Assembly (NCBI GenBank): GCA_963773915.1
Contig: CAVZCY010000003.1
Location: 5,914 to 69,913 of the forward strand
DNA: 64,000 nucleotides
Source of the DNA: an uncultured Acidobacteriaceae bacterium
GTDB taxonomy: Bacteria; Acidobacteriota; Terriglobia; Terriglobales; Acidobacteriaceae
Direction of reading: 5' to 3'
Both the position numbers and the translations under genes were made by a program. The notes below the pieces were generated by a model. The model saw nothing but the letters and a program-made list of their open reading frames with translations, had not been told where the DNA came from and did not search any database. Every line of letters starts with the position of its first letter. The first letter of the stretch is position 1. Shown here piece by piece: positions 1 to 64,000 of the stretch.

Positions 1-13
1 ACCAGGAGGCGCA

Positions 14-595
14 ATGTCCCGGATTTCCCGCCTCGACCGCAGCGAACGTGGCCCCCGAAATCGCCGCTCTTTACGACAAGGTCTTTGCCCTTCGCGGCAA
101 TGTGCCCAACATGTTCCGCGTGATGGCCCACCGGCCAGAAATCTTCGCCACCATGCAGGCGCATTTCGCCGCGGTGCTGAATACCGGCACAGTCTCGACC
201 AAACTCAAAGAGCTGATCATCGTCCGCACCAGCCAGGTGAACGAAACGCCCTATTGCCTCGCCAGCCACACCATCCTCGCCCGCAATCTCGGCTGGACCG
301 ACGAGCAGCTTTCCCACCTGGCTGACTGGCCCGCCGCGACGACTTCACTCCCGCCGAAAAGGCTGCGCTGCGTCTCGCCGAAACCGTCACGCGCAACGCC
401 AACGCCGTCACCGACGAGCAGTTCGCCGAGCTGCGCAGCTTTTATTCCGAAGGCGAAATCGTCGAGCTGCTCTGCGCCATCGGCCTCTTCAACTACTTCA
501 ACCGCTTCAACAACGCGCTCAAAATGGAGCCGACCAAGCCCGGCGAGGGCGGCGCATCGCAACAGACGCCCGTCGCCACTGCCTCAGCGCACTAA
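14..595 (+). CDS. Carboxymuconolactone decarboxylase/AhpD-like peroxidase-related protein (two apparent frameshifts)
   Basis: AGGAGG RBS then ATG at 14. Frames join MSRISRL / PEIAALYDKVFALRGNVPNMFRVMAHRPE...KELIIVRTSQVNETPYCLASH / EKAALRLAE...EIVELLCAIGLFNYFNRFNNAL. TAA at 593-595. Confidence 0.8.
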
Positions 596-617
596 TGTCG
601 GTCGGCCCATCCTTGGC

Positions 618-669
618 TGTCATCCTGAGCGACCGGCGCGAAGCGACGGGAGTCGAAGGACCTGCTTCT
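618..669. repeat. REP-like intergenic hairpin repeat, family A (TGTCATCCTGAGCG...TCGAAGGACCTGC)
   Basis: Same core recurs at 11210-11290 and inside each unit of the 20865-21174 array. Pairs as tcct/agga and cga/tcg. Confidence 0.75.
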
Positions 670-733
670 TGAATTCTGGCCAGGGTGGGAAAGTAAGAAC
701 CTTAACGAAAATCATGGTCCACTTCGGAACCCG

Positions 734-1354
734 ATGAACCTCCACTTCCCCCCGGAACTTTCGCCGCCTATCTATTCGATTGTGACGGCACCATCGTCGA
801 CTCCATGCCGCTCCATTACATCGCCTGGAAACAGGCGCTCGGCGAGTGGGGCTGTGCCCTCGACGAAGATCTCTTTTACTCCTGGGGCGGCAAGCCGCCC
901 GTCGAAATCATCGCCTCACTGAACCGCATGCAGGTCCTCAACATGCCCACCGAAGCCGTCGCCGAGCGCAAGGAGAATCTCTACTATGGGCTTCTCCCGC
1001 AACTCAAGCCCGTTCCTGAAGTTCTCGCGCACATCAACGCCCAACAGGGCCGCATCCCGTTTGCCGTAGTCTCCGGCAGCACCCGCGAGTCGATCGTCAA
1101 GTCGCTCACCACGGTTGGCCTGCTCGACCGATTCTCCATCCTCGTCGGCTCCGAAGACTACGCGCGCTCCAAACCCGCTCCCGATGCATTCCTCACCGCC
1201 GCTGCTCGCCTCGGCATTGCTCCCAAAGGTTGCCTCGTCTTTGAAGACACTGACATGGGCATCCAGGGCGCAACCGCCGCCGGCATGGCCTCCGTCCGCG
1301 TTCCCCAGCCGCGCGAGCGACCACAACGGAACCGCTCCCGCAGTGCTTGCGTAA
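734..1354 (+). CDS. HAD-family phosphatase (beta-phosphoglucomutase/CbbY-like), frameshifted near 5' end; 3' end approximate
   Basis: YLFDCDGT (DxD motif I), VVSGS, KPAPD, VFEDTDMG motifs. The 734 frame must shift into the 805 frame. Stop inferred at TAA 1352-1354 via a further indel. Confidence 0.75.
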
Positions 1355-1389
1355 ACTGGACAGGAAGTGGAAAGACATCAGGAGACTGC

Positions 1390-2915
1390 ATTGTCTCGAT
1401 CGCCCTCGAAAAATCTTCCCCCGTCGCCGCCCGCAAGTCCGACCTCGCCATCCTCATCGCCATCGCCGCCGCCATCGCGCTCCTTCATCTCCTCACCAAC
1501 AATCGCTACGGCTTTCATCGCGATGAGCTTCAGTTCCTCTCCGACGCACGCCATCTCGACTGGGGGTTCGTTCCCTACCCGCCATTCACACCATTCATCG
1601 AGCACATCGGCCTCGCGCTTTTCGGCGTCTCGATCGTCTGGCTCCGCATTTCCGCAGTCCTCGCGCAGGCCGCAGTTGTCGTCCTCGCCGGTCTCATCGC
1701 AAAACATTTCGGCGGCTCGCGTCTCGCTCAGGTCACAACTGCTCTTGCCGTCGGCTTTTCACCCCTCGAGATATTCGAAAGCCACGAATTTCAATACACT
1801 TCGTTCGATCTCCTCTGGTGGGTGCTCGCCGCCTACTTCATCGTCCGCCTTCTCAAGTCTCAAGACCCGCGCTGGTTCCTCGCCGTTGGCGCCACGCTCG
1901 GTCTCGGGCTTGAAACAAAATACTCCATCGTCTTCTACATCGCTGGCATTCTCGCCGGACTCATCCTCACCCCCGCGCGCCGTTACGCTCGCCACCGGCT
2001 GGTTCTGGGCGGGCGTCGCTCTCGCGCTCCTCATCTTCCTGCCCAATCTAATCTGGCTCGCCCGCCATGACTGGATTTCTTATACCTTCCTCAAGCACAT
2101 CCATATGCGCGACGTCGGCGAGGGCCGCGCCAAAGGGTTCATCGCCGGGCAATTCTTCATCTGCGCCAACCTTGCCGCCGCGCCGCTCTGGATCGCCGGC
2201 CTCTTCGGATACTTGCGCGACCGCCGCTATCGCATGATCGCCTTCATGTATCTAGTCCCGCTCGCTGTTTTCGGTATCAGCAAAGGCCGCCACTACTATG
2301 TAGCCCCGGCCTATCCCATGCTTCTCGCCATGGGCGCAGTCCTCGCTGAACGCTGGCTGCGCACGCTTCCGCGCTGGGGCCGCTCTACTGTCACGTCCAT
2401 CTATTTCGCAGGCTTCATCTTTATTTCCGTCTTCGAATGCGCACAGCTTCTTCCACTGGCCACGAGCGGCCCGCTCAAGCAGTACGCTCTCAGCCACAGC
2501 TACGACCTCCGCGAAGAAATCGGCTGGAACGATCTCGTCCGCACCGTCGCCCAGATTCGCGATTCGCTTCCGCCCGACCAGCAGGCGCACCTCGGCATCA
2601 CCACGCGGCAATTACGGGGAGTACGGCGCCATTGACGTTCTCGGTCGAGCCTATGGGCTCCCTGAGCCGATCGGTACCACCAACTCCGAATGGTTCCGCG
2701 GCTATCCGACGCCTTCACCCACCACGCTCATCGTCATCGGGCTCACGCGCGAGCAAGCCGACTCGATCTTTACCGGCTGTCGATGGGCCGGCCACAACGG
2801 AAATTCCGAGGGCGCTCTCAATGAAGAAAGCCAAGACCACCCCGACATCTTCGTCTGCGGCCCTCCACGCCTGCCCGTGCAAGAACTATGGAAAGAACAC
2901 CAGGACTTCGGTTGA
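1390..2915 (+). CDS. Glycosyltransferase family 39 / ArnT-PMT-like membrane glycosyltransferase (two frameshifts; start approximate)
   Basis: YGFHRDELQFLSDARHLDWGFVPYPPFTP N-terminus, GLETKYSI, many TM segments, C-terminal NYGEYGAIDVLG...FVCGPPR. AGGAG at 1380. TGA at 2913-2915. Confidence 0.75.
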
Positions 2916-3007
2916 GTTCTATTTTCAACTGACAAAATGAGCACCGCATTGGGGTGAACGATCCCAAAAGCGCACTTGGCATTTTTAAGGTACGGCTCGG
3001 CCGCTTT

Positions 3008-3097
3008 TTGTTCCCTTGGTCCCCGCCGGGGTTCCCAGCGAGCGATCTCTGCTCGATGGGGTGGCTTGGTCCCTTGTTCCCTTGGTCCCTCGGTCCC
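3008..3097. repeat. Family B hairpin element (CGGGG-TTCCC...TGGGGTGG) embedded in a (CTTGGTCC)n-like microsatellite
   Basis: 3024-3064 is flanked by the direct repeat cttggtccc (3015-3023, 3065-3073). Similar cores occur at 11233-11265 and 11878-11914. Confidence 0.6.
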
Positions 3098-3103
3098 TGT
3101 TTT

Positions 3104-3887
3104 TCAGTACAGCAACACCGCCACCCGATACGCCGTAAACGACTCACCCGCCATCTGTGTCGGACAACTGCCCACCGCTGCCTGCCGATATTTGCCGCTC
3201 GCCAGTCGCTCCGCCAGCGCCTGCGGAAGTTGCGTCAGGTCCGCGTCCTGCCAGCGCATCACGAAACGCGCCATTGGTCCGCCATCAGGCCGCGGCATTC
3301 CCACATCGGTCAAACAAGCCTCCCGCGCCACGCTTGAGTCGCGCAAAATCGCCACTCCGCTCACGCGAATCAGAGCCGACAACCCGCGCCTCCACCTTCG
3401 AAGCGCTCAACTGCTCCACAGCCCGCGAATAATCGGCTACGGCATACAGCGAGCCATGAGCAGCCACAACTGCAATGCCCACGCGATCCACATCCGGGCT
3501 GAGCAGGTTGGCGCGATGCCCCGGCGAATGCATCCACTGCTCGTGAATCGTATCGGCCGAGGGCCCCATCGCCACGTTCTCCTCAATCACGCTGTAGTGT
3601 GCGCCCGCCTGCGCCGTCCGCGCGCTCACGTCCGGCTCGCCGTTGTACTGGTGCGAGATCGGCCCTTCCGCCGCCATGCGCAGGCAGTGTTGCAGCGCCG
3701 CATCGGCCAGCGCCGGATCCCAATCCAGCCGGCCCACTCCCTCCTGCGCGCGTGCCTCGTTAGCCAGTGCGAAAATCCGCCCGGCCTCCGCATGCATGTT
3801 GCCGCGTCCGTCCTGCGCCACGCCGGCCGCAGGCATCGCCAGCGCCGCAATCGCAAAAATCCCCTGTGCAAGAACTCTCATCTTCAC
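3104..3887 (-). CDS. Secreted CAP/SCP-domain protein (frameshift ~3370)
   Basis: Signal peptide, ANEARAQEG..L, ISH, EENVA, WMHSPGHRANLL, VGIAV CAP motifs. The C-terminal part is in the ORF ending at 3104. Confidence 0.8.
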
Positions 3888-3978
3888 TTAAACCCCATTC
3901 CCGCCCCGTGTCGCGAAATCCCGCATGGAAATGCGCCGCCGGGCCACATTTCCCCGTCACATTTCCCCTGTGACATTC

Positions 3979-5338
3979 CTAAGACGGGACCGGGTCTTCC
4001 GGCTCGGCCGGCGCGCTATCGAGAGCGGGCCTTCCCCCATTGAGATCGTTACGCCGCACAACCAGGGGGAAAAGAAGAAGTGCCGGCAGTCCCACGACGC
4101 TCGTCATCACGAAGAACCATTGGCCAGCCCATCTTTTCTGACAACCATCCCCCTGAGCCGGCCACAACGGTGCGGCCGAGCAATGTAATCGAGGAAAGCA
4201 GCGCGTACTGAGTCGCTGTCGCCGTGAAACCAGGCGAGCATAGGCTCGAAATATAAGTGATCAGCGCGGTCCCTGCCATACCGCCCGTGATGTTCTCGGC
4301 GGTGACACATAAGGCCAGATAGCCGATGTGATGTCCACCCACCGCCTGCAACACAAAAAACAGGTTCCCCGCCGACTGCAATATCCCGCAAAGGATCAGC
4401 GAGCGCAGGATTCCGTACCGCGTCGTCACCACTCCGCCCAGCATCACCCCGGCCACAATCGAGAAAAATCCGAACACTTTCGATGCGGCAGCGATCTCAG
4501 GTAGAGAGAATCCCAACGATATATAGAGAGGCGTCGACATCACTCCCGCCATCGCCTCGCCCAGCTTGTATCCGAAGATGGAGATAAGAATGACGGGCCA
4601 AAGCGGCCGCCGCATAAAATCGCGAAATGGACTGATGACCGCCCTCGAAAGCGCGTGGCGAACCGCATCCCAGCCCGATTCCACCGCGCGCGGCGTTTCC
4701 GTCGGCACCTTCGGCTCCGGAGCTAGCAAGAACACCACGAGTCCTGCCGCGACGAGCGCCGCCATGGTGGCATAGGCCGCGAACCACCCGGCATAGTTCG
4801 CGATCAAAAGGCTGCCCGCCCCGGAGACCAGCATGCCGACTCGGTAACCGGCTTGAACCATTGAAGCCCCGGAAGCCTGCTGATCCGCGTTCATGCTCTC
4901 TACTCGCCAGGCATCGATCACAATGTCCTGGCTCGCCGATAGAAATGCGACCACCAGCGCCAGCCCGGCCATCATGGGCAAGTTGTGTTTTGGATTGCTC
5001 GATCCCAGAAAAAGAATCGCGACAATTAGGAGAATCTGAATGGTGATTCCCCATCCGCGCCGCCGTCCCAATGGCAATGGCGGTGGCACGCGATCCATCA
5101 GTGGAGCCCACACAAACTTGAATGCATAGGGCGTACCAACCAGCGCGAAGGCGCCGATCGCCGCGCGCCGCACGCCGACTGTCGAAAGCCACGCCGAAAG
5201 AGTGGAGTAGGTCAACAGCAGCGGCAAGCCGCTTGAAAAACCGAGTGCGAGCACCTGCAAGACGCGCGGCTCGGTGTAAGCAGCCAGCGTTTGCCGCCAG
5301 TTGGTTCGGCCAGGCTTGGGTTCAGGTTTTTCGTTCAT
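3979..5338 (-). CDS. ampG: AmpG-family muropeptide MFS transporter (C-terminal frameshift ~4125)
   Basis: LGFSSGLPLLL, KFVWAPLMD, GRRRGW, SASQDIVIDAWRVE, YKLGEAM, ATQYALLSS. Confidence 0.85.
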
Positions 5339-5399
5339 CGCAATTTGCGTATGTGCCTTCTCTCAGCCTACCTCCGCCGGCGCGGCTTATTCTTAAAAC

Positions 5400-5879
5400 G
5401 TGAAGCTCGGAATCATCTCCGATACCCACGGTCTCCTTCGTCCTGAAGTCGCTCCCGCTCTCAAAGGCGTCGACCGCATCTTGCATATCGGCGACGTCGG
5501 CGATTTCTCCATATTGACCGAGCTCGCCAAAATTGCTCCCGTCACCGCCATTCGCGGCAATGTTGACCGGGAAGGCGCCTGCGGCAAGCTGCCTGAAACC
5601 GAAGTCGTGCTTATCGAAAACCCTCCACACGCCGGCCTCTACATCTATATGCTCCACGATCTCAAAACCCTTCACCTCGACCCGGCAGCAGCCAAATTCG
5701 CCGCCGTCCTCCACGGCCACACGCACATCCCGAATTACGTCACGAAAAAAGGAGTGCTCTACTTCAACCCCGGCTCCTGCGGCCCGCGCCGCTTTGAGCT
5801 TCCGGTGACGATTGGTCTGTTAACAGTGAGTTCAGATGGGAAGCTCGAAGCGAAAGTGGTTCCCCTGACCGTCAGTTAA
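5400..5879 (+). CDS. Metallophosphoesterase (YfcE/MJ0936 family)
   Basis: ISDTHG, HIGD, RGNVD, HGHTH, FNPGS motifs. GTG start. Confidence 0.9.
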   Translation: MKLGIISDTHGLLRPEVAPALKGVDRILHIGDVGDFSILTELAKIAPVTAIRGNVDREGACGKLPETEVVLIENPPHAGLYIYMLHDLKTLHLDPAAAKFAAVLHGHTHIPNYVTKKGVLYFNPGSCGPRRFELPVTIGLLTVSSDGKLEAKVVPLTVS

Positions 5880-5962
5880 ACGGGAAATGATTCCCAATTG
5901 GCCAGCATTATGAAGTGGGAGATATCAGGCTGTCGCGGTCATCCGGTGCGAAATATGCTGCG

Positions 5963-7939
5963 CTAGCTCACCAAACTTAGTGAGTGGTCCCCGGGATAGA
6001 AACCATCGTCCGACGAATCCGCAACGTCCGTGACCGCAGACTTCCCTGCGCGAAGCAGCATGCCGCATTCTGCGCTCGGCACCGCCGGGCTGTACAAGAA
6101 ACCCTGCATCTCGGTGCACCGCTGTCTCTTCAGGTAGTCAAGTTGCTGCTGCGTTTCCACTCCCTCGGCAACGCATTCCAGGCCAAGATTGCGTCCCAGG
6201 CTCAGGATGCCGCTCACCACCGCCGCTGCCGCGGGTTTTGTAGCCACGTCGCGCATGAACGATCGATCAATCTTGATTCGATCGATCGGGAATCTCCTGA
6301 GATAAGACAACGACGACCAGCCGGTACCGAAGTCATCCAGCGATAGGCCAACCCCGATTCGCTTCAGATCCCGCATCACCTTGACCGTAGCCTCTGAGTC
6401 ATCGAGCGTCAGGCTTTCTGTCAGTTCCAGGTCCAGCCATCTGGCTTCCAATACGGTTTCGCGCAATGTCTTCTTTACGCTCTCCACAATATCGCCGCGG
6501 TAAACCTGCTGCGAAGAAACGTTCACCGTCACCCGAACCTTCGGGAGTCCTTCTCTTTGCCAGGCCGCGTTTTGCAGGCAGGCCGTTCTTAAAACCCAAT
6601 TCCCCACCTCAACCATCAACCCCAGCTCTTCCAGTTGCGGTATGAATTCGCCGGGAGGGATCAGCCCCTCTTCCGGGTGATTCCAGCGCAACAACGCCTC
6701 AACCCCCGTGATGCGACCTGAACTCACTGAGACCAGTGGTTGGTAATGCAAAACAAACTCGCCGCGCGAGCATGCATGGCGCAGATCCTGGTCGAGCCTC
6801 TGCCTGCGTCGCGTCACCTCGGTAAGCTGGGGCGCAAAGAAACTGTAGATCCCGCGCCCTTTCTTCTTGGCTTCATACATCGCGGAATCCGCAAATTGCA
6901 CCAGCGCCCCCGCCTTGTCTCCGTCCGCGGGAAATACCGAAATGCCGATGCTCGCGCTTATTTGTAGTTCGTGGCCTTCGATATCGAACGGATCGTTCAT
7001 CGTGGCCAAAATCTTCCTTGCAACGGTTTCAATCTCCCGGTTGCCATCAGCCATTCCGATCCCAATCACGAATTCGTCTCCGCCCAGGCGCGCAATGACG
7101 TCGCTCTCGCGCAGGCAGGCTTGCAGCCGCACCGAGACCGATTGCAGAAGACGATCGCCCACAAAATGGCCAAATGAATCGTTCACGCTCTTGAAACGAT
7201 CCAGGTCGAACATGAGCACGGCCACCGATTTTTCATTGCGCGAAGAGAGCGCAATTGCCTGGCCGAGACGATCTTCCAAAAGGACACGATTGGGCAACCC
7301 GGTCAGCGAATCGTGCAGCGACATGTACTGTAGCCATACTTCCGCCTGCTTCCGGTCCGTAATGTTATGCGAAATGCCCATGGTTCCAATGATCCCGCCG
7401 CGTTTGTCCTTCAGCGGCACCTTGGTAGTCAGCGCCCAGCTCTCGTGGCCATCCGGCCAGGTTTCCTTCTCTTCGATTCCGATCTTCGCCTGACCGGTTC
7501 GCATAATCTGCTGTTCGTCCTCGAAGGCCTCGCGCGCATGTTCCGCGCTGAAAATATCGCAGTCGGCCTTACCCACCGCTTCCGCCGGACTGGACAGCCC
7601 GATATATTTGGCCATCGCCCGACCGACGCGCACAAATCGGCTCTCGCGGTCTTTGAAAAATACATTGTCCGGAATATGTTCGAGAAATGCTTCCAGCATC
7701 TCGCGCTCCATCTGGTGGCGCCGTTCTCCAAGCGCATTCAGTAGAACGAGCGCGGCAACAACCAGCGCCAGAATTCCCAGAGCGGCGACCTCCGGAAAAG
7801 AAGCGCCTGACGCATGCGACCGGCCGCCGTATGAAATGATGCCGGGTGCAATCCAAAACGCAGCTCCTGCGCCCAACAAAATGGCTGGGATGGCGATGAC
7901 AACGCCTGGAACTGCCGGAATTTGCCGTTTCCACTTCAT
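5963..7939 (-). CDS. Membrane-anchored PAS-GGDEF-EAL diguanylate cyclase/phosphodiesterase
   Basis: Two N-terminal TM segments, PAS/PAC, HDSLTGLPNR, RLGGDEF, VEALLRW, DDFGTG, KIDRSF, EGVET. Confidence 0.93.
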   Translation of the reverse strand: MKWKRQIPAVPGVVIAIPAILLGAGAAFWIAPGIISYGGRSHASGASFPEVAALGILALVVAALVLLNALGERRHQMEREMLEAFLEHIPDNVFFKDRESRFVRVGRAMAKYIGLSSPAEAVGKADCDIFSAEHAREAFEDEQQIMRTGQAKIGIEEKETWPDGHESWALTTKVPLKDKRGGIIGTMGISHNITDRKQAEVWLQYMSLHDSLTGLPNRVLLEDRLGQAIALSSRNEKSVAVLMFDLDRFKSVNDSFGHFVGDRLLQSVSVRLQACLRESDVIARLGGDEFVIGIGMADGNREIETVARKILATMNDPFDIEGHELQISASIGISVFPADGDKAGALVQFADSAMYEAKKKGRGIYSFFAPQLTEVTRRRQRLDQDLRHACSRGEFVLHYQPLVSVSSGRITGVEALLRWNHPEEGLIPPGEFIPQLEELGLMVEVGNWVLRTACLQNAAWQREGLPKVRVTVNVSSQQVYRGDIVESVKKTLRETVLEARWLDLELTESLTLDDSEATVKVMRDLKRIGVGLSLDDFGTGWSSLSYLRRFPIDRIKIDRSFMRDVATKPAAAAVVSGILSLGRNLGLECVAEGVETQQQLDYLKRQRCTEMQGFLYSPAVPSAECGMLLRAGKSAVTDVADSSDDGFYPGDHSLSLVS

Positions 7940-8665
7940 AATTCGCCGACGGACTGAAACTTAGATAGTTAAGAGCAATCTAATTCCTTCGCGTGCAGAA
8001 TGATAGGGAACGAAAGTTTTTCGCCGGCTACAACTTCAATGGCCGCTCACTAACGCTTTCGTAGTAGAAACCGCAATGGGAAGACGCGAACGAGTCTCCA
8101 TCAGCAACAAGGAGTTTTCATCCCGCGAGGCGCGGGAGTTTTTAGGACGACATCCCCGCTTCCTTAGGTTCACCTATCGGTACACCGCGTCCGCGAAAAC
8201 ACCACGAGCGCAAACGCATGACGGTACTAACGGGGGAGTAAGAATACCCGCCGCAAACCATTGCAAATGATGATGAAGTTGCGGAATCAGGGCTTGGGCA
8301 GCCTCAAAACACCATCGCTGCAGGTTACCGCTGGAATGCGTTGGCCTGTCTCACGTAATGTGAAGGCTCCTCGTTTTGCTTGCCGATCCGCGCCCCACAC
8401 ACGATCCTGAAATCGGCAGTTCATCACCGGACGCGGTTTATCACCGGACGCGATTCATCATCCGGATACTGATCGTCAGAGTGGAACTGCATTGTCGGCT
8501 TGCAGCCATTTCCCCTACTTTTCGGTCTGCCGATTCACTATATTTTTTGAATTGCTGAGCCGCGCACTACGGTGCTGTGGCAGCACGCCCGGCAAAGTGA
8601 TCGATCCATCGATGACCAATACTGATGACCAATATTGTCCATTTCTAGATAAACGAGGTTGATAG

Positions 8666-8917
8666 ATGACGCTTCTCTCAATACAGTACATGCCCTTGGC
8701 CAACGCATATCTTTGCGAAGACTGCCACTGCGTAGGAAATTGCGCGGAGCAGTGCCCGGCTTGCGCCTCCGAGGCCTTAATGGGATTGGCCGGAGTCTTG
8801 AATCGCGGACAATCGCACGAAAAGATTGAACCTGCATTTCGCGTGAAACTGAAATTGTTCTCGCATCGGGAACGCGACAGGACGATGGATGACGACGTAG
8901 CATTCCCGGCAGCATAG
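8666..8917 (+). CDS. Small Cys-rich hypothetical protein (CxxC...CxxC zinc-ribbon-like)
   Basis: LCEDCHCVGNCAEQCPACAS. GAGGT RBS at 8655 before ATG 8666. Confidence 0.6.
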   Translation: MTLLSIQYMPLANAYLCEDCHCVGNCAEQCPACASEALMGLAGVLNRGQSHEKIEPAFRVKLKLFSHRERDRTMDDDVAFPAA

Positions 8918-9132
8918 GCGCGAGGCGTGTAAGGGTCTGCTTCATGGGCTCGCGTCAACCATAAATCAGGCGCGCGGCCCACATTTCGCAATTCCGAATC
9001 GACCGGATTGAGCTTTTCGTCAATCCCGCATTTGCACAACCAATATTAGTAATGTTGATCCCGTGGTGAAGAAGGTACGGTAACGTCCTCTCTCTCTGCC
9101 GTCGCAAGCGCAGCACGCCGATAATCGTAGGT

Positions 9133-10152
9133 GTGAATGCCCGAAACAATCTCGCCCTCTTAAGCGACTACGCCGCCTATCTTCGTGTGGAAAAAGGACT
9201 TCGCCCGCTCACCTGCGAGGCCTATCTCAGCGATCTGCGCATCTTTGCCGAGTTGCTCGAGGAGCGCAACACCGTGCTCCTTAAAGCAGTCGAGGCCGAT
9301 GTCTCCGCATTTCTCGACCATCTGCGCAATCACAACATCGACTCCCGCACCGCTGCGCGCAAGCTGAGCTGTTTGCGTGGCTTTTATAAGTGGCTGCTTC
9401 TCGACCGCCGCATCCATCACGACCCAACCGTCAACATCGAATCGCCCAAAGCCTGGAAGGTCCTGCCCAAATCGCTTGCCGAGCCCGAAGTGGCAGAGAT
9501 GCTCGAGCGCGCGAACATGGCGGCCACGCATCCCCAGGCCAAAGCCACAGCGCTTCGCGACCGCGCGATTCTCGAGCTCCTCTATGCGGGCGGCCTCCGC
9601 GTTTCTGAAGTCACATCGCTCGGCGTCAGCGATCTCGCTCTCGATTCCGGCCGCGTTCAGGTTCGCGGCAAAGGCGACAAGGAGCGAATCGTGCCTCTCG
9701 GCCGCTCGGCGATTCAGGCACTCGAGGAGTATCTGCGCGAGGGCCGCCCACACCTCGAGCGCATCAGCTCGGCACGTAGAAACAGAGCAGCAAGGCAAGG
9801 CAGCGCGGGCCTCTTCCTGTCTCTGCGCGGCATGCCTCTCACCCGCCAATGGGTCTGGAGCATGGTGAAAAGGCCGAACAAATCCGCCAGCCCTCACGGA
9901 TTGCGCCACAGTTGCGCCACCCACATGGTCGAGCACGGCGCCGACCTGCGCAGCGTGCAGATGATGCTCGGCCACGCCGATATCTCCACTACGCAGGTTT
10001 ATACCCATCTCGCCCTCGGCCGCCTGAAAGCCGTGCATCGCATGCATCATCCCCGCGGATCGCGGCATATGGCCGGCTCCGACGCCGATGCCGCCCCACT
10101 CCCCGGCCCGCGTCTTGTCGTGCCCCACAACGCCGGCGAGGAGACACCATGA
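9133..10152 (+). CDS. xerD: Tyrosine recombinase XerD
   Basis: RDRAILELLYAGGLRVSE, GKGDKER, HGLRHSCATH, LGHADISTTQVY: full R-K-H-R-H-Y set. Confidence 0.88.
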   Translation: MNARNNLALLSDYAAYLRVEKGLRPLTCEAYLSDLRIFAELLEERNTVLLKAVEADVSAFLDHLRNHNIDSRTAARKLSCLRGFYKWLLLDRRIHHDPTVNIESPKAWKVLPKSLAEPEVAEMLERANMAATHPQAKATALRDRAILELLYAGGLRVSEVTSLGVSDLALDSGRVQVRGKGDKERIVPLGRSAIQALEEYLREGRPHLERISSARRNRAARQGSAGLFLSLRGMPLTRQWVWSMVKRPNKSASPHGLRHSCATHMVEHGADLRSVQMMLGHADISTTQVYTHLALGRLKAVHRMHHPRGSRHMAGSDADAAPLPGPRLVVPHNAGEETP

Positions 10153-11187
10153 GCGCAACCGCCGCGCCGCCTGTCGCCTCCGAACACCGCGCGCTTTCGC
10201 CTCCGGCCAGCCCCAAAACTGCCGCGCTCAAAATCGCAGAATTCAGTCGACGAATACCTGCGCGTCCTCACCGCCGAGCGCGGCGCATCCGCGCACACCT
10301 TGCGAGCCTATCGGCGCGAACTGCACGATTTCGCCGCCTGGCTGCACGCCCACCACCCCGCGCTTGACCGTCAGCCGCATCGAACACACGCACATCCGCT
10401 CTTATCTCGGCACGCTTTACGATCGTGGACTCTCCAAAGCCTCTGCCGCTCGCGCGCTTGCCGCCATCCGCAGCTGGTTCAAGTGGCTGGCCCGCGCCCA
10501 CCACATCGAGCAGAACGCCGCCTCGCTGGTCGTCCACTCCGCGCCTGCCCAAGCATCTGCCGCGCGTGCCCTCCATCGAGCAGTTGAATCGCGCCGTCGA
10601 CTACCGCGCTCGACGACGCCTCAAGTTGGCCCGCTCGCGACAAGGCAATTCTCGAGATGCTCTACGGCTGCGGCATCCGCAACGCGGAACTCACCACGCC
10701 TCGATCTCGACGACATTCACTGGGCCAACGAAGCGATCCTGGTCCGCGGCAAAGGACAGAAACAGCGCTACGTTCCATTCGGCGACGCGGCCGCCCAGGC
10801 GCTCCGCGCCTACATCGTCGAGCGCTCCGCCCGCCTGGCCGCCGCCGATGAACAAAAAACCCGCCAACGCCCCGCGGAACACGCCAGCGCTCTTTCTCAA
10901 TCTCCAGTTGCGTGGCCTCGACAAAAGGCGGTCAGGCTCGGCTCACCACCCGCAGCGTCGGACGCATCGTCAAGCGCATCGCCATCCTGCGCGGGCTTTC
11001 ATCTGACGTCCACCCGCACACCCTGCGCCACGCCTTCGGAACTCATCTGCTTGAAGAAGGCGCCGACCTCCGCGCCATTCAGGAGCTGCTCGGCCACGAG
11101 CGCCTCTCCACCACCCAGCGCTACACCCAGCTCACCACCGCGCAATTGACCCAGGTCTACGACCGCACCCATCCCCGCGCCCGGTAG
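10149..11187 (+). CDS. xerC: Tyrosine recombinase XerC (about seven apparent indels)
   Basis: ATGA overlap with xerD. Fragments [79 protein letters not shown] are spread over all three frames. Confidence 0.8.
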
Positions 11188-11209
11188 CTCAACCCACGTA
11201 CAAACGTTG

Positions 11210-11290
11210 TGTCATCCCGAGCGGAGCGCGTTCGGGGCCCCAATCACGCTTGCCGTGATTGGGGTAAGCGGAGCCGAGGGACCTGCTTCT
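11210..11290. repeat. Family A repeat with a family B hairpin inserted in its loop
   Basis: tgtcatcccgagcg...gccgagggacctgcttct with the internal perfect 11-bp stem ccccaatcacg/cgtgattgggg (11238-11264). Confidence 0.75.
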
Positions 11291-11469
11291 GTTTTTCGAT
11301 GTACACGTCTTGCCCCCGGGCTTGGCTTTGGCTCCTTCCCTTACAATCGTAGAGAAGAGAGTCATTTCGGCTCTCGAATCGTCCGGCTATACAACAGCAG
11401 CCGTTCCGATCACATCACATAGGTAGTCCAGGTAGGTAGATCCCAGTAGCGAGATCAAGGAGCAAGTTC

Positions 11470-11736
11470 ATGACAAACATCTCAGTCGACAAACTATCGG
11501 TGGATGACATTCTCAATGACGCCAACCGCATCAAGTCAATCGTGACCGATGCCGTGGAAGATGGCATTCAGCAGGCGATCCGCGCCGTGAACAAGGGCCG
11601 CGATGTCGCCGAGGACGCGATCCACGACACCCGCCATGCAATCAAGAAGAACCCCCTGCAGGCCGCGGGAATCTTCCTTGCCGCAGGCGTCGTCCTGGGC
11701 AGCCTCATCACTCTCTTGACCGTGCGCCGTTCCTGA
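11470..11736 (+). CDS. ElaB/YqjD/DUF883-like tail-anchored membrane protein
   Basis: AGGAG RBS, 88 aa helical body, C-terminal KNPLQAAGIFLAAGVVLGSLI TM followed by RRS. Confidence 0.7.
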   Translation: MTNISVDKLSVDDILNDANRIKSIVTDAVEDGIQQAIRAVNKGRDVAEDAIHDTRHAIKKNPLQAAGIFLAAGVVLGSLITLLTVRRS

Positions 11737-11740
11737 AAAC

Positions 11741-11769
11741 TCAGGCCGGCCCAAGTCCGACCGGCCTGA
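11741..11769 (+). terminator. Stem-loop after the DUF883-like gene
   Basis: tcaggccgg / ccggcctga 9-bp stem. Weak U-tail. Confidence 0.4.
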
Positions 11770-11827
11770 ATCTCTCTCATCGCCCCGCTCTGAACCAACG
11801 GTGTCGGCGCAATTGGACTCAAAGCCA

Positions 11828-11980
11828 GCGCCGGGGGCGAGTTTCGCTCAGTTCTAGGAGAGATGAGCGACGTGGACCGGGGTCCCCGCGGACAGGTCTT
11901 CGTCCATGGGGTGGAGACCGCGAGTCCACGAGCGACGAGCGACGAGCGACAACGAAATGAGCGAAACTAGCCCCGGCGCT
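11828..11980. repeat. Nested palindromic intergenic element at the argJ 3' end
   Basis: Outer inverted repeat agcgccgggggcgagtttcgctca / tgagcgaaactagccccggcgct, inner cgtggac/gtccacg, central family B core, (gagcgac)x3. Confidence 0.7.
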
Positions 11981-13216
11981 AAGTCGAATAATCCGCGTTA
12001 ATGCTAATGTATTCGTGTGTTAGGTCCGTCGTCCAGAAAACGCACGATCCGCTCCCCTGATTCAGCTCAATCGAAATCGAAAATTCTCGCTGGCCGATGT
12101 ATGCGTGCGCGGCCGCCTCGTCAAACTCAGCCGCTCGCCCGCCGTCGCGGCAAATCTGTAACTCGCCGAAGCGAATGTCGATCCGTCCCGGATCGATCTG
12201 AGCGCCGGAGTACCCGATCGCGGCCACCAGCCGTCCCCAGTTCGGATCGCAACCGGCCCACGCCGTCTTCACCAGCGGCGAATGAGCAATGGCCTTCGCC
12301 ACGCGCAGCGCATCGGCGTCATTGGCCGCGCCGCCAACGCGCAGCTCCACCACATGCGTCGCGCCCTCGCCGTCGGCCACAACCTGCCGCGCCATCGAAG
12401 TGCACACTTCCGTAAGCGCGGCCGCAAAAGCCGCGTCGCCCGAGCCAATCTTCACCCGCTCGCGCCCGATGCGAGCAGCAGCACGGTGTCGTTCGTCGAT
12501 GTGTCGCCGTCCACCGAGATTCGGTTGAAGCTGACCTCGACCGCGGCGCGAAGGTAGCCGTCAAGATCGTCGGGCTCAACCGCCGCATCAGTCAGCACGT
12601 AGACAAGCATGGTTGCATGTTTTGCCGCGTGGGGTCAGAGCTGCGGATGAATCATGCCCGAGCCTTTTCCGAACGCGGCTATCCTCACCTGCCGCGCAGC
12701 TCCATCGCCACCCTTTAATTCGATCCGGGCAAAAGCCATCTTCTCCACCAGATCCGTCGTCAAAATCGCGTGGGCCGCTTCCGAAAAATGATTCGCATCG
12801 GATCCAAGACTCGCCGCCAGCTCCGGCAGCGCAGCAATCAGTTTCTCCGCCGGCAGTGGCACGCCGATAATCCCGGTCGACGACGGGAAAACTTCCTCCG
12901 GTCGGCAGCCAAATGTCCGAGCAACAGCCGCGCAGGTGGCCCGCGCCGCTCGCAACCCCGCCTCGCCCGCCGCGCAGTTGGCGTTTCCTGCATTGACGGC
13001 CGCCACGCGCACGCGCCCGCCCGTCACATTTAAGTTTTCTTTGTCGACGATCAGTGGCGCCGCAATCACCCGGTTCGACGTAAACGCCGCCGCCGCGCTC
13101 GCTGGCTCATCCGCCACAATCAGGGCGAAGTCGGGCCGTCCGCTGGCCTTCAGGCCGGCCTTCGCCGCCGCAAATCGGAATCCCCGCGGAATGCTCCCGC
13201 TCGATAAATCGCTCAT
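11979..13216 (-). CDS. argJ: Bifunctional glutamate N-acetyltransferase/amino-acid acetyltransferase (frameshifts ~12630 and ~12460)
   Basis: [95 protein letters not shown]. Confidence 0.92.
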
Positions 13217-13281
13217 GCTTTCTGCCCCATTTAATCCAGCCCATTTAATCTAGCAGGTGTGGGGCCGCTGGGCACGACCTG

Positions 13282-14094
13282 ATGAATGGCAACGAAATCA
13301 ATTCGCAAACCTTTCTTGAAATGCGCGCGGTCAACGTCGCGCGCGGCGATCGCATTGTCCTGCACGACATCAATCTCAGCATCCGCGCCGGCGAGCACGT
13401 TGCCATTCTCGGGCCGAACGGCTGCGGCAAATCCACGCTCATTCTCGCCATGACCTGCCAGCTCTATCCCATCGTTCAACCGGACATGCTCGTCCGCATC
13501 TTCGGCCGCGAGCGTTGGGATCTGACCGAGCTGCGCCGCCACTTCGGCGTCGTCAGCGCCGGGCCAATGGGCGCCGAACTTCCCGGCGAGCGAACTGCCG
13601 CCACATCCGGTCTCGATGCGGTAATCGCCGGTTTCTTTTCCGCCTCCACTCTATGGCCCAACCTCCATGTCACCGATGAAATGCGCGCGCGGGCGCGGGA
13701 AGCTCTCGAACGAATCGAAGCCTCGCATCTCGCCGAGCAACTCGTCGGAACAATGTCCGCCGGAGAAAAACGCCGCATCATGATTGCCCGCGCCCTCGTG
13801 CACCGCCCGCAGCAGCTCCTTCTCGACGAGCCTTCCAACGCGCTCGACTTGGCCGCACAGCGCGAACTGCGCGAAACTCTGCGCGGGCTGGCTCGTGAAG
13901 GCACGGGGCTGGTCATGGTCACGCATCACCTCGGCGATATACTCCCCGAAATCGCCCGCATCATCCTCATGCGCGATGGCCGCATCGTCGCCGACGGCCC
14001 GCGCGATGAACTGCTGACCGAGTCGCGGCTCAGCGAGCTTTTCCGCGCGCCAGTGCGTATCGGCCGCGATGCGGAGTGGTTGCATAGTTGGTAA
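13282..14094 (+). CDS. ABC transporter ATP-binding protein (ModF-like)
   Basis: GPNGCGKST Walker A, MSAGEKRR, LLLDEP, VTHH. Confidence 0.9.
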   Translation: MNGNEINSQTFLEMRAVNVARGDRIVLHDINLSIRAGEHVAILGPNGCGKSTLILAMTCQLYPIVQPDMLVRIFGRERWDLTELRRHFGVVSAGPMGAELPGERTAATSGLDAVIAGFFSASTLWPNLHVTDEMRARAREALERIEASHLAEQLVGTMSAGEKRRIMIARALVHRPQQLLLDEPSNALDLAAQRELRETLRGLAREGTGLVMVTHHLGDILPEIARIILMRDGRIVADGPRDELLTESRLSELFRAPVRIGRDAEWLHSW

Positions 14095-14143
14095 TGAAGA
14101 AAGAACCCCGACAAGAGAATCGCAGGTCATTGTCTCGGAAAAA

Positions 14144-15106
14144 ATGATGGAAACCACTATAAAACCCGCTCGCTGGAAGATTCTCCTGGCCTTCGCGATT
14201 ATCTATTTCGTTTGGGGATCGACTTTCTTCGCCATTCGCGTTGGCGTCAGCGAGTTCCCTCCGTTTCTCTTCTGCGCCATGCGATTTCTGGCCGCGGGCC
14301 TGCTGGTTTTTCTCTGGGCAGTCACGCACCGCGAGCGCCGGCCGACAGCCCGCCAGTGGCTTTCCGCGTTCCTGCTCGCGTTTCTCATCTTCGTCGTCGA
14401 CTACGGCCTCCTCTTCTGGGCCGAGCAGCGCGTTCCCTCCGGCATCGCCGCGGTTATTCTCGCCACCATCCCCGGATTCATGGCGCTGTCTGAAATTCTC
14501 ATTCTCCGCACGCAGCGCCTCACAATTCGCCTGGTTCTCGCCCTCCTTTCCGGAATCGCCGGCGTAGCAGTCCTCGTGACCCCGTCGCAACTTCTCGGCA
14601 ATCTCGGCGGCGCCGCCATCGACAAGACAGATGCCATCGCCCTCGTCATCGCAGCAATCTCCTGGTCAATTGCCTCGGCGCTCTCGCGCAAACTGCCGCT
14701 GCCATCTTCGAAGGTCATGAGCTCGGGCGCGCAAATGCTCGCCGGCGGAATCATGCTCGCAGTCGTCGCCGCCCTGCGCGGCGAGGGTCGCGGCCTTCAC
14801 CCGTCGGCTGTCTCCAGCTCCGCGTGGTTCGCATTGATCTACCTCATCTTCGCCGGCTCCATCGCAGGATTCACGGCCTACGTCTGGCTGCTGCACCACG
14901 AGTCGCCTACCAAAGTTGGCACCTATGCGTACGTCAACCCGGTTGTCGCCGTGTTGCTCGGCTATTGGCTGGGCGGCGAGCCCCTGGGACTCCGCACCAT
15001 CGCCGGCGGTCTATTTGTTCTCGCCAGTGTCGTTACCATTACGACCATGCGCCCAAATTCCATGCGTTTAAATTCAAAGCCTGCCGCCGCGCAAAAAGCC
15101 GGATAG
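14144..15106 (+). CDS. EamA/DMT family transporter (YedA-like)
   Basis: IYFVWGSTF, RVPSGIAAV, GSIAGFTAYVWLL, YAYVNPVVAV. About ten TM segments. Confidence 0.9.
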   Translation: MMETTIKPARWKILLAFAIIYFVWGSTFFAIRVGVSEFPPFLFCAMRFLAAGLLVFLWAVTHRERRPTARQWLSAFLLAFLIFVVDYGLLFWAEQRVPSGIAAVILATIPGFMALSEILILRTQRLTIRLVLALLSGIAGVAVLVTPSQLLGNLGGAAIDKTDAIALVIAAISWSIASALSRKLPLPSSKVMSSGAQMLAGGIMLAVVAALRGEGRGLHPSAVSSSAWFALIYLIFAGSIAGFTAYVWLLHHESPTKVGTYAYVNPVVAVLLGYWLGGEPLGLRTIAGGLFVLASVVTITTMRPNSMRLNSKPAAAQKAG

Positions 15107-15246
15107 GCGAACGTCTGCGGACTGACAAAATGCCCGGCTCGCCCGCAAATTTCCCCGGGGATTTACCTGCGCCTTTTGAGAGCTGTGCTAACATTTTGCC
15201 AACTGGCCTGCGCACCTTTTCCCAGCGCGTGGAGGTAAGAATCATC

Positions 15247-16128
15247 ATGCCGATTTCCAGACGAGCTTTCCTCAAAACTACCGCCGCAGCCGGCGCCGCA
15301 GCCGGCATAGGCAACCTGCCTCTGCATGCCGAGCGGGCAACCGCATCGAGTTTGGTCACGCTGGGTAAATCCGGCGTAAAGGTCACGCGTCTCGCCTTCG
15401 GCACGGGCAGCAGTAACGGCTACGTTCAGTCTTCGCTTGGGCAAAAAGAGTTCAGCGGCCTCGTTGCCTATGCCTACGAACGCGGCATCCGTTTCTTTGA
15501 AACATCGGAATCCTATACCACGCCCGCCATGCTCGGAGAAGCGCTCAAGCCCTTCCCCCGCGACAGCTACGTCCTCATGACCAAGGTGACCACCGATCCC
15601 GACGCCGATCCCGAGCAACGCTTCGAAGACATGCTCCGCACCTCCAATACCGAATACTTCGACATCATGCTTCTCCACTGGCAGCACACGCCCGATTGGG
15701 TCGAATCAACAAAGCCTTGGCAGGCGGGCATCGACAAATTCCAGGCCAAAAAGACCATCCTCTCGCGCGGCGCCAGCGTCCACGGCCTGCCCGCTCTCCG
15801 CCAAATGCCCGGCAATCCCTGGCTGCAAGTGGCCATGATCCGCATGAATCACAACGGCACGCGCATGGACGGGCCGACGTGGGAAGACAACAACAATCCG
15901 CAGTGCGTTCCCGAAGTCGTTGAACACGTTCAGCAGGTCAAGCAGGATGGCATGGGTGTCATCAGTATGAAACTGATTGGCGATGGCGCCTTCACGCAGC
16001 ACCGCGATCGCGTCGCCGCGATGCGCTTCGCCTTCCGCAATGCAGGCGTGGACGCAGTAACCGTCGGCTTCAAGAACCGTCAGGAAATCGACGAGGCCAT
16101 CGAAAACCTCAACCTCGCCTTCGCCTAA
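15247..16128 (+). CDS. Tat-exported aldo/keto reductase
   Basis: SRRAFLK twin-arginine signal, LGKSGVKVTRLAFGT, GIRFFETSESY, LMTK, YFDIMLLH, GVISMK. Confidence 0.85.
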   Translation: MPISRRAFLKTTAAAGAAAGIGNLPLHAERATASSLVTLGKSGVKVTRLAFGTGSSNGYVQSSLGQKEFSGLVAYAYERGIRFFETSESYTTPAMLGEALKPFPRDSYVLMTKVTTDPDADPEQRFEDMLRTSNTEYFDIMLLHWQHTPDWVESTKPWQAGIDKFQAKKTILSRGASVHGLPALRQMPGNPWLQVAMIRMNHNGTRMDGPTWEDNNNPQCVPEVVEHVQQVKQDGMGVISMKLIGDGAFTQHRDRVAAMRFAFRNAGVDAVTVGFKNRQEIDEAIENLNLAFA

Positions 16129-16197
16129 CCCAGTCTCGCCTCATCACTGGCGCAAAAGCGAGATAAGCGCCGTGACTGCATTATCATTGGCTGCAGC

Positions 16198-16270
<73 letters not shown>

Positions 16271-16335
16271 CTTCGGGATTAGCGTTCCCGCTGCTCCCGA
16301 GCGCCGCGCTGAGGTCATCCCCTTGAGGTCATCCC

Positions 16336-17175
16336 ATGAACACGCCGCTCCGAAGCGTCAAGCTCGCCCAGGTTACGGAATGGGACGACGGTCAAATCCG
16401 TTCAGCCAGCGACGATCTCGCCGCTGAGGAGCCTCTTCAAATCCTCGCGTGTGGCAACCCGCTTGTCGTCACAATGCGCACTCCAGGCCACGACCGCGAG
16501 CTGGCTGCTGGCTTCCTCTGGACCGAAGGCCTCATTAAGAGCCGCGACCAAATCCTTTCATTCGGAGATCGGGAATCCGCGAACGGGCAAGCCGGCAAGA
16601 CCATCGACTGCAACACCATCAACGTCGAACTGCGCAACGGCGTAGTAGATCCCAACAAACCCCAGCGCAATTTCCTTTCCAATTCAAGCTGTGGGCTCTG
16701 CGGCAAAACCTCCATCGATGCTGTGCGCACACGTGGTCTTCAACCGCTCGCCCCGGGTTTCAAGTTGGATGCCGAAACGCTCACTTCACTGCCCGCCAAA
16801 CTGCGCGCCGAGCAACCGATCTTTGATCGCACCGGCGGATTGCACGCCGCCGCCCTGTTCGACGCCGAGGGTGAATTCCTTGCGCTCCGCGAGGACATCG
16901 GCCGCCACAACGCCGTCGACAAAGTCGTCGGGTGGGCGCTGCTGCAAGGCATGATTCCGCTCTCGAGCCACGTCCTTCTCGTCAGCGGTCGGGGAGGCTT
17001 CGAAATCGTTCAAAAGGCAATCGCCGCGGGCGTGCCTATTGTCGCTTCGGTCTCCGCACCCTCAAGCCTTGCTGTGCAATTGGCCCGCGAGCTGAACTTG
17101 ACCCTGATCGGTTTTCTGCGCGGACGGCGTTTTGTTGTCTACTCGGGCGAGTCGCGCTGCCGGATGCAGCACTAA
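16336..17175 (+). CDS. fdhD: Formate dehydrogenase accessory sulfurtransferase FdhD
   Basis: EEPL, MRTPGHDRELAAGFL, SSCGLCGK, TGGLHAAAL, REDIGRHNAVDK, VSAPSSLAV. Confidence 0.95.
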   Translation: MNTPLRSVKLAQVTEWDDGQIRSASDDLAAEEPLQILACGNPLVVTMRTPGHDRELAAGFLWTEGLIKSRDQILSFGDRESANGQAGKTIDCNTINVELRNGVVDPNKPQRNFLSNSSCGLCGKTSIDAVRTRGLQPLAPGFKLDAETLTSLPAKLRAEQPIFDRTGGLHAAALFDAEGEFLALREDIGRHNAVDKVVGWALLQGMIPLSSHVLLVSGRGGFEIVQKAIAAGVPIVASVSAPSSLAVQLARELNLTLIGFLRGRRFVVYSGESRCRMQH

Positions 17176-17352
17176 GGCTACAGCCTGGCGCGGTCCTGCA
17201 TCTTATCCTTTTATTCGGCGACACCGCCGCACGCTCCTGCGTGTCGAGAGAAGATGCAATAATCGATGCGGCACATTTTTGCCGCCGATTCATGTGCCCG
17301 GATTTTGTGAACCTGGAATCAATTCCCCAACTTCCCCGAGGCTCTGTTAATC

Positions 17353-20296
17353 ATGGCGACAATCACCATCGACAACACGATCCATTCATTTGAACCGGGC
17401 CAGTCACTGATCGACATCATCAACCGCGCTGGTGAGCGGATTCCTCAAGTCTGCTACCACCCTCAGCTCGGGCCCATCCAAACCTGCGACACCTGCATGG
17501 TTGAAGTCGGTGGCAAGCTGGTTCGTGCTTGCGCTACAGCCGCTGAAAACGGAATGATCGTCGCAACGGCCTCGCCCCGCGCCGCGAGCGCTCAGCGTGA
17601 GGCCTTCGATCGCATCCTCGGAAACCATCTTCTCTATTGCACGGTCTGCGACAACAACAACGGTAACTGCACCGTGCACAACACTACAAAGCTCCTCGCA
17701 ATCGAACACCAGCAGACTCCCTACGCTCCCAAGCCCTACCCGAAAGATTTCTCCAACCCTTTTTACCGCTACGATCCCGATCAGTGCATTCTTTGCGGCC
17801 GCTGTGTTGAAGCTTGCCAAAACCTGCAAGTGAATGAAACGCTCAGCATTCGCTGGGAAGACGAACATCCACGCGTACTTTGGGATGGGGGAGCGGCCAT
17901 CGGCGAATCGAGCTGTGTCTCCTGCGGCCACTGCGTCACGGTCTGCCCCTGCAACGCGCTCATGGAAAACTCCATGCTCGGCGAGGCCGGCTATATCACC
18001 GCGCTGCCCCAGTTGGCGCGCGAACGAATGATTGAAGTCGTCAAGGAACTCGAGCCTGAAATGGGCTACAGCTCCGTACTTGCTCTCTCTGAAATTGAGG
18101 CCGCAATGCGCGCCTCGCGCATCAAGCGCACCAAAACCGTCTGCACCTATTGCGGAGTCGGCTGCAGCTTCGATATCTGGACGCGGGACCGCCAGATTCT
18201 CAAAGTTGAGCCTGCTGAGGGGCCCGCAAACGGCGTCTCCACTTGCGTCAAAGGCAAATTCGGCTGGGGATTCGTTAACAGCGAAGACCGTCTCACCACC
18301 CCGCTGATTCGCGAGAACGGAAACTTCCGCAAGGCAACTTGGGACGAGGCGCTCTCGCTCGTTGCCCGGCGATTCAGTGAAATCAAGGCCGCCTCCGGTC
18401 CCGATTCGCTCGCCTTCATCTCTTCGTCCAAGTGCACTAACGAAGAAAGCTATCTGATGCAGAAGCTCTCGCGCGCCGTCATCGGCACTAATAATATGGA
18501 TAACTGCTCGCGCTATTGCCAGGCGCCCGCCACTATCGGCCTCTTCCGCACCGTCGGCTATGGCGGCGATTCCGGATCGATCAGCGACATCGAGCAGGCT
18601 GAACTGGTCATCGTCATCGGCAGCAACACCGCGGAAAGTCATCCGGTCCTCGCGACACGCGTCAAGCGTGCTCACAAGCTGCACGGGCAAAAGCTCATCG
18701 TCGCCGACCTCCGCGAGCATGAAATGGCCCGTCGTGCTGACGTTTTCCTTCATCCCAAACCCGGCACCGATCTCATCTGGCTCTCCGCAGTCACGCGCTA
18801 TCTCTTCGACAACGGCCTCGCCAACACTGCCTTCATGAAGCAATGGGTTGACGGAGCCGAAGAATATGTCGCGAGCCTCGCCCCGTTCACGCTCGAAATG
18901 GCCAGCGCTCGCACCAGCCTCCCGCGTGAAACTTTAATCAAAGTTGCGCACATGGTCGCCGAAGCCGGCAGCGTTTGCATCCTCTGGGCCATGGGCGTCA
19001 CCCAGCACATCGCGGGTTCCGATACGTCCACCGCCATTTCTAATCTCTTGCTCGCCACCGGAAATTACATGCGCCCAGGCACCGGCGCCTATCCCACTGC
19101 GCGGCCACAACAATGTGCAGGGAGCCAGCGATCACGGCGCGATGCCGAATTTCTTTCCCGGCTATCAGAGCGTCGACGATCCGGCCATTCGCCAAAAGTT
19201 TGAACGCGCATGGAATGTCGCGCTCCCTCCCAAGCCCGGCCTCAACAACCATCAAATGATTGACGCCATTGAGGACGGCCGCTTGAAGTCGATGTACGTC
19301 TTCGGCGAAGAGATGAGCCTCGTCGACTCAAATGCGAATTACGTTTCTGAAGCAATCTCAAAGCTCGATTTCTTCGTGGTGCAGGACATTTTTTTCAGTG
19401 AGACTTGCCGCTACGCGGATGTCGTTTTGCCCGCCAGCCCGAGCCTGGAAAAGGAAGGCACATTCACTAGCACTGAGCGGCGCATTCAACGCCTCTACAA
19501 AGTCTTGGACCCGCTCGGCGACAGCCGGCCTGATTGGGAGATCATTCAGGACATCGCCAACCGGCTCGGCGCAAATTGGAAGTACGCTCATCCGTCGGAA
19601 ATCTGCGCCGAAATCGCTTCACTCACGCCCATCATGGCAGGCGTCACCTATGACCGCCTCAGGGGCTACAAGTCGCTGCAATGGCCGGTCGCCGCGGACG
19701 GCTCCGACCAGCCGTTGCTTTACACAAAGCAATTTGACTTTCCCGGTGGCAAGGCAAAATTCTTCCCTCTCGCCTTTACCGAGCCGAGCAACCAGCCCGA
19801 TGCATCCTACGATCTCCATCTCAACAACGGCCGTTTGCTCGAGCACTTCCACGAAGGCAACATGACCTATAAGACCGAAGGAATTCGCGAGAAAGCTCCT
19901 TCAACTTTTGTTGAGATTTCGCCCCAGTTGGCCGAATACCGTGGCATTCAGACCGGAAGCCTAGTTGAATTGAAGTCGCCCTTCGGCAGTGTGCGCGTTC
20001 GAGCACTGGTTTCCGACCGAGTCACCGGCATGGAGCTTTACATGCCCATGAATTCCATCGAGGAGCCCGTGAATCGGCTCACCAGCAGCTGTACCGACAA
20101 GGTCACAAGTACTCCAGCGTATAAAGAAGCAAGCGTCCGCATGGAACTGGTTGAAGCTGAGGGCGCCTCGCCGCTTCCCCGCGGAAACTCCCGCTTCGGC
20201 CATCCCACGCCGCAAAATGGAGTGGAAGTCGAACGCAAGTGGAAACGCAGCGACTACCGCATTCCCGGCGGTCTCGTTCAAATCCAAACCAAGTAA
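17353..20296 (+). CDS. Mo/W-bisPGD formate dehydrogenase catalytic subunit, YjgC/YrhE (ForC) type; one frameshift at ~19094
   Basis: N-terminal Fe-S motifs ([51 protein letters not shown]...CVKGK), [30 protein letters not shown]. Extra C in ccc at 19093-19095. Confidence 0.9.
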
Positions 20297-20310
20297 CGGG
20301 AGGAACGCCG

Positions 20311-20796
20311 ATGGCCCAACCGATCCCTCTTAACCTTCCGCCGCGCGATCCGCGCAAGGAACTTCTCGACCGCCTCGAAAGGGCTCCACAGGAGCACGCC
20401 GAAGCCTTGCTCGACGGCTATGAGCTTCTTGAGCAACTGCGGCAATCCGGAATCCTTCAACTGCTGCGCGGCACTTTGAGCGCGGGCGACGAGATTCTGG
20501 AACGCGTAGCAGGCGCAGCCACATCGCCGCAAGGCACACGCGCGCTGCGCAACTTGCTCATCCTCGGCCAATTACTCAGCGCCATAGACCCTGACCTGCT
20601 TGAGTGCTTCGCCATCGCTGCGGGCCAAACGCTGGGCAGCGAACGCAAGCCCGCCATGGAGCCTCCCGGTCTCTTCGCGCTGCTTAATCAGTTTCGTCAA
20701 CCGGAATTGCGCCGCAGCGTCGCGCTTATCAATCGATTCCTTATGACGCTGGGCAATCAGCTTAAGACAACGGGCTCTGATCGCTCGCAGCTGTGA
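20311..20796 (+). CDS. DUF1641 (YjgD/ForE-like) partner protein
   Basis: GGAGG RBS, LEQLRQSGILQLLRG, PPGLFALLNQFRQPELRRSVAL. Directly follows the dehydrogenase. Confidence 0.75.
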   Translation: MAQPIPLNLPPRDPRKELLDRLERAPQEHAEALLDGYELLEQLRQSGILQLLRGTLSAGDEILERVAGAATSPQGTRALRNLLILGQLLSAIDPDLLECFAIAAGQTLGSERKPAMEPPGLFALLNQFRQPELRRSVALINRFLMTLGNQLKTTGSDRSQL

Positions 20797-20864
20797 GCAA
20801 TTCACTTGCAGCCGCGAGCAATCACCAGCCCGTCCGATTCAACGCGATTGGAATGAATCGTAGA

Positions 20865-21174
20865 TGGTGGGCGAGGCGGGACTCGAACTTGAGCCGCTGT
20901 GCGGGCGTGAGCGAAGCGAGAGCCCGCGGGCGAAATCCTGAGCGCAGTCGAAGGACCTTGCAGCCTGTGGTGGGCGAGGCGGGACTCGAACTTGAGCCGC
21001 TATGCGGGCGTGAGCGAAGCGGGAGCCCGCAGGCGAAATCCTGAGCGCAGTCGAAGGACCTTGCAGCCTGTGGTGGGCGACGCGGGACTCGAACTTGAGC
21101 CGCTATGCGGGCGTGAGCGAAGCGGGAGCCCTGCAGGCGAAATCCTGAGCGCAGTCGAAGGACCTTGCAGCCTA
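20865..21174. repeat. Three tandem 103/103/104-bp units, each carrying the 24 3'-terminal nt of tRNA-Arg plus a family A core
   Basis: tggtgggcgaggcgggactcgaac starts at 20865, 20968, 21071 (one mismatch) and 21175 (the real tRNA). Confidence 0.93.
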
Positions 21175-21251
<77 letters not shown>

Positions 21252-21351
21252 ACGCTCTTCATTGTAGCTTTTTCGTCGCCAATTCGGCATTTGCGCGCAG
21301 CCTCGAGAACCCGCGACGACAGCGCCTATCACTGCCCGAAGGGGCCGACGC

Positions 21352-23016
21352 TCACGTCAGCGCCAGATACTCGTGCGCCAGCCGCACCACCATCGATCCC
21401 TCGCCTACTGCCGACGCCACGCGATTCATTGCGCCGGCACGAAGGTCGCCCGCGGCAAATACGCCGGGAACGCTGGTCTCCAGAATCAGCGGATCGCGCT
21501 GCTCCTTCCAGATGCGCGCGTAGCCATCCGCTGCCATCACATCGCGGCCCGTGAGCACAAATCCTTTGGCGTCACGCAACACATCGGCGGCAAGCCAGCC
21601 GCACCTGGGGCTGGTACCGATGAAGATAAACAGCGCGTCCGCGTCCTCAGTTTGCATCGATCCATCCGCGAGTGATTTAAGCGTGACTCTCTCAACATGG
21701 CCCTCGCCCTCGACGCGCTCGATTTCAGTGCCGGGACGAAGGTGGATGTTCGGCGTCTTCTCGATCTGTTCAATCAGATACTGCGACATGGTGTCGCGCA
21801 AACTTTCGCGGCGAATTACAATTTCGACTTCGCTCGCGTAGCGCGCCAAATAGATCGCTCCCTGCCCCGCCGAGTTTCCGCCGCCTACAACCAGCACTCG
21901 CCGGTCGCGAAAGGCCGCCGCTTCTGTGGTTGCCGCGCCATAATAAACACCCGCGCCGGTGTGTTCCGCAATCCCTTGCGCCGGATGTTCGCGATACGAC
22001 ATCCCGGTGCTCGCCAGCAGCGCGCGTGCTACGATTTGCCGGCCATCGCCGAGCGTGAGCTGCTTGTATCCGCCCTCGATCGACATTCCGGTCACTTCCA
22101 GCGGCACCAGAAACTCCGCGCCCAGCCGCTGCGCCTGAGACAGCGCGCGCCGCGTCAACTCGCTCCCGCTCACGCCCGCGGGAAATCCCAGATAGTTCTC
22201 GATCCGCGAACTCGTGCCCGCCTGGCCGCCCGGCGCGTGGCGATCGAGCAAAATCGTTCGCAGCCCCTCTGACGCGCCGTACACGGCAGCGCCGAGTCCT
22301 GCCGGGCCTGCTCCGACAATTGCCAGATCGTACACTTCGAACGCGGCTGTTAACGGTTTGCCCAGCCGTTCCGCCACTTGCCGCGGATCCGGATTGCGCA
22401 TCACCGGCGATCCGTCGTCGAAGAACAGCGCCGGAAGTCCCTCGGTGCCTACGCCGGCCGCATCGAGCAGCGTGCATGCGTCCGCATCGCGTGTCACCTC
22501 AAGCCAGCGATAAGGAATCAGGTTGCTCGCCAGAAAATCCTTGATTGCGTGGGATTGCGGAGACCATTGATGGCCTACCAGCCGGAGCCCCTTCGCCTCC
22601 GGCAATGACTCAGCCTGCCATGCATCCAGCAGATCGTCGACCGCCGGGAACAGCCGCTCTTCCGGCGGATCCCACGGCTTGGAAAGATAGTGATCGAGAT
22701 GCGCTTCGTTGATCGCTTTCACCGCTGCGTCGATATCCGAGTAAGCGGTCAGCAAAACTCTGCGCGCCAGTGGGTAAATTGCGCGCGATTTCGCCAGCAC
22801 TTCGCTGCCCATCATGCCCGGCATGCGTTGATCGCAGATCAGCATGGCCAGCGAATCGCCGCGGCTCTTCAGCTCGCGCATCGCATTCAGCGCATCGTCA
22901 CCCGATGCCGCGCTCATCACCGTGTAGCTCTCACGGTAACGGGAGCGAAGATCGCGGCGCACCGCGGCAAGCACCTGCGGATCGTCATCCACAATCATCA
23001 GTACGGGCTTGTTCAT
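21352..23016 (-). CDS. Response-regulator receiver fused to a thioredoxin-reductase-like FAD/NAD(P)H oxidoreductase
   Basis: REC (IVDDD, CDQRMP, LLTAY, SKPW), glutaredoxin-like linker, GAGPAG, GGQA, IENYLGFP, GGGNSA, GVFAAGD. Confidence 0.9.
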   Translation of the reverse strand: MNKPVLMIVDDDPQVLAAVRRDLRSRYRESYTVMSAASGDDALNAMRELKSRGDSLAMLICDQRMPGMMGSEVLAKSRAIYPLARRVLLTAYSDIDAAVKAINEAHLDHYLSKPWDPPEERLFPAVDDLLDAWQAESLPEAKGLRLVGHQWSPQSHAIKDFLASNLIPYRWLEVTRDADACTLLDAAGVGTEGLPALFFDDGSPVMRNPDPRQVAERLGKPLTAAFEVYDLAIVGAGPAGLGAAVYGASEGLRTILLDRHAPGGQAGTSSRIENYLGFPAGVSGSELTRRALSQAQRLGAEFLVPLEVTGMSIEGGYKQLTLGDGRQIVARALLASTGMSYREHPAQGIAEHTGAGVYYGAATTEAAAFRDRRVLVVGGGNSAGQGAIYLARYASEVEIVIRRESLRDTMSQYLIEQIEKTPNIHLRPGTEIERVEGEGHVERVTLKSLADGSMQTEDADALFIFIGTSPRCGWLAADVLRDAKGFVLTGRDVMAADGYARIWKEQRDPLILETSVPGVFAAGDLRAGAMNRVASAVGEGSMVVRLAHEYLALT

Positions 23017-24428
23017 CGCGCCATTCCTTCGGTTCCAGTCTCGGCAATCGGCAACCCGACTCGAAACTCCGTGCGCCCCGCTCGTGATTCCACTTCAATA
23101 GTTCCGCCGTTGTGGCGAACCAGTCGCCTCACAATGTCCAGACCAAGACCGGTTCCCTGCCCCATCGGCTTGGTTGTAAAAAACGGATCGAAGATGCTTT
23201 CGCGGATCGCCGCCGGAATGCCGGGTCCATCGTCGATTACCCTCACTACGACGCGCTCTCCCTCACGCTTCGCCTCCACTTCAACGCGGCCTCCATCCGG
23301 CACCGCATCCAGTGCGTTATCAATCAGGTTTCCCCATATTTGGTTCAGCTCACCTGCGTATCCACGCACGCGTGGCAGGCCCGCTTCCAATTCGATTTCA
23401 ACCGCCGCGGACTTCTGCCCTGCTTTCGCCCTGAGCACAGTGACTGTGTTTCCCAGGCTCGGTCCCAGATCCACTGGCTCAGCCACCATCGCCTGATCCA
23501 TGTGCGTGAATCCCTTGATGGCCATCACTAAGCCGGAAACACGCATCGCCGCCTCCTGAATCTCCATTGCCAGGGTCCGCACGGCGCAGCCGGCCGCAGC
23601 CCAGCGCAACACCCCGTCCAGCGCCGGTCCCTGCACTGCAGCCGCGAGCTGGTCGAGCGCCTCAAGGGTCACCTGAGTATCGGCAAGGCTTTCAGCGCTG
23701 GCGGTATCGAGAGCATGATCGGCAAGCCAGTCGGCAATCCCCTCTTCGCGATCCGCCTGTTGAACAGGTGACCGCACTCCTTTCGGTGCCTTCGAAATGC
23801 AAGCCGCCCGAATTGATTTCACGGCGGCCAGCTGCGCCTCGCTCAACCGGGCCGCGCCCAACGCTTCTGTCGCAGTCTCTGCCTCACCCAGCCGATCCTC
23901 AAGTAGCGCCGCGCTGCGCTCAATAGCTGAAGCGGGGTTATTCAGCTCGTGAGCCAATCCGGCCGAAAGCTTGCCCAGCGAGATCATCTTCTCGTTCTGC
24001 AAGTCGCCTGACGTGAACAGCCGCGCACGGTCAAGCATCGTATGCACCAAAATGCCGGTCACTACAAAGCATTCGCGGGTCAGAGCTTGAAGCTCTTCCC
24101 TTGGAATCGACAAAATCTCGGTAGGTTCCTCGGCTATAGCGTTCCCGGGCGCGCTCGTCATTCGAGAATAAGGCAACGTTCCCGACACTTCGCCCGTGCG
24201 CCACTCAATCATTTTTTGCGGGCCCGACCCTCGATCGACGGATAGCGAGACGTGACCGGCAAGGACGATATGCATGCCCTCAACTGGCTGGCCCTTGCGA
24301 GAAAGTACATCGCCGGCCTCGAGGTGGTGCAGCCTCCCATGCGACGCCAGCCAGGCCAGTTCCTCACGAGGCGCTGCGCCCAGAGCCTTGTGTTCCGCAA
24401 GCCGATCGATCAGATCCATCGCTGTCAC
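23013..24428 (-). CDS. Sensor histidine kinase with an N-terminal cyclic-nucleotide-binding-like domain
   Basis: AHELNNP H-box, NLIDNA, DDGPG, FFTTK, GTGLGL. Four-base overlap with the downstream REC gene. Confidence 0.9.
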   Translation of the reverse strand: MTAMDLIDRLAEHKALGAAPREELAWLASHGRLHHLEAGDVLSRKGQPVEGMHIVLAGHVSLSVDRGSGPQKMIEWRTGEVSGTLPYSRMTSAPGNAIAEEPTEILSIPREELQALTRECFVVTGILVHTMLDRARLFTSGDLQNEKMISLGKLSAGLAHELNNPASAIERSAALLEDRLGEAETATEALGAARLSEAQLAAVKSIRAACISKAPKGVRSPVQQADREEGIADWLADHALDTASAESLADTQVTLEALDQLAAAVQGPALDGVLRWAAAGCAVRTLAMEIQEAAMRVSGLVMAIKGFTHMDQAMVAEPVDLGPSLGNTVTVLRAKAGQKSAAVEIELEAGLPRVRGYAGELNQIWGNLIDNALDAVPDGGRVEVEAKREGERVVVRVIDDGPGIPAAIRESIFDPFFTTKPMGQGTGLGLDIVRRLVRHNGGTIEVESRAGRTEFRVGLPIAETGTEGMAR

Positions 24429-24524
24429 CCACGCGTGCTTTCTTCGTTCGCAACGATGTTTGTTTTGCCCCGCTCCAAGGTAGCAGACAGATTGGCGGCC
24501 GGAAAACTAATTCGGAAACTTCGA

Positions 24525-25571
24525 TTAGCCGTTCCGAGCGTTCACTTCCGTCACGCTCTCAAGGTAACGGATCACGGCGGCCTCGGCCCAGTGAACACCG
24601 TCAGCGGAACGGCGGCTGAGAAAAGCGCAGTGGCCTCCGTGGCGCGGTTCGATGAATTCGATGTGCGGATTAGCAAAAATTCGCTCGCGGGTTTCCGGAA
24701 TGAGGCGAATGAACGGATCGTTCTGCGCGCGAAGAATGAGCGCCGGAACAGCAACGCGGTCGATGACACGTGCGCTGGCGGCGCGGAAGTAGTAGTCGTC
24801 CGCATCGCTGAAGTTGCAGTGGGGCGCGACTATCTTCTGGTCGAACTCCCGGATCGAGCGCACGGGACCAATGTTGTCGCTTCGATAAACGCCTGGAAAC
24901 AGCGCCGCCTTGTAGTGGAAGTGCTGCATCAACGCGCGCAGAAAATGGCGTTCGTAAATCAAGTTGGGTGTCTCGTGCAGCGCGTCGGCGCAGTTGGCGA
25001 GATCAATAGCCGGGCAAACCGTGGCCACCGCAACAAGCGGCCGCCGAGAGCCCCATTCGCCTGCGAGCTTCAGCACCATGTTGCCGCCCATGGAGTAACC
25101 GACCAGCGCCACGCGCTCCAGCCCAAAGCGCTCAGTGAAGTGGCGAACTACCGCGCCCACATCGCTCGAGCGGCCCGAATGGTAAAGCGTAGGCGTCAGC
25201 GCTTCTGATCCGCCGCAGTTCCGCATGTTCATGCGCACGACGTTCATTCCCGCGTCCCAGGCCCGTGCCGCAACGCCCCGGATGTAGCGCGAGTTGGATG
25301 AGCCATTAAGTCCGTGCACCAGCACGGCAGTCAGTCGCTTGGCGCGCACCGGCTCAGGCTGCCAATGGCAATGGCACAAAACGCGACTGCCGTCGGCGGG
25401 GTCCACTTCCACGGTTTCCGCCTCGGCGGCCAGAGTAAACGCAGGGCGGGGTAGAAAATTACCAACAATGGTTTGAAGATGGCCGTTCGTCAGCCACGGA
25501 TGCGGCTCAAATGAGGTAAGCCAGCTCGGTGGCGCCTCAGTTTCCTCAGCGAGCGTGTCTGCTTGTGTCAC
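24525..25571 (-). CDS. YheT-family alpha/beta hydrolase
   Basis: NGHLQTI, VHGLNGSS, RNCGG, GYSMGG, NDPF, GGHCAF. Confidence 0.88.
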   Translation of the reverse strand: MTQADTLAEETEAPPSWLTSFEPHPWLTNGHLQTIVGNFLPRPAFTLAAEAETVEVDPADGSRVLCHCHWQPEPVRAKRLTAVLVHGLNGSSNSRYIRGVAARAWDAGMNVVRMNMRNCGGSEALTPTLYHSGRSSDVGAVVRHFTERFGLERVALVGYSMGGNMVLKLAGEWGSRRPLVAVATVCPAIDLANCADALHETPNLIYERHFLRALMQHFHYKAALFPGVYRSDNIGPVRSIREFDQKIVAPHCNFSDADDYYFRAASARVIDRVAVPALILRAQNDPFIRLIPETRERIFANPHIEFIEPRHGGHCAFLSRRSADGVHWAEAAVIRYLESVTEVNARNG

Positions 25572-25628
25572 AGAGGCTTTCCCCCTGAATGCGAAAGTTC
25601 AGTCTTTGCCATTTTCGGGGGGACTTTT

Positions 25629-25704
25629 TGGGGCGGCTAGTGGGGATCGAACCCACGACATCCTGAGCCACAGTCAGGCGTTCTGCCGCTGAACTATAGC
25701 CGCC
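25629..25704 (-). tRNA. tRNA-His(GTG)
   Basis: Reverse strand reads GGCGGCTATAGTTCAGCGGCAGAACGCCTGACTGTGGCTCAGGATGTCGTGGGTTCGATCCCCACTAGCCGCCCCA (G-1, 8-bp acceptor). Confidence 0.96.
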
Positions 25705-25766
25705 GTCTACCCTTTCGATTGTAGCATCGATGCAGTGAGCAAAAGATTGGCCGCAGAGGAGCGAAA

Positions 25767-26327
25767 GTGCCGCAGCGCGAACCAGATGCGACCTCCGCAA
25801 GTCGTCCGCACCAGGCCGATACGGCGACCGCTCCGCAGAGCGGCGCCGCCAATTTCGATCGCTGGAATCGCGGCGCCTGGATCTTCCGCGACGAGACCCT
25901 GCGCAAGCTCGAGATTCTGCTCGACGAAGCCTTCCCCATTCCCGGCACTCGCATCCGCTTCGGTCTCGACGCAATCGTCGGCCTTGTTCCCGGCATCGGC
26001 GACGTACTGGCGGGCCTCGCTTCCATCGTGTTTCCACTCGCCGGTTGGATTCGCGGCCTTCCCTATATCACCCTTGTTCGCATGGTGGCGAACCTTGGCA
26101 TCGGCGTCCTTGTCGGGTCCATTCCGCTCCTCGGCGACGCCTTTGACATCGCGTGGAAAGCCAACCGCCGCAACTACCGCCTGCTCACGCGTCACCTCAC
26201 CGAGCCTCGCCGCCATACAGGCCGCGACTGGGCCTTCCTTCTGCTCCTTGTCGCCATTCTCGGCCTGGTCTTCGCCATCCCCGTCGTACTGGTCGTGTGG
26301 CTGATCGCGTGGCTGCTGCACCAATAG
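25767..26327 (+). CDS. DUF4112 membrane protein
   Basis: LDEAFPIPGTRIRFGLDAIVGLVPGIGD...GSIPLLGDAFDIAWKANRRN. Confidence 0.88.
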   Translation: MPQREPDATSASRPHQADTATAPQSGAANFDRWNRGAWIFRDETLRKLEILLDEAFPIPGTRIRFGLDAIVGLVPGIGDVLAGLASIVFPLAGWIRGLPYITLVRMVANLGIGVLVGSIPLLGDAFDIAWKANRRNYRLLTRHLTEPRRHTGRDWAFLLLLVAILGLVFAIPVVLVVWLIAWLLHQ

Positions 26328-26409
26328 CGGATCGGACAAACAGCCCATCCGGCACTCAACGGACCGACCCGGGCCCGACAAGAACCGCGATACAATCGAT
26401 AAAGGTTAT

Positions 26410-26486
26410 CGGGGCGTAGCGCAGTCTGGTAGCGCATCTGCTTTGGGAGCAGAGGGTCGGGGGTTCGAATCCCTCCGCCCCGACCA
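26410..26486 (+). tRNA. tRNA-Pro(TGG), integration target
   Basis: CGGGGCGTAGCGCAGTCTGGTAGCGCATCTGCTTTGGGAGCAGAGGGTCGGGGGTTCGAATCCCTCCGCCCCGACCA. Confidence 0.97.
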
Positions 26487-26699
26487 TTCGAAGCTATAGA
26501 TAATTCAAGCGATATGGCCGATTCCGGCCACGCATCTGCTATTTGCTGCTACAGGCCTCTAGTCGTTTTTGTGACGGTGTGATCCGTGTGGCCCACGGCC
26601 GGCCCTTTGGCTTTGGAACCAATGCAAGAAAGATTGCGAGCGGAGGCAGACGTGGATTTATTGATTCGCAGCCGAAAGGCAAAACGGAAATTCCGTGTG

Positions 26700-29557
26700 A
26701 TGATTATTTTTCGCCTTGTAGGTCTGTTCGCAGCCTTACGCTCTCGCTTCGCATTCCCCCGTCTGTTCACGCCGTTCGATCTTGGGGTCGGCCTCCTAAT
26801 TCTTTCGGCCTGCGCAGCTATCGGGTGTGGAGGCCACGCTGCGCAGGTTGCCCCGCCGGGTAATCCGTTGTCCATCACAAGCACTTCGCTGCCCAGCGGC
26901 GTAGTTGGGACTGCTTACAGCGCAACGCTCGCTGCCACCGGCGGTACGACGCCTTACACCTGGTCGCTGACCGCGGGCACGCTGCCCGCAGGCCTGTCTT
27001 TGAATTCAACTACCGGCGCCATCAGCGGCACTCCGACCGCAACGGCCAGCGCCACGGCGCTCACCCTCAAGCTCACCGATTCCAGCAGCCCCGCACAGTC
27101 GATGTCGGTAAACCTGACTCTGACGATTGCCCCGGTTCCACTGGTCATCAGTACTTCATCCCTGCCCAGCGGCGTAGTTGGGACTGCTTACAGCGCAACG
27201 CTCGCTGCCACAGGGGGAACGACGCCCTACACCTGGTCGCTGACCGCGGGCACACTGCCCGCGGGCCTGTCTTTGAATGCAACGACCGGCGCCATCAGCG
27301 GCACTCCAACCGCAACGGCCAGCGCCACGGCACTCACCTTCAAGCTCACCGATTCCAGCAGCCCCGCCCAGACGATGTCCGTGAACCTGACGCTGACGAT
27401 TGCCCCCGTTCCGCTGGCCATCGGCACTTCATCTCTGCCCAGCGGCTTTGTTGGGACTGCTTACAGCGCAACGCTCGCTGCCACAGGGGGAACGACGCCC
27501 TATACTTGGTCGCTGACCGCGGGCACACTGCCCGCAGGCCTGTCTTTGAATGCAACGACCGGCGCCATCAGCGGCACTCCCACCGCAACGGCCAGCGCCA
27601 CGGCACTCACCTTAGGCTCACCGATTCCGGCAGCCCCGCCCAGACGATGTCGGTGAACCTGACGCTGACCATCGCCCCCGCAATTACTGTTTCTGTCTCG
27701 CCGAAACGTGCCGGCGTTGCCGTTACTCAAACTTTGTCCGTAACCCCAACGACTGATGACACCGCCGGCGTCAACTGGTCCGCGAGCGGATCAAGTTGCA
27801 GCGGCAACGCCTGCGGCAGCTTCTCCTCCGCTCAAAGCGTCACAGGGGTAGCCGTCACTTACAGCGCTCCGTCCGTAGCCGGACTCTACACCATTACGGC
27901 CACCAGCATCACCGACCGATCAGTTTCTGCCACTGTCGCGGTTGCCGTCACAGATCTCTCCGGCGTTACCACATATCACAATAATGTCTCTCGCAATGGA
28001 GCGAATACGCAGGAATACGCGCTTACCAACACGAGCGTCACCACAGCGACTTTCGGCAAACTATTCTCGTGCACGGTCGATGGAGCAGTCTACGCGCAGC
28101 CTCTGTGGGTTCCGAACCTGACCATCTCGTCCACCAAACGAAATGTGGTGTTCGTGGCTACCCAGCACGACAGTCTTTACGCCTTCGACGCGGATTCGAG
28201 CACCAGCCCGTGTACGCCCCTGTGGCACACAAATCTTATCGATTCTGCACATGGCGGCATTTCTGGCGAAACTTCCGTGCCCTCGTCCGGCTCCGGCGCT
28301 CTCGTCGGTAGCGGCTATGGTGATATCGCGCCGGAAGTTGGAGTGACTGGTACTCCGGTGATCGATCTGACAACGAATACGTTGTATATAGTTTCAAAAT
28401 CCGTGATTGCTTCAGGACCTTCCTTCCACCAGCGCCTTCACGCAATCGATCTGGCGACCGGCAACGAGAAGTTCTCCGGCCCTGTCACAATTGCCGCCAC
28501 GTATCCCGGCACCCGCGACGGTGGCACAACAACGACTTTCGTTGCCCGCGGAGAAAATCAGCGCGCGGGTTTGGCACTTGCCAACGGAATTGTGTATATC
28601 GCATGGGCCTCGCATGAGGATACTCCACCTTATTATGGTTGGGTCATCGGGTATAACGCCAACGATCTAGCGCAGGCGAGCGTATTCAACGACTCTCCCA
28701 ATGTCGGCTCTGGGGGCATCTGGATGAGCGGGGGCGCGCCTTCGATCGACTCCTCCGGCAATCTTTATCTCATTTCCGGGAATGCCTACTTCGATGCCAC
28801 GAACTTGTCCGCCCCGAACAACGACTTCGGCGATTCGTTTCTCGAGTTGACCAGCGCCCTCAGCGTCTTTCAATACTTCACGCCGTCCGATCAGGCAACC
28901 GACAACCTCCAGGACAGCGATTTTGGCGCTGGAGGCGCCGCGATTCTTGTCGATCTTCCCGTGAATGGCACCAACCCCACACACCTAGTCATCGGGGGGG
29001 GCAAGGATGGCGCCTTGTACCTGCTTGACCGCGACAACATGGGCGGCCTGGGCGACACCAATGCCTGGCAGGAAACGAATGTCGGCGGCAGTATCTTCTC
29101 CACCGGTGCATTCTGGAACTCGAATTTTTATCTTGCCCCTGTCGGCAGCGCGCTTCATGCGCTTTCTCTCAGTTCCTCTACCGCCAAGTTGAGCTTCTTG
29201 TCTAACGCGACATCCACGTCGTTTGGCTTTCCCGGAGCAACGCCTTCAGTGTCTTCAATGCCAGACAACTCTAACGGCATTGTCTGGGCACTCGATGTCA
29301 GTCAGTACTGCACTCCTCAATCACCCGGCTGCGGCCCCGCAGTAATCCATGCCTACAATGCCACCAACCTCGCCACCGAGCTCTGGAACAGCACGAAAGG
29401 TACCGGCAACACCGCTGGAAATGCGGTGAAGTTTACTGTACCTACTGTAGCCAACGGCAAGGTCTACATCGGCACCAGGGGCAACAATGCCGGAGGCGCA
29501 GATAGCAGCACATCGATTCCCGGTGAACTGGACGTGTACGGCCTTCTGCCCAACTGA
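26700..29557 (+). CDS. Secreted/lipoprotein-like protein with three putative Ig (He_PIG) repeats and a C-terminal PQQ-like beta-propeller; frameshift ~27613
   Basis: LSACAAIGC signal, 3x [26 protein letters not shown]...[17 protein letters not shown], then [39 protein letters not shown]. Start approximate. Confidence 0.8.
26874..27690 (+). repeat. Three intragenic tandem 273-bp (91-aa) repeats
   Basis: Units start at 26874, 27147 and 27420. Near-identical at DNA level. Confidence 0.9.
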
Positions 29558-29693
29558 TCTCCCTTCAACTGCAGGGCCGAAACGAAGCCAATCAAAGGTA
29601 GTCATTCTCGCTCACCTTCAACAGGGTTCAACAAGGTGTCAAAATTGGTTCGGGACAACGGGTCGAGAATTTGGGGTCGCTACAGTACCTCCC

Positions 29694-29975
29694 AAAGGGC
29701 GCTGACGCGACAACGTCTTCGTCGAGCGCATCCGGAGGAAGTCCATCAAGTACGAGCAGGTCTACCTGCATGCCTACGTCGCGGTCAGCGAGGCCAGAAC
29801 TTCCATCGGCTGCTTCCTGGAGTTTTATGACTCCATCCGGCCGCACTCCAGCCTGAAAGCGCAAACGCCCGATCATGTATATTTCAACCGCCAGCCAGAA
29901 TCTATGGCAGCCTAAAAACAAAAACTTCCACTTAAGGAAAAAGCAAAAACTCTCCGAACGACCGGGACCACGTCT
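29694..29975 (+). pseudogene. IS3-family transposase (OrfB) C-terminal remnant with its right end
   Basis: KGR*RDNVFVER / SIKYEQVYLHAY..SEARTSIG.FLEFYDSIRPHSSL..QTPD.VYF. In-frame TGA and a frameshift. TAA at 29913-29915. Confidence 0.8.
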
Positions 29976-30122
29976 CTCTGACGGTGCGAAGCTGTTTCTG
30001 TTGCAGCCGAATTCTGGCGTGCCCTCATGCGCGCAAACTGTTAGTTGATGGCGAGATCCCCCGGGAACTGATTTGTTATTGCCCGTGGTTCCGCTGAGCA
30101 ACATCACCGACAAATTCATCAA

Positions 30123-30451
30123 TGTAGTTGATTTTGTAGCTCTCAAAGCACCCAAGAGCCACATGGATCAACACGCATGGACAGACGTACAATAAACACT
30201 TCAATCAAAAGCGTCTATTATCTCCAGATTTCAATAGGATTCAATAAACCGTTGCATCTGCTTTGGCAGCAGCGGGCCGGGGGTTCGAATCCCTCCGCCC
30301 CGACCATTACTTATCAGCATTTTGCGAGTATCTCAGTCAGCCGATAGGCAGACCCTCCGCTTTCGCGACAGAAGACTTGGTGTTGAAAGCCGCGTCTTCA
30401 TTGGGTTTTCTCTTCTCAATGGATGCAGGGACCGCTACAAAATCGTCTACA
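30123..30451. other. attP-like junction J1: tRNA-Pro 3' core (30254-30306, three mismatches) with inverted 18-bp arm motifs on both sides
   Basis: tgtagttgattttgtagc (30123-30140) and gctacaaaatcgtctaca (30434-30451) are 16/18 reverse-complementary. The arms are homologous to those of J2 and J3. Confidence 0.8.
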
Positions 30452-30539
30452 GTTCAAGATGGGAAGTCCTCTAACTCTTCATCCATGGCGTGATTTGAAT
30501 ACTGATGGGAATTTGACTAGACACAGTTGTTAATGTGAC

Positions 30540-32345
30540 TCACCGAAGGCCCTTGGTAGGACGGACCGGCCGAATCTTCGAGCATGCAACCACGCCTGCG
30601 CCTTCTTCCACGCAATAGAACTGATCGGCCGCAAGGTTCGTCAAAGTGTCTTGGGCTCCCGAAGGCCAGACGATTTCTATCCTGTCAGCCCGAACGTGGT
30701 TTCCAAGGCCGAAATGCAGTCGTAAATCACTCTGCGACATATAGCTCCCGCCGCTTCGTACTTCGTCGGTCTGCGTTAGGGGGCCCGCGATGACTCTGAC
30801 CTGCGCATTCAACGCGAGCCTGTTGCTTCTTGTTCCTTCCAACTCAAGGCTTATCCAGTGATTTTTTGGGAGCCCTTCGGGGCGAAGGATCATCGGTTGT
30901 CCTTCGAGATTTTCGATGACTAAATCGATTCGGCCATCGTTAAAGAGATCTCCTGCGGCCACACCCCGGCTTACTTGCGGAATCTGTAGAGCTTCTCCTG
31001 CAATTTTGCTGACATCTTTGAACTGTCCGTCGTGTTGATTCATAAAGAGTAATTTGGGTTCTTTGTACCTTGACACGAGGGGCTCAGTATCAACCTGCGG
31101 GTAGACATGGCCGTTCACGAGAAATAGGTCTGGCCAGCCTGTGTTATCGAGATCGAAGAAAACATCGCCCCAGCCGACATAGGGCAAGGTGCTCTCCGCG
31201 ATGCCTGACTTATACGACACGTCGGCGAACGATAGATTGCCGTCATTCCGCCATAGTGTGCCGTAGTCCTCGCTGAAGTGGCTCACAAAGATTGACTCGC
31301 GGCCGGTGTGGTTATAGTCCGCCACAGCAATCCCCATGTTAGCTTGCTCATTGCCATCCTGGTTAAAGGCAGTTCCCGAGTTATAACCAATTTCCGAGAA
31401 GGTTCCGTCACCGTTGTTTCGGTATAAGTAGTTCGGGCCGCTATCGTTGGCTACGAACAGATCGATGTGGTCGCCGTTGTTAAAGTGAGACCAAACCGAA
31501 CCGAGGCCTAATAATCCCTGCGCATCAGCCACACCTGCGCTTTGTGAGACATCGGTGAATGTGCCGTCACCGTTGTTGTGATAGAGCGCGTCCGGAGACC
31601 CCGGCAGCCCGCGCGGTCCACATTGAACTTTGATCTTGTGGTAAGTGCATGTAATCTTCGATCCAAATTGCGGAAGGGCCGAGAGATCAAGTTTGGCGTA
31701 GTGCGGAACAAACAAGTCAGCCCAACCGTCATTGTCATAATCACCAAAGGCCGCACCGGTCGCCCACCCCTGATCCTTATCCAAACCAGCCTGCTTCGTG
31801 ACATCGGTGAAAGTTCCGTCTCCATTGTTGCGGTACAACACAACACCATTGAAACAAGTGACGAGAAGATCAGGCCACCCATCGTTGTTGTAATCGCCGA
31901 CGGTGGCTCCCATGGCCCAGCAGGGAAAACCGACCCCGGCTTTGTCGGTGACGTCGGTAAACGTACCATCGTGGTTGTTATGAAAGAGAGCGCTTCGTGC
32001 CTTCTTTCCGGCCAGTTGCATTTCGACGTCAGGCGCGTTCGTGAAGTAGATATCGGGCCAGCCGTCGCGGTCGTAATCGATCAGCGCCACACCTCCACTC
32101 ATCGATTCGACAATGTACTTCTTTTCCGGCGCAGATAGATGATTAAAGTGAATCCGCGTCGACGCCGTGATATCGATGAGCCGAGGGATTGTTGCATGAG
32201 CTTTTGATTCAGGCCGGGCGGAGGCTTTTTGAAGCGATGCAGAGTTATGCGACTGCTGACCGGGCGACGAAGCTTGAAACATAAGGCAAAGAATGCCGCA
32301 AACCACGGTCAGGATCAGTACGAGAGTGCGGATCTTTATCGCCAC
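30540..32345 (-). CDS. CRTAC1/ASPIC-UnbV family protein with FG-GAP/VCBS-like repeats
   Basis: Repeated DYDRDGWPD/DYNNDGWPD/NNGDGTFTDV motifs, C-terminal GGSYMSQSDLRLHFGLG...IVWPSG. Confidence 0.9.
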   Translation of the reverse strand: MAIKIRTLVLILTVVCGILCLMFQASSPGQQSHNSASLQKASARPESKAHATIPRLIDITASTRIHFNHLSAPEKKYIVESMSGGVALIDYDRDGWPDIYFTNAPDVEMQLAGKKARSALFHNNHDGTFTDVTDKAGVGFPCWAMGATVGDYNNDGWPDLLVTCFNGVVLYRNNGDGTFTDVTKQAGLDKDQGWATGAAFGDYDNDGWADLFVPHYAKLDLSALPQFGSKITCTYHKIKVQCGPRGLPGSPDALYHNNGDGTFTDVSQSAGVADAQGLLGLGSVWSHFNNGDHIDLFVANDSGPNYLYRNNGDGTFSEIGYNSGTAFNQDGNEQANMGIAVADYNHTGRESIFVSHFSEDYGTLWRNDGNLSFADVSYKSGIAESTLPYVGWGDVFFDLDNTGWPDLFLVNGHVYPQVDTEPLVSRYKEPKLLFMNQHDGQFKDVSKIAGEALQIPQVSRGVAAGDLFNDGRIDLVIENLEGQPMILRPEGLPKNHWISLELEGTRSNRLALNAQVRVIAGPLTQTDEVRSGGSYMSQSDLRLHFGLGNHVRADRIEIVWPSGAQDTLTNLAADQFYCVEEGAGVVACSKIRPVRPTKGLR

Positions 32346-32375
32346 AGCATGCGTCTTATAACAAATTCCAGTTAA

Positions 32376-33584
32376 TTAGTGTGTCGATGGCTTACCGTCG
32401 GTCTCGGCCGGAAGATCCTGCTGACGCATTTGCCGAAAAACCTTGCCCAGGCTATCTCTCATGGCCTTGTAGCGGGCAAATTCGTCCATTTCGTGCTGAG
32501 CCTCAGCCGTTTTCCCTTCTTGCCGGTAGAGTCCACTCAGTTGATAATGTGCCACGCTATTCGTAGGGTCGTCTTTCACCGCACTTTCCAGGAGAGATGT
32601 CGCGGCCTGGTTGTCGCCGCGCGCGACGAGTAACTTCGCAAGATCGGTCTCCGCATCGGAATCTTTCGGGAACAGTGCGAGAGCCTTCGTGTAGTCTTCT
32701 TTGGCTGCGGGGAAATCCCCCTTGTCCGCCATGATCTCTCCCAATCCGCGCCAGGCCTTTTCGTCGAATTGATTCGACGAGAGGGCGGTTCTGAATTCAC
32801 GCTCCGCCTCGGCCTTCAGCCCAGGATCTGAAGATTCTTTAAGCTGCACGGCTAGTTCAAAGTGGACTCCGGGCAACTGAGGATTAAGACGGATCGCCTC
32901 ACGATACTGCGCAATCGCATTGTCGGAGTCGCCTTGAAGCACAAATTCATCCGCCATCATCATATGCAATTCCGCGGAGTTCGGGGCGGCGAGCGCCATG
33001 CTGAGGAGCGTCTTGTCAACCGTCTGCAAGGAGATCTGATATGCGGCAAAGAGAATTTGAGGGTCTTGTGGTGCGATCTTCTCAAGCTGGACTACAACTT
33101 CAGCGGCCTGGTCCAAATCTCCGGACGCGGAAGCTATCTCGATCAGTTCGAGGCCAGTCTGCTTTTGAATTTTTTCGTCGTCGAGATTAGGGAATGATTG
33201 CTCCAGGTCTCTTTGCGCCGCTGCCAGGTCTCCTGTTCTTTTTTCGGCAGTCCCGAGCAGGGCCTGAATCCTCCACAGCTTCTGATTGAGCTGCAACGCT
33301 GCGCGCATTTCCGAAATCGCTTCAGCGTAGTTGTTTTGGAAGAACAACAGCACCCCCAGGTTCCCCCGGGCATCCACGTCTTGCGGATCGAGCAAAATGA
33401 TCTGCCGGAAGATGGGAATGGCAAGCTGCGGCTTTTGCTCCTGGAGGTATTGCAGCGCTTGATGCTTCAGATCATCGATCTTTTGTTTCGGAGCGGAAGT
33501 ATCTTGCGCAGCAACACAGATTGAGGCCCAAGAAACTAAGATGCAGAAGAGAATCCTCATAGTGAAACGCTTCATTTCTATCAC
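32376..33584 (-). CDS. Exported tetratricopeptide-repeat protein
   Basis: Signal peptide, multiple TPR helices (ARGNLGVLLF, AIAQYREAIRLNP, AHYQLSGLYRQEGK). Confidence 0.85.
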   Translation of the reverse strand: MIEMKRFTMRILFCILVSWASICVAAQDTSAPKQKIDDLKHQALQYLQEQKPQLAIPIFRQIILLDPQDVDARGNLGVLLFFQNNYAEAISEMRAALQLNQKLWRIQALLGTAEKRTGDLAAAQRDLEQSFPNLDDEKIQKQTGLELIEIASASGDLDQAAEVVVQLEKIAPQDPQILFAAYQISLQTVDKTLLSMALAAPNSAELHMMMADEFVLQGDSDNAIAQYREAIRLNPQLPGVHFELAVQLKESSDPGLKAEAEREFRTALSSNQFDEKAWRGLGEIMADKGDFPAAKEDYTKALALFPKDSDAETDLAKLLVARGDNQAATSLLESAVKDDPTNSVAHYQLSGLYRQEGKTAEAQHEMDEFARYKAMRDSLGKVFRQMRQQDLPAETDGKPSTH

Positions 33585-33713
33585 TTACGCCTCAGCGGCA
33601 TTCCGCGCCGCGCTCTTGCCGCAGCATTTATGGGATGGGTTAACGTCCAGTGCTGAGCGCGAGAATACAGGTTGCAACATCCGAAGTCCAGACACCCAAA
33701 ACCTATTTTGCGC

Positions 33714-33764
33714 TTGACAGTCGGAGCGTATGTGGCTAACGTGCTTTTTCTGAAAGCGTTTTCT
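33714..33764 (+). promoter_or_regulatory. Sigma70-type promoter with a downstream LacI-family operator
   Basis: TTGACA (33714-33719), 17-bp spacer, TAACGT (33737-33742). TGAAAGCGTTTTCT at 33751-33764. Confidence 0.6.
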
Positions 33765-33874
33765 TAGCGTGTCCGTTTTGAATTTCCTTTGATCCGCACC
33801 TGCCGGCGGCAACTGAGGAGTTCGGCGACACCCAACGGCAAACGATTCGAGCATCAACGAAGGGAGAAGTAACT

Positions 33875-35578
33875 TTGAAATCGAAATCAGAAGAAACTCT
33901 TTTGCTCACGCGCCGCGACGCCCTCAAGCTTTCCGCAGCAGCAGGATTTGCTTCGGCACTGTCCAGTCCGGCTCATGCCTCCGACAGCATCAAAACCGGG
34001 GTTCATCAGCAAGAGCCTCCCTACTGTTCTACACCTCGCACTGCCATCGCGAATACGCAATATGGCAAAGTGCGCGGCTTTGTTTCAGGCGATGTTTTCA
34101 CCTTTAAGGGTGTTCCTTATGGGGCAACGACCGCAGGTGAGAACCGCTGGCTTCCAGCGAAACCTCCAGCTTCATGGAATGATGAGTATCCCGCTTTAGT
34201 CTACGGCGCGAACTGCCCACAGAATCTGCACACCTGGACCGGAAATGAGCAAACGTTCATACAGGATTGGGACGATGGCTGGCAGAGCGAAGACATGCTA
34301 AAGCTGAACATCTGGACTCCGAGCCTCTCCGGTAAACGCCCAGTGATGTTCTACATCCATGGCGGCGGGTACAGCTTCGGGTCTTCTTACGAATTGCCCT
34401 CGCATGAAGGCGCCAATATGGCGCGCTACCACGATGTCGTGCAGGTGTCGGTGAATCACCGCCTTAACATTCTTGGATTCTTCGATGTCTCCGAGATAGG
34501 CGGCTCTGCCTATGAAGATTCGGTCAACGTCGGCATGACGGACCTTGTTGCCGCACTTCAGTGGGTCCATGAAAACATCGCCAACTTCGGCGGCGACCCC
34601 GACAGGGTGATGATCTATGGCCAGTCGGGTGGCGGATCGAAAGTGACCACGCTGATGGGCATGCCTTCGGCTGCGGGACTCATTCATCGAGCTTCGGCTC
34701 AATCCGGTGGCGGCGGTAATATTCCCACCAAAGAGCAGCAGAGAGAAGTAGCTCGTCAATTGATGAAAGACCTCGGCTTGCAGCCAAACGACATTGCCGC
34801 TCTGCAAAAGATGGCGTGGCCGCAACTGGCGGCTGCGGGCAATGCAGCTGTCGCGAAGATTAATCCGCCCGGACCACCCATGATGGGGCCAGGTGCGCCC
34901 GGCCATCCGCGTGTGGGCTGGTCACCGAGTTTAGACGGCAAAGTCATCAACTGCCGTTCGTTCTTCGATGTCGCACCCGATATTTCGAAGAATGTGCCTA
35001 TGCTCGTCGGCTCGGTGAGTGAAGAGGGCAACCACATGAGCTCGCGGCCCACTGAAGAGCAGTGGCACGCAAACCTCGCAAAAGCCTACGACGATGACAA
35101 GGCAACCGCGATCATTGCCTCTCTGAAGAGGGCCTACCCACAGAAGGCGATCCAGACTCTGTCGTATATCTGCGGAGGCGCCGGCGGTCTGAATGGCCTG
35201 GGAATGCGGAATAACGTGGTAAAGATGGCCAAGTTGAAGCATGACTTGAACGCTGCGCCAGCATACGCGTACTTCTTCCAGTGGCAAACGCCAATTCTCG
35301 ATGGCTTACCGGGCGCGTGGCATACCGCGGAGCTCCAATTCTGCTTCGATAACACCCTGCGCTGTGAACAGGGCACCGGCAACACGCCCGAAGCACAGGC
35401 GCTGGCGAAAAAGATGGCGGCTTCGTGGGCGGCATTCGCAGCGAACGGCAACCCGAACATCCCAGGCTTGAAATGGGAGCAGACGGACCCAGACAGCAAC
35501 AAGACGATGGTATGGGATAACGAGATCCGTATGGAAAACGATCCCCTGGCGGAAGCGCGCAAAATCATTTTGAGCTGA
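33875..35578 (+). CDS. Tat-exported carboxylesterase/lipase type B
   Basis: TRRDALK, FKGVPYG, SEDMLKLNIWTP, HGGG, NHRLN, FGGDPDRV, GQSGG, WHTAEL. TTG start after AGGGAG. Confidence 0.92.
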   Translation: MKSKSEETLLLTRRDALKLSAAAGFASALSSPAHASDSIKTGVHQQEPPYCSTPRTAIANTQYGKVRGFVSGDVFTFKGVPYGATTAGENRWLPAKPPASWNDEYPALVYGANCPQNLHTWTGNEQTFIQDWDDGWQSEDMLKLNIWTPSLSGKRPVMFYIHGGGYSFGSSYELPSHEGANMARYHDVVQVSVNHRLNILGFFDVSEIGGSAYEDSVNVGMTDLVAALQWVHENIANFGGDPDRVMIYGQSGGGSKVTTLMGMPSAAGLIHRASAQSGGGGNIPTKEQQREVARQLMKDLGLQPNDIAALQKMAWPQLAAAGNAAVAKINPPGPPMMGPGAPGHPRVGWSPSLDGKVINCRSFFDVAPDISKNVPMLVGSVSEEGNHMSSRPTEEQWHANLAKAYDDDKATAIIASLKRAYPQKAIQTLSYICGGAGGLNGLGMRNNVVKMAKLKHDLNAAPAYAYFFQWQTPILDGLPGAWHTAELQFCFDNTLRCEQGTGNTPEAQALAKKMAASWAAFAANGNPNIPGLKWEQTDPDSNKTMVWDNEIRMENDPLAEARKIILS

Positions 35579-35877
35579 ACGCGGGCGCGGGGGCAGAAGC
35601 AAGCGGGTTCACGCCTCCGCGCCAGGCTTTCTTTCGCGCGCAATGGTCGAATTTCAAATAAATTCATTGACCGGAGTACTGCTTCATCTGACAACTCTGC
35701 AGGCGGCTTCCGCCTCTCGCCATCGGAACGCTGCGCGGTGCGTAGACTCTCAAAGCGTGTGGAAGGCCTGCGATGTTCCATTACACCCAGATGCAGCACG
35801 CTGCTACCGGGAAGCGGGATATCTGAAGTGAGTTTTGCAGGGACCGGGCGATTCGCTAAATGGCACGGAAGCCAGCC

Positions 35878-36765
35878 TTAAATAACTTCTACATCTCGAT
35901 TCCCGCCCAGCCTGTCTGCGAGATAGTTCTTTTCTCGGCCTGCGGTATCGAACTCGCGAAGCACCAGAAACATGCGAGCAAAGCGTTCGCCGCCCATGGG
36001 AAGCCGCAGTCCCACTATTTCACCGGAGGCAAGATAATTTTGGATTCTGTAAACCGGAAGCCAGCCAAAGCACATACCGCTGCGCACAGCCTCGATGGCT
36101 GATTCAATCGACGCGACAGACAGGAACCGCTGCGATGGTGCATGGGGTTGGCGTCTGTGCTCAGGGTCTGTGGCTCCTTCGATGAGCACGGCAAGACTTT
36201 GCGCCAGATCCATTTGAGTTAATGGGCGTTTGCTTGCCGCGAGTGGATGATCCGGCCGGGCAACAGCTCTCATTCGGATGTCCAGGATTGGCTTGATTAT
36301 GTTCTCGCCCGTGGGTGTACCCGCGATACAGATGTCGGCGGCGTAGTTTGCGAACTCCAAGGCTGCCGAAAGCATTGTGCCCCGGTGAAGCTTGAGATGA
36401 ACGTGCCCAAATAGCTGCGAGAACTCCCCGAGAACGGCGAAAAGCCGGTCATCCGGGAAGACACTATCAACGGAGAGATGAATCTGAGTTTCACCTCCTG
36501 CCGCGAGGGATACGCCACGCTGCTCAAGTGCGCGAAACCCGGTCAGCAATGGTTCCGCGTCGGCAAGCAATGCTTTCCCAGTTTCAGTGAGATGAGCTTT
36601 TCTTCCCTTAAGCTCGAGCAAGGGTACGCGGAAGTGTTCTTGCAACCTTGAAACGGCATAGCTGATCGTCGATTGCGAGCGGTTCATCTTCGTGGCAGCG
36701 GCGGCAAAACTTCCCAATTCGACGATCGCTTCCAGAACCTCCCACTGGTCAAGGGTTGTATTCAT
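35878..36765 (-). CDS. LysR-family transcriptional regulator
   Basis: TLDQWEVLEAIVELGSFAAAA...SQSTISYAVSRLQ HTH, substrate domain with GWLP. The palindrome tcgaac-N6-gttcga lies at 36825-36842. Confidence 0.9.
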   Translation of the reverse strand: MNTTLDQWEVLEAIVELGSFAAAATKMNRSQSTISYAVSRLQEHFRVPLLELKGRKAHLTETGKALLADAEPLLTGFRALEQRGVSLAAGGETQIHLSVDSVFPDDRLFAVLGEFSQLFGHVHLKLHRGTMLSAALEFANYAADICIAGTPTGENIIKPILDIRMRAVARPDHPLAASKRPLTQMDLAQSLAVLIEGATDPEHRRQPHAPSQRFLSVASIESAIEAVRSGMCFGWLPVYRIQNYLASGEIVGLRLPMGGERFARMFLVLREFDTAGREKNYLADRLGGNRDVEVI

Positions 36766-36920
36766 GAGATTGTCTCCTGAGGTGCGCTTTGCTGGACCGG
36801 ATACTACACGATACATCGAAAATATCGAACAGAAAAGTTCGAGAAATAGCTCTTGTCAGTCATATTTTCTATGAATACTATCCCGTTTGACTCTGAGAGG
36901 GGAGTTGGCAAGCCCGCTTT

Positions 36921-36934
36921 TGTAAGCGTTTTCT
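36921..36934 (+). promoter_or_regulatory. LacI-family/cre-like operator upstream of the TonB receptor operon
   Basis: TGTAAGCGTTTTCT, 13/14 identical to the site at 33751. Confidence 0.55.
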
Positions 36935-37034
36935 CAAAACGAAAACTCCTCACCCCCGACTGAAGTTAGCAAGAATCCCCGGCTAGCTTCAGCCGAAATT
37001 TGGCAAGGAATTGTAAAACGATCTGGAGGCGAAC

Positions 37035-40000
37035 ATGAAAATCAACATAAGCATGCCGGCAGTGCTCTTGGCGCTTTGCGCGAGCGCGGCCTTTGGACAA
37101 GCCACAAACTCAGCCGATGTTACGGGTACCGTGACCGACTCCACAGGAGCGGTGGTGCCAGGGGTCACGATTGCCATCAAGGATATCGACAAGGGCGAGG
37201 TGCGCACCATTACCTCGAACGGAGCCGGAGCTTACGATAGCGGCCCTATCGTCCCGAACGACAACTACACGATCACATTCAGCAGAGAAGGATTTGAATC
37301 CCTGCAGCGTGGTCCTATGCAGTTGCAGGTCGGACAAATCGGTTTAAACGTGCAGTTGGCTGTGGGACAGGCCACGCAACAGGTTGTGGTGAACGAGAAT
37401 GCGCCGCTCCTGCAGACGACCAGTGCGGAACTTTCAACGACAATTCCGACCGATACACTGCAAACGTTGCCGCAGTCGGGGAACCCGGATTGGCAGTCGT
37501 TCCTTCTGTTGCTGCCGGGTACCTCAGGAAACGCGGGAAGCCAGGCGAACCCCGGGATGGGCAGTTTGGCCGCAAACGGAAGCATGCCGTTTTCTACAGC
37601 CATGCTCGACGGCTCTACGATTAGCTCACCAATGAGCGACAACGTAATCAACACGCCAATCTTCGATGCCATCGGCGAAGTAAAGATGAGCGACTCGAAT
37701 TTCTCTGCGCAGTACGGCACGGGCGGCGTCATCTTCAACCAGATCAGCAAGGGCGGCACGAATAGCTTCCACGGTCTGGGCTACGACTATTTTGAAAACA
37801 ACGCTTTGAATGCCGCGAGCTATGGGTTTGGCTTCGGCAAGGTTCCCATTCTCAAACTAAACAATTTCGGCTGGCAGGCCAGCGGTCCAGTGATCAAGAA
37901 CAAGATCTTCTTCCTGATTGACTGGGAACACAGAATCCAACACGGCGCTGGGGCGGTCAACGTGACCACCCTGCCGACCGATGCCATGAGAACAGGTGAC
38001 TTTACTGGGACCGGGCTGAACACTCTCTACGATCCAACAACACAGACAGTGAATCCGGTCACCGGGGCTGTCACTCGGCAATCCTTCATCAGCGAGTATG
38101 GCAGCAACAAGATTCCGGCTGGATTGATCGATCCGGTCGCCAAGAATATCGAGGCGCTCTATCCCGACCTGCCATCAACGAGTTTTGCAATCAATGACTT
38201 TAAATACGGCTTACCAGCCGTCCCCACGACGGAGCAGAAATGGTTTGGCCGTTTCGACGCGGACATTACGCAGAATAATCGGCTGACAGGGTCGTCGGCT
38301 TATAACTACCCTACGACGTTCAAGCCGGCCAGCATTGTCTTTCCACTTAACGCGACGATCGTCGATGTGGAGAACATGAGCGGCCAGCTCTCTGACGTTC
38401 ACACCTTCAGCGCGCGCACCATCAACGAGGCGCGAGCAGGGTGGATGGGAGAGTATGACCTGCTCAAGTCCCCAACAATTGGCGAGGGTTATCCTACCAA
38501 GCTAGGTTTGCAGTATGCCAAATATGACATCATGCCGACGATCAACATCACCAACTACTACGGCCTTGGACCAAACTCTCCCAGTAAGGCGAACTACAGA
38601 GAAAACATCTTTAACGAGTCGGACGTGGTGACGATGATCCGCGGCCGACACACCCTCCACCTCGGCGGCGAACTTGTCGCTTTCCGCGCCGACTCAACGC
38701 AATGGGGCAACCTCAACTCGGCCACACTCGGGTTTACGGGTACCTACACGGAGTCAAGTAATGCTTCTGGAACCGGTGGCGATCCATACGCCGACTTCCT
38801 CCTTGGCTATGTCCAGAACTGGTCAGCCGGTGTTACGCCCACCTACTACGGCAGACTGAAGAGCCCGGCGTTCTTTGTTCAGGATGACTGGAAAGTCACT
38901 CCGAAGATGACGGTTAACCTTGGCGTGCGCTGGGAAGGCAGAACCGGTTGGTCGGATAGAACGAACAACGAGCGTGCCTTCGACCCGACAATCATCAATC
39001 CCGCCACCGGCGCAGGGGGCGCCATGTGGTACGCATCCACTCACACCAATGGCAGGACCCAGTTGCAACAGGATCAGTGGAACAACTGGCTGCCCCGAGT
39101 TGGCGTTGCATATCAGCTCGGCTCCAAGATGACAGTCAACGGTGGCTTCGGAATGTACACGTTCCCGTGGAATGTGGACAACTATGCCAGCTGTTGCCTG
39201 GGCGATGCGATCGCTCAATCTGGTAACGAAAATGATTCCACCGGTGGCGTCGCGCCCGTGGCTCTCTTGAGCGGCACCGGCAATGAGAACCCCCAGGGAG
39301 CGAAGGGCGCTAGCGTCAACACACTCTATGTCAATTCTCCAACCGCCCCACAGGCCTACAACGGCCAGAATGTCTCGTATATGCTGTACCATCAGCCGAT
39401 CCCGCGTCTTTACAACTGGAACGTGACCGTCCAACGCCAGGTCACCGGAAATATGGTGGCTCAGCTTGGCTACGTCGGCGCTCACGGGACGAATCTTCTC
39501 TACAACAACGACATCAATCAGATTCCGGCGAGCGAACTGAGTCCGAACGATGCCAGTTTCCGCCCGTATCCGGAGTTCCAGGCCATTAGCGGATTCTCGT
39601 ATGCTGCTACTTCGGATTACCATGCATTGCAGGCAGTCGTCGAGCGCCGCATGAGCAACGGCCTGACGTTGAACGCCAACTACACCTGGTCGCACATGAC
39701 AGACGCCCAGGATTCTTCGGGCTGGGGATCGGAACAAGGAACTTCTGTGTTTCAGAATTCCTATAGTCCCTACTCCAACTGGGGCGCCGCGAACTTCGAC
39801 GTTCGCCAGATGTTCAAGGCGTTCGGCACCTACGAGCTGCCTTTTGGCATCGGTCGCAAGTATCTAAACTCCAACCGGATATTGGATGAAGGTATCGGCG
39901 GATGGACGATGTCTCTCACTTTTGTGGGGCAAGGCGGGCATCCATTCACACCGGTTATGGCAAGTTCAGCGCTTTCCTATGAGAACACGGGGGCAGGCGA

Positions 40001-40355
40001 CTTCAAATGGTATCCGAATCAGGTAGGAAATCCTATGGCATCGGGCCAGAGCAAAACCATCAGCCAGTGGTTCAACCCTGCTGCGTTCGCGCAACCCACT
40101 CCAGGTACTCTGGGAAACAATCGCCGTAACGATGTTTATGGGCCGGGGTTGCATGTAATCAACGGTTCGCTCCACAAGACGTTCACGATCTATGAGCGGG
40201 TGAGTTTCGATTTGGCTGCAAATGCAACGAACCTCATCAACCATCCATCGTTCTCCGATCCTGATCTGAACATCGGTACGGGTCACCACGCCCAAATCAC
40301 GGCCGTAAACGAGGGCGGGCGTATTGTTGAACTCGTTGGCAAACTCCGGTTCTAG
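37035..40355 (+). CDS. Oar-type TonB-dependent receptor with an N-terminal carboxypeptidase-regulatory-like domain
   Basis: GTVTDSTGAVVPGV, FSAQYG, KGGTNSFHG, NNFG...GP, FFVQDDWKV, PRVGVAY, C-terminal RIVELVGKLRF. Confidence 0.92.
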   Translation: MKINISMPAVLLALCASAAFGQATNSADVTGTVTDSTGAVVPGVTIAIKDIDKGEVRTITSNGAGAYDSGPIVPNDNYTITFSREGFESLQRGPMQLQVGQIGLNVQLAVGQATQQVVVNENAPLLQTTSAELSTTIPTDTLQTLPQSGNPDWQSFLLLLPGTSGNAGSQANPGMGSLAANGSMPFSTAMLDGSTISSPMSDNVINTPIFDAIGEVKMSDSNFSAQYGTGGVIFNQISKGGTNSFHGLGYDYFENNALNAASYGFGFGKVPILKLNNFGWQASGPVIKNKIFFLIDWEHRIQHGAGAVNVTTLPTDAMRTGDFTGTGLNTLYDPTTQTVNPVTGAVTRQSFISEYGSNKIPAGLIDPVAKNIEALYPDLPSTSFAINDFKYGLPAVPTTEQKWFGRFDADITQNNRLTGSSAYNYPTTFKPASIVFPLNATIVDVENMSGQLSDVHTFSARTINEARAGWMGEYDLLKSPTIGEGYPTKLGLQYAKYDIMPTINITNYYGLGPNSPSKANYRENIFNESDVVTMIRGRHTLHLGGELVAFRADSTQWGNLNSATLGFTGTYTESSNASGTGGDPYADFLLGYVQNWSAGVTPTYYGRLKSPAFFVQDDWKVTPKMTVNLGVRWEGRTGWSDRTNNERAFDPTIINPATGAGGAMWYASTHTNGRTQLQQDQWNNWLPRVGVAYQLGSKMTVNGGFGMYTFPWNVDNYASCCLGDAIAQSGNENDSTGGVAPVALLSGTGNENPQGAKGASVNTLYVNSPTAPQAYNGQNVSYMLYHQPIPRLYNWNVTVQRQVTGNMVAQLGYVGAHGTNLLYNNDINQIPASELSPNDASFRPYPEFQAISGFSYAATSDYHALQAVVERRMSNGLTLNANYTWSHMTDAQDSSGWGSEQGTSVFQNSYSPYSNWGAANFDVRQMFKAFGTYELPFGIGRKYLNSNRILDEGIGGWTMSLTFVGQGGHPFTPVMASSALSYENTGAGDFKWYPNQVGNPMASGQSKTISQWFNPAAFAQPTPGTLGNNRRNDVYGPGLHVINGSLHKTFTIYERVSFDLAANATNLINHPSFSDPDLNIGTGHHAQITAVNEGGRIVELVGKLRF

Positions 40356-40614
40356 GGAGCAATCCAAACCAGGCATGAACTTCGAGTGGCCCTGCGGAAA
40401 AGGGATACTGCACGGCCACTCAATCCTTCACGTGAGACCCAGCGAGCGTGGGCGCGGCCAACGTCGCCTCCGTCCAAACCTAATCAGCAATGGCATCGGA
40501 TAGCGGACATCCTTCTGTGGGCCGATGCTCGTCGACACACGTGACATCTATCAAGTACAAGGCTTTGCGGGCTTTAAAATGAATGAATTTCGAAGAAATA
40601 CGGGGGGTTCAGCT

Positions 40615-42777
40615 GTGAAATTGCGAATCGCTAGTTTTGGTGCAGCGTCGTTCTTGCTTGGCCTTGGGGTTGCCACGGCAGCACAAGAGCCGGCGCCAAA
40701 TGTTCCGGATCATTTGATGGTCACGGTCGATACTCAGCAAACTGCCGATCCAGTTTCGAAGTACGTATTCGGCAGCTTTATCGAGCCCATAGGGAACCTT
40801 GTCTATCGAAGCATGTGGGCGGAAATGCTCGATGATCGCAAGTTTTATTTCCCGATTGTCTCCAAGGATCCTGACACCGGACAGCGTCCGCAGGGCAACC
40901 CGATGCGCATGCAGTCTCGTAAATGGCGTCCCGTGGGTCCAGACGAAGTGGTCGTCATGGACAAAGAACGACCGTTCGTGGGCGATCAGAGTCCGCGCGT
41001 TGAGCTCGATCCTTCGACCCCACATGGGATTCGGCAGTCGGGACTGGCTGTGGTGAGCGGAAAGAAGTACGTGGGCCGGATTTACCTCCGCGCGACACCG
41101 GGCGCAAAAATAAAGATCTCTTTGATCTGGGGCCAGGGCGAGGGCGACCGCGAGACGATTGCGATTGACGCACTCACGAGTGAGTACAAAAAATTCCCGC
41201 TGAGCTTCACAGCAAAGGCCGATTCGGCAGACGCCGCTTTGGAGATTACTGGAACAGGAACCGGAGATTTTCATATTGGGACGGTTTCGCTGATGCCTGC
41301 GGATAACGTTCAGGGTTTTCGGCCGGACACGATCGCACTGCTGCGCCAGTTGCACTCAGGCATGTGGCGTCTGCCCGGCGGAAACTTCCTCTCCGATTGG
41401 GATTGGCACGAAGCCATCGGGGACATCGACAAACGTCCGCCCATGTTTGACTATGCCTGGAATGCCATGCAGGTTAATGACATGGGCATGGACGAGTTTA
41501 TGACGTTTTGCAAGCTGATCGACGTCGATCCCTACGTGACCGTCAATGCAGGGCTCGGCGATGCGAATTCAGCCGAAGAAGAGGTCGAGTATCTGAACGG
41601 CGCGGCAAGCACGTACTGGGGTGCGATTCGCGCCAAGAATGGGCATCCCGAGCCCTACCATATCAAGTACTGGAATATCGGCAACGAGCCGTGGGGCACC
41701 TTCCAGATCGGATATACCGATCTTAAGTATTACGTCATCAAGAATAATGACTTCGCCAAAGCGATGCGAAAAGCGGACCCCACGATCACGCTGATAGGCT
41801 CCGCAAAGATGATGGAGCCGATGTGGCTGAAGGGAGAAGATCGCGCGAAATACGTCGACAATCTTGACCCGATGTTTGGTTCCGACTCTGACTGGACCGG
41901 CGGCCTGCTGGCAAAAAGCTGGGGAACCTTCGACGGCATCGCGCAGCACTGGTACGAAGGGGCCGGCCGGCACTACGACGTGAATAAAGCCAAGGCTCTG
42001 CCGCCCGATGCGCCAAATGATGGCGCAATAGTGACCTACAATCCAACAACGCTGGAATATGCGCGCTACGCCGGAGACGTGGTGCGCCGTCATGCTGAAG
42101 AGTGGGAAGGGTACCAGAAGCGATTTCCGCAGATGATCGACAAGAAGATCTTTCTCTCGATCGATGAATACGCCTATGGTGGTGGCGGTGGCGGAAGGGG
42201 TATGGGTCCGAATCTCAAGTCGGCGCTGGCATACGGAATGCTTTTGGATGAAATGCTGCGGCACACAGATTTCATAACCATGGGCGCGCATACCATGGGC
42301 ACGTCGTCGCTCGATATCAGCCCAACGGCCTCGACCATAAACGCAGTCGGGCTGGTTTATGAAATGTACGGTGAGCAATTTCCGGGGACAATACCCGTTG
42401 CCCTCTCAGGTAATTCTCCACAACCGCCAACGCAGAATCCGCCCTTCCTGGACGAGCCGAAGACCAGTTCCGGCAGCCCTACCTATCCGCTCGACATGAT
42501 TGCTTCGCTCACGCCGGATCACAAATATCTGAAACTGGCAGTGGTAAACGCAACAGAAACAGAGCAGAAGTTCGATCTGAGTGTAGCGGGAGTCAAGCTT
42601 CAGGGCCCATCAAAATTGTGGCAGCTGACGGGGAGCAGTTTGGATGCCGCAAATCATGTCGGACAGCCGTCGCAGGTGGAACTGAAAGAGATCCCCATCG
42701 GCAACGCTCCCGGAACAATTACAGTTGCGCCTATCAGCGTGAATATTTTCGAGTTCCCGGTGATGAGCGGGCAATGA
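40615..42777 (+). CDS. GH51 alpha-L-arabinofuranosidase-like, Sec-exported (start uncertain: 40579 or 40615)
   Basis: FGSFIEPIG, RLPGGNF, IGNEPWG (acid/base Glu), SIDEY (nucleophile Glu), beta-sandwich tail VAPISV. Confidence 0.88.
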   Translation: MKLRIASFGAASFLLGLGVATAAQEPAPNVPDHLMVTVDTQQTADPVSKYVFGSFIEPIGNLVYRSMWAEMLDDRKFYFPIVSKDPDTGQRPQGNPMRMQSRKWRPVGPDEVVVMDKERPFVGDQSPRVELDPSTPHGIRQSGLAVVSGKKYVGRIYLRATPGAKIKISLIWGQGEGDRETIAIDALTSEYKKFPLSFTAKADSADAALEITGTGTGDFHIGTVSLMPADNVQGFRPDTIALLRQLHSGMWRLPGGNFLSDWDWHEAIGDIDKRPPMFDYAWNAMQVNDMGMDEFMTFCKLIDVDPYVTVNAGLGDANSAEEEVEYLNGAASTYWGAIRAKNGHPEPYHIKYWNIGNEPWGTFQIGYTDLKYYVIKNNDFAKAMRKADPTITLIGSAKMMEPMWLKGEDRAKYVDNLDPMFGSDSDWTGGLLAKSWGTFDGIAQHWYEGAGRHYDVNKAKALPPDAPNDGAIVTYNPTTLEYARYAGDVVRRHAEEWEGYQKRFPQMIDKKIFLSIDEYAYGGGGGGRGMGPNLKSALAYGMLLDEMLRHTDFITMGAHTMGTSSLDISPTASTINAVGLVYEMYGEQFPGTIPVALSGNSPQPPTQNPPFLDEPKTSSGSPTYPLDMIASLTPDHKYLKLAVVNATETEQKFDLSVAGVKLQGPSKLWQLTGSSLDAANHVGQPSQVELKEIPIGNAPGTITVAPISVNIFEFPVMSGQ

Positions 42778-42866
42778 CAGCATCGCAAATGGGCAAGGAT
42801 TGATTCGCTAGCCGGGGAATTGAAGGGGCCCCGGCGGAAGAAAAGCGACGCCGAAAATCAGGGGAA

Positions 42867-43952
42867 ATGATGACGAAACGCAGGTTCTCTCGTGTGTTGA
42901 TTGCGTCGGTAGTGTTGATTGCCGGCAGTTCGATGCGCGGACAGGCGCAAGTACAAACGATAGTGCCGGATGTCGTTCCCGATGCGAGACCGGTGACTGT
43001 AGAACAAATCAAGATTCATGGCAAGTCGCTTGAGGGCAACCTGGAGGGCGACGACGTCGATCGCGATGTCTTCGTTTTCCTTCCGCCGAGCTACCAGAAA
43101 GACAAGCACCGCCGGTATCCGGTCGTCTATGCGTTGCATGGTTATTCCATTGGGGCCGAGCAGTGGTCGCACGAGATCCATGTGCCGCAGACGATCGAAG
43201 GAGCGTTTGCTCTGGGCGCGAAAGAGATGATTGTCGTGCTGCCCGATTCCAAAACAGTTCACAACGGGTCAATGTACTCGAGCTCCGTGACAACCGGCGA
43301 CTTCGAGCGCTTTATCGCTCACGATGTGGTCGAGTATATCGACGCGCACTACCGTACCATTCCGAATCGGATGAGTCGCGGCTTGGTGGGGCATTCCATG
43401 GGAGGGTATGGCGCCAGCCGCATTGGGATGAAGTATCCCGATATTTTTGGCAGTTTGTACATCATGAGTCCGTGCTGCCTGTCGGCGAGCGCAGTGCGCT
43501 CATCGAATCCTGACAACGACAAGCAGCTCGAGGCAGTAAAGTCACGGGAGGATTCGGCAAAGCTGCCATTCCTTCTGCGCGTACAGCTTGCCTCTGCCGC
43601 TGCTTGGTCGCCAGACCCGAAGAACCCTCCTCTCTATCTTGACCTTCCCACGAAAGACGGCGTCGTGCAGCAGGATGTGTTGGCAAAATGGGCAGCCAAT
43701 GCGCCTTTAGCTTTTGTGGATCAGTACATCGGGAATCTGCGGCAGTACAAGGCAATTTCGATGGATGTGGGCGATCAGGATGGCCTGAGAGTCGATGCCG
43801 CCAAGCTTCACGACGTATTTGATAAGTACGGAATCGCGAATGGTTTCGAGATCTACCACGGCACCCACACCAGCGCGGTGGCCGACCGATTTCAAAATCA
43901 TGTGATGCCGTTCTTCAGCCGGAATCTTTGTTTCCAATCAACCTGTCAATAA
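42867..43952 (+). CDS. Exported esterase (CE1/Fes-like alpha/beta hydrolase)
   Basis: VFLPPSY, YPVVYALHG, GHSMGG, C-terminal GTH. Confidence 0.85.
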   Translation: MMTKRRFSRVLIASVVLIAGSSMRGQAQVQTIVPDVVPDARPVTVEQIKIHGKSLEGNLEGDDVDRDVFVFLPPSYQKDKHRRYPVVYALHGYSIGAEQWSHEIHVPQTIEGAFALGAKEMIVVLPDSKTVHNGSMYSSSVTTGDFERFIAHDVVEYIDAHYRTIPNRMSRGLVGHSMGGYGASRIGMKYPDIFGSLYIMSPCCLSASAVRSSNPDNDKQLEAVKSREDSAKLPFLLRVQLASAAAWSPDPKNPPLYLDLPTKDGVVQQDVLAKWAANAPLAFVDQYIGNLRQYKAISMDVGDQDGLRVDAAKLHDVFDKYGIANGFEIYHGTHTSAVADRFQNHVMPFFSRNLCFQSTCQ

Positions 43953-45293
<1,341 letters not shown>

Positions 45294-45366
45294 AGTTGCT
45301 CGAGCTTACCCTGAATGGTCCTCAATTGCCGATGAAATAAAGAATGACGACCCGAGGAGAGAGTCG

Positions 45367-47511
45367 ATGCCAATGAATCGACGCGAGTTTATCGCGGCAT
45401 CTGTGGCCGGAGCCGCGGTGCTGCACGGGGAAATGAACGCGTTTGCCGCTCCTGCGGGAACCATACAGGTGACGGTCGATGCGACCAGGAGCGGCGCGCA
45501 AATCAATCCCATGATTTTTGGCGGCTACATGGAGCCGGCGACAACGCAGGTGTGGGCGGAAGTCTTGACCGACCGAAAATTTGCCAACGCGATTACCAGC
45601 GCGCCGACGCCGCTGCCGGCCAATCCTTTTTTCCGGCGCTTCTTTGGCGAGCCCTTCAAGCCGGTCGGGCCAGAGGGGACTGTCGAAATGGATCATTCGC
45701 GGCCCTTCGTCGGGGAACACAGCCCGCGCGTGAAGCTTGATCCCTCCGAGCCGCGAGGCATTCGACAATCCAAATTGCGCATAGGTGGCAAGCCTTACGA
45801 GGGGCGCGTGATCCTGGCCGGCGATCCGGGCACGAACATTACAGTTCGCTTGGCCTGGGGGCCCGGCGCCGCCGATTCGGAAACAGTCAAGATCCCTTCG
45901 TTATCTGGCGAGTACCAGAAATTTCCGCTCAAGTTTACGCCGGCTGCTGACACCGAGGAAGCAAGCCTGGAAATACTGGGTACCGGGACAGGCGTATTTC
46001 ATGTGGGCGCAGTGTCCCTGATGCCCGCTGACAATGTGCAGGGGTTTCACGCTGGGATGATTCGGTTCATGAAAGAAGAAGGCTTCAAGATGTTCAAGTG
46101 GCCGGGCGGCAACTTTGTTTCTGCGTACGACTATCGCGATGGCCTTGGCGATCGCGACAAGCGCCCGCCGCGCCTGCAACCGATGTGGTCCGACAGGGTG
46201 GAGTCGAACGACGTCGGTCTTCATGAATTCATCGGTCTGTGCCGGCTGGTCGGAGCTGAGCCCGACCTGGCAATCGATAGTGGGTTCGGCTCGGCTCGCG
46301 AGGCGGCTGAGCAGGTTGAATACTGCAACGGTTCCGTCGAAACCCGCATGGGCAAAATGCGTGCCGAGAACGGCAGCCCCGAACCATTCAATGTTCGTTG
46401 CTGGACCATCGGCAACGAGATGTATGGTCCCTGGCAGTACGGCCACATGTCGCTCGACCAATATTGGGTAAAGCACAACTACATCGTCGAAGCGATGAAG
46501 GCAGTTGACCCGGACATCAAGGTCACCGCCTCCGGAGCGAGCATATGCGAAAAGTCAGTGGGTGGCGCTGAAAAGAAAGGGAACTTTTTCCCAAGCATAT
46601 GGGAGCCCGCCATCACCGAAAAGCTGCCTTACGAGTTCGGCTCAATCTACGACTGGGATGGATGGCTTCTTCAAAAATGCGCCGGCAATATCGACTACCT
46701 TTCCGAGCACACATACGCTTATCCCGACCTGGCCTTCGACGAAGATAAACAACTCTATGTGGATCGCGAGGACCCGCTGCAGTTTAGCGCTCGCAGGCTT
46801 GCGAATCGTATCGGCGGCGCCTTCGATTGTTGGAACAATTACATCGAAAAGATGCCATCGTTGAAGGAGAGCAACATCAAATTCATCTTCGACGAATGGG
46901 GCAACCGCGCTCGATCGGCAAGCAGCCAGAACCATCCGTTGCCAGGAATGCTTAACGCCCTTTCCTATGCGCTTTGCCTCCACGAAATGTTCAGGCACTC
47001 CGATCAGATCGCGGCCAGTTGCGCCACCGGAGGTCTGCGGTTCCTTACCGATATCACAGGAGACGCCGTCGGGTTTCCCGCTGAAGGAGTCGTCATGAAA
47101 CTGATGCAGACGCTCTTTCTGAATGCGTTCCCGATTTTGGTCGACGGAGATTCGCCCCAGCAACAAGTCCCCGGCACCAATTTTGTTGACAAAGGGCCCA
47201 CGCCCACTGGAAGCCCGACTTATCCTCTTGATGTTCTCGCCGCGTTCTCGGGCGATCGTAAGCAATTTCTTTTATCCATTGTGAACCCGACGGAAAACGC
47301 GAACAGCTTTATTCCACGGCTTGGCGGTGTCAAGCTTCGCGAACGGGGCAAGCTATACCAGATCGCGCCTCCCAGCGTGAATTCCGCTAATGAAGCAGGT
47401 AGAGAGCCGGTGGTCAAAGTCGTTGAGACCGAGCAGCCTGCATTTCCGCAGACCGTAGAGGTCCCGCCCGTCAGCGTGAGCCTCTACCAATTTGAAGTGG
47501 AGATGGGTTAA
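45367..47511 (+). CDS. Second GH51 alpha-L-arabinofuranosidase-like, Tat-exported
   Basis: NRREF signal, FGGYMEP, KWPGGNF, IGNEMYG, IFDEWG, VPPVSV. Confidence 0.88.
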   Translation: MPMNRREFIAASVAGAAVLHGEMNAFAAPAGTIQVTVDATRSGAQINPMIFGGYMEPATTQVWAEVLTDRKFANAITSAPTPLPANPFFRRFFGEPFKPVGPEGTVEMDHSRPFVGEHSPRVKLDPSEPRGIRQSKLRIGGKPYEGRVILAGDPGTNITVRLAWGPGAADSETVKIPSLSGEYQKFPLKFTPAADTEEASLEILGTGTGVFHVGAVSLMPADNVQGFHAGMIRFMKEEGFKMFKWPGGNFVSAYDYRDGLGDRDKRPPRLQPMWSDRVESNDVGLHEFIGLCRLVGAEPDLAIDSGFGSAREAAEQVEYCNGSVETRMGKMRAENGSPEPFNVRCWTIGNEMYGPWQYGHMSLDQYWVKHNYIVEAMKAVDPDIKVTASGASICEKSVGGAEKKGNFFPSIWEPAITEKLPYEFGSIYDWDGWLLQKCAGNIDYLSEHTYAYPDLAFDEDKQLYVDREDPLQFSARRLANRIGGAFDCWNNYIEKMPSLKESNIKFIFDEWGNRARSASSQNHPLPGMLNALSYALCLHEMFRHSDQIAASCATGGLRFLTDITGDAVGFPAEGVVMKLMQTLFLNAFPILVDGDSPQQQVPGTNFVDKGPTPTGSPTYPLDVLAAFSGDRKQFLLSIVNPTENANSFIPRLGGVKLRERGKLYQIAPPSVNSANEAGREPVVKVVETEQPAFPQTVEVPPVSVSLYQFEVEMG

Positions 47512-47607
47512 ACGGGTTGACAGAATAAACGCAAACCAAAACAGGACCTGGTACATGTCTGTCAATCGACTCGAATTTCTCGCGGCATCTAAGCCACTAA
47601 TTTCAAT

Positions 47608-47823
47608 AGGTTTCCACAAATGATTTAATCTGCTTTGGGAGCAGAGGGTCGGGGGTTCGAATCCCTCCGCCCCGACCATTGTTTTTCAATACTCTGCAAG
47701 TGTTCAGCCAGATCATAAAGTAGGGCATCCGTTATTGCAGCAGATGCTCCACCGCAGAAAGGCGCGTCTTTATTGGGTTTTCATTGCTCGGTGGATGCAA
47801 TTACCGTTGCAAAATCGTCTACA
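47608..47823. other. att junction J2: perfect 51-nt tRNA-Pro 3' core (47628-47678) plus right arm
   Basis: Right-arm motif gttgcaaaatcgtctaca at 47806-47823, 128 bp from the core as in J1. Only atttcaataggtttcca survives on the left. Confidence 0.85.
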
Positions 47824-48218
47824 GGCGGAGTCTAGCGATGCTGTGAATTCAGCCATACGCAATTCATACAAAGACCTCGACCGACTGCCTATGTTTCCAT
47901 CATCATGTTCTGAGAGCGAAAGCACTGCACGAGGAATTGCGGAGTCGGACCGGCACCAGATCAAAATCAGGAAACACTGCGGCGTTTATGGGGACCAATC
48001 CTAGATGCCAGACCAAAAACTGGCATAAGCTTGGTCCATCCCCGTTTCTTCAAAGTCGGCCGTGTCGACCGGTTCGGCCACGTCATGCAATGGCGACTCT
48101 CGCGACCAAGCAACCGATTTACGCGATTCTACCGTCAAAGAGATTGAATGCTCCCTAACTGGACAGCGCGGTCAAAGGTTGCGTCTGTCGAATATGTTAG
48201 ACTTCGATCGGTGTCTCT

Positions 48219-48620
48219 GTGAAAGCACAACACTGGACTGCAACTCGGTCATTCAATCTCCTGGGAATCCTCGCATCCCTCCTGTTGGCTTTCTGTGTGT
48301 TCGCATGGGGTCTGCAATATAAGCTTTCCCTTTACGATCCACCTCAGGCAGCTTCTCATAAGATTCCGCAGGCCAAGCTCCTCTCCAGAAATGAGCGGGC
48401 CGGAGTCGCGGAAAGCCCGGTGATAGTCAGAACGAAAACCTCCACCACCGTTAGCTACACCGTTCCGACTGCTGCTGTCTTCTTCCTTCTGTCGCTGACC
48501 CTGAACATATTAAGTCTGCAAACGTCGCGACAAAGAAATCAGCGCACGAGTAGTGTCTGGCGTCTTCAAAGCGGCTTATTCAAGGTCTTCTTCGTTCGTC
48601 CCCCGCCCATTCTCGTCTAG
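48219..48620 (+). CDS. Small two-TM protein ending in FFVRPPP-ILV, leader of the RND operon
   Basis: GTG start, TM1 LLGILASLLLAFCVFAWGLQYKLSLY, TM2 AAVFFLLSLTLNIL, RPPP codons at 48597-48608. Confidence 0.65.
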   Translation: MKAQHWTATRSFNLLGILASLLLAFCVFAWGLQYKLSLYDPPQAASHKIPQAKLLSRNERAGVAESPVIVRTKTSTTVSYTVPTAAVFFLLSLTLNILSLQTSRQRNQRTSSVWRLQSGLFKVFFVRPPPILV

Positions 48621-48762
48621 TTCTTCCTCTCCACATAAGATTTGACGCATCTCACTCTGGCTAATTGGCCGAGTGTCCCGCGTCGTTTTCTCCACTGACA
48701 ACGTGCCAGGCCATTCCGGCCACGGCAGTCGCAGAACTTTATTTACGAGGTGCAATCGAGAT

Positions 48763-50035
48763 ATGCGAAGGCAGACCTCCTTGATTCTCGCCCTTGGATT
48801 GGCGTTTCCGGTGGCGACCACTTTAGTTGCCTGTCACACGGCAGATAACAAAGCCGCAACTGTTCCATCCGCAAAAGTTGCCGCAGCGCAGCGGGGCGAC
48901 ATTTCTCATGTGCTCACGCTGGCCGGTCAGTTCCAGCCGTACCAAGTAGTCGATGTGCACCCAAAGGTTAGCGGCTATATGTCGCGCATCAATGTGGATA
49001 TTGGCGACGTGGTTCATCAGGGCCAGACGCTGGCGGTGCTTGAAGTGCCGGAGTTGAAAGCGGAGTTGCAGCAAACAGTATTTCAACTTCAGCAAAGCAA
49101 AGAACAGATCACGCAAGCGCAGCACGAGATCAATCGCGCCGAGGCGGAGCACGCGGCCCTGCACGCTGCGTCAGATCGGTTGAAGCAGGCGGCCGAGGGC
49201 CGGCCGGGGTTGATTGCGCAACAGGAACTGGACGACGCGCAGGCCAAGGACTTGTCGTCGGAGGCGCAGGTAGATGCGGCCAAATCGGCGATGGCGGCGG
49301 CGCAGGAACATGCAAACGCAGCGCAGTCAGACAATCAGCGCATCCAGGCGCTGGAAAACTACACCAACGTCACGGCGCCTCTGGATGGAGTCGTGATCTG
49401 GCGCTATGCAGATACCGGCGCTCTGATTCAGGGCGGCACCAACTCCAACGACCAGACGCTTCCCATCGTCCGCATATCGCAGAGTAATCTGCTCCGGCTG
49501 CGCATTCCGGTGCCTGAGGACGATGTGAAGTACGTTCATGCCGGCGACCAATTGCAGGTGCGCGTCGATGCGATTGGCCGATCCTTCACGGGAAAGATCG
49601 TGCGCTTTACGCGCGACGTGAACTTCGAAACCCGCACCATGGAGACCGAAGTCGACGTGGAGAACAAAGATCTGTCCATTGCGCCGGGAATGTACGCCAA
49701 CACGCTATCTGCAACTGGGGCATGTGACCGGAGTCGTGACGATTCCCGTTGAGGCGCTGGTGCTAAATGGACAACAGGAAACGGTCTATGTGCTCGACGA
49801 CAACAATCGTATTCATATTCGCAACGTCACCGTGGGCCTGCAGGGATCGAAGCTGGCCGAGATCACCAGCGGGCTCAACCCTGGCGACCGAGTGGTGATC
49901 GGTGGCCAGGATAAGTATCAGGAAAACGAAGAGGTCAACGCGCTGCTGACCCCCGAGCCCGCATCGGAGACCGCGCAGCAGACGGGCGGCATGATCGACA
50001 TGAAGGCCGAAACGAGCGATGGAGGCGCGCACTAA
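48763..50035 (+). CDS. RND efflux membrane fusion protein (frameshift ~49707)
   Basis: Lipoprotein-like signal LVAC, VHPKVSGY, VTAPLDGV, LRLRIPVPE, TRTMETE, PGMY, IPVEAL. Confidence 0.9.
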
Positions 50036-53000
50036 TGCCGAAGTTTGCTCTCAGATTTCCCTACTTCATCATCATGCTGTGCCTGCTGGTTTCGCTTGTC
50101 GGTGCAGTCAACATCGCTCAGATGCCGGTGGACCTGTTTCCCAAAATCGATATGCCGGTCGTGGTGGTGGCGACGTTCTACAACGGGATGCCCCCGCAGC
50201 AGATTGAAGCCGACATAACAAATACATTCGAACGATTCTTCACTCTGGGCGCCAACATCGATCACAGCGAGTCACGCTCGCTGACCGGCGTGAGCCTGAT
50301 CAAAATCTATTTCAAGCCGGGCACCGATCCGAATGCGGCGCTGAGCAACATCGCCAATCTGGCCATGGCCGATCTGCGCCGATTGCCGCCGGGAACGCTG
50401 CCGCCGGTGGTGCTGGGCATGGACGCATCAACGCAGCCAGTATGCCTGGTCACGCTGAAGGGGCAGGGACTGAACGAGACCAGCCTGAAGGATCTGGCGC
50501 AGTTCCAGGTGCGCAACCAGATTTCGAACGTGCAGGGCGCTTCTGTGCCGCAGCCCTATGGAGGAACCTACCGACAGATTCAGATTTACGTGGATCCGCT
50601 GAAGATGGAGGCGCGCAACCTGAGCCTGAACGATGTGGTGACATCGGTGAACAGTTCGAACCTGATTTTGCCGGCAGGCGATGTGCGCATCGGTTCAAAG
50701 GACTACAACATCTACGCCAACAGCCAGTTTCCCGATGCGAATTCAATGAACCAGATGCCGCTGAAGTCGGTCGGCAACTCATCGGTGCTGGTGGGTGACA
50801 TTGGCAAAGCGATCGACTCGGGCGCACTGCAATACAACATCGTGCGCATCGACGGACAGCGATCCGTTTACGTGCCGGTCTTCAAGCAGGGCGGCGACAG
50901 CAACACCATCACCATCGTCAACGGAATGAAAGCTGCGATCAAGCATCTGGTCGACATTCCGGAATCGCTGAAAACAGCAGTCGTATTCGACCAGTCGGTG
51001 TTCGTCAAAATGGCGATCGAGAATGTTTCGAAGGAAGCGCTCATCGGACTGGTGCTGACCGGAGTGATGATTCTGGTCTTCCTGGGCAGCCCGCGCGCCA
51101 TGATCGCCGTGGTTCTCTCCGTTCCGCTCTCAATGGTGGTCTGCCTGCTGATCACCGATTACACGGGCGGCTCCATCAACACCATGATTCTGGGCGGACT
51201 GGCGCTGGTCTTCTCCCGACTGATCGATAACGGCGTCATCGTGCTTGAAAACATCTTCCGGCACATGGAGATGGGTAAATCGCCTGAGGTTGCGGCGGAG
51301 GTGGGCGGAACAGAAGTCTCGATGGCGGTGCTGGCGGCCACATTCACTACGTCCATCGTGTTTTTCCCAGTGACGTTTTTCACCGGCGTCAGCAAGTACA
51401 TCTTCACGCCGATGGCGCTGGGCGTTGTGCTTTCGATCTTCGCATCGTACTTCTTCGCCATGACAGTGGTGCCGCTCTTCTGCGCCAAATTCATCCGCCT
51501 GCACGGCGACGTTGAAGGCGACCGAATCCAGGCATAACTTCTTCACGCGCTTCGAGACCAAGTTCAACGAAAAGTTCCAGGCCATGCTGAACTGGTACGA
51601 AGGCCTTGCCATGCGGGCGATGGAGCGGCCTGGCTTTACCGCCGCGGCGATCTTTGGCGGCGTGGTGCTGCTGCTGTTGGTGACGGTTCCCTTCATCGGC
51701 CGCGCATATTTCCCCGCACTGATCCAGGCCAGTTCATCATCGACGTGCGCATGCCAAGCGGCACGCGCCTTGAAGTGAGCAACGACTACATCGCAAAAGT
51801 TGAAGACATCATCCGCAGCGTGGTTCCTCCCAAAGATCTGGGGATGATCGTTTCCAACATCGGCGTCTATCCCGATCTTTCGGCGATCTACACCACCAAC
51901 GCCTCGATGGACACGGCATTTGTGCAGACCAGTCTCAAGGAGGGCCATAGCGTCGGCAGCTATGAGTACATTCGCCGCGTGCAGGAGAAGCTGTCGCGCG
52001 AGATGCCCGAGCTCTCCGCCTATTACCAGGCAGGCGGATTGGTGGATTCGGTCATCAATCAAGGACTGCCGGCTCCCATCGACATTCAAATCAAATCGCA
52101 AAATATGGATAGCTCATTTGCATTGGCCACGCAACTGGCGGCGAAGATCAAGGCGATGCCCAACGTGAGCAATGTGTATATCCCGCAAAGCATCGACTAT
52201 CCCGGTCTCGCGCTGAACATCGACCGCGAGCGAGCCAGCCTGATCGGGCTTTCTGCTAAAGACGTGGTGGACGACGTGATTACTGCGCTCACCTCAGACG
52301 GCATGGTGGCCCCCAGTTATTGGATCGATCCGAAGAGCGGCAACAACTACATGGTCACGGTGCAATACGCGAACAGCTGGATTGACAACATGTCGATGGA
52401 GGATGTGAAGAACATTCCGTTGCGCGGCGTTCGCCCTGCCGGCTACAGCCCAATGCAAACGGGCGGCCAGGCGGATCCATCTGCAACGCAGATGCCCGGC
52501 AGCGACAACTCGGCCGGCTACGTGCCGCTCGGGGCGGTTGCCGATATCCAGCAGATCAACACGCCCACCGAAGTCGACCACAACCAGATTCGCCGCGTGA
52601 TCGATATTTATGTGGCCACCAAGGGCGAGGCACTGCAAGGTGTGGGATCGCAAATCGATCGTCTACTGGCTGATACAAAGCACGACAAAAACACGGTGAT
52701 CGATGTCAGGGGTGCTGTGGTGAGCATGAACCAGGCATTCCACGACTTCGGCATCGGCCTCATCATTGCCATCCTGCTCGTCTACCTGATTTTGATGGCT
52801 CAATTCGCTTCGTTCATCGATCCTTTCATCATCCTGATGGCCATTCCGCCGGGGCTTGCCGGCGTCGCGCTCATCCTCCTCGTCACCGGCAGTTCGCTGA
52901 ACATCATGTCGCTGATGGGAGTGATCATGATGGCCGGCATCGTGGTGTCGAACAGCATCCTCATCGTCGAGTTCGCTGGGATTCTTCACAAGCAGGGCAT

Positions 53001-53262
53001 GGGGTTGAAGGCCGCGGTAGTGGAGTCGTGCAAGGTTCGTCTGCGCCCCATTTTGATGACCTCGCTGGCCACGCTGCTTGGCATGATTCCGATGGCGTTG
53101 GGACTGGAGGCCGGCAGCGAACAGTATGCGCCATTGGCGCGCGCCATCATCGGCGGATTGGCGCTTTCCGTTGTCGTCACCATGTTCCTCGTTCCAGCGG
53201 TGTACCTGGTGATCCATGGGCGCGACGAAGCAAAGGCCGCAGTCGCGGAGGAACAGGCATGA
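50035..53262 (+). CDS. RND efflux permease (two frameshifts, ~51525 and ~51715)
   Basis: MPVDLFPKID, IDNGVIVLENI, FFPVTF, VPLFC, NSILIVEF, RLRPILMTSLAT, PLARAIIGGL. A C-run deletion at ttccccgcact explains the second break. Confidence 0.9.
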
Positions 53263-54647
53263 CTGAACACCTAAGAAGAAAATCGTTCCCTGCCACATGC
53301 ACATTTCTGTTACTGATCTTGTTGCCGTGCGCAGTGCATTCGCAACAGGCGCAGGCGCCAGCGGTGCCAATGCCTTCGCTGCAACTTCCGGCTGCTCAGT
53401 CGCCCACTGAGCCAGTTGCGCCCTCGGGACCGCGGCTGACGCTTGCGGATGCAGAGCGCATGGCGATTGCGCACAACCCAAACATCAGCGTGGCGCGGCT
53501 GATAGCGCTGGCGCAGGCGCAGGTAACGCGCGAAGTGCGCTCTGCCGAACTGCCCACGGTACAGGGCGACCTGACCGCCGTGGGCGCGCACGAAAACAGC
53601 CGCATCACCGCGGGCCTGCTGAATAATCCATCCGTTTATAACCGAGCGGCGGGCGGCTTGTCGGTGAGCCAACTCATCACCGACTTCGGGCGCACGCACA
53701 ACCTGGTGCTCAGCGCGCAATCGAACGCCAAGGCGCAGCTTGAAAACGAGCGAGCCACTGAGCTCGACATCACGCTGACGGTGGATCAGGCTTTCTATCA
53801 GGCGCTGACGAGCCAGGCGGTTCTGAAGGTGGCGGAAGAAACCGTAAACCAGCGCGAGGCGACCGTAGATCAGGTTGGCGCTCTCGCTAAAAATAAGCTG
53901 CGGTCGGATCTCGATCTGAGTTTTGCTGATGTTCAACTCTCTCAAGCAAAATTGCTTTTGCTTGACGCCCGGAATGATGCTGCCGACGCCATGGCCAGCC
54001 TGAACACCGTGTTGGGCTCCGAACAGGATGAGCAATATACGCTCGTGGATGAAACTACTGCCAGTCCTGACCCTGCGCCCGAGGACGCCGACGCTCTGCT
54101 GCAAACGGCGTTCACCGCGCGTCCCGATCTTGCCGCGCTCAACTATAACTACACGGCTGCCCGCCACTTCAGCACCGCTGAGCGCGATCTATGGATGCCG
54201 ACCGTCTCGGCATTGGCTGCGGCAGGAGCCACTCCGGTGCGCGCGGATCAGATTCAATCCTCGTGGTACGGCGCAGCCGGCGCAAACATCAGTATTCCAA
54301 TCTTCAATGGATTTTTGAACAACGCCCGCGCACAGGAGGCAAAGCTGCGCGCGAAAGCAGCCGGTGAACAAGTGAGGAACTTGCGCGATGTGATTGCGCG
54401 CGATTTACGCACCGCGGTCCTGAACGCGCAGAACGCATTCCAGCGCATCGGTGTCACTCAGGAAATGCTGAAAGAGTCGAATATGGCTCTCGATCTTTCA
54501 CAGGCGCGGTACAAGATCGGCTTGAGCGGCATCGTGGAGCTTACCCAGGCGCAACTTGCACAAACGCAGGCGGAGATTGCCTATGCCAATGCCCGCTACG
54601 CCTATCAAACCGCGCTGGCGGTAGTGCGATTCCAGACCGGCCAGTAG
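53259..54647 (+). CDS. TolC-family outer-membrane factor
   Basis: LTLADAERMAIAHNP, ITDFGRT, RPDL, ISIPIFNG, RYKIGLS...ELTQAQL. ATGA overlap. Confidence 0.9.
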   Translation: MTEHLRRKSFPATCTFLLLILLPCAVHSQQAQAPAVPMPSLQLPAAQSPTEPVAPSGPRLTLADAERMAIAHNPNISVARLIALAQAQVTREVRSAELPTVQGDLTAVGAHENSRITAGLLNNPSVYNRAAGGLSVSQLITDFGRTHNLVLSAQSNAKAQLENERATELDITLTVDQAFYQALTSQAVLKVAEETVNQREATVDQVGALAKNKLRSDLDLSFADVQLSQAKLLLLDARNDAADAMASLNTVLGSEQDEQYTLVDETTASPDPAPEDADALLQTAFTARPDLAALNYNYTAARHFSTAERDLWMPTVSALAAAGATPVRADQIQSSWYGAAGANISIPIFNGFLNNARAQEAKLRAKAAGEQVRNLRDVIARDLRTAVLNAQNAFQRIGVTQEMLKESNMALDLSQARYKIGLSGIVELTQAQLAQTQAEIAYANARYAYQTALAVVRFQTGQ

Positions 54648-54779
54648 CGTCGTGAGGATTGCCATGTCATCTCCGTCGTCGTTGGATTCTACCTTTTACC
54701 GGAACGTATCCATATCTCCGCGAGAGGCAATCGTACCGATCATTCTGATGTTGAACTCTATTTCGAGGAGATTGCCACC

Positions 54780-55667
54780 ATGCCAGTGATTGGCGACAGG
54801 CCCGAATTGAACCTGAGAAGCGTTATCTATGCGACAGATTTTTCTCCTTGCTCCAGGAACGCGGGCCTCTACGCCGCTCGCTTGGCCGCCTATTTCTCAG
54901 CGAAGCTTGTGGTGACTCATGCCTTCACACTGGAACAGGCCGCGATGGAAGTTGAAATTGGTGACAGGCAATTAAGCCAGCAGAGAGAGAGCTTGACGCA
55001 TCATCTGTGGACAGAGGCAGATCTTCTGGGAGCACGTTCAATCGATATCATTCCCACGCTCCTTGAAGGCGCTCCGGAGGATGTGATTCCAGCTCTGGCG
55101 GACAGGCTTGAGCCTTCCATGATCGTTCTCGGGACGCATGGCCGAGGCCGGCTCGATCGGGGAATCATCGGTTCGACCGCGGAGAAAATCCTGAGGTCCA
55201 CCCGCTGGCCGGCGCTTACCGTGGGACCTCACGTTCAGCCCTTGTCCTCGCAAACGTTCCCTTTCGAGAGAATTCTTTTTGCCACCGACTTTACTGAGAC
55301 GGCCGCCAATGCTGCCACCTACGCGGTTACATTCGCTGAGGTTTTTGCGGCGAAGATCGATGTGCTCAACGTGATTGAGGACGACGTCATTAAACATCCT
55401 GATCGCTTATCCGAACTTCAGTCCCGCTTCTTCAACGCTCTTGACGCCCTTGTGCCGCAATCTGCCAGAGAGTTCTGCGATCCAAGAACTTTTCTAGCCG
55501 TCGGCGGGGCGCACGACAAAATCCTTGAACACATCAGGGAGCGATCGATCGAACTCCTCGTGCTTGGCATCCGGAAGACTTCGCATATCGGCATGGAGAT
55601 GAGAACATCCGGAGCCTTTCGGATCATCGTAGATGCTCCGTGCCCGGTTCTGACGATCAGGAGTTGA
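54780..55667 (+). CDS. Tandem-domain universal stress protein
   Basis: VIYATDFSPCS, MIVLGTHGRG...GSTAEKILR, ILFATDF, LLVLG, APCPVLTI. Confidence 0.92.
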   Translation: MPVIGDRPELNLRSVIYATDFSPCSRNAGLYAARLAAYFSAKLVVTHAFTLEQAAMEVEIGDRQLSQQRESLTHHLWTEADLLGARSIDIIPTLLEGAPEDVIPALADRLEPSMIVLGTHGRGRLDRGIIGSTAEKILRSTRWPALTVGPHVQPLSSQTFPFERILFATDFTETAANAATYAVTFAEVFAAKIDVLNVIEDDVIKHPDRLSELQSRFFNALDALVPQSAREFCDPRTFLAVGGAHDKILEHIRERSIELLVLGIRKTSHIGMEMRTSGAFRIIVDAPCPVLTIRS

Positions 55668-55695
55668 GGATCGAATTGCTTGGCGGGAGAATTGG

Positions 55696-56112
55696 ATGGC
55701 AACGCGGAAGAAGCGGCCGAGTCACGAGTATCACCACACCGCGATAACGCTGCTTGTCGCACTGTTTGGGGGTGCCTGCGCCTTCTTTGCCGTTGAGATA
55801 TTCCTTCCCGACCTCTTGGAGTTGTACGCGAGTCAGATAGGCATATTCCCGAGATGGCAGATTCATATGGGAGCGACGTGCGTTGACGTCATCACATTCT
55901 TCGTGTTCCTGTTCTTTCTGGAATTGCTCGAAACAAGGTCGCGCTTAACAGCGTGGCGAGCGAGTGCACCGTGGTTGCCTCTCGTCGGGCTCACCTTGCT
56001 GGCAACAATCATCCATATCCCCTTCTACATTGTGATCCTGGCAGGAACCATCTACGGCGTATGGGCCTATCGCCAAACCTCAAGCGTGCGGCGCTCGGCC
56101 CGCCTTTCGTGA
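55696..56112 (+). CDS. Hypothetical small membrane protein (about four TM segments)
   Basis: Hydrophobic segments, GGAG RBS. No recognised family. Confidence 0.55.
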   Translation: MATRKKRPSHEYHHTAITLLVALFGGACAFFAVEIFLPDLLELYASQIGIFPRWQIHMGATCVDVITFFVFLFFLELLETRSRLTAWRASAPWLPLVGLTLLATIIHIPFYIVILAGTIYGVWAYRQTSSVRRSARLS

Positions 56113-56470
56113 ACCGAGAGCGTGCCCATATTTATCGCGTTATTGGTCGCAAATCGCCGAGGGCTTCCTTAAGACGCGATCAATTATTTGGGATCATTTT
56201 CAGCTACTGTTGTATGTTATCTCCCTACCATGAACTGAGCTTGTGTTTTGTGGCAGCCGCATCGAGATGGAGATTCTTGAGCGTTTTGGTGCGTTCTTCG
56301 GGGATCATCGGCCGTCCGTCAGTCACTACTTGGGCAACAACTCGGAACCGTGGCCGTTCACGTTAAAAAGATCAGTACTGATAAGTCGGCTTAGCGGAAG
56401 GAATATGACGAAAATCGTGAATTGCACTGCTTGAAAAGTACCCGAACGGACGCCAACCGAGAATTCCAGC

Positions 56471-56654
56471 TGTAGTCAATTTTGTGCCCGTCAAAGCATC
56501 CAGAAGCTACAAGGATCAACAGGGATCGGCATGAGTGCGGCAAACTTTTCAATCAAAAGCGCTTATTTTCGCTCAATTTCAACAGGTTTCCATAATTGTT
56601 ATGATCTGCTTTGGGAGCAGAGGGTCGGGGGTTCGAATCCCTCCGCCCCTACCA
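56471..56654. other. att junction J3: left arm plus tRNA-Pro 3' core (56604-56654, one mismatch)
   Basis: tgtagtcaattttgtgcc at 56471, 133 bp before the core as in J1. Ungapped match 92/133 to the J1 left arm. Confidence 0.85.
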
Positions 56655-56661
56655 ATACATC

Positions 56662-56855
56662 GTAAAGTATGTCTCCGACAAATATGCCAGACTAAAGACG
56701 CCATGGTCGAAGTCGCGACCTGCGCGAACTGCGCCGATATGCTTGCACTCCAAGGGAACAAGGAGATCGGCAACAAGATCAGCAAGGTCATCGCGAAGGT
56801 CGCTGAAGCTAACAATCAATGTGGCGTCATCGATCAAACTGATTTCAACGATCCC
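56662..56855 (+). pseudogene. hsdM: Internal fragment of a type I restriction-modification M subunit
   Basis: VKYVSDKYA / KDAMVEV...ADMLALQGNKEIGNKISKVIAKVAEANN..GVIDQTDFND matches the HsdM N-terminal domain as I recall it. No start codon, frameshifted. Confidence 0.72.
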
Positions 56856-56935
56856 GTAAATCAGGCAGCCGGAAAAATATTGTAGACCGCCCTTCGAGAG
56901 CGTGGTATCAGAATGTCGCAATTCAGAAAGGCTGT

Positions 56936-57700
56936 ATGAGCGAGATGAGGCTAGTGAGTCTGACGGAATGGTGGCAGTCCTACATCGGCGATTGTGGTTG
57001 TGAGAAACCATCCAGGCTCTCTCAACTTCTGGCAGAAACCATTCCCGCCGAACCACGTACAAAGAAGCTATTGGATATCGGCTGCGGCACCGGGATTATC
57101 GGTATCTACTGCCTCGTTGAGAAGAAGGCCGGCTTTGTCACCTTCGTTGACATTCTGCCTGAATGGATTGACATCACTCGCTCCAACGTCAGACTTAAAA
57201 TTGACGAAGGCGCCATTACTCCATCACAAGTCGATGTCGTGGATGCAATGCCCTTCGATCGAATCCCCCCGGAAGTCGTGGCCCAACACGATATGGTCGT
57301 TTTCAGCCTCCCGCAGTTTCCCGAGGACTTCGCAAGCCCAAGTGAATTGTCCAAAAACCGAGCCGATCCTATTCGAGCCAGATACCGTTTAGCTGGCCGA
57401 GACGGGTTAAAGCTGGCGCGCGACTTCTCCCAGTGGTATGCCCGTCTCAAACCGCCAAAACCTGACGCCGTCGTCGTCCTGTGGTCGATCCTTGGGAAGC
57501 GGCAAATCGAAGAAGCGCTCAAAGCGGACGGTTCTCAATGGGAGATTATTCAGGAAACGCCGATTCCTCTCAAGCCTGAGTTTTCTCGCGTTGCTGCGGA
57601 ATTCTTTCAGGACACTGAAGAAAGAGACAACAGAATGCTCGCAGGGGATGGGAACGGCTGGACGAACCGTGCGTTAACAATCAGAATCAGAGACGCCTGA
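56936..57700 (+). CDS. Class I SAM-dependent methyltransferase (HemK/PrmC-like fold)
   Basis: LLDIGCGTG motif I, acidic FVDI motif II, VVFSLPQF at the (D/N)PPY position, AGRDGL. Confidence 0.78.
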   Translation: MSEMRLVSLTEWWQSYIGDCGCEKPSRLSQLLAETIPAEPRTKKLLDIGCGTGIIGIYCLVEKKAGFVTFVDILPEWIDITRSNVRLKIDEGAITPSQVDVVDAMPFDRIPPEVVAQHDMVVFSLPQFPEDFASPSELSKNRADPIRARYRLAGRDGLKLARDFSQWYARLKPPKPDAVVVLWSILGKRQIEEALKADGSQWEIIQETPIPLKPEFSRVAAEFFQDTEERDNRMLAGDGNGWTNRALTIRIRDA

Positions 57701-58942
57701 AGCCGCGAACGCGCCTTCGATCGCGGCCGGATGTGTTTGGGGTTTCAGCAGGCTTGCCGCACCCAGCCAGCACGAAACGGTGACTGTAGTGCGAAACATG
57801 TCAGGGAGGGTATCGACAGCCAGTAACATGGCCATGCCCTCAAGTGGGATACCCGCGGAGGCAAGCATGGGCGACATCACGATAATGGCGCCGCCGGGTA
57901 TGCCCGGGGTGGTCATGCTAACGGCGATGGCGTTCAGGGTGAGCGCGGCGAACTGCGTGGGGGAGAGAGACACTCCGTAAAAACCTGCCAGGAAGCAGAC
58001 CCCGACCATTTGCACGATGCAGCCGCCCACGTGAAATATCGATGCGGCAAAAGGGAAGAAAAAAGCGGAGACGTCATCTGGAAGATTGAGGCTGTCGTGT
58101 CCCGCCTTGTACGAGGCAGGCAACGCGGCGAGCGAGGAGCGCGAAGTAAAAGCAATCGCCTGCGCCGGAGCGCTCGCTCGGATAAATTTGGGAATGCTCA
58201 ATGAGCCGAAGATCGCGACACTGGGATAGAGAATGGCTGGGATGAACGTCGCGGTGATGAAGCACATGGCAACCACGTAGCTGACAAGCCAGCTCGCGCC
58301 ACTTACTCCAACGGATGCGCCGAGACCTACGGAAAGACAAAAGACTCCAATCGGAACCGTTTTGAGAATGCCGCCAATCAGAATGGTGAAGCCATCTGCC
58401 AACGCGCGGAAGAAACGGGTAAGAAGGACGCGCTGAGAATCTGGAAGGTGCGAAATGGCGATGCCCAATGCGACGGAAGAAAGAACCAGAGGAAGAAGGG
58501 CGCCGTCCTGAGCGGCCTTGAAAATGTTGGCGGGTACGAGGCCGACGAGGAAGGAGCCAAATGTGGGAGCGGCGACGGCAGGGATAGAAGATCCGGCGGT
58601 GGCGATGGACCCGCGGCCAATAACGTGTGACAAATAGTGAAAGAGAGCGAATGCAATTCCTCCTGAAAAAACAGCCGACGCAACAAGGTAGGCGAGAATT
58701 ATCGTTAGCAATCTGCCCGCGAGACGGCCGAGTTTGGCAGAGCTGGTGACGGCGCATCCAGCGATGAGGCTGGTGGTAACGAGGGGAATGACGCAAATCA
58801 GGATCGCGTTGATGAATAGGCGCGCAAGAGGCTCAATCAGCGCAGGGATATCGTGCATCAGGGGGAAGGGGCTGCGTTTGCACGCGTATCCCAGAAAAGA
58901 ACCGAGCACCAGAGCCATAAAGACGCGGACGGGGGAACTCAT
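57674..58942 (-). CDS. Dicarboxylate/amino-acid:cation symporter (DAACS)
   Basis: PANIFKAA, AFTSRSSLAALP, TTPGIPGG, LAVDTLPDMFRTT. Confidence 0.9.
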   Translation of the reverse strand: MSSPVRVFMALVLGSFLGYACKRSPFPLMHDIPALIEPLARLFINAILICVIPLVTTSLIAGCAVTSSAKLGRLAGRLLTIILAYLVASAVFSGGIAFALFHYLSHVIGRGSIATAGSSIPAVAAPTFGSFLVGLVPANIFKAAQDGALLPLVLSSVALGIAISHLPDSQRVLLTRFFRALADGFTILIGGILKTVPIGVFCLSVGLGASVGVSGASWLVSYVVAMCFITATFIPAILYPSVAIFGSLSIPKFIRASAPAQAIAFTSRSSLAALPASYKAGHDSLNLPDDVSAFFFPFAASIFHVGGCIVQMVGVCFLAGFYGVSLSPTQFAALTLNAIAVSMTTPGIPGGAIIVMSPMLASAGIPLEGMAMLLAVDTLPDMFRTTVTVSCWLGAASLLKPQTHPAAIEGAFAASGVSDSDC

Positions 58943-59221
58943 GCGCCATTCCTGGTCGAGCGGCCCCTTCGTCTATAAGAATGAGCCATTATGTATTCGC
59001 TTTTAGGCGTAGCGGCCCTCCAAAGCTCATGGCGCGATGGCTGTCGATAATGGCAATACAGATGGGTGCCCGTCCTGTCTCGGCTTGTTCTCACCTGCTC
59101 AGACCCAATTAACCCGTGCACCAGGACAAAAAGACAATCGCCAGGAAGCTGCCCGCAAACGCTTCGTTCAAAAAACGCTGCGGCAGCACCCTGGCGAATC
59201 CAGAGACCCATTTAGCGCGAC

Positions 59222-62200
59222 CTAAAAGCTCAACTTAATTGCGCCCTGGAAGATCCTCGGGCCGTAAGTCGCCTCAGACGTGATTTCCCCAAAGGTGCTC
59301 GAGGCCAGTGAAGCGCCAGGCACGTTAAAATTCGGGTGATTCAGCACGTTGAATGCCTCCAGCCGCAGCATCATCTGCAATCTCTCGCGTATAGGGAACG
59401 AGCGAACCAGCGCGCTGTCGAACTGGAAGAACTTGGGCCCACGGAATGCATTTCTTCCCAGGGTGCCAAACGTACCCAGCGGGGATGTAGAAAATGCCCC
59501 TGCAGTCTTCGGGCTTAGGTATTGTGCGTTAGTGGCTGCTCCAGCCCGAATTTTGGTGTTTGTATATACCAGCGATCCGTTGGCCAGGTCTGGACGGTCT
59601 TCCCCCTCGGCGGTCAAGGAGTTGTCGACACCGAGCGTCACATTCAGCGGCGTGCCATCGGTAGCATGGATCAGAGGAGAGATTTGCCAATCGTTGACTA
59701 CCGTTGACAACAGCCGGTTGCTGAAGCTGAAGTGGCTTGAGGCTACCAGGCTCATATTAAATACATGCCTGAAGTCAAAGCCGCAGTTCGCCTTATCTCC
59801 CTGGATATTATTCGGGTCCTGCACTGTAGCGCCTTCGGTATCTCCCTGGCTATCCTCGACGTCGATGCAGTGAGAATAGGTGTAGTTCGACATGAAGACA
59901 AAGTTCGCTGAGCGGTGCTGGATGGTCATGATGAGGCCCTGGTAGCTCGCGTTCGCTCCGGTTAGCACGTACTCCGACTTGGAGCCTCCGCCGGCATAGT
60001 ACGGGCCCCAGGTTGGATTCTGCAGCGTCAAATAGTAACGCGACGCGGCATTACTCGGTGTCGAGCTCCCCGGAATATAGACAGAATCGTTCATCGGATA
60101 GGAATAACTATTATGCGAAGTCCGGTTCCCGATGAAGTCGCCCTGCAGTTGCCAGTTGCGGCCCAGTTCCCGCTGCACGCTTAATGTGTATTGCGTCATA
60201 AGCGGCGGATGGAATTGGTTCGCGAGGATGATGTACTGTCCCCCCTTCGGAAATGTGGTGGAGTGCGACGGCACCGGCGGTCGCGGAAACGGATTGGTGG
60301 TGACCGAGCCGTTCGACCAGGGCGCCGAGAAAGCCAAAGGTTGGCCGACTGGAACAGTGCTCGATGCCACGGAGAACGGGGGATTTTCGTTCATGTTCTG
60401 GCCCATGAAGAAACACACCAGGTCATAAACCATTGAGCCACCCACCCGGATTACTGTCTTTCCCGTTCCGGTCGGATCGTAGGTGATTCCCAGGCGTGGT
60501 GAGAACTGCGGCAACGAGCCGTGTGTAAACGCCTTTGGAACTCCGGGATCTCCCCAATATAAGCTCCCCGCCGGCGCATTTACGTACGTCGTGCTCTGAA
60601 CGCCGTTCACAAAATTGTTGAAGTTGAACGTCGAACCGCGGCCGTACAAGTCCGTGGGGAAATACTCGGGATCCCAGCGCACGCCGCCGGTGAGCACCAG
60701 CTTCTTGCTGGCATGGTAGGTGTCCATCGCATACAGCGTTGGAATGGGCGCGCGCAACGCATCCAGCTGTGGAGCGCTTTGCGAGTAAGAAGACATCGCT
60801 CCGGTCAGGAAATCGAGATTTGCGTCTTCCCCGGTGCCGGAAGTACCGGCTTCGGTGGGACCATACTCCGAGAAGACACCGCTGAACGCAAACACCCCAT
60901 TTCCCTGGTAGACGTTGTTCTCATTGAACTCAGAGCGCGTAAATTCTCCACCAAATCCAATCTGGTGTCTCCCCATCATCCAGCTTACGTCGTCGGTAAA
61001 CGAGACCGTATTTTCGGCGAAGAAAGCCGGAGCTCCGTTGTAGAGCGTCCATTTGTTCGTTGCTGAAATCGGCAAATAGTTGGGAGCCGACTGATAGGCG
61101 TCGACACCAATGGTGTCAGCGTTGATGCCCGTCGCCGCGGGACCGCGGAGGATATCGCGCAACGTAATCGATGCGTGTGCTGAATTTACAAATCGCGACG
61201 TAGGCAACCAGGTTTCGCCTAACGCAAGACCCTGAACCGTCTCGAAGTTGCCGCTGGAGTCGGTGATAAGAATGTCGGTTGGCGAATAGAACGATGGGTG
61301 CTGATAGTAGTCGCGGAAGTAGCGGCCGTAAGCGCTGTGTTTCTGATTGATCGTCCAGTCGGTACGAGTAACAAACTGGTTTTCTTCGGTTTGGTTGGGG
61401 ATAGCAAACGTATAAAGCCCGCAGGGATCGGCCGTCGTTGGAAAGTACTTGAGCAGGGCCTTCGCCTGCGAAGTAAAGTAACTCGGGTCGATCTGGTCCC
61501 CATTCAGCGCCGCGCCAGTCCACGGGTTGACAAGTTGGATAGCTCCACCTTTAATGCACCCCGCCCCGTCAACCGTAGAAAAGTCTCCGGTAAGCATGGC
61601 CGCCGTAGGAATGTAAGCTTTCGTGTCCGCCGAACTCTGATCCGATTTCGTGTGCTGAAATCCCGCGAAAGCGAATAACTTGCCGTGAATGATCGGGCCG
61701 CCGAAGACGCCGCCATACTGGTTCTGGTGCAATGTGTCTTTTGACACGGAGAAGAAGTTATCCGCGTCGATGAAGTTGTTGCGGATGAATTCGAATGCGG
61801 TGCCGTGATATTGATCGGCTCCGGATCGCGTGACTACGTTGACCAGTCCGCCTGGATGCAATCCCTGGCTCGCGCCCAGGTCCGTTGACTCCACGCTGAA
61901 CTCCTGCACCGCATCGGGGAACGGAAAGGGCAAATTGATGTTGGTCATGTAATCGTTGTTGTCAACTCCATCCAGCCGGTAATCGGTAAAGTTCCCCTGT
62001 CCGCCGGCAATGGAGATGACAACAGAGCTGTAAAAGGTTTTGGACCCCACTATATCGTTACCAGGAGCGGCGACAGCTCCGCCCATAAGCGTGACCAGGT
62101 TCGTCATCTGTCTTCCATTTAACGGCATTTCAGTGAGCGTCTTTTCATCAACGGTTTGCTTTAAGGTGCTATCTTCAGTCTGCAGCTGCAAACCTTGGGC

Positions 62201-62599
62201 CTGGACCTCCACGGTTTGCGCCTCGGCGCCGACCTTTAGCGCAATATTGACGGCGATGCTGCTTCCAACGTCCAGAGTGATGCCGGATTGATGATAATTT
62301 GAGAATCCTCTGGCCGAAGCGTCAATGCTGTAGCTCCCAATCGGAATGTTGGGAAAGCTATACAGACCGAGGCCGTCGGACAGCGCAACGTGCTTTACGT
62401 GTGTCGCCATATTGATGGCAGTAACCGGGACGTTCGGAATGACGGCCCCGGAGTCGTCCGTGACAACGCCTTGAATGCTCGCGGTTCCTGCCGTTTGTGA
62501 GGGCAATAGCGCAGCGGCGGTGAATACGGTGACTGCTGCGCAAAAGATTGGAATCCACCGGAAGAAGTGCGGCTTTCCACTCGGAACGAGGTTACGCAT
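59222..62599 (-). CDS. Second Oar-type TonB-dependent receptor
   Basis: AAGGAGG RBS before ATG 62599, GVVTDDSGAVIP, FPDAVQEFSVE, NQYGGVFGGP, PRLGITYD, PRIFQGAIKLSF. Confidence 0.92.
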   Translation of the reverse strand: MRNLVPSGKPHFFRWIPIFCAAVTVFTAAALLPSQTAGTASIQGVVTDDSGAVIPNVPVTAINMATHVKHVALSDGLGLYSFPNIPIGSYSIDASARGFSNYHQSGITLDVGSSIAVNIALKVGAEAQTVEVQAQGLQLQTEDSTLKQTVDEKTLTEMPLNGRQMTNLVTLMGGAVAAPGNDIVGSKTFYSSVVISIAGGQGNFTDYRLDGVDNNDYMTNINLPFPFPDAVQEFSVESTDLGASQGLHPGGLVNVVTRSGADQYHGTAFEFIRNNFIDADNFFSVSKDTLHQNQYGGVFGGPIIHGKLFAFAGFQHTKSDQSSADTKAYIPTAAMLTGDFSTVDGAGCIKGGAIQLVNPWTGAALNGDQIDPSYFTSQAKALLKYFPTTADPCGLYTFAIPNQTEENQFVTRTDWTINQKHSAYGRYFRDYYQHPSFYSPTDILITDSSGNFETVQGLALGETWLPTSRFVNSAHASITLRDILRGPAATGINADTIGVDAYQSAPNYLPISATNKWTLYNGAPAFFAENTVSFTDDVSWMMGRHQIGFGGEFTRSEFNENNVYQGNGVFAFSGVFSEYGPTEAGTSGTGEDANLDFLTGAMSSYSQSAPQLDALRAPIPTLYAMDTYHASKKLVLTGGVRWDPEYFPTDLYGRGSTFNFNNFVNGVQSTTYVNAPAGSLYWGDPGVPKAFTHGSLPQFSPRLGITYDPTGTGKTVIRVGGSMVYDLVCFFMGQNMNENPPFSVASSTVPVGQPLAFSAPWSNGSVTTNPFPRPPVPSHSTTFPKGGQYIILANQFHPPLMTQYTLSVQRELGRNWQLQGDFIGNRTSHNSYSYPMNDSVYIPGSSTPSNAASRYYLTLQNPTWGPYYAGGGSKSEYVLTGANASYQGLIMTIQHRSANFVFMSNYTYSHCIDVEDSQGDTEGATVQDPNNIQGDKANCGFDFRHVFNMSLVASSHFSFSNRLLSTVVNDWQISPLIHATDGTPLNVTLGVDNSLTAEGEDRPDLANGSLVYTNTKIRAGAATNAQYLSPKTAGAFSTSPLGTFGTLGRNAFRGPKFFQFDSALVRSFPIRERLQMMLRLEAFNVLNHPNFNVPGASLASSTFGEITSEATYGPRIFQGAIKLSF

Positions 62600-62616
62600 G
62601 TGGCCTCCTTTAGAGT

Positions 62617-62749
62617 TTTGTCGGGACGTACGCGAGAGGCAAATTGACCTCCCCGGCAGATCCAGTGCAGTTAGCGATGCGAATATTGTCGGGACATCCG
62701 CGGGAGGCAAGTTGACCTCCCCGGCAGATCCAGTGCAGTTAGCGATGCG
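62617..62749. repeat. Two-copy 68-bp tandem duplication in the leader of the TonB receptor gene
   Basis: gaggcaa(a/g)ttgacctccccggcagatccagtgcagttagcgatgcg at 62636 and 62704. Confidence 0.9.
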
Positions 62750-62773
62750 TGTTTTGTCTGCTAAACCTGTCTG

Positions 62774-64000
62774 CTAAAGCTGGCTGTACATTGGAGCGTC
62801 CATGATCTCTTCGGTCTCTGGATTCCAATAGAGCTTCTTGCCGCTCCAATAGGAATGCGCGGCCATGATAATCACGATCGAGTGCGCGAATCCAAAGTCC
62901 ACGTTTGCGTTCGGGATTTGCCGGGAGCGAATCGAATTGAGCCAGTTCATGATGTGAACAACGCTGTCATCTCCTGGCCCGCGCCCGTCCCCCGCCTTAC
63001 CGTCCACCATCACTACCTCTTCCCCATCCGATGGTGGAGAGACAATTGGCACGCCAGTGTAGTCGACAGATCCGCCTGACTCCTGCGGGCCGCCCTCTTT
63101 GCTGACTGTCCACAGAGAAGCTCCTTCGCCGCCATAGTTGACCATGGTGCCTTTGGTGCCCATAATTCTCGAGAAACTTCTGTAGCTGTTTCCAAAGACT
63201 GTCTTATACGTGTAGAGAAAACCTTTGGGGTAGGTGACCGCTGCGACAGCGGTATCGGGATTCTCGCGGCCGTCCCTCCAGGCATATATTCCGCCGTTGG
63301 CCACCACGCTTGTTGGATAAAGCGAGTCGGTGAACAGATGCACCAGGTCGCAGCCGTGGCTCATCCATTGGTCGAATATCCCGGAGGAGAATTTTTTGTA
63401 AAGCCTAAATTCCAGGTACACGTGAGGATCGAAAGGCTGGTAAGGTTTGCCGAGCAGGTACCTGTTCCAATCCGTATCTTCCTCTTTGAGCGCCGAAGGT
63501 TTGCCCCAGAGTTCCTGCTGCCAATCGGCGTACTTGGCCAGCTCGCGTTCACCCATTTGGCTGCGTTGGGCGCGATACTCCGCCATCATCTTCTCCCGCT
63601 CCTCGGGAGAGGCGGCGGCGAATTTCGCCATCATCCCTGATCGACTCGCGGAGGGGCCTCCGCCGGTATCGGCGCCCACCCACCTCCACCGCTCCATGTT
63701 GACATTCCATTCCTGTTCGATATGAACAACGTCGCCTATGCGGCCGGAGCGGACGACATCGCGAGCGGCCAGTTGGAAGGGCTCGCTGCGATGCTGCGAT
63801 CCCATCTGCACCATCTGCTTTGAGGCCTTGACGATGTCGCGGGTTTCCTTGGCCTCGGAAAGCACGTTGGCAAACGGCTTCTCCACGTAGCAATCCTTTT
63901 CAGCCTTAACCACCTCGGCGCAAAGCTTGGCATGCGCAAAATCGGGGGTTGCGATCATCACGGCGTCAATATCTTTATTCGCCAGCATCTGTTCGATGTA
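62774..64000 (-). CDS. Gfo/Idh/MocA-family oxidoreductase, 5'-truncated by the window edge
   Basis: DAVMIATPDFAH, YVEKP, QMGSQHRS, DQWMSHGCD, GGIYAW.DGRE.PDT. Confidence 0.88.
   Translation of the reverse strand, partial: YIEQMLANKDIDAVMIATPDFAHAKLCAEVVKAEKDCYVEKPFANVLSEAKETRDIVKASKQMVQMGSQHRSEPFQLAARDVVRSGRIGDVVHIEQEWNVNMERWRWVGADTGGGPSASRSGMMAKFAAASPEEREKMMAEYRAQRSQMGERELAKYADWQQELWGKPSALKEEDTDWNRYLLGKPYQPFDPHVYLEFRLYKKFSSGIFDQWMSHGCDLVHLFTDSLYPTSVVANGGIYAWRDGRENPDTAVAAVTYPKGFLYTYKTVFGNSYRSFSRIMGTKGTMVNYGGEGASLWTVSKEGGPQESGGSVDYTGVPIVSPPSDGEEVVMVDGKAGDGRGPGDDSVVHIMNWLNSIRSRQIPNANVDFGFAHSIVIIMAAHSYWSGKKLYWNPETEEIMDAPMYSQL

Follow-up and report, generated by a model that had tools for sequence, protein, structure and literature searches.

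Integrase-free cassettes stacked at a tRNA-Pro gene of an uncultured Acidobacteriaceae bacterium meet at att-type junctions with conserved arm geometry

How do DNA segments that encode no integrase come to be stacked in tandem at a tRNA gene, and what maintains the sequences at which they meet? We addressed this question in a window of 64,000 nucleotides (64 kb) from an uncultured Acidobacteriaceae bacterium of soil, an organism represented in metagenome contigs only, at a depth of about 4×. The array begins at an intact tRNA-Pro(UGG) gene (26410–26486, + strand; ARAGORN, and Rfam tRNA at 69.4 bits), which serves as attB and left end and has a DUF4112 gene, a tRNA-His gene and a hydrolase gene as upstream neighbours. 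The initial annotation held that the 3′ half of this tRNA recurs downstream and delimits segments of 3,820, 17,372 and 8,976 bp; ARAGORN, Rfam and a repeat search bear this out, with copies of the 3′ 51–53 nt starting at 30256, 47628 and 56604. The 53-nt block (ATCTGCTTTGGGAGCAGAGGGTCGGGGGTTCGAATCCCTCCGCCCCGACCATT) gave 0 matches in 100 shuffles.

The three copies differ in preservation. J1 (30256–30306, +) has three mismatches over the 53 nt, and as one of them (G to C) lies in the anticodon-loop overlap, this junction is probably fixed. J2 (47628–47678, +) is the same as the tRNA over the whole block, and J3 (56604–56654, +) has two mismatches. Identity between copies starts at the anticodon arm, where the stem CTGC/GCAG stands on both sides of the 7-nt loop TTTGGGA; inverted core-type sites around a 6–8-bp overlap, as in lambda-type systems, are thus present in the form of the anticodon stem and loop.

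Long arms flank these cores. The left (P) arms of J1 (30123–30255, +; nhmmer E = 1.7e-35), which belongs to the cassette on its left and has a TGTAG box at its outer end, and of J3 (56471–56603, +; E = 1.9e-40, among the top matches to the family profile) are identical at 92 of 133 positions without gaps, exactly the figure given at the outset. The right (P′) arms of J1 (30307–30451, +; E = 8.7e-40) and J2 (47679–47823, +; E = 7.5e-38), which are the right arms of cassettes 2 and 3, agree at 99 of 146 positions with two gap columns; their distal similarity, also described initially, amounts to 82% over 68 nt. The TGTAGNNNATTTTG box, with at most one mismatch, occurs four times in the 64 kb (0.5 expected by chance), always at an outer arm end, on the + strand in left arms and on the − strand in right arms (30438–30451 and 47810–47823). 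The reverse-complement motif reported for the right flanks is where it was said to be, at the outer ends of J1 and J2, except that the CAAAAT box begins 131 nt past the CCA end and not 128 nt. At J2, the P arm (47600–47627, +) is truncated to about 28 core-proximal nt, recognized through repeat D2 and alignment, without an nhmmer P match. The flank to the right of the J3 core matches no arm family and is presumably the native B′ side.

A different type of right arm follows the tRNA gene itself. This S-type arm of cassette 1 (26487–26575, +) is a diverged 71-nt arm that matches the S profile at 26491–26556 (nhmmer) and ends in a degenerate TGTAG box in direct orientation (TCTAGTCGTTTTTGTGAC, 26558–26575, four mismatches); the flank groups with 33 other right flanks, 4 of which adjoin true tRNA-Pro genes. 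Within segment 1, a further, decayed junction (29576–29638, +; E = 6.4e-5) retains the half of a P arm nearest the core (profile positions 74–136), after which the core is unrecognizable. The recurring unit is a tRNA 3′ half, a right arm (P′, S or short), variable cargo and a 139-nt P arm. The initial annotation counted three elements of one family, but cassettes number at least four in the window, their right arms are of two types (S and P′), and several of the junctions are degraded. The array is partly fossilized, its tRNA-proximal junctions being degraded, and this damage counts against a still-working array in the window. Only cassette 3 (47.6–56.7 kb) has both arms intact, with near-perfect cores, and the same arrangement is found in an independent assembly (L135).

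The cargo, as annotated with Pfam, is diverse. Cassette 1 (26576–29575) encodes a He_PIG Ig-domain protein with three 273-nt tandem repeats (D1) and a 683-amino-acid open reading frame (ORF) without assigned function. A 69-amino-acid stretch in segment 1 (29706–29912, +; translation ...DNVFVERIRRKSIKYEQVYLHAY...FYDSIRPHSSL...) is probably, judged by its motif, the C-terminal relic of an IS3-like rve transposase. Cassette 2 (30452–47599) encodes FG-GAP/ASPIC and TPR proteins, a carboxylesterase, a LysR regulator, a TonB-type outer-membrane protein, two arabinofuranosidase-like proteins and two esterases. Cassette 3 (47824–56470) carries an RND efflux operon (MFP, AcrB-like and OEP), a tandem-Usp protein and small ORFs; frame analysis indicates that its AcrB-like gene is read in shifted frames. 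Consistent with the original reading of these segments, no integrase, excisionase, relaxase or phage gene was found by Pfam among all large ORFs, and between 26.4 and 56.7 kb neither a phmmer search of all ORFs of at least 70 amino acids with five recombinase seeds nor tblastn with ICE proteins produced a match. Cassettes 1–3 thus have attL and attR flanks, as core repeats with P and P′ or S arms at both ends, and contain no integration or transfer genes in these searches.

Are the arms peculiar to this genome? In the search of relatives that had been proposed, a genome scan revealed the same arms in 6 Terracidiphilus/Acidobacteriaceae metagenome-assembled genome loci, a metagenome scan revealed them in at least 120 peat and soil loci, and the P-arm profile gave 148 nhmmer matches across 126 sources. 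The exactly conserved arm geometry claimed for the window extends to the family: of 114 sites, 102 have exactly 139 nt between the box and the anticodon loop on the P arm; 19 of 27 S arms measure 71 nt; and 60 distinct P arms align without gaps at a mean column identity of 82%. At its cargo-side end, every arm has two tandem TGTAG boxes with a spacing of 12 nt. They lie 139 nt out on P, 71 nt out on S and approximately 131–145 nt out on P′, so that distal arm-type repeats at fixed spacing occur on both arms, as in lambda-type sites. The outer 35 nt or so of P and P′ are mutual inverted repeats that start with TGTAG. Right arms fall into discrete families (P′, about 145 nt; S, 71 nt; and a short type), and the S box is direct, not inverted, and at another distance than on P′. 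Use of both box geometries by one integrase would be unusual.

RNAalifold found no consensus RNA structure in P or P′ arms, which fits protein-binding DNA. Right arms hold a second, weak inverted repeat that resembles the anticodon arm (in P′, 76% of cells paired versus 30–39% in slid controls), and might act as an additional core-type site, much as DR1/DR2 do in attI. All arrays examined begin at tRNA-Pro, with true tRNA genes directly 5′ of P′ or S arms; identity to the tRNA starts at the anticodon loop, with CTGT or CTGC on the P side. Core copies have host-specific T-arm variants, and P arms are unchanged between hosts. The cargo to the right of S arms forms 22 unrelated groups in 30 loci, background cargo identity is at the random level (P arms are 75% identical at the median) and neighbours vary around shared cassettes. 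As was first proposed, the junctions are att-type and were produced by successive rounds of site-specific recombination at the anticodon loop of tRNA-Pro. With the same arms at more than 100 other sites in related bacteria, a shared gene-shuffling system with an enzyme encoded elsewhere appears likely.

The junctions might instead be inert. Each segment could descend from an ICE or genomic island that encoded an integrase; its mobility genes would have been deleted and its arms would now decay neutrally, leaving ordinary decayed tandem islands; decay of integrase islands is the accepted origin of cis-mobilizable elements (CIMEs) (PMC5704250). The damage in the window agrees with this (the mismatches of the J1 core, one of them in the overlap; the J2 P arm reduced to 28 nt; the junction at 29576–29638; the transposase relic at 29706–29912; and the degenerate S box), as do core-adjacent integrase genes caught mid-decay elsewhere (frameshifted in L022, reduced to 53 amino acids in L018 and truncated in L029). 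However, random deletion would not leave around 100 independent P arms with an equal length of 139 nt, no indels and a sharp common boundary. Right arms form discrete conserved families unlike the integrase-proximal arm, and integrase fragments occur in none of at least 15 complete cassettes. A very recent spread of a single element is at odds with the median arm identity of 75% and the unrelated cargo.

Selection bears on the same question. In 116 pairs of loci with a linked rve gene, P arms are 77.5% identical compared with 42% at the fourfold degenerate sites of that gene, and this order holds for each of the 116; the test presupposes joint divergence of arm and gene. On this comparison the arms as a family appear to be under purifying selection and not in neutral decay, which contradicts the family-level version of the decayed-island explanation. 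The initial annotation had named arms that always stand beside an integrase in relatives and decay neutrally as the outcome that would speak for ordinary islands; the arms are almost never integrase-adjacent, and the rve-linked comparison points to purifying selection. We consider decayed islands improbable as an account of the array.

The linked rve genes raise another explanation, in which the P-core-P′ unit is a MITE-like element with terminal inverted repeats of about 35 nt and 5′-TG...CA-3′ tips, mobilized by a DDE (rve) transposase; the tRNA fragment would be a passenger, and homologous exchange with the tRNA would account for half-units. The inverted outer ends of P and P′ with their TGTAG start are compatible with such an element, and an rve-family gene lies 14–840 nt from the outer end of the P arm in about 30 of the 120 loci listed, always pointing away from the arm. 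Yet this gene is outside the unit bounded by inverted repeats, with conservation confined to its coding region; S-arm boxes are direct; the split in units falls precisely at the core, and the tRNA halves are host-specific; P′ or S arms directly follow true tRNA genes; and target-site duplications were not seen. The confinement of all copies to tRNA-Pro arrays refutes the idea, which we regard as very improbable. A MITE or IS of the rve superfamily was rejected as a class assignment: inverted repeats are present, but the boxes of S arms have the direct orientation, the core divides the units, rve lies outside the unit and copies are not dispersed.

Which enzyme, then, could act on these arms? 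Among the loci listed, the 14 kb to the left of each P arm encode no recombinase; a phmmer search seeded with recombinases gave none adjoining a P′ or S arm; and at least 15 complete cassettes of 1.6–17 kb contain no recombinase, not even an integrase fragment. In the first eight P′ arms examined, the tRNA-proximal position was occupied by cargo in all eight. Where integrases were seen, they always stood at the beginning of a neighbouring element, and integrase-free units outnumber integrase-bearing ones by about 15 to 1. One type of tyrosine integrase, of 398–404 amino acids, is encoded directly after tRNA-Pro together with an HTH_17 Xis and T4SS genes in three loci (L128, L129 and L132) and directly after P-core junctions in four others (L025, L042, L087 and L131). 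This ICE integrase is specific to tRNA-Pro and uses the same core in tandem with P-core junctions, and the ICE arm that was read, the proximal one, has tandem GTGATACC repeats and not TGTAG boxes. The same repeats occur on both att arms of an unrelated phage, so the ICE enzyme is probably not the box binder. The integrase that the initial annotation proposed to look for in arm-bearing loci did not emerge: in the window cassettes and about 0.9 Mb around 127 related loci, no gene was found for a cognate enzyme of both core and arm sites, and no integrase has demonstrated or even predicted specificity for the TGTAG boxes.

A host tyrosine recombinase might act at the anticodon arm instead, with no ICE involved, in an IMEX-like or integron-like manner; candidates would be a dedicated chromosomal integrase or the nearest tyrosine recombinases in the window, an XerD-like protein (9133–10152; TIGR02225, 312.7 bits; subfamily NF001399 above cut-off) and then a frameshifted XerC-like gene (to about 11187), 16 kb upstream of tRNA-Pro. 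Their presence, the constant lack of a recombinase in cassettes and the anticodon-arm-like second inverted repeat in right arms lend this some appeal. Against it, the Xer pair is housekeeping-like and unlinked to tRNA-Pro in two of the ICE loci (L129 and L132), and the fixed spacing of the distal boxes indicates a heterobivalent integrase instead. Xer recombinases have no domain for arm binding and use dif-like sites of 28 bp, which the tRNA-Pro core does not resemble. Involvement of the Xer proteins is unlikely, and we give a chromosomal recombinase of any such kind only a small chance.

The explanation that we favour, and hold to be reasonably probable, is a tandem array of CIME-like, non-autonomous, integrase-free cassettes, with tyrosine-recombinase crossover in the anticodon loop and maintenance in trans. 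We infer that the arms bind an integrase, that it acts in trans and that cassettes still move. Cleavage and rejoining would take place in the 7-nt anticodon loop and be catalysed by a putative heterobivalent (lambda-type) tyrosine integrase whose gene lies outside the cassettes, with the symmetric anticodon stem as core sites and the TGTAG boxes as arm-type sites. Repeated integration into any existing core copy would yield stacked cassettes with P-core-P′ hybrid junctions, and recombination between two cores would release one or several cassettes as a circle.

More tentatively, Acidobacteriaceae may possess a dedicated integron-like platform for gene capture at tRNA-Pro, in which a trans-acting, arm-binding integrase would insert and excise the members of a large, ancient population of non-autonomous, multi-gene cassettes with modular lambda-style arms and exchange them between genomes. 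This integrase would not be encoded on the cassettes, and possibly not on the known ICE either. Such a platform would combine one common 139-nt P arm with several alternative right arms, all with terminal TGTAG boxes, and would shuffle glycoside hydrolases, TonB-type receptors, efflux pumps, RHS toxins and toxin–antitoxin modules. It would constitute a distinct class of mobile element that is to ICEs what MITEs are to IS elements.

How does the array compare with established systems? The sublocation classes of tRNA-integrating islands that Williams reportedly described in 2002 include a lambda/P4-type crossover in the anticodon loop. The array shares with this type a duplicated block from the anticodon arm, a symmetric stem as possible core sites and distal tandem repeats that resemble arm-type sites; in lambda/P4-type islands, however, the usual neighbour of the tRNA-proximal arm is the integrase gene, and here it is cargo. 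IMEX that use dif through XerCD, such as the CTX/TLC/RS1 arrays of Vibrio cholerae and the gonococcal genetic island, are likewise integrase-less elements in tandem at one chromosomal site with a recombinase encoded elsewhere, but the target here is a tRNA anticodon arm with long arms and not dif.

Integrons, too, collect promiscuous cassettes that lack a recombinase at a single place in the chromosome, with conserved recombination sites on either side of hypervariable cargo, and are served by a tyrosine recombinase, which for the tRNA-Pro array would act in trans. Unlike integrons, the array has no adjacent integrase gene, and so not the combination of intI, attI and cassette promoter; it has double-stranded lambda-style att sites with arms of 70–145 nt and a tRNA core in place of folded single-stranded attC hairpins, its cassette ends being long, asymmetric arms with no RNAalifold consensus fold and no attC-type palindrome. 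Cassettes of 1.6–17 kb contain several genes in their own orientations, with no common promoter evident. The earlier description of the locus as functionally like an integron array is an analogy only, and the CIME, a concept that it did not name, is closer (PMC5704250).

Tandem accretion of CIMEs, ICEs and IMEs is known, for example, from the ICESt1/CIME elements of Streptococcus thermophilus and from Streptomyces pathogenicity islands (PMC5704250). CIMEs have been described as sporadic decay products of one ICE, with the arms of that ICE (PMC5704250), whereas the tRNA-Pro family comprises more than 100 distinct cassettes with seemingly selectively maintained, indel-free arms in several right-arm classes, unlike the arm of the sole ICE integrase found at the site. 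Nevertheless, the CIME with tandem accretion is the closest established concept (PMC5704250): both have attL and attR flanks without integration and transfer genes, both form tandem arrays by site-specific integration at an att site in the 3′ end of a tRNA gene, and in both integrase-bearing ICEs reside at the same target site.

The window's intact tRNA-Pro(UGG) gene lies at 26410–26486 (ARAGORN and Rfam), and its 3′ half recurs three times downstream, as reported in the initial annotation. These copies, or cores, are located at 30256, 47628 and 56604, in junctions J1, J2 and J3, and comprise the last 51–53 nt of the gene, starting from the 5′ strand of the anticodon stem. They are spaced at 3820, 17372 and 8976 bp and carry 3, 0 and 2 mismatches to tRNA-Pro, respectively; shuffled window sequence gave no comparable match. 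The left (P) arms of J1 (30123–30255) and J3 (56471–56603) align without gaps at 92 of 133 identical positions, as had been described, and the right (P′) arms of J1 (30307–30451) and J2 (47679–47823) are identical at 99 of 146. On its left side J2 keeps only the 28 core-proximal nt of a P arm, and the right-hand flank of J3 matches no arm family. The TGTAG box at the outer arm ends (TGTAGNNNATTTTG) occurs four times in the window, exclusively in that position and with 0.5 occurrences expected by chance; left arms carry it in direct orientation, right arms inverted. Behind the tRNA-Pro gene itself is a right arm of another type, S (26487–26575), which clusters with the S family, including four other true tRNA-Pro flanks, and has a degenerate box (TCTAGTCGTTTTTGTGAC). 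The array reads tRNA.S, cargo 1, a decayed P.core, an IS3-like tail, P.core.P′ (J1), cargo 2, p.core.P′ (J2, in which p is the truncated P arm), cargo 3 and P.core (J3).

Pfam searches of all substantial open reading frames (ORFs) in the three segments (cassettes 1, 2 and 3) returned cargo only, in agreement with the earlier description of the segments as integrase-free. The cargo includes an Ig-repeat protein, FG-GAP/ASPIC and TPR proteins, esterases, LysR, a CarboxypepD_reg/OMP_b-brl_4 receptor, arabinofuranosidase-like proteins, an RND efflux operon and Usp. With its core copies, arms, box and cargo-only ORFs, the region as a whole had been described accurately.

In the window, the tRNA-proximal part of the array has an older, fossilising appearance; the distal end is potentially competent. 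Cassette 1, the GC content of which is near that of the host, holds a dead P.core junction (29576–29638; nhmmer E = 6e-5) and the tail of an IS3-like transposase (29706–29912). Its first gene, a He_PIG Ig-domain ORF, contains three tandem 273-nt repeats (26864–27682; 100%, 90% and 72% identity). The J1 core carries a G-to-C change within the anticodon loop that should block exchange with other cores. Cassette 3 has near-perfect cores, a complete P′ arm and a P arm that is among the top-scoring ones. The acrB-like gene in this cassette switches frame twice within around 200 nt (51440–51800). Exact-protein look-ups with three window proteins, two of them without a match, led to one independent assembly (L135) and to no strain polymorphism. 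The order of segment 2, J2 and segment 3 recurs in L135, and because the cassette 3 region of that assembly also has many split genes, long-read indel errors are as likely a cause of the acrB-like frameshifts as pseudogenisation. For excision joints, contigs from four metagenome runs were placed on 24–44 kb (depth of around 4×, contigs of less than 1.5 kb). To the right of J3, two tandem 68-nt direct repeats (62613–62748; 91% identity) overlap the 5′ end of a TonB-type receptor ORF (59222–62710, minus strand) and extend into the spacer before a GFO/IDH ORF (62774–63988, minus strand).

Related loci are numerous. A one-genome-per-species scan for a core, a gap and CAAAATNNNCTACA found six, all in Terracidiphilus or Acidobacteriaceae metagenome-assembled genomes. 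In three of these (L001, L003 and L004), which have the tRNA-His/tRNA-Pro synteny of the window, a true tRNA-Pro leads directly into a P′ arm and cargo; the remaining three are P-core-P′ hybrids. Ordinary genes (Big_5, cytochromes b/c, GH2/GH31/DUF2961, a permease and a TonB-type receptor) adjoin the six P′ arms, and L003 contains a complete 5.2-kb cassette (tRNA-core-P′ ... P-core) with cytochrome genes only. When metagenomes were scanned for the core-proximal part of the P arm together with the anticodon arm, at least 120 peat and soil contigs matched. Arm-built profiles, an approach that the initial annotation had proposed, yielded 148 P-arm matches in 126 sources. Cassettes often carry large RHS/YD-repeat toxin genes at their P end (around 12 loci: L039, L047, L086, L089, L094, L111, L125, L131 and others). 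The apparent near-universality of these genes (66 loci by single-linkage clustering) came from spurious ORFs that overlay the arms or ran antisense to rve, a DDE-transposase-type gene beside some P arms. A small gene, ‘YSDEF’, at the outer end of the P arm was also rejected, as it is conserved DNA only, with stop codons in every locus. Scans of viral contigs gave one P-core site next to prophage-type genes (IMG/VR contig L007, 1–8610): immediately to the left of its P arm are a terminase, DUF2924 and a large serine recombinase, along with an IS110 transposase. The tRNA-Pro half at this junction has a different T arm, indicating a different host.

Clustering of the 200 nt after each core separated the right arms into families: S (34 members; 71 nt, then a direct TGTAG box), P′ (13 members; around 145 nt, box inverted) and a short arm (around 100 nt, box inverted), together with an integrase-proximal arm and many unclassified flanks. 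A native tRNA flank was rejected as the origin of S, because the sequence beyond it falls into 22 unrelated groups across 30 loci and because P-core junctions, too, can be followed by S; S is an element arm and not simply the native flank. The general unit is a core, right arm and box, then cargo, then a box and P arm before the next core, in arrays that start at tRNA-Pro. L065, for example, reads tRNA.S - 4.4 kb - P.core.P′ - 4.8 kb - P.core. P′ arms also contain an imperfect inverted repeat with a stem and loop like those of the tRNA anticodon arm (CTGCTTTT..CAG; alignment columns 41–73, 30346–30379 and 47718–47751 in the window). In this repeat 76% of cells are paired, compared with 30–39% in slid controls, and four pairs are changed on both sides; it may be a secondary core-type site. 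A similar GCATCTGCTTTTT element is present in S arms.

Arm geometry is strictly maintained. Of 114 P arms, 102 have the box exactly 139 nt from the anticodon loop, and 19 of 27 S arms are 71 nt long. An alignment of 60 non-redundant P arms is essentially gapless over 139 columns (82% mean column identity), with strongly conserved blocks separated by short variable stretches. The reading of the P arm as a structured RNA was rejected, as RNAalifold gave no pairs and Rfam shows only the four tRNAs of the window. For 116 pairs of loci with an rve gene just left of the P arm, we compared the non-coding arm (77.5% identical) with the fourfold degenerate sites of the linked gene (42%, near saturation); the arm was the more conserved in 116 of 116 pairs. 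Neutral relics would account for the local damage in the window, but this reading explains that damage only and leaves unaccounted for both the indel-free conservation of the arms across the family and the signal of selection. The outermost 35 nt or so of P recur inverted in P′, and each copy has two TGTAG half-sites 12 nt apart, a layout that would be expected of arm-type integrase sites.

Cores at P-core junctions have several T-arm variants that match the tRNA-Pro of different hosts, while the P arm is constant. Identity to the tRNA starts at the anticodon loop, and the CTGT or CTGC half-stem comes from the P side. Where left cargo is alike and right cargo unlike, the P arm tracks the left cargo (around 0.85 for P and 0.81 for cargo). 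These patterns fit strand exchange in the 7-nt anticodon loop, with the symmetric stem providing the core sites, as is typical of tyrosine integrases that target anticodon loops. Crossover at the box instead of the core was considered for L103 and L125, which are 98% identical right of the junction and differ in left cargo; it was rejected as cargo variation, because homology begins around 45 nt outside the P arm.

The initial annotation had raised the question of whether arms elsewhere adjoin an integrase. Searches reaching up to 14 kb to the left of the P arms, and at least 15 complete cassettes of 1.6–17 kb, yielded no tyrosine or serine recombinase. Recombinase genes occur only where a new element opens, directly right of a core. 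Loci L025, L042 and L087 have an intact 398-amino-acid tyrosine integrase; in L022 it is frameshifted, and in L018 just 53 amino acids remain. Other relics are present in L029 and L056/L127. This integrase family (2814 proteins at E ≤ 1e-30) is found directly behind DUF4112 and tRNA-Pro in L128, L129 (GCA_000421065.1, ATWD01000001.1) and L132, which are syntenic with the window. Because an HTH_17 excisionase-like gene and type IV secretion genes (SLT, CagX, TrbI and VirB4) follow the integrase in L131 and Edaphobacter dinghuensis (L134; BMGT01000004.1), we assign it to an integrative conjugative element (ICE). In L131, an RHS cassette leads through a diverged P-like arm and core into the integrase; tblastn searches with ICE proteins placed ICE genes near P arms right of cores only. 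The 10-kb flanks analysed at the ICE loci take in the integrase-proximal end of the element. As the cassettes share the site of the tRNA-Pro ICE and stand in tandem with it, their situation is one of accretion, that of cis-mobilizable elements (CIMEs), which are flanked by att sites and lack integration and transfer genes. In Edaphobacter dinghuensis, a 23-nt piece of the tRNA-Pro 3′ end survives between two ICE-type integrase genes that stand head to head (8496–11206), one of them split; this arrangement suggests an inversion or nested integration.

The integrase-proximal arm of the ICE has tandem GTGATACC repeats and no TGTAG boxes. In an unrelated phage (IMG/VR contig L136), the putative att region, which adjoins the integrase gene, is flanked on either side by tandem GTGATACGAAAAGTGATACG repeats (896–915 and 1084–1103). 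The GTGATAC arm-site motif seems common to a wide group of integrases and, because both the ICE arm and the phage carry it, the TGTAG boxes probably belong to an integrase other than that of the ICE.

In around 30 metagenome loci (for example, L041, L059, L064, L082, L086 and L097), the P arm has an rve/HTH_32 DDE ‘transposase’ gene a short way to its left. The gene reads away from the arm in every case, often with a ParE-type toxin–antitoxin pair between, and no clear insertion-sequence ends were found at it in these loci. We rejected rve as the recombinase or owner of the TGTAG repeats because its coding block alone is conserved, its distance to the arm varies and it is outside the repeat-bounded unit. 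The TG...CA inverted termini and the frequency of rve as a neighbour would favour a MITE-like or DDE mechanism. It is contradicted by the S box, which is direct, by units that break exactly at host-specific cores, by their confinement to tRNA-Pro arrays and by rve, which lies outside the unit. A chromosomal recombinase, Xer-like or dedicated, is a possible agent of cassette movement. Within the 64 kb, tyrosine recombinases are limited to an intact XerD-like gene (9133–10152; 339 amino acids) and, in tandem, a XerC-like gene (to 11187) that is readable only across two or three frames, owing to frameshift or sequencing errors. This pair, around 16 kb upstream of the tRNA-Pro array, looks like housekeeping genes.

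Few bacteria are as abundant in soil as Acidobacteria, and the dynamics of their accessory genomes are poorly understood; the system is of real interest to specialists in mobile elements and soil microbiology. If the cassettes are mobilized in trans, one tRNA locus would be an exchange point common to Terracidiphilus, Edaphobacter and relatives for carbohydrate-degradation, transport, efflux and toxin genes, and integrase-free, att-flanked elements could form a self-sustaining, selected family and not debris. The strictly spaced arms provide a ready, testable substrate for finding a new integrase specificity, and intact two-armed cassettes could serve as natural att reporters.

The literature searched contained no description of this tRNA-Pro cassette system. 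The accretion of att-flanked, integrase-free elements at a tRNA is itself already known as the CIME concept (PMC5704250). What appears to be new is the scale (at least 100 distinct cassettes), the modular arm set kept by selection, the excess of integrase-free over integrase-bearing units (around 15:1) and the fact that the cassette arms do not match the sole ICE integrase found there.

What the first reader, a model, noticed from the sequence alone, without database searches (positions are those of the whole stretch)
48219..48762. Candidate ribosome-arrest leader (…FFVRPPP) ahead of the RND efflux operon
Seen: a 133-aa ORF with two hydrophobic segments ends in RPPP three residues before the stop. 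A 142-bp spacer follows with two possible hairpins (cactc..gagtg and tgcc..ggcc..ggcc..ggca) before the MFP ribosome-binding site. Known: RAPP/RGPP-type C-terminal motifs cause stalling in membrane- or secretion-targeted monitoring peptides (ApdA, ApdP) and in DUF2946-type uORFs such as CruR that control downstream transporters. Inference: efflux expression may be coupled to membrane insertion or substrate sensing through an arrest peptide of an uncharacterised family.
Basis: partly seen in the sequence, partly recalled or inferred. Interest (0 to 1): 0.65.

Follow-up and report, generated by a model that had tools for sequence, protein, structure and literature searches.

The report
RPPP-tailed leader gene before efflux pump
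A small membrane-protein gene in front of an efflux-pump operon belongs to a large, unnamed family in soil Acidobacteria that always ends in the strong ribosome-stalling sequence Arg-Pro-Pro-Pro three residues before the stop, so it is very probably a stalling-type sensor that switches the pump genes on, though stalling itself is untested.

Summary
The 133-aa ORF (48219-48620) has two hydrophobic segments, RPPP at 48597-48608 three codons before TAG, and a 142-nt spacer with both named hairpins before the adaptor (MFP) gene.

It is a real, conserved gene:
- 676 clusters at 50% identity, all Acidobacteriaceae-type, with no Pfam or NCBIfam match.
- Among diverse representatives, 131 of 148 carry RPPP and 6 carry LPPP; the 11 others look truncated or frameshifted. 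The tail is 3 aa in 114 of those 137.
- All Arg and Pro synonymous codons are used, so selection acts on the peptide.
- The loop-motif-to-RPPP spacing is fixed at 74±1 aa.
- Every assessable locus continues into MFP-RND-OMP after a ~139-nt spacer with two covarying hairpins.

The same genome holds two other unrelated RPPP-tailed small ORFs. One is a CxxC/DUF2946-like ORF before a TonB receptor (CruR-like). The other lies upstream of secA (SecM-like).

Best reading (confidence 0.6): a new family of ribosome-arrest leader, analogous to CruR and CutF but not homologous to them, gating a multidrug-type RND operon. How the stall reaches the pump genes is unresolved; Rho antitermination is slightly favoured over unmasking of the ribosome-binding site. 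No stall has been shown. Verdict: new variant of a known kind.

The parts
48219..48620 (+). Leader ORF, 133 aa, GTG start, TAG stop; member of a large unnamed Acidobacteriaceae family
   Evidence: 451 homologues at E<=0.01, and 676 clusters at 50% identity at E<=1e-3. No Pfam or NCBIfam family matches.
48255..48314 (+). First hydrophobic segment (residues ~13-32). It is either a TM anchor or an export signal, with a nearly invariant L-A-x-C (L23, A24, C26).
   Evidence: Hydropathy, helix 6-38 in the AF2 model, invariant columns.
48306..48395 (+). Invariant loop motif WGLQYKLSLYDPPQAASHxIPQAKLLSRNE (residues 30-59), the candidate sensor part. AF2 predicts it unstructured.
   Evidence: (invariant W30 G31 K35-Y39 A52 K53 L55 S56). 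AKLLS-to-Arg spacing is 74 aa in 57 of 73 loci and within ±1 in 71 of 73.
48468..48518 (+). Second hydrophobic segment (residues ~84-100). Its centre lies ~40 aa before the last Pro, so it would be just leaving the exit tunnel when the ribosome reaches PPP.
   Evidence: the distance mode is 39-40 across the family. Helix 84-126.
48573..48608 (+). Conserved C-terminal module A-x-L-x-A-F-F-[FV]-R-P-P-P (here GLFKVFFVRPPP); RPPP is at 48597-48608.
   Evidence: information content per position. Arg uses CGC/CGT/CGG/CGA/AGG/AGA and all four Pro codons occur at each Pro.
48609..48620 (+). Three-codon tail (I-L-V) plus TAG stop. The tail length and its synonymous sites are conserved.
   Evidence: Tail is 3 aa in 73 of 83 loci and 114 of 137 representatives. 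GTT-CTC-GCC is kept at 87-93%. TAG is the stop in 70 of 87 loci against 28% genome-wide.
48588..48635 (+). C-rich, G-poor tract spanning the stall site, stop codon and first spacer bases; a candidate Rho loading site that a stalled ribosome would cover.
   Evidence: C is 0.45-0.55 and G 0.13-0.15 from -30 to 0, and C 0.32 and G 0.13 from 0 to +15. Composition only; no functional test.
48643..48685 (+). Spacer hairpin 1 (tgacgc / cactc / ggct ... ggcc / gagtg / gcgtcg)
   Evidence: MFE and centroid. In the window's subgroup 70.8% of cells pair against 33-42% in slid controls. The equivalent hairpin in the larger subgroup has 10 of 11 pairs with compensatory changes.
48704..48727 (+). Spacer hairpin 3 (tgcc-ggcc ... 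ggcc-ggca)
   Evidence: It pairs in 65% of cells in the window's subgroup, so support is moderate.
48744..48775 (+). Highly conserved translation-initiation region of the MFP gene: Shine-Dalgarno (SD) GAGGTG at 48747-48752 and ATG at 48763
   Evidence: columns 193-220 are at least 90% conserved, including the bases between the SD and the ATG.
48763..50035 (+). RND adaptor (MFP) gene, interrupted by a frameshift near 49709-49731 in this assembly
   Evidence: Relatives have an intact gene of 416-428 aa.
50035..53262 (+). RND permease gene. It scores closer to the multidrug-type profile than to the CusA/CzcA profile and is interrupted twice (~51515 and ~51730) in this assembly.
   Evidence: Relatives have an intact gene of 1062-1075 aa.
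53262..54647 (+). Outer-membrane factor (TolC/OEP family)
54780..55667 (+). Tandem universal stress protein gene, also conserved downstream of the operon in relatives

Best explanation
The 133-aa ORF is a cis-acting regulatory leader of the ribosome-arrest type, and its product is inserted into or exported across the membrane as it is made. Proposed sequence of events: the ribosome reaches F-F-V-R-P-P-P (48597-48608) and pauses or arrests with three codons left. At that moment the second hydrophobic segment is just emerging from the exit tunnel, and the invariant loop motif is already outside the ribosome. What happens to those parts sets how long the ribosome stays. They could be inserted into the membrane, translocated, or bound by a ligand or partner. 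A long-lived stall allows expression of the MFP-RND-OMP operon 142 nt downstream. I slightly favour the CruR/TnaC route, in which the stalled ribosome covers a C-rich, G-poor tract around the stop codon and so keeps Rho off the nascent RNA. The alternative is that the stall remodels spacer RNA pairings around the MFP initiation region. Shown here: the gene is real and under peptide-level selection. Also shown are the invariance of the motif, its tail and its spacings, obligatory synteny with the pump, conserved spacer hairpins, and reuse of the same C-terminal module in CruR-like and secA-upstream ORFs of the same genome. Inferred: the stall, its modulation, the sign of regulation and the relay mechanism.
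For: (1) Motif and position: RPPP is in 81 of 83 unique loci, with 1 RAPP and 1 LPPP, and the tail is 3 aa in 73 of 83. Among representatives at 50% identity, 131 have RPPP and 6 LPPP of 148, and the tail is 3 aa in 114.
(2) Peptide-level selection: six Arg codons and all four Pro codons are used.
(3) A conserved ~12-residue module sits next to the peptidyl-transferase centre, followed upstream by a variable linker of fixed length. AKLLS-to-R spacing is 74±1 aa, which parallels the fixed CXXC-RAPP spacing of CruR (PMC9426467).
(4) The centre of the second hydrophobic segment is ~40 aa from the last Pro. From my own knowledge of Ismail et al. 2012, this is the geometry at which membrane insertion pulls on an arrested chain.
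(5) Synteny: 8 of 8 genus relatives and every locus not cut by a contig end continue into MFP-RND-OMP. Spacer median is 139 nt, IQR 137-142. No dedicated repressor gene is conserved next to the operon.
(6) RPPP gave the strongest stalling of all XPPP motifs in vitro and in vivo in E. coli (PMC4176338). It is listed among RAPP-like motifs (PMC10987492).
(7) CruR has RAPP exactly three residues before its C-terminus, a 162-nt intergenic region and Rho-dependent control.
(8) In this genome a CxxC/weak-DUF2946 ORF ending LFIRPPPVSC* precedes a TonB-type receptor, and a 75-aa ORF ending FQRPPPLTIA* lies upstream of secA. Both are conserved in relatives. hhalign aligns only the FF[VI]RPPP module between the leader family and the CxxC family.
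(9) Spacer hairpins covary: 83.5% of cells pair against 27-47% in slid controls, and 16 pairs have double changes.
(10) Rho and EF-P genes are present.
(11) RGPP and RAPP are depleted in this proteome (observed/expected, O/E, 0.19 and 0.61). RPPP (1.1) is well below APPP, TPPP and SPPP (2.4-2.8).
Against:
[quoted passage not shown] PPP stalls are normally relieved by EF-P, which this genome encodes.
- The N-terminal half is far more conserved than a mere targeting signal needs to be. That would also fit a stable functional membrane protein.
- Folding shows no consistent sequestration of the MFP Shine-Dalgarno (SD), and masking the stalled-ribosome footprint hardly changes SD accessibility.
- The hairpins start ~25 nt beyond the reach of a ribosome stalled at PPP.
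- The Rho idea rests on base composition alone.
- In this assembly the MFP and RND genes are interrupted, so the operon may not be functional here.
Confidence: 0.6

Rival explanations
1. The ORF encodes a stable small membrane protein, either an accessory or assembly subunit or a periplasmic sensor of the RND pump, comparable in role to AcrZ or CzcI. The C-terminal FFVRPPPxLx would then be a protein-level motif for interaction, turnover or topology, not a regulatory stall.
For: The first hydrophobic segment and loop are very strongly conserved (invariant W30 G31 K35-Y39 A52 K53 L55 S56), more than known monitoring substrates need. The gene strictly co-occurs with the pump genes. CzcI, a DUF2946-like protein before czcCBA, lacks a Pro motif and is thought to act as a protein (PMC9973294).
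Against: A binding motif does not explain why the distance to the stop codon is fixed. It also does not explain conservation of the tail's synonymous sites and TAG stop, or the fixed-length but sequence-variable linker upstream of the module. The same module ends two unrelated small ORFs sitting in classic arrest-peptide positions, before secA and before a TonB receptor. AF2 finds no folded domain (pLDDT 62, loop disordered). The two roles are not mutually exclusive.
Confidence: 0.2
2. The polyproline run is an EF-P-dependent pause. It tunes the leader's own output, or couples pump expression to translation capacity, EF-P activity or proline supply (as proposed for CadC or mgtP), with no role for membrane insertion or a ligand.
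For: RPPP is the strongest EF-P-dependent XPPP context (PMC4176338). The genome has efp plus a split paralogue.
Against: This does not explain the invariant loop motif, the fixed loop-to-RPPP and hydrophobic-segment-to-RPPP spacings, or the conserved FF[FV] and A-x-L-x-A residues upstream. In CruR, deleting efp had no effect on regulation.
Confidence: 0.12
3. The leader and the pump are merely adjacent genes with independent expression. The conserved spacer hairpins would then be mRNA-stability or processing elements, or carry the pump's own promoter or operator.
For: No consistent SD-sequestering structure was found. The MFP initiation region is conserved on its own.
Against: The spacer length (IQR 137-142) and gene order are invariant over hundreds of loci at 35-85% protein identity. 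No sigma-70-like promoter or intrinsic terminator is predicted in the spacer. The C-terminal motif would be left unexplained.
Confidence: 0.08

Closest known systems
CruR (Bp2923) of Bordetella pertussis, DUF2946/PF11162 (Roy et al. 2022, PMC9426467)
   Same: Both are ~130-145-aa upstream ORFs with an N-terminal hydrophobic or export segment. [quoted passage not shown] Both have a long intergenic region (162 vs ~139 nt) before a transporter gene and a C>G tract near the 3' end.
   Different: No sequence homology: PF11162 does not hit any of 32 members or the locus in 31 genomes. There is no CXXC. The motif is RPPP, not RAPP. The target is a tripartite RND efflux operon, not a TonB receptor. 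The signal is unknown, and Rho dependence is untested here.
CutF of Rhodobacter capsulatus and CutF-like proteins, including CzcI before czcCBA (PMC9973294)
   Same: A small, cotranslationally exported sensor encoded directly upstream of envelope detoxification genes. It has a proline-rich C-terminus flanked by basic residues. The family is noted to head RND metal pumps.
   Different: CutF acts through a stem-loop that shields the next gene's SD; no such consistent stem is seen here. CutF and CzcI have Cys metal-binding motifs. CzcI lacks the Pro motif. The pump here scores closer to the multidrug-type RND profile than to CusA/CzcA.
Sec/YidC monitoring substrates: SecM, VemP, MifM, ApdA/ApdP (RAPP class) (PMC7897499, PMC10987492, PMC10951233)
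   Same: A membrane-targeted nascent chain with a C-terminal arrest motif of the R-x-P-P type. Arrest is thought to be released by the pulling force of translocation or insertion. The hydrophobic segment lies ~30-45 aa from the arrest point.
   Different: The downstream genes are an efflux pump, not protein-localisation machinery. The upstream part of the sequence is highly conserved. Note that a separate secA-upstream RPPP ORF exists elsewhere in this genome.
TnaC / tna operon and drug-dependent leaders (ErmCL and similar)
   Same: A ribosome held near the end of a leader ORF prevents Rho loading (TnaC) or remodels downstream RNA (Erm) to switch on the next gene.
   Different: Those leaders are short (8-40 aa), cytoplasmic, and sense a small molecule inside the ribosome. 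This one is 130 aa with hydrophobic segments.

Membership tests
DUF2946 / CruR-CutF family (PF11162) | Significant match to the PF11162 profile | tested here: not met
   There was no hit at E<=0.1 for the window protein and none at E<=10 in 32 family members. The profile did not hit the locus in the window's own genome or in any of the other 30 relatives' genomes searched.
DUF2946 / CruR-CutF family (PF11162) | Conserved CXXC (or CxxxC) metal-binding motif | tested here: not met
   Only one nearly invariant Cys (C26, in the first hydrophobic segment) and one His (H47) are conserved.
DUF2946 / CruR-CutF family (PF11162) | C-terminal R-A-P-P / proline-rich motif about three residues before the stop | tested here: met
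   RPPP (once RAPP) with a 3-aa tail occurs in 73 of 83 loci and 114 of 137 representatives. The residue after Arg differs (Pro instead of Ala).
DUF2946 / CruR-CutF family (PF11162) | First gene of an operon for envelope transport or detoxification, with a fixed spacing between sensor motif and arrest motif | tested here: met
   Leader-MFP-RND-OMP order holds in all assessable loci. AKLLS-to-R spacing is 74±1 aa.
Ribosome arrest peptides (functional class) | Demonstrated elongation arrest at a defined codon that depends on the nascent sequence | not testable with these tools
   This needs toeprinting, peptidyl-tRNA detection or ribosome profiling.
Ribosome arrest peptides (functional class) | Arrest controls expression of the downstream gene in cis | not testable with these tools
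   Only indirect evidence exists: fixed spacer, covarying hairpins and a C-rich tract.
Sec/YidC monitoring substrates (SecM, VemP, MifM, Apd) | Encoded directly upstream of secA, secDF or yidC | tested here: not met
   The downstream gene is an RND adaptor.
Sec/YidC monitoring substrates (SecM, VemP, MifM, Apd) | Stem-loop that sequesters the downstream SD and is opened by the stalled ribosome | tested here: inconclusive
   The predicted SD partner differs between loci, and masking the stalled-ribosome footprint changes little. Candidate pairings (spacer hairpin 1 3' arm with the MFP initiation region; hairpin 2 5' arm with the SD) are complementary but show no covariation above shuffles. The tail-to-hairpin-2 pairing shows weak covariation.
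EF-P-dependent polyproline stall motifs | XPPP with a strong -1 residue | tested here: met
   R at -1 is invariant in 96% of members, and RPPP is the strongest context in PMC4176338. EF-P dependence in this organism was not tested.

The most novel reading that the evidence does not exclude
Acidobacteriaceae use F-x-R-P-P-P-(3-5 aa)-stop as a portable arrest module, grafted onto at least three unrelated membrane-targeted sensor peptides. This family would be the first arrest-peptide sensor that gates a multidrug-type tripartite RND pump. It would read out either membrane-insertion or proton-motive-force status, or occupancy of its invariant periplasmic loop by a pump substrate or pump component. 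Efflux capacity would then be set cotranslationally, without any transcription factor.
Probability: 0.3. Interest if true: 0.8.

Novelty: new variant of a known kind. Interest (0 to 1): 0.6.

Why it matters
Arrest peptides that sense the cell envelope are known for protein-export machinery (SecM, VemP, MifM, Apd) and, recently, for copper homeostasis (CruR, CutF). RND efflux pumps are usually described as controlled by repressors and two-component systems.

A large, well-defined family (hundreds of clusters) would extend this logic in three ways:
- to non-metal efflux;
- to a poorly studied, abundant soil phylum;
- to RPPP, a motif normally regarded as a nuisance that EF-P resolves.

It also gives the arrest-peptide field a natural set of three unrelated sensors sharing one arrest module in one genome. 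That is a useful system for asking what makes a polyproline pause regulatable. The practical consequence is modest. These small ORFs are unannotated and should be recognised as probable regulators when acidobacterial efflux and uptake operons are interpreted.

Tried and rejected
- **RNAalifold consensus:** on the whole spacer alignment of 59 sequences it gave no consensus structure. In the window's subgroup it gave only a 3-bp stem. Structure had to be tested with named helices per subgroup.
- **SecM/CutF-style SD sequestration:** per-sequence partition-function folding, with and without a masked stalled-ribosome footprint, gave inconsistent SD partners and no systematic opening (the script stopped after 17 loci). 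It is not supported, and not excluded.
- **Alternative pairings:** I tested spacer hairpin 1 3' arm with the MFP initiation region, hairpin 2 5' arm with the SD, and leader tail with hairpin 2 3' arm. The sequences are complementary, but covariation is no better than shuffles except weakly for the tail pairing. Tail:hairpin-2 and hairpin-2:SD would also cross each other as a pseudoknot.
- **Membership in DUF2946:** rejected by HMM and by profile-profile comparison with the genome's own DUF2946-like family. Only the 9-aa tail aligns.
- **Rfam:** no riboswitch or known leader in 47200-49000.
- **Promoter and terminator scan:** no + strand promoter or terminator (one weak − strand promoter-like site) in 47400-49000.
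- **AlphaFold2:** the model was low-confidence (pLDDT 62), so I did not run a fold search.
- **PEP-CTERM-type sorting signal:** considered because of the VP-hydrophobic-Arg-rich layout. No NCBIfam model hits, and 30 residues follow the hydrophobic segment.
- **Lipoprotein signal (L-A-x-C):** considered; the -1 residue is variable and often bulky, so this stays unresolved.
Full report
**1. The observation**

The window sequence and ORF list show a 133-aa ORF at 48219-48620 on the + strand, with a GTG start, ending ...GLFKVFFVRPPPILV*.
- Arg127 is CGT at 48597-48599, Pro128-130 occupy 48600-48608, three codons follow (ATT CTC GTC), and TAG is at 48618-48620.
- Hydropathy gives two hydrophobic segments, residues ~13-32 and ~84-100.
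- The spacer 48621-48762 is 142 nt. GAGGTG lies at 48747-48752 and the next ATG at 48763.
- That gene is an RND periplasmic adaptor. It is followed by an AcrB-family permease, a TolC-type outer-membrane factor and a tandem Usp gene.
They are cactc/gagtg within a longer stem at 48643-48685, and tgcc-ggcc/ggcc-ggca at 48704-48727. The fold z-score is -2.19.

The description is correct at the stated coordinates.

**2. It is a real gene of a large family**

A word-indexed search found 451 homologues at E<=0.01, typically ~130 aa and 52-85% identical. An exhaustive profile search of 1.84 billion representatives found 676 clusters at 50% identity at E<=1e-3, of which 310 scored at <=1e-10.

In species-representative genomes, 220 loci encode a relative. 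Nearly all are Acidobacteriaceae MAGs labelled Terracidiphilus, Alloacidobacterium, Pseudacidobacterium or Terriglobales. Within the window's genus, 9 of 25 genomes (the window's own included) have it; 0 of 16 genomes of a sister family do. No Pfam or NCBIfam model matches.

**3. The C-terminal motif**

In 83 unique loci the motif is RPPP 81 times, RAPP once and LPPP once. The tail after PPP is 3 aa in 73. Among the best 148 representatives at 50% identity, 131 have RPPP and 6 have LPPP; the tail is 3 aa in 114 of those 137. The 11 without a motif look truncated or frameshifted.

Selection acts on the peptide, because synonymous codons vary:
- Arg is encoded by CGC, CGT, CGG, CGA, AGG and AGA.
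- Every Pro position uses all four codons.

Conservation extends about 12 residues upstream, as A-x-L-x-A-F-F-[FV]-R-P-P-P. Before that comes a sequence-variable but length-invariant linker.

Two spacings are fixed:
- From the invariant loop motif AKLLS to the Arg: 74 aa in 57 of 73 loci and within ±1 in 71 of 73.
- From the centre of the second hydrophobic segment to the last Pro: ~39-40 aa.

This anatomy is that of known arrest peptides. It comprises a short conserved core next to the peptidyl-transferase centre, a spacer that only has to fill the tunnel, and a sensor part at a fixed distance.

**4. Synteny and spacer**

All eight genus relatives with a homologue have leader, MFP, RND and OMP in that order. 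Every one of the further loci not cut by a contig end has the MFP gene next. Metagenomic contigs with called genes show leader (136-142 aa), MFP (416-428 aa), an intact RND (1062-1075 aa), OMP and Usp. Their upstream neighbours vary and are stress-related: OsmC, AhpC, LysR and an ECF sigma factor.

The spacer has a median length of 139 nt, IQR 137-142.
- In the larger sequence subgroup it holds two adjacent hairpins. On 28 sequences, 83.5% of cells pair against 27-47% when partners are slid, and 16 of 24 pairs show compensatory double changes that no shuffle reached.
- In the window's own subgroup, the structure read from the window pairs in 70.8% of cells against 33-42% for slid controls. Shuffle statistics are weak, and there is a bias because the structure was derived from one of the sequences.
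- The MFP initiation region (AGAGGTGCATTCGAGATATGCGAAAGCGA) is at least 90% conserved, including the bases between the Shine-Dalgarno (SD) and the ATG.

**5. What the literature says**
- CruR of B. pertussis (DUF2946) is a 145-aa upstream ORF. It has RAPP three residues before its C-terminus, a conserved CXXC-RAPP spacing and a 162-nt intergenic region. Stalling at RAPP prevents Rho-dependent termination before a TonB receptor gene, and copper relieves the stall (PMC9426467).
- CutF works through an SD-shielding stem-loop. CutF-like proteins head many metal operons, including CzcI before czcCBA (PMC9973294).
- RAPP peptides arrest by perturbing the peptidyl-transferase centre (PMC10951233).
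- RPPP is listed among RAPP-like motifs, although most such sequences taken from ordinary proteins did not arrest efficiently (PMC10987492).
- Searches for a description of this family, or of arrest leaders before acidobacterial RND pumps, found nothing.

**6. Independent support from the same genome**

I scanned all six-frame ORFs of at least 50 aa in the assembly for RPPP within seven residues of the stop. This gave 12 ORFs. Besides the finding, two are small membrane ORFs in classic leader positions.
- **Contig C1, 54449-54838.** It has HCQLC, then 43 residues, then LFIRPPPVSC*. A ~190-nt spacer follows, then a CarboxypepD_reg/TonB-type receptor. It gives sub-threshold DUF2946 hits, the best in the family being E=0.0026. 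It is conserved in 18 of 19 genomes of the genus that were searched (the window's own included), with the 43-aa spacing invariant in the copies read. This is a CruR-like ORF with RPPP in place of RAPP.
- **Contig C7, 271833-272060.** It is 75 aa with two hydrophobic segments, ends SFQRPPPLTIA*, and lies ~540 nt upstream of secA. The FQRPPP motif plus a 4-5 aa tail is conserved in at least seven relatives.

Profile-profile comparison of the RND-leader family with the CxxC family aligns only the nine-residue FF[VI]RPPP[IV] module. RPPP near the stop therefore looks like this lineage's counterpart of RAPP, attached to unrelated sensor peptides.

I treat that as a lead, not as evidence.

**7. How it most likely works**

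Shown: translation and peptide-level selection of the ORF, the invariant stall-prone module, the fixed geometry, obligatory linkage to the pump operon, and a conserved structured spacer.

Inferred: the ribosome pauses at RPPP, and the fate of the emerging hydrophobic segment and the invariant loop sets the pause length. A prolonged pause turns the operon on.

Two relay mechanisms are possible.
- **(a) Rho antitermination, as in CruR or TnaC.** A C-rich, G-poor tract runs from about -30 to +15 around the stop (C 0.32-0.55, G 0.13-0.15). It coincides with the footprint of a ribosome whose P site is on the Pro codons. The genome has rho. No intrinsic terminator is predicted.
- **(b) RNA remodelling.** The tail codons and stop are conserved at synonymous sites: GTT-CTC-GCC at 87-93%, and TAG in 70 of 87 loci against 28% genome-wide. 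The tail GTTCTC repeats the 5' arm of hairpin 2 and could pair with its 3' arm, and this pairing shows weak covariation. GCATTCGA in the MFP initiation region repeats the 5' arm of hairpin 1.

Against (b), thermodynamic folding gives no consistent SD partner and no opening on masking the stalled ribosome. The complementarities involving the SD show no covariation. The hairpins also begin ~25 nt beyond a ribosome stalled at PPP.

I rate arrest-type cis-regulation at 0.6 overall. Within it, I put (a) somewhat ahead of (b).

What is sensed is unknown. The permease scores higher against the multidrug-type profile (301 bits for the N-half) than against CusA/CzcA (186 bits), and the leader has no CxxC. 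Metal sensing is therefore less likely than membrane status, an amphiphilic substrate or the pump itself.

**8. Rivals**
- **A stable accessory subunit or sensor protein (0.2).** This is favoured by the very high conservation of the N-terminal half. It does not explain the fixed distance to the stop, the nucleotide-level conservation of the tail and TAG, or reuse of the module before secA and a TonB receptor. AF2 gives two helices and a disordered loop at low confidence.
- **A pure EF-P/proline-supply pause (0.12).** This ignores the fixed spacings.
- **Independent adjacent genes (0.08).** This leaves the motif unexplained.

**9. Caveats on this genome**

The MFP gene changes frame near 49709-49731, at a GGGG run. 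The RND gene passes through another frame between ~51515 and ~51730. Other genes of this 12-contig MAG are also split, and a second long-read MAG shows the same problem in this operon. Assembly indels are therefore the likelier cause, but decay of the operon in this strain cannot be excluded.

First-reader notes place the operon between att-like junctions of an integrated island. I saw a tRNA-like fragment at 47606-47678 and did not pursue this.

**10. Verdict**

The family is not a member of DUF2946 and not a Sec/YidC monitoring substrate. It works like them in architecture. It is a new variant of a known kind. Interest is 0.6.

Noticed in passing
L105:1501-1728 (own genome, contig C7:271833-272060): This 75-aa ORF has two hydrophobic segments, ends SFQRPPPLTIA*, and lies ~540 nt upstream of secA. 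The FQRPPP motif plus a 4-5 aa tail is conserved in at least seven genus relatives. It is a candidate SecM/ApdP-like monitoring substrate of Acidobacteria.
   Followed up: partly
L117:1501-1890 (own genome, contig C1:54449-54838): This small ORF has HCxLC, an invariant 43-aa spacing, then LF[IT]RPPPxxC*. It gives weak sub-threshold DUF2946 hits. A ~190-nt spacer follows, then a CarboxypepD_reg/TonB-type receptor. It looks like a CruR-like copper-type leader with RPPP instead of RAPP, conserved in 18 of 19 genomes of the genus that were searched (the window's own included).
   Followed up: partly
window 48763-53262: The MFP gene changes frame near 49709-49731 (GGGG run), and the RND gene passes through another frame between ~51515 and ~51730. 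Relatives have intact genes. Other genes of this MAG are also split (a TonB receptor on C1, an EF-P paralogue on C6), so long-read indel errors are likely but pseudogenisation is not excluded.
   Followed up: partly
window 48618-48620 and family-wide: The leader's stop codon is TAG in 70 of 87 loci, although TAG ends only 28% of long open frames in this genome. The two other RPPP-tailed families also mostly end in TAG. The three tail codons are 87-93% identical at synonymous sites. This points to a nucleotide-level or release-factor-specific constraint that is unexplained.
   Followed up: partly
window 48744-48775: The MFP translation-initiation region is at least 90% conserved over 59 loci, including the SD-to-ATG spacer. 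In the larger subgroup its GCATTCGA repeats the 5' arm of spacer hairpin 1, so the hairpin's 3' arm could pair with either copy. There is no covariation to prove it.
   Followed up: partly
window 47606-47678: A tRNA-like/tmRNA-like fragment (Rfam RF00023, 16.6 bits, far below the gathering score) lies just upstream of the leader's promoter region.
   Followed up: no
window 48288-48296 (L23-A24-x-C26): A nearly invariant L-A-x-C lies at the end of the first hydrophobic segment and resembles a loose lipobox. The first segment could be a cleaved lipoprotein-type signal rather than a TM anchor.
   Followed up: no
L129-L134 (metagenomic relatives): The conserved module is leader-MFP-RND-OMP, then a tiny HTH_1 fragment, then Usp. 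Upstream neighbours are often OsmC, AhpC/redoxin, LysR, an ECF sigma factor with a zf-HC2 anti-sigma, and a second RND permease. This suggests an oxidative or organic-peroxide stress neighbourhood.
   Followed up: no
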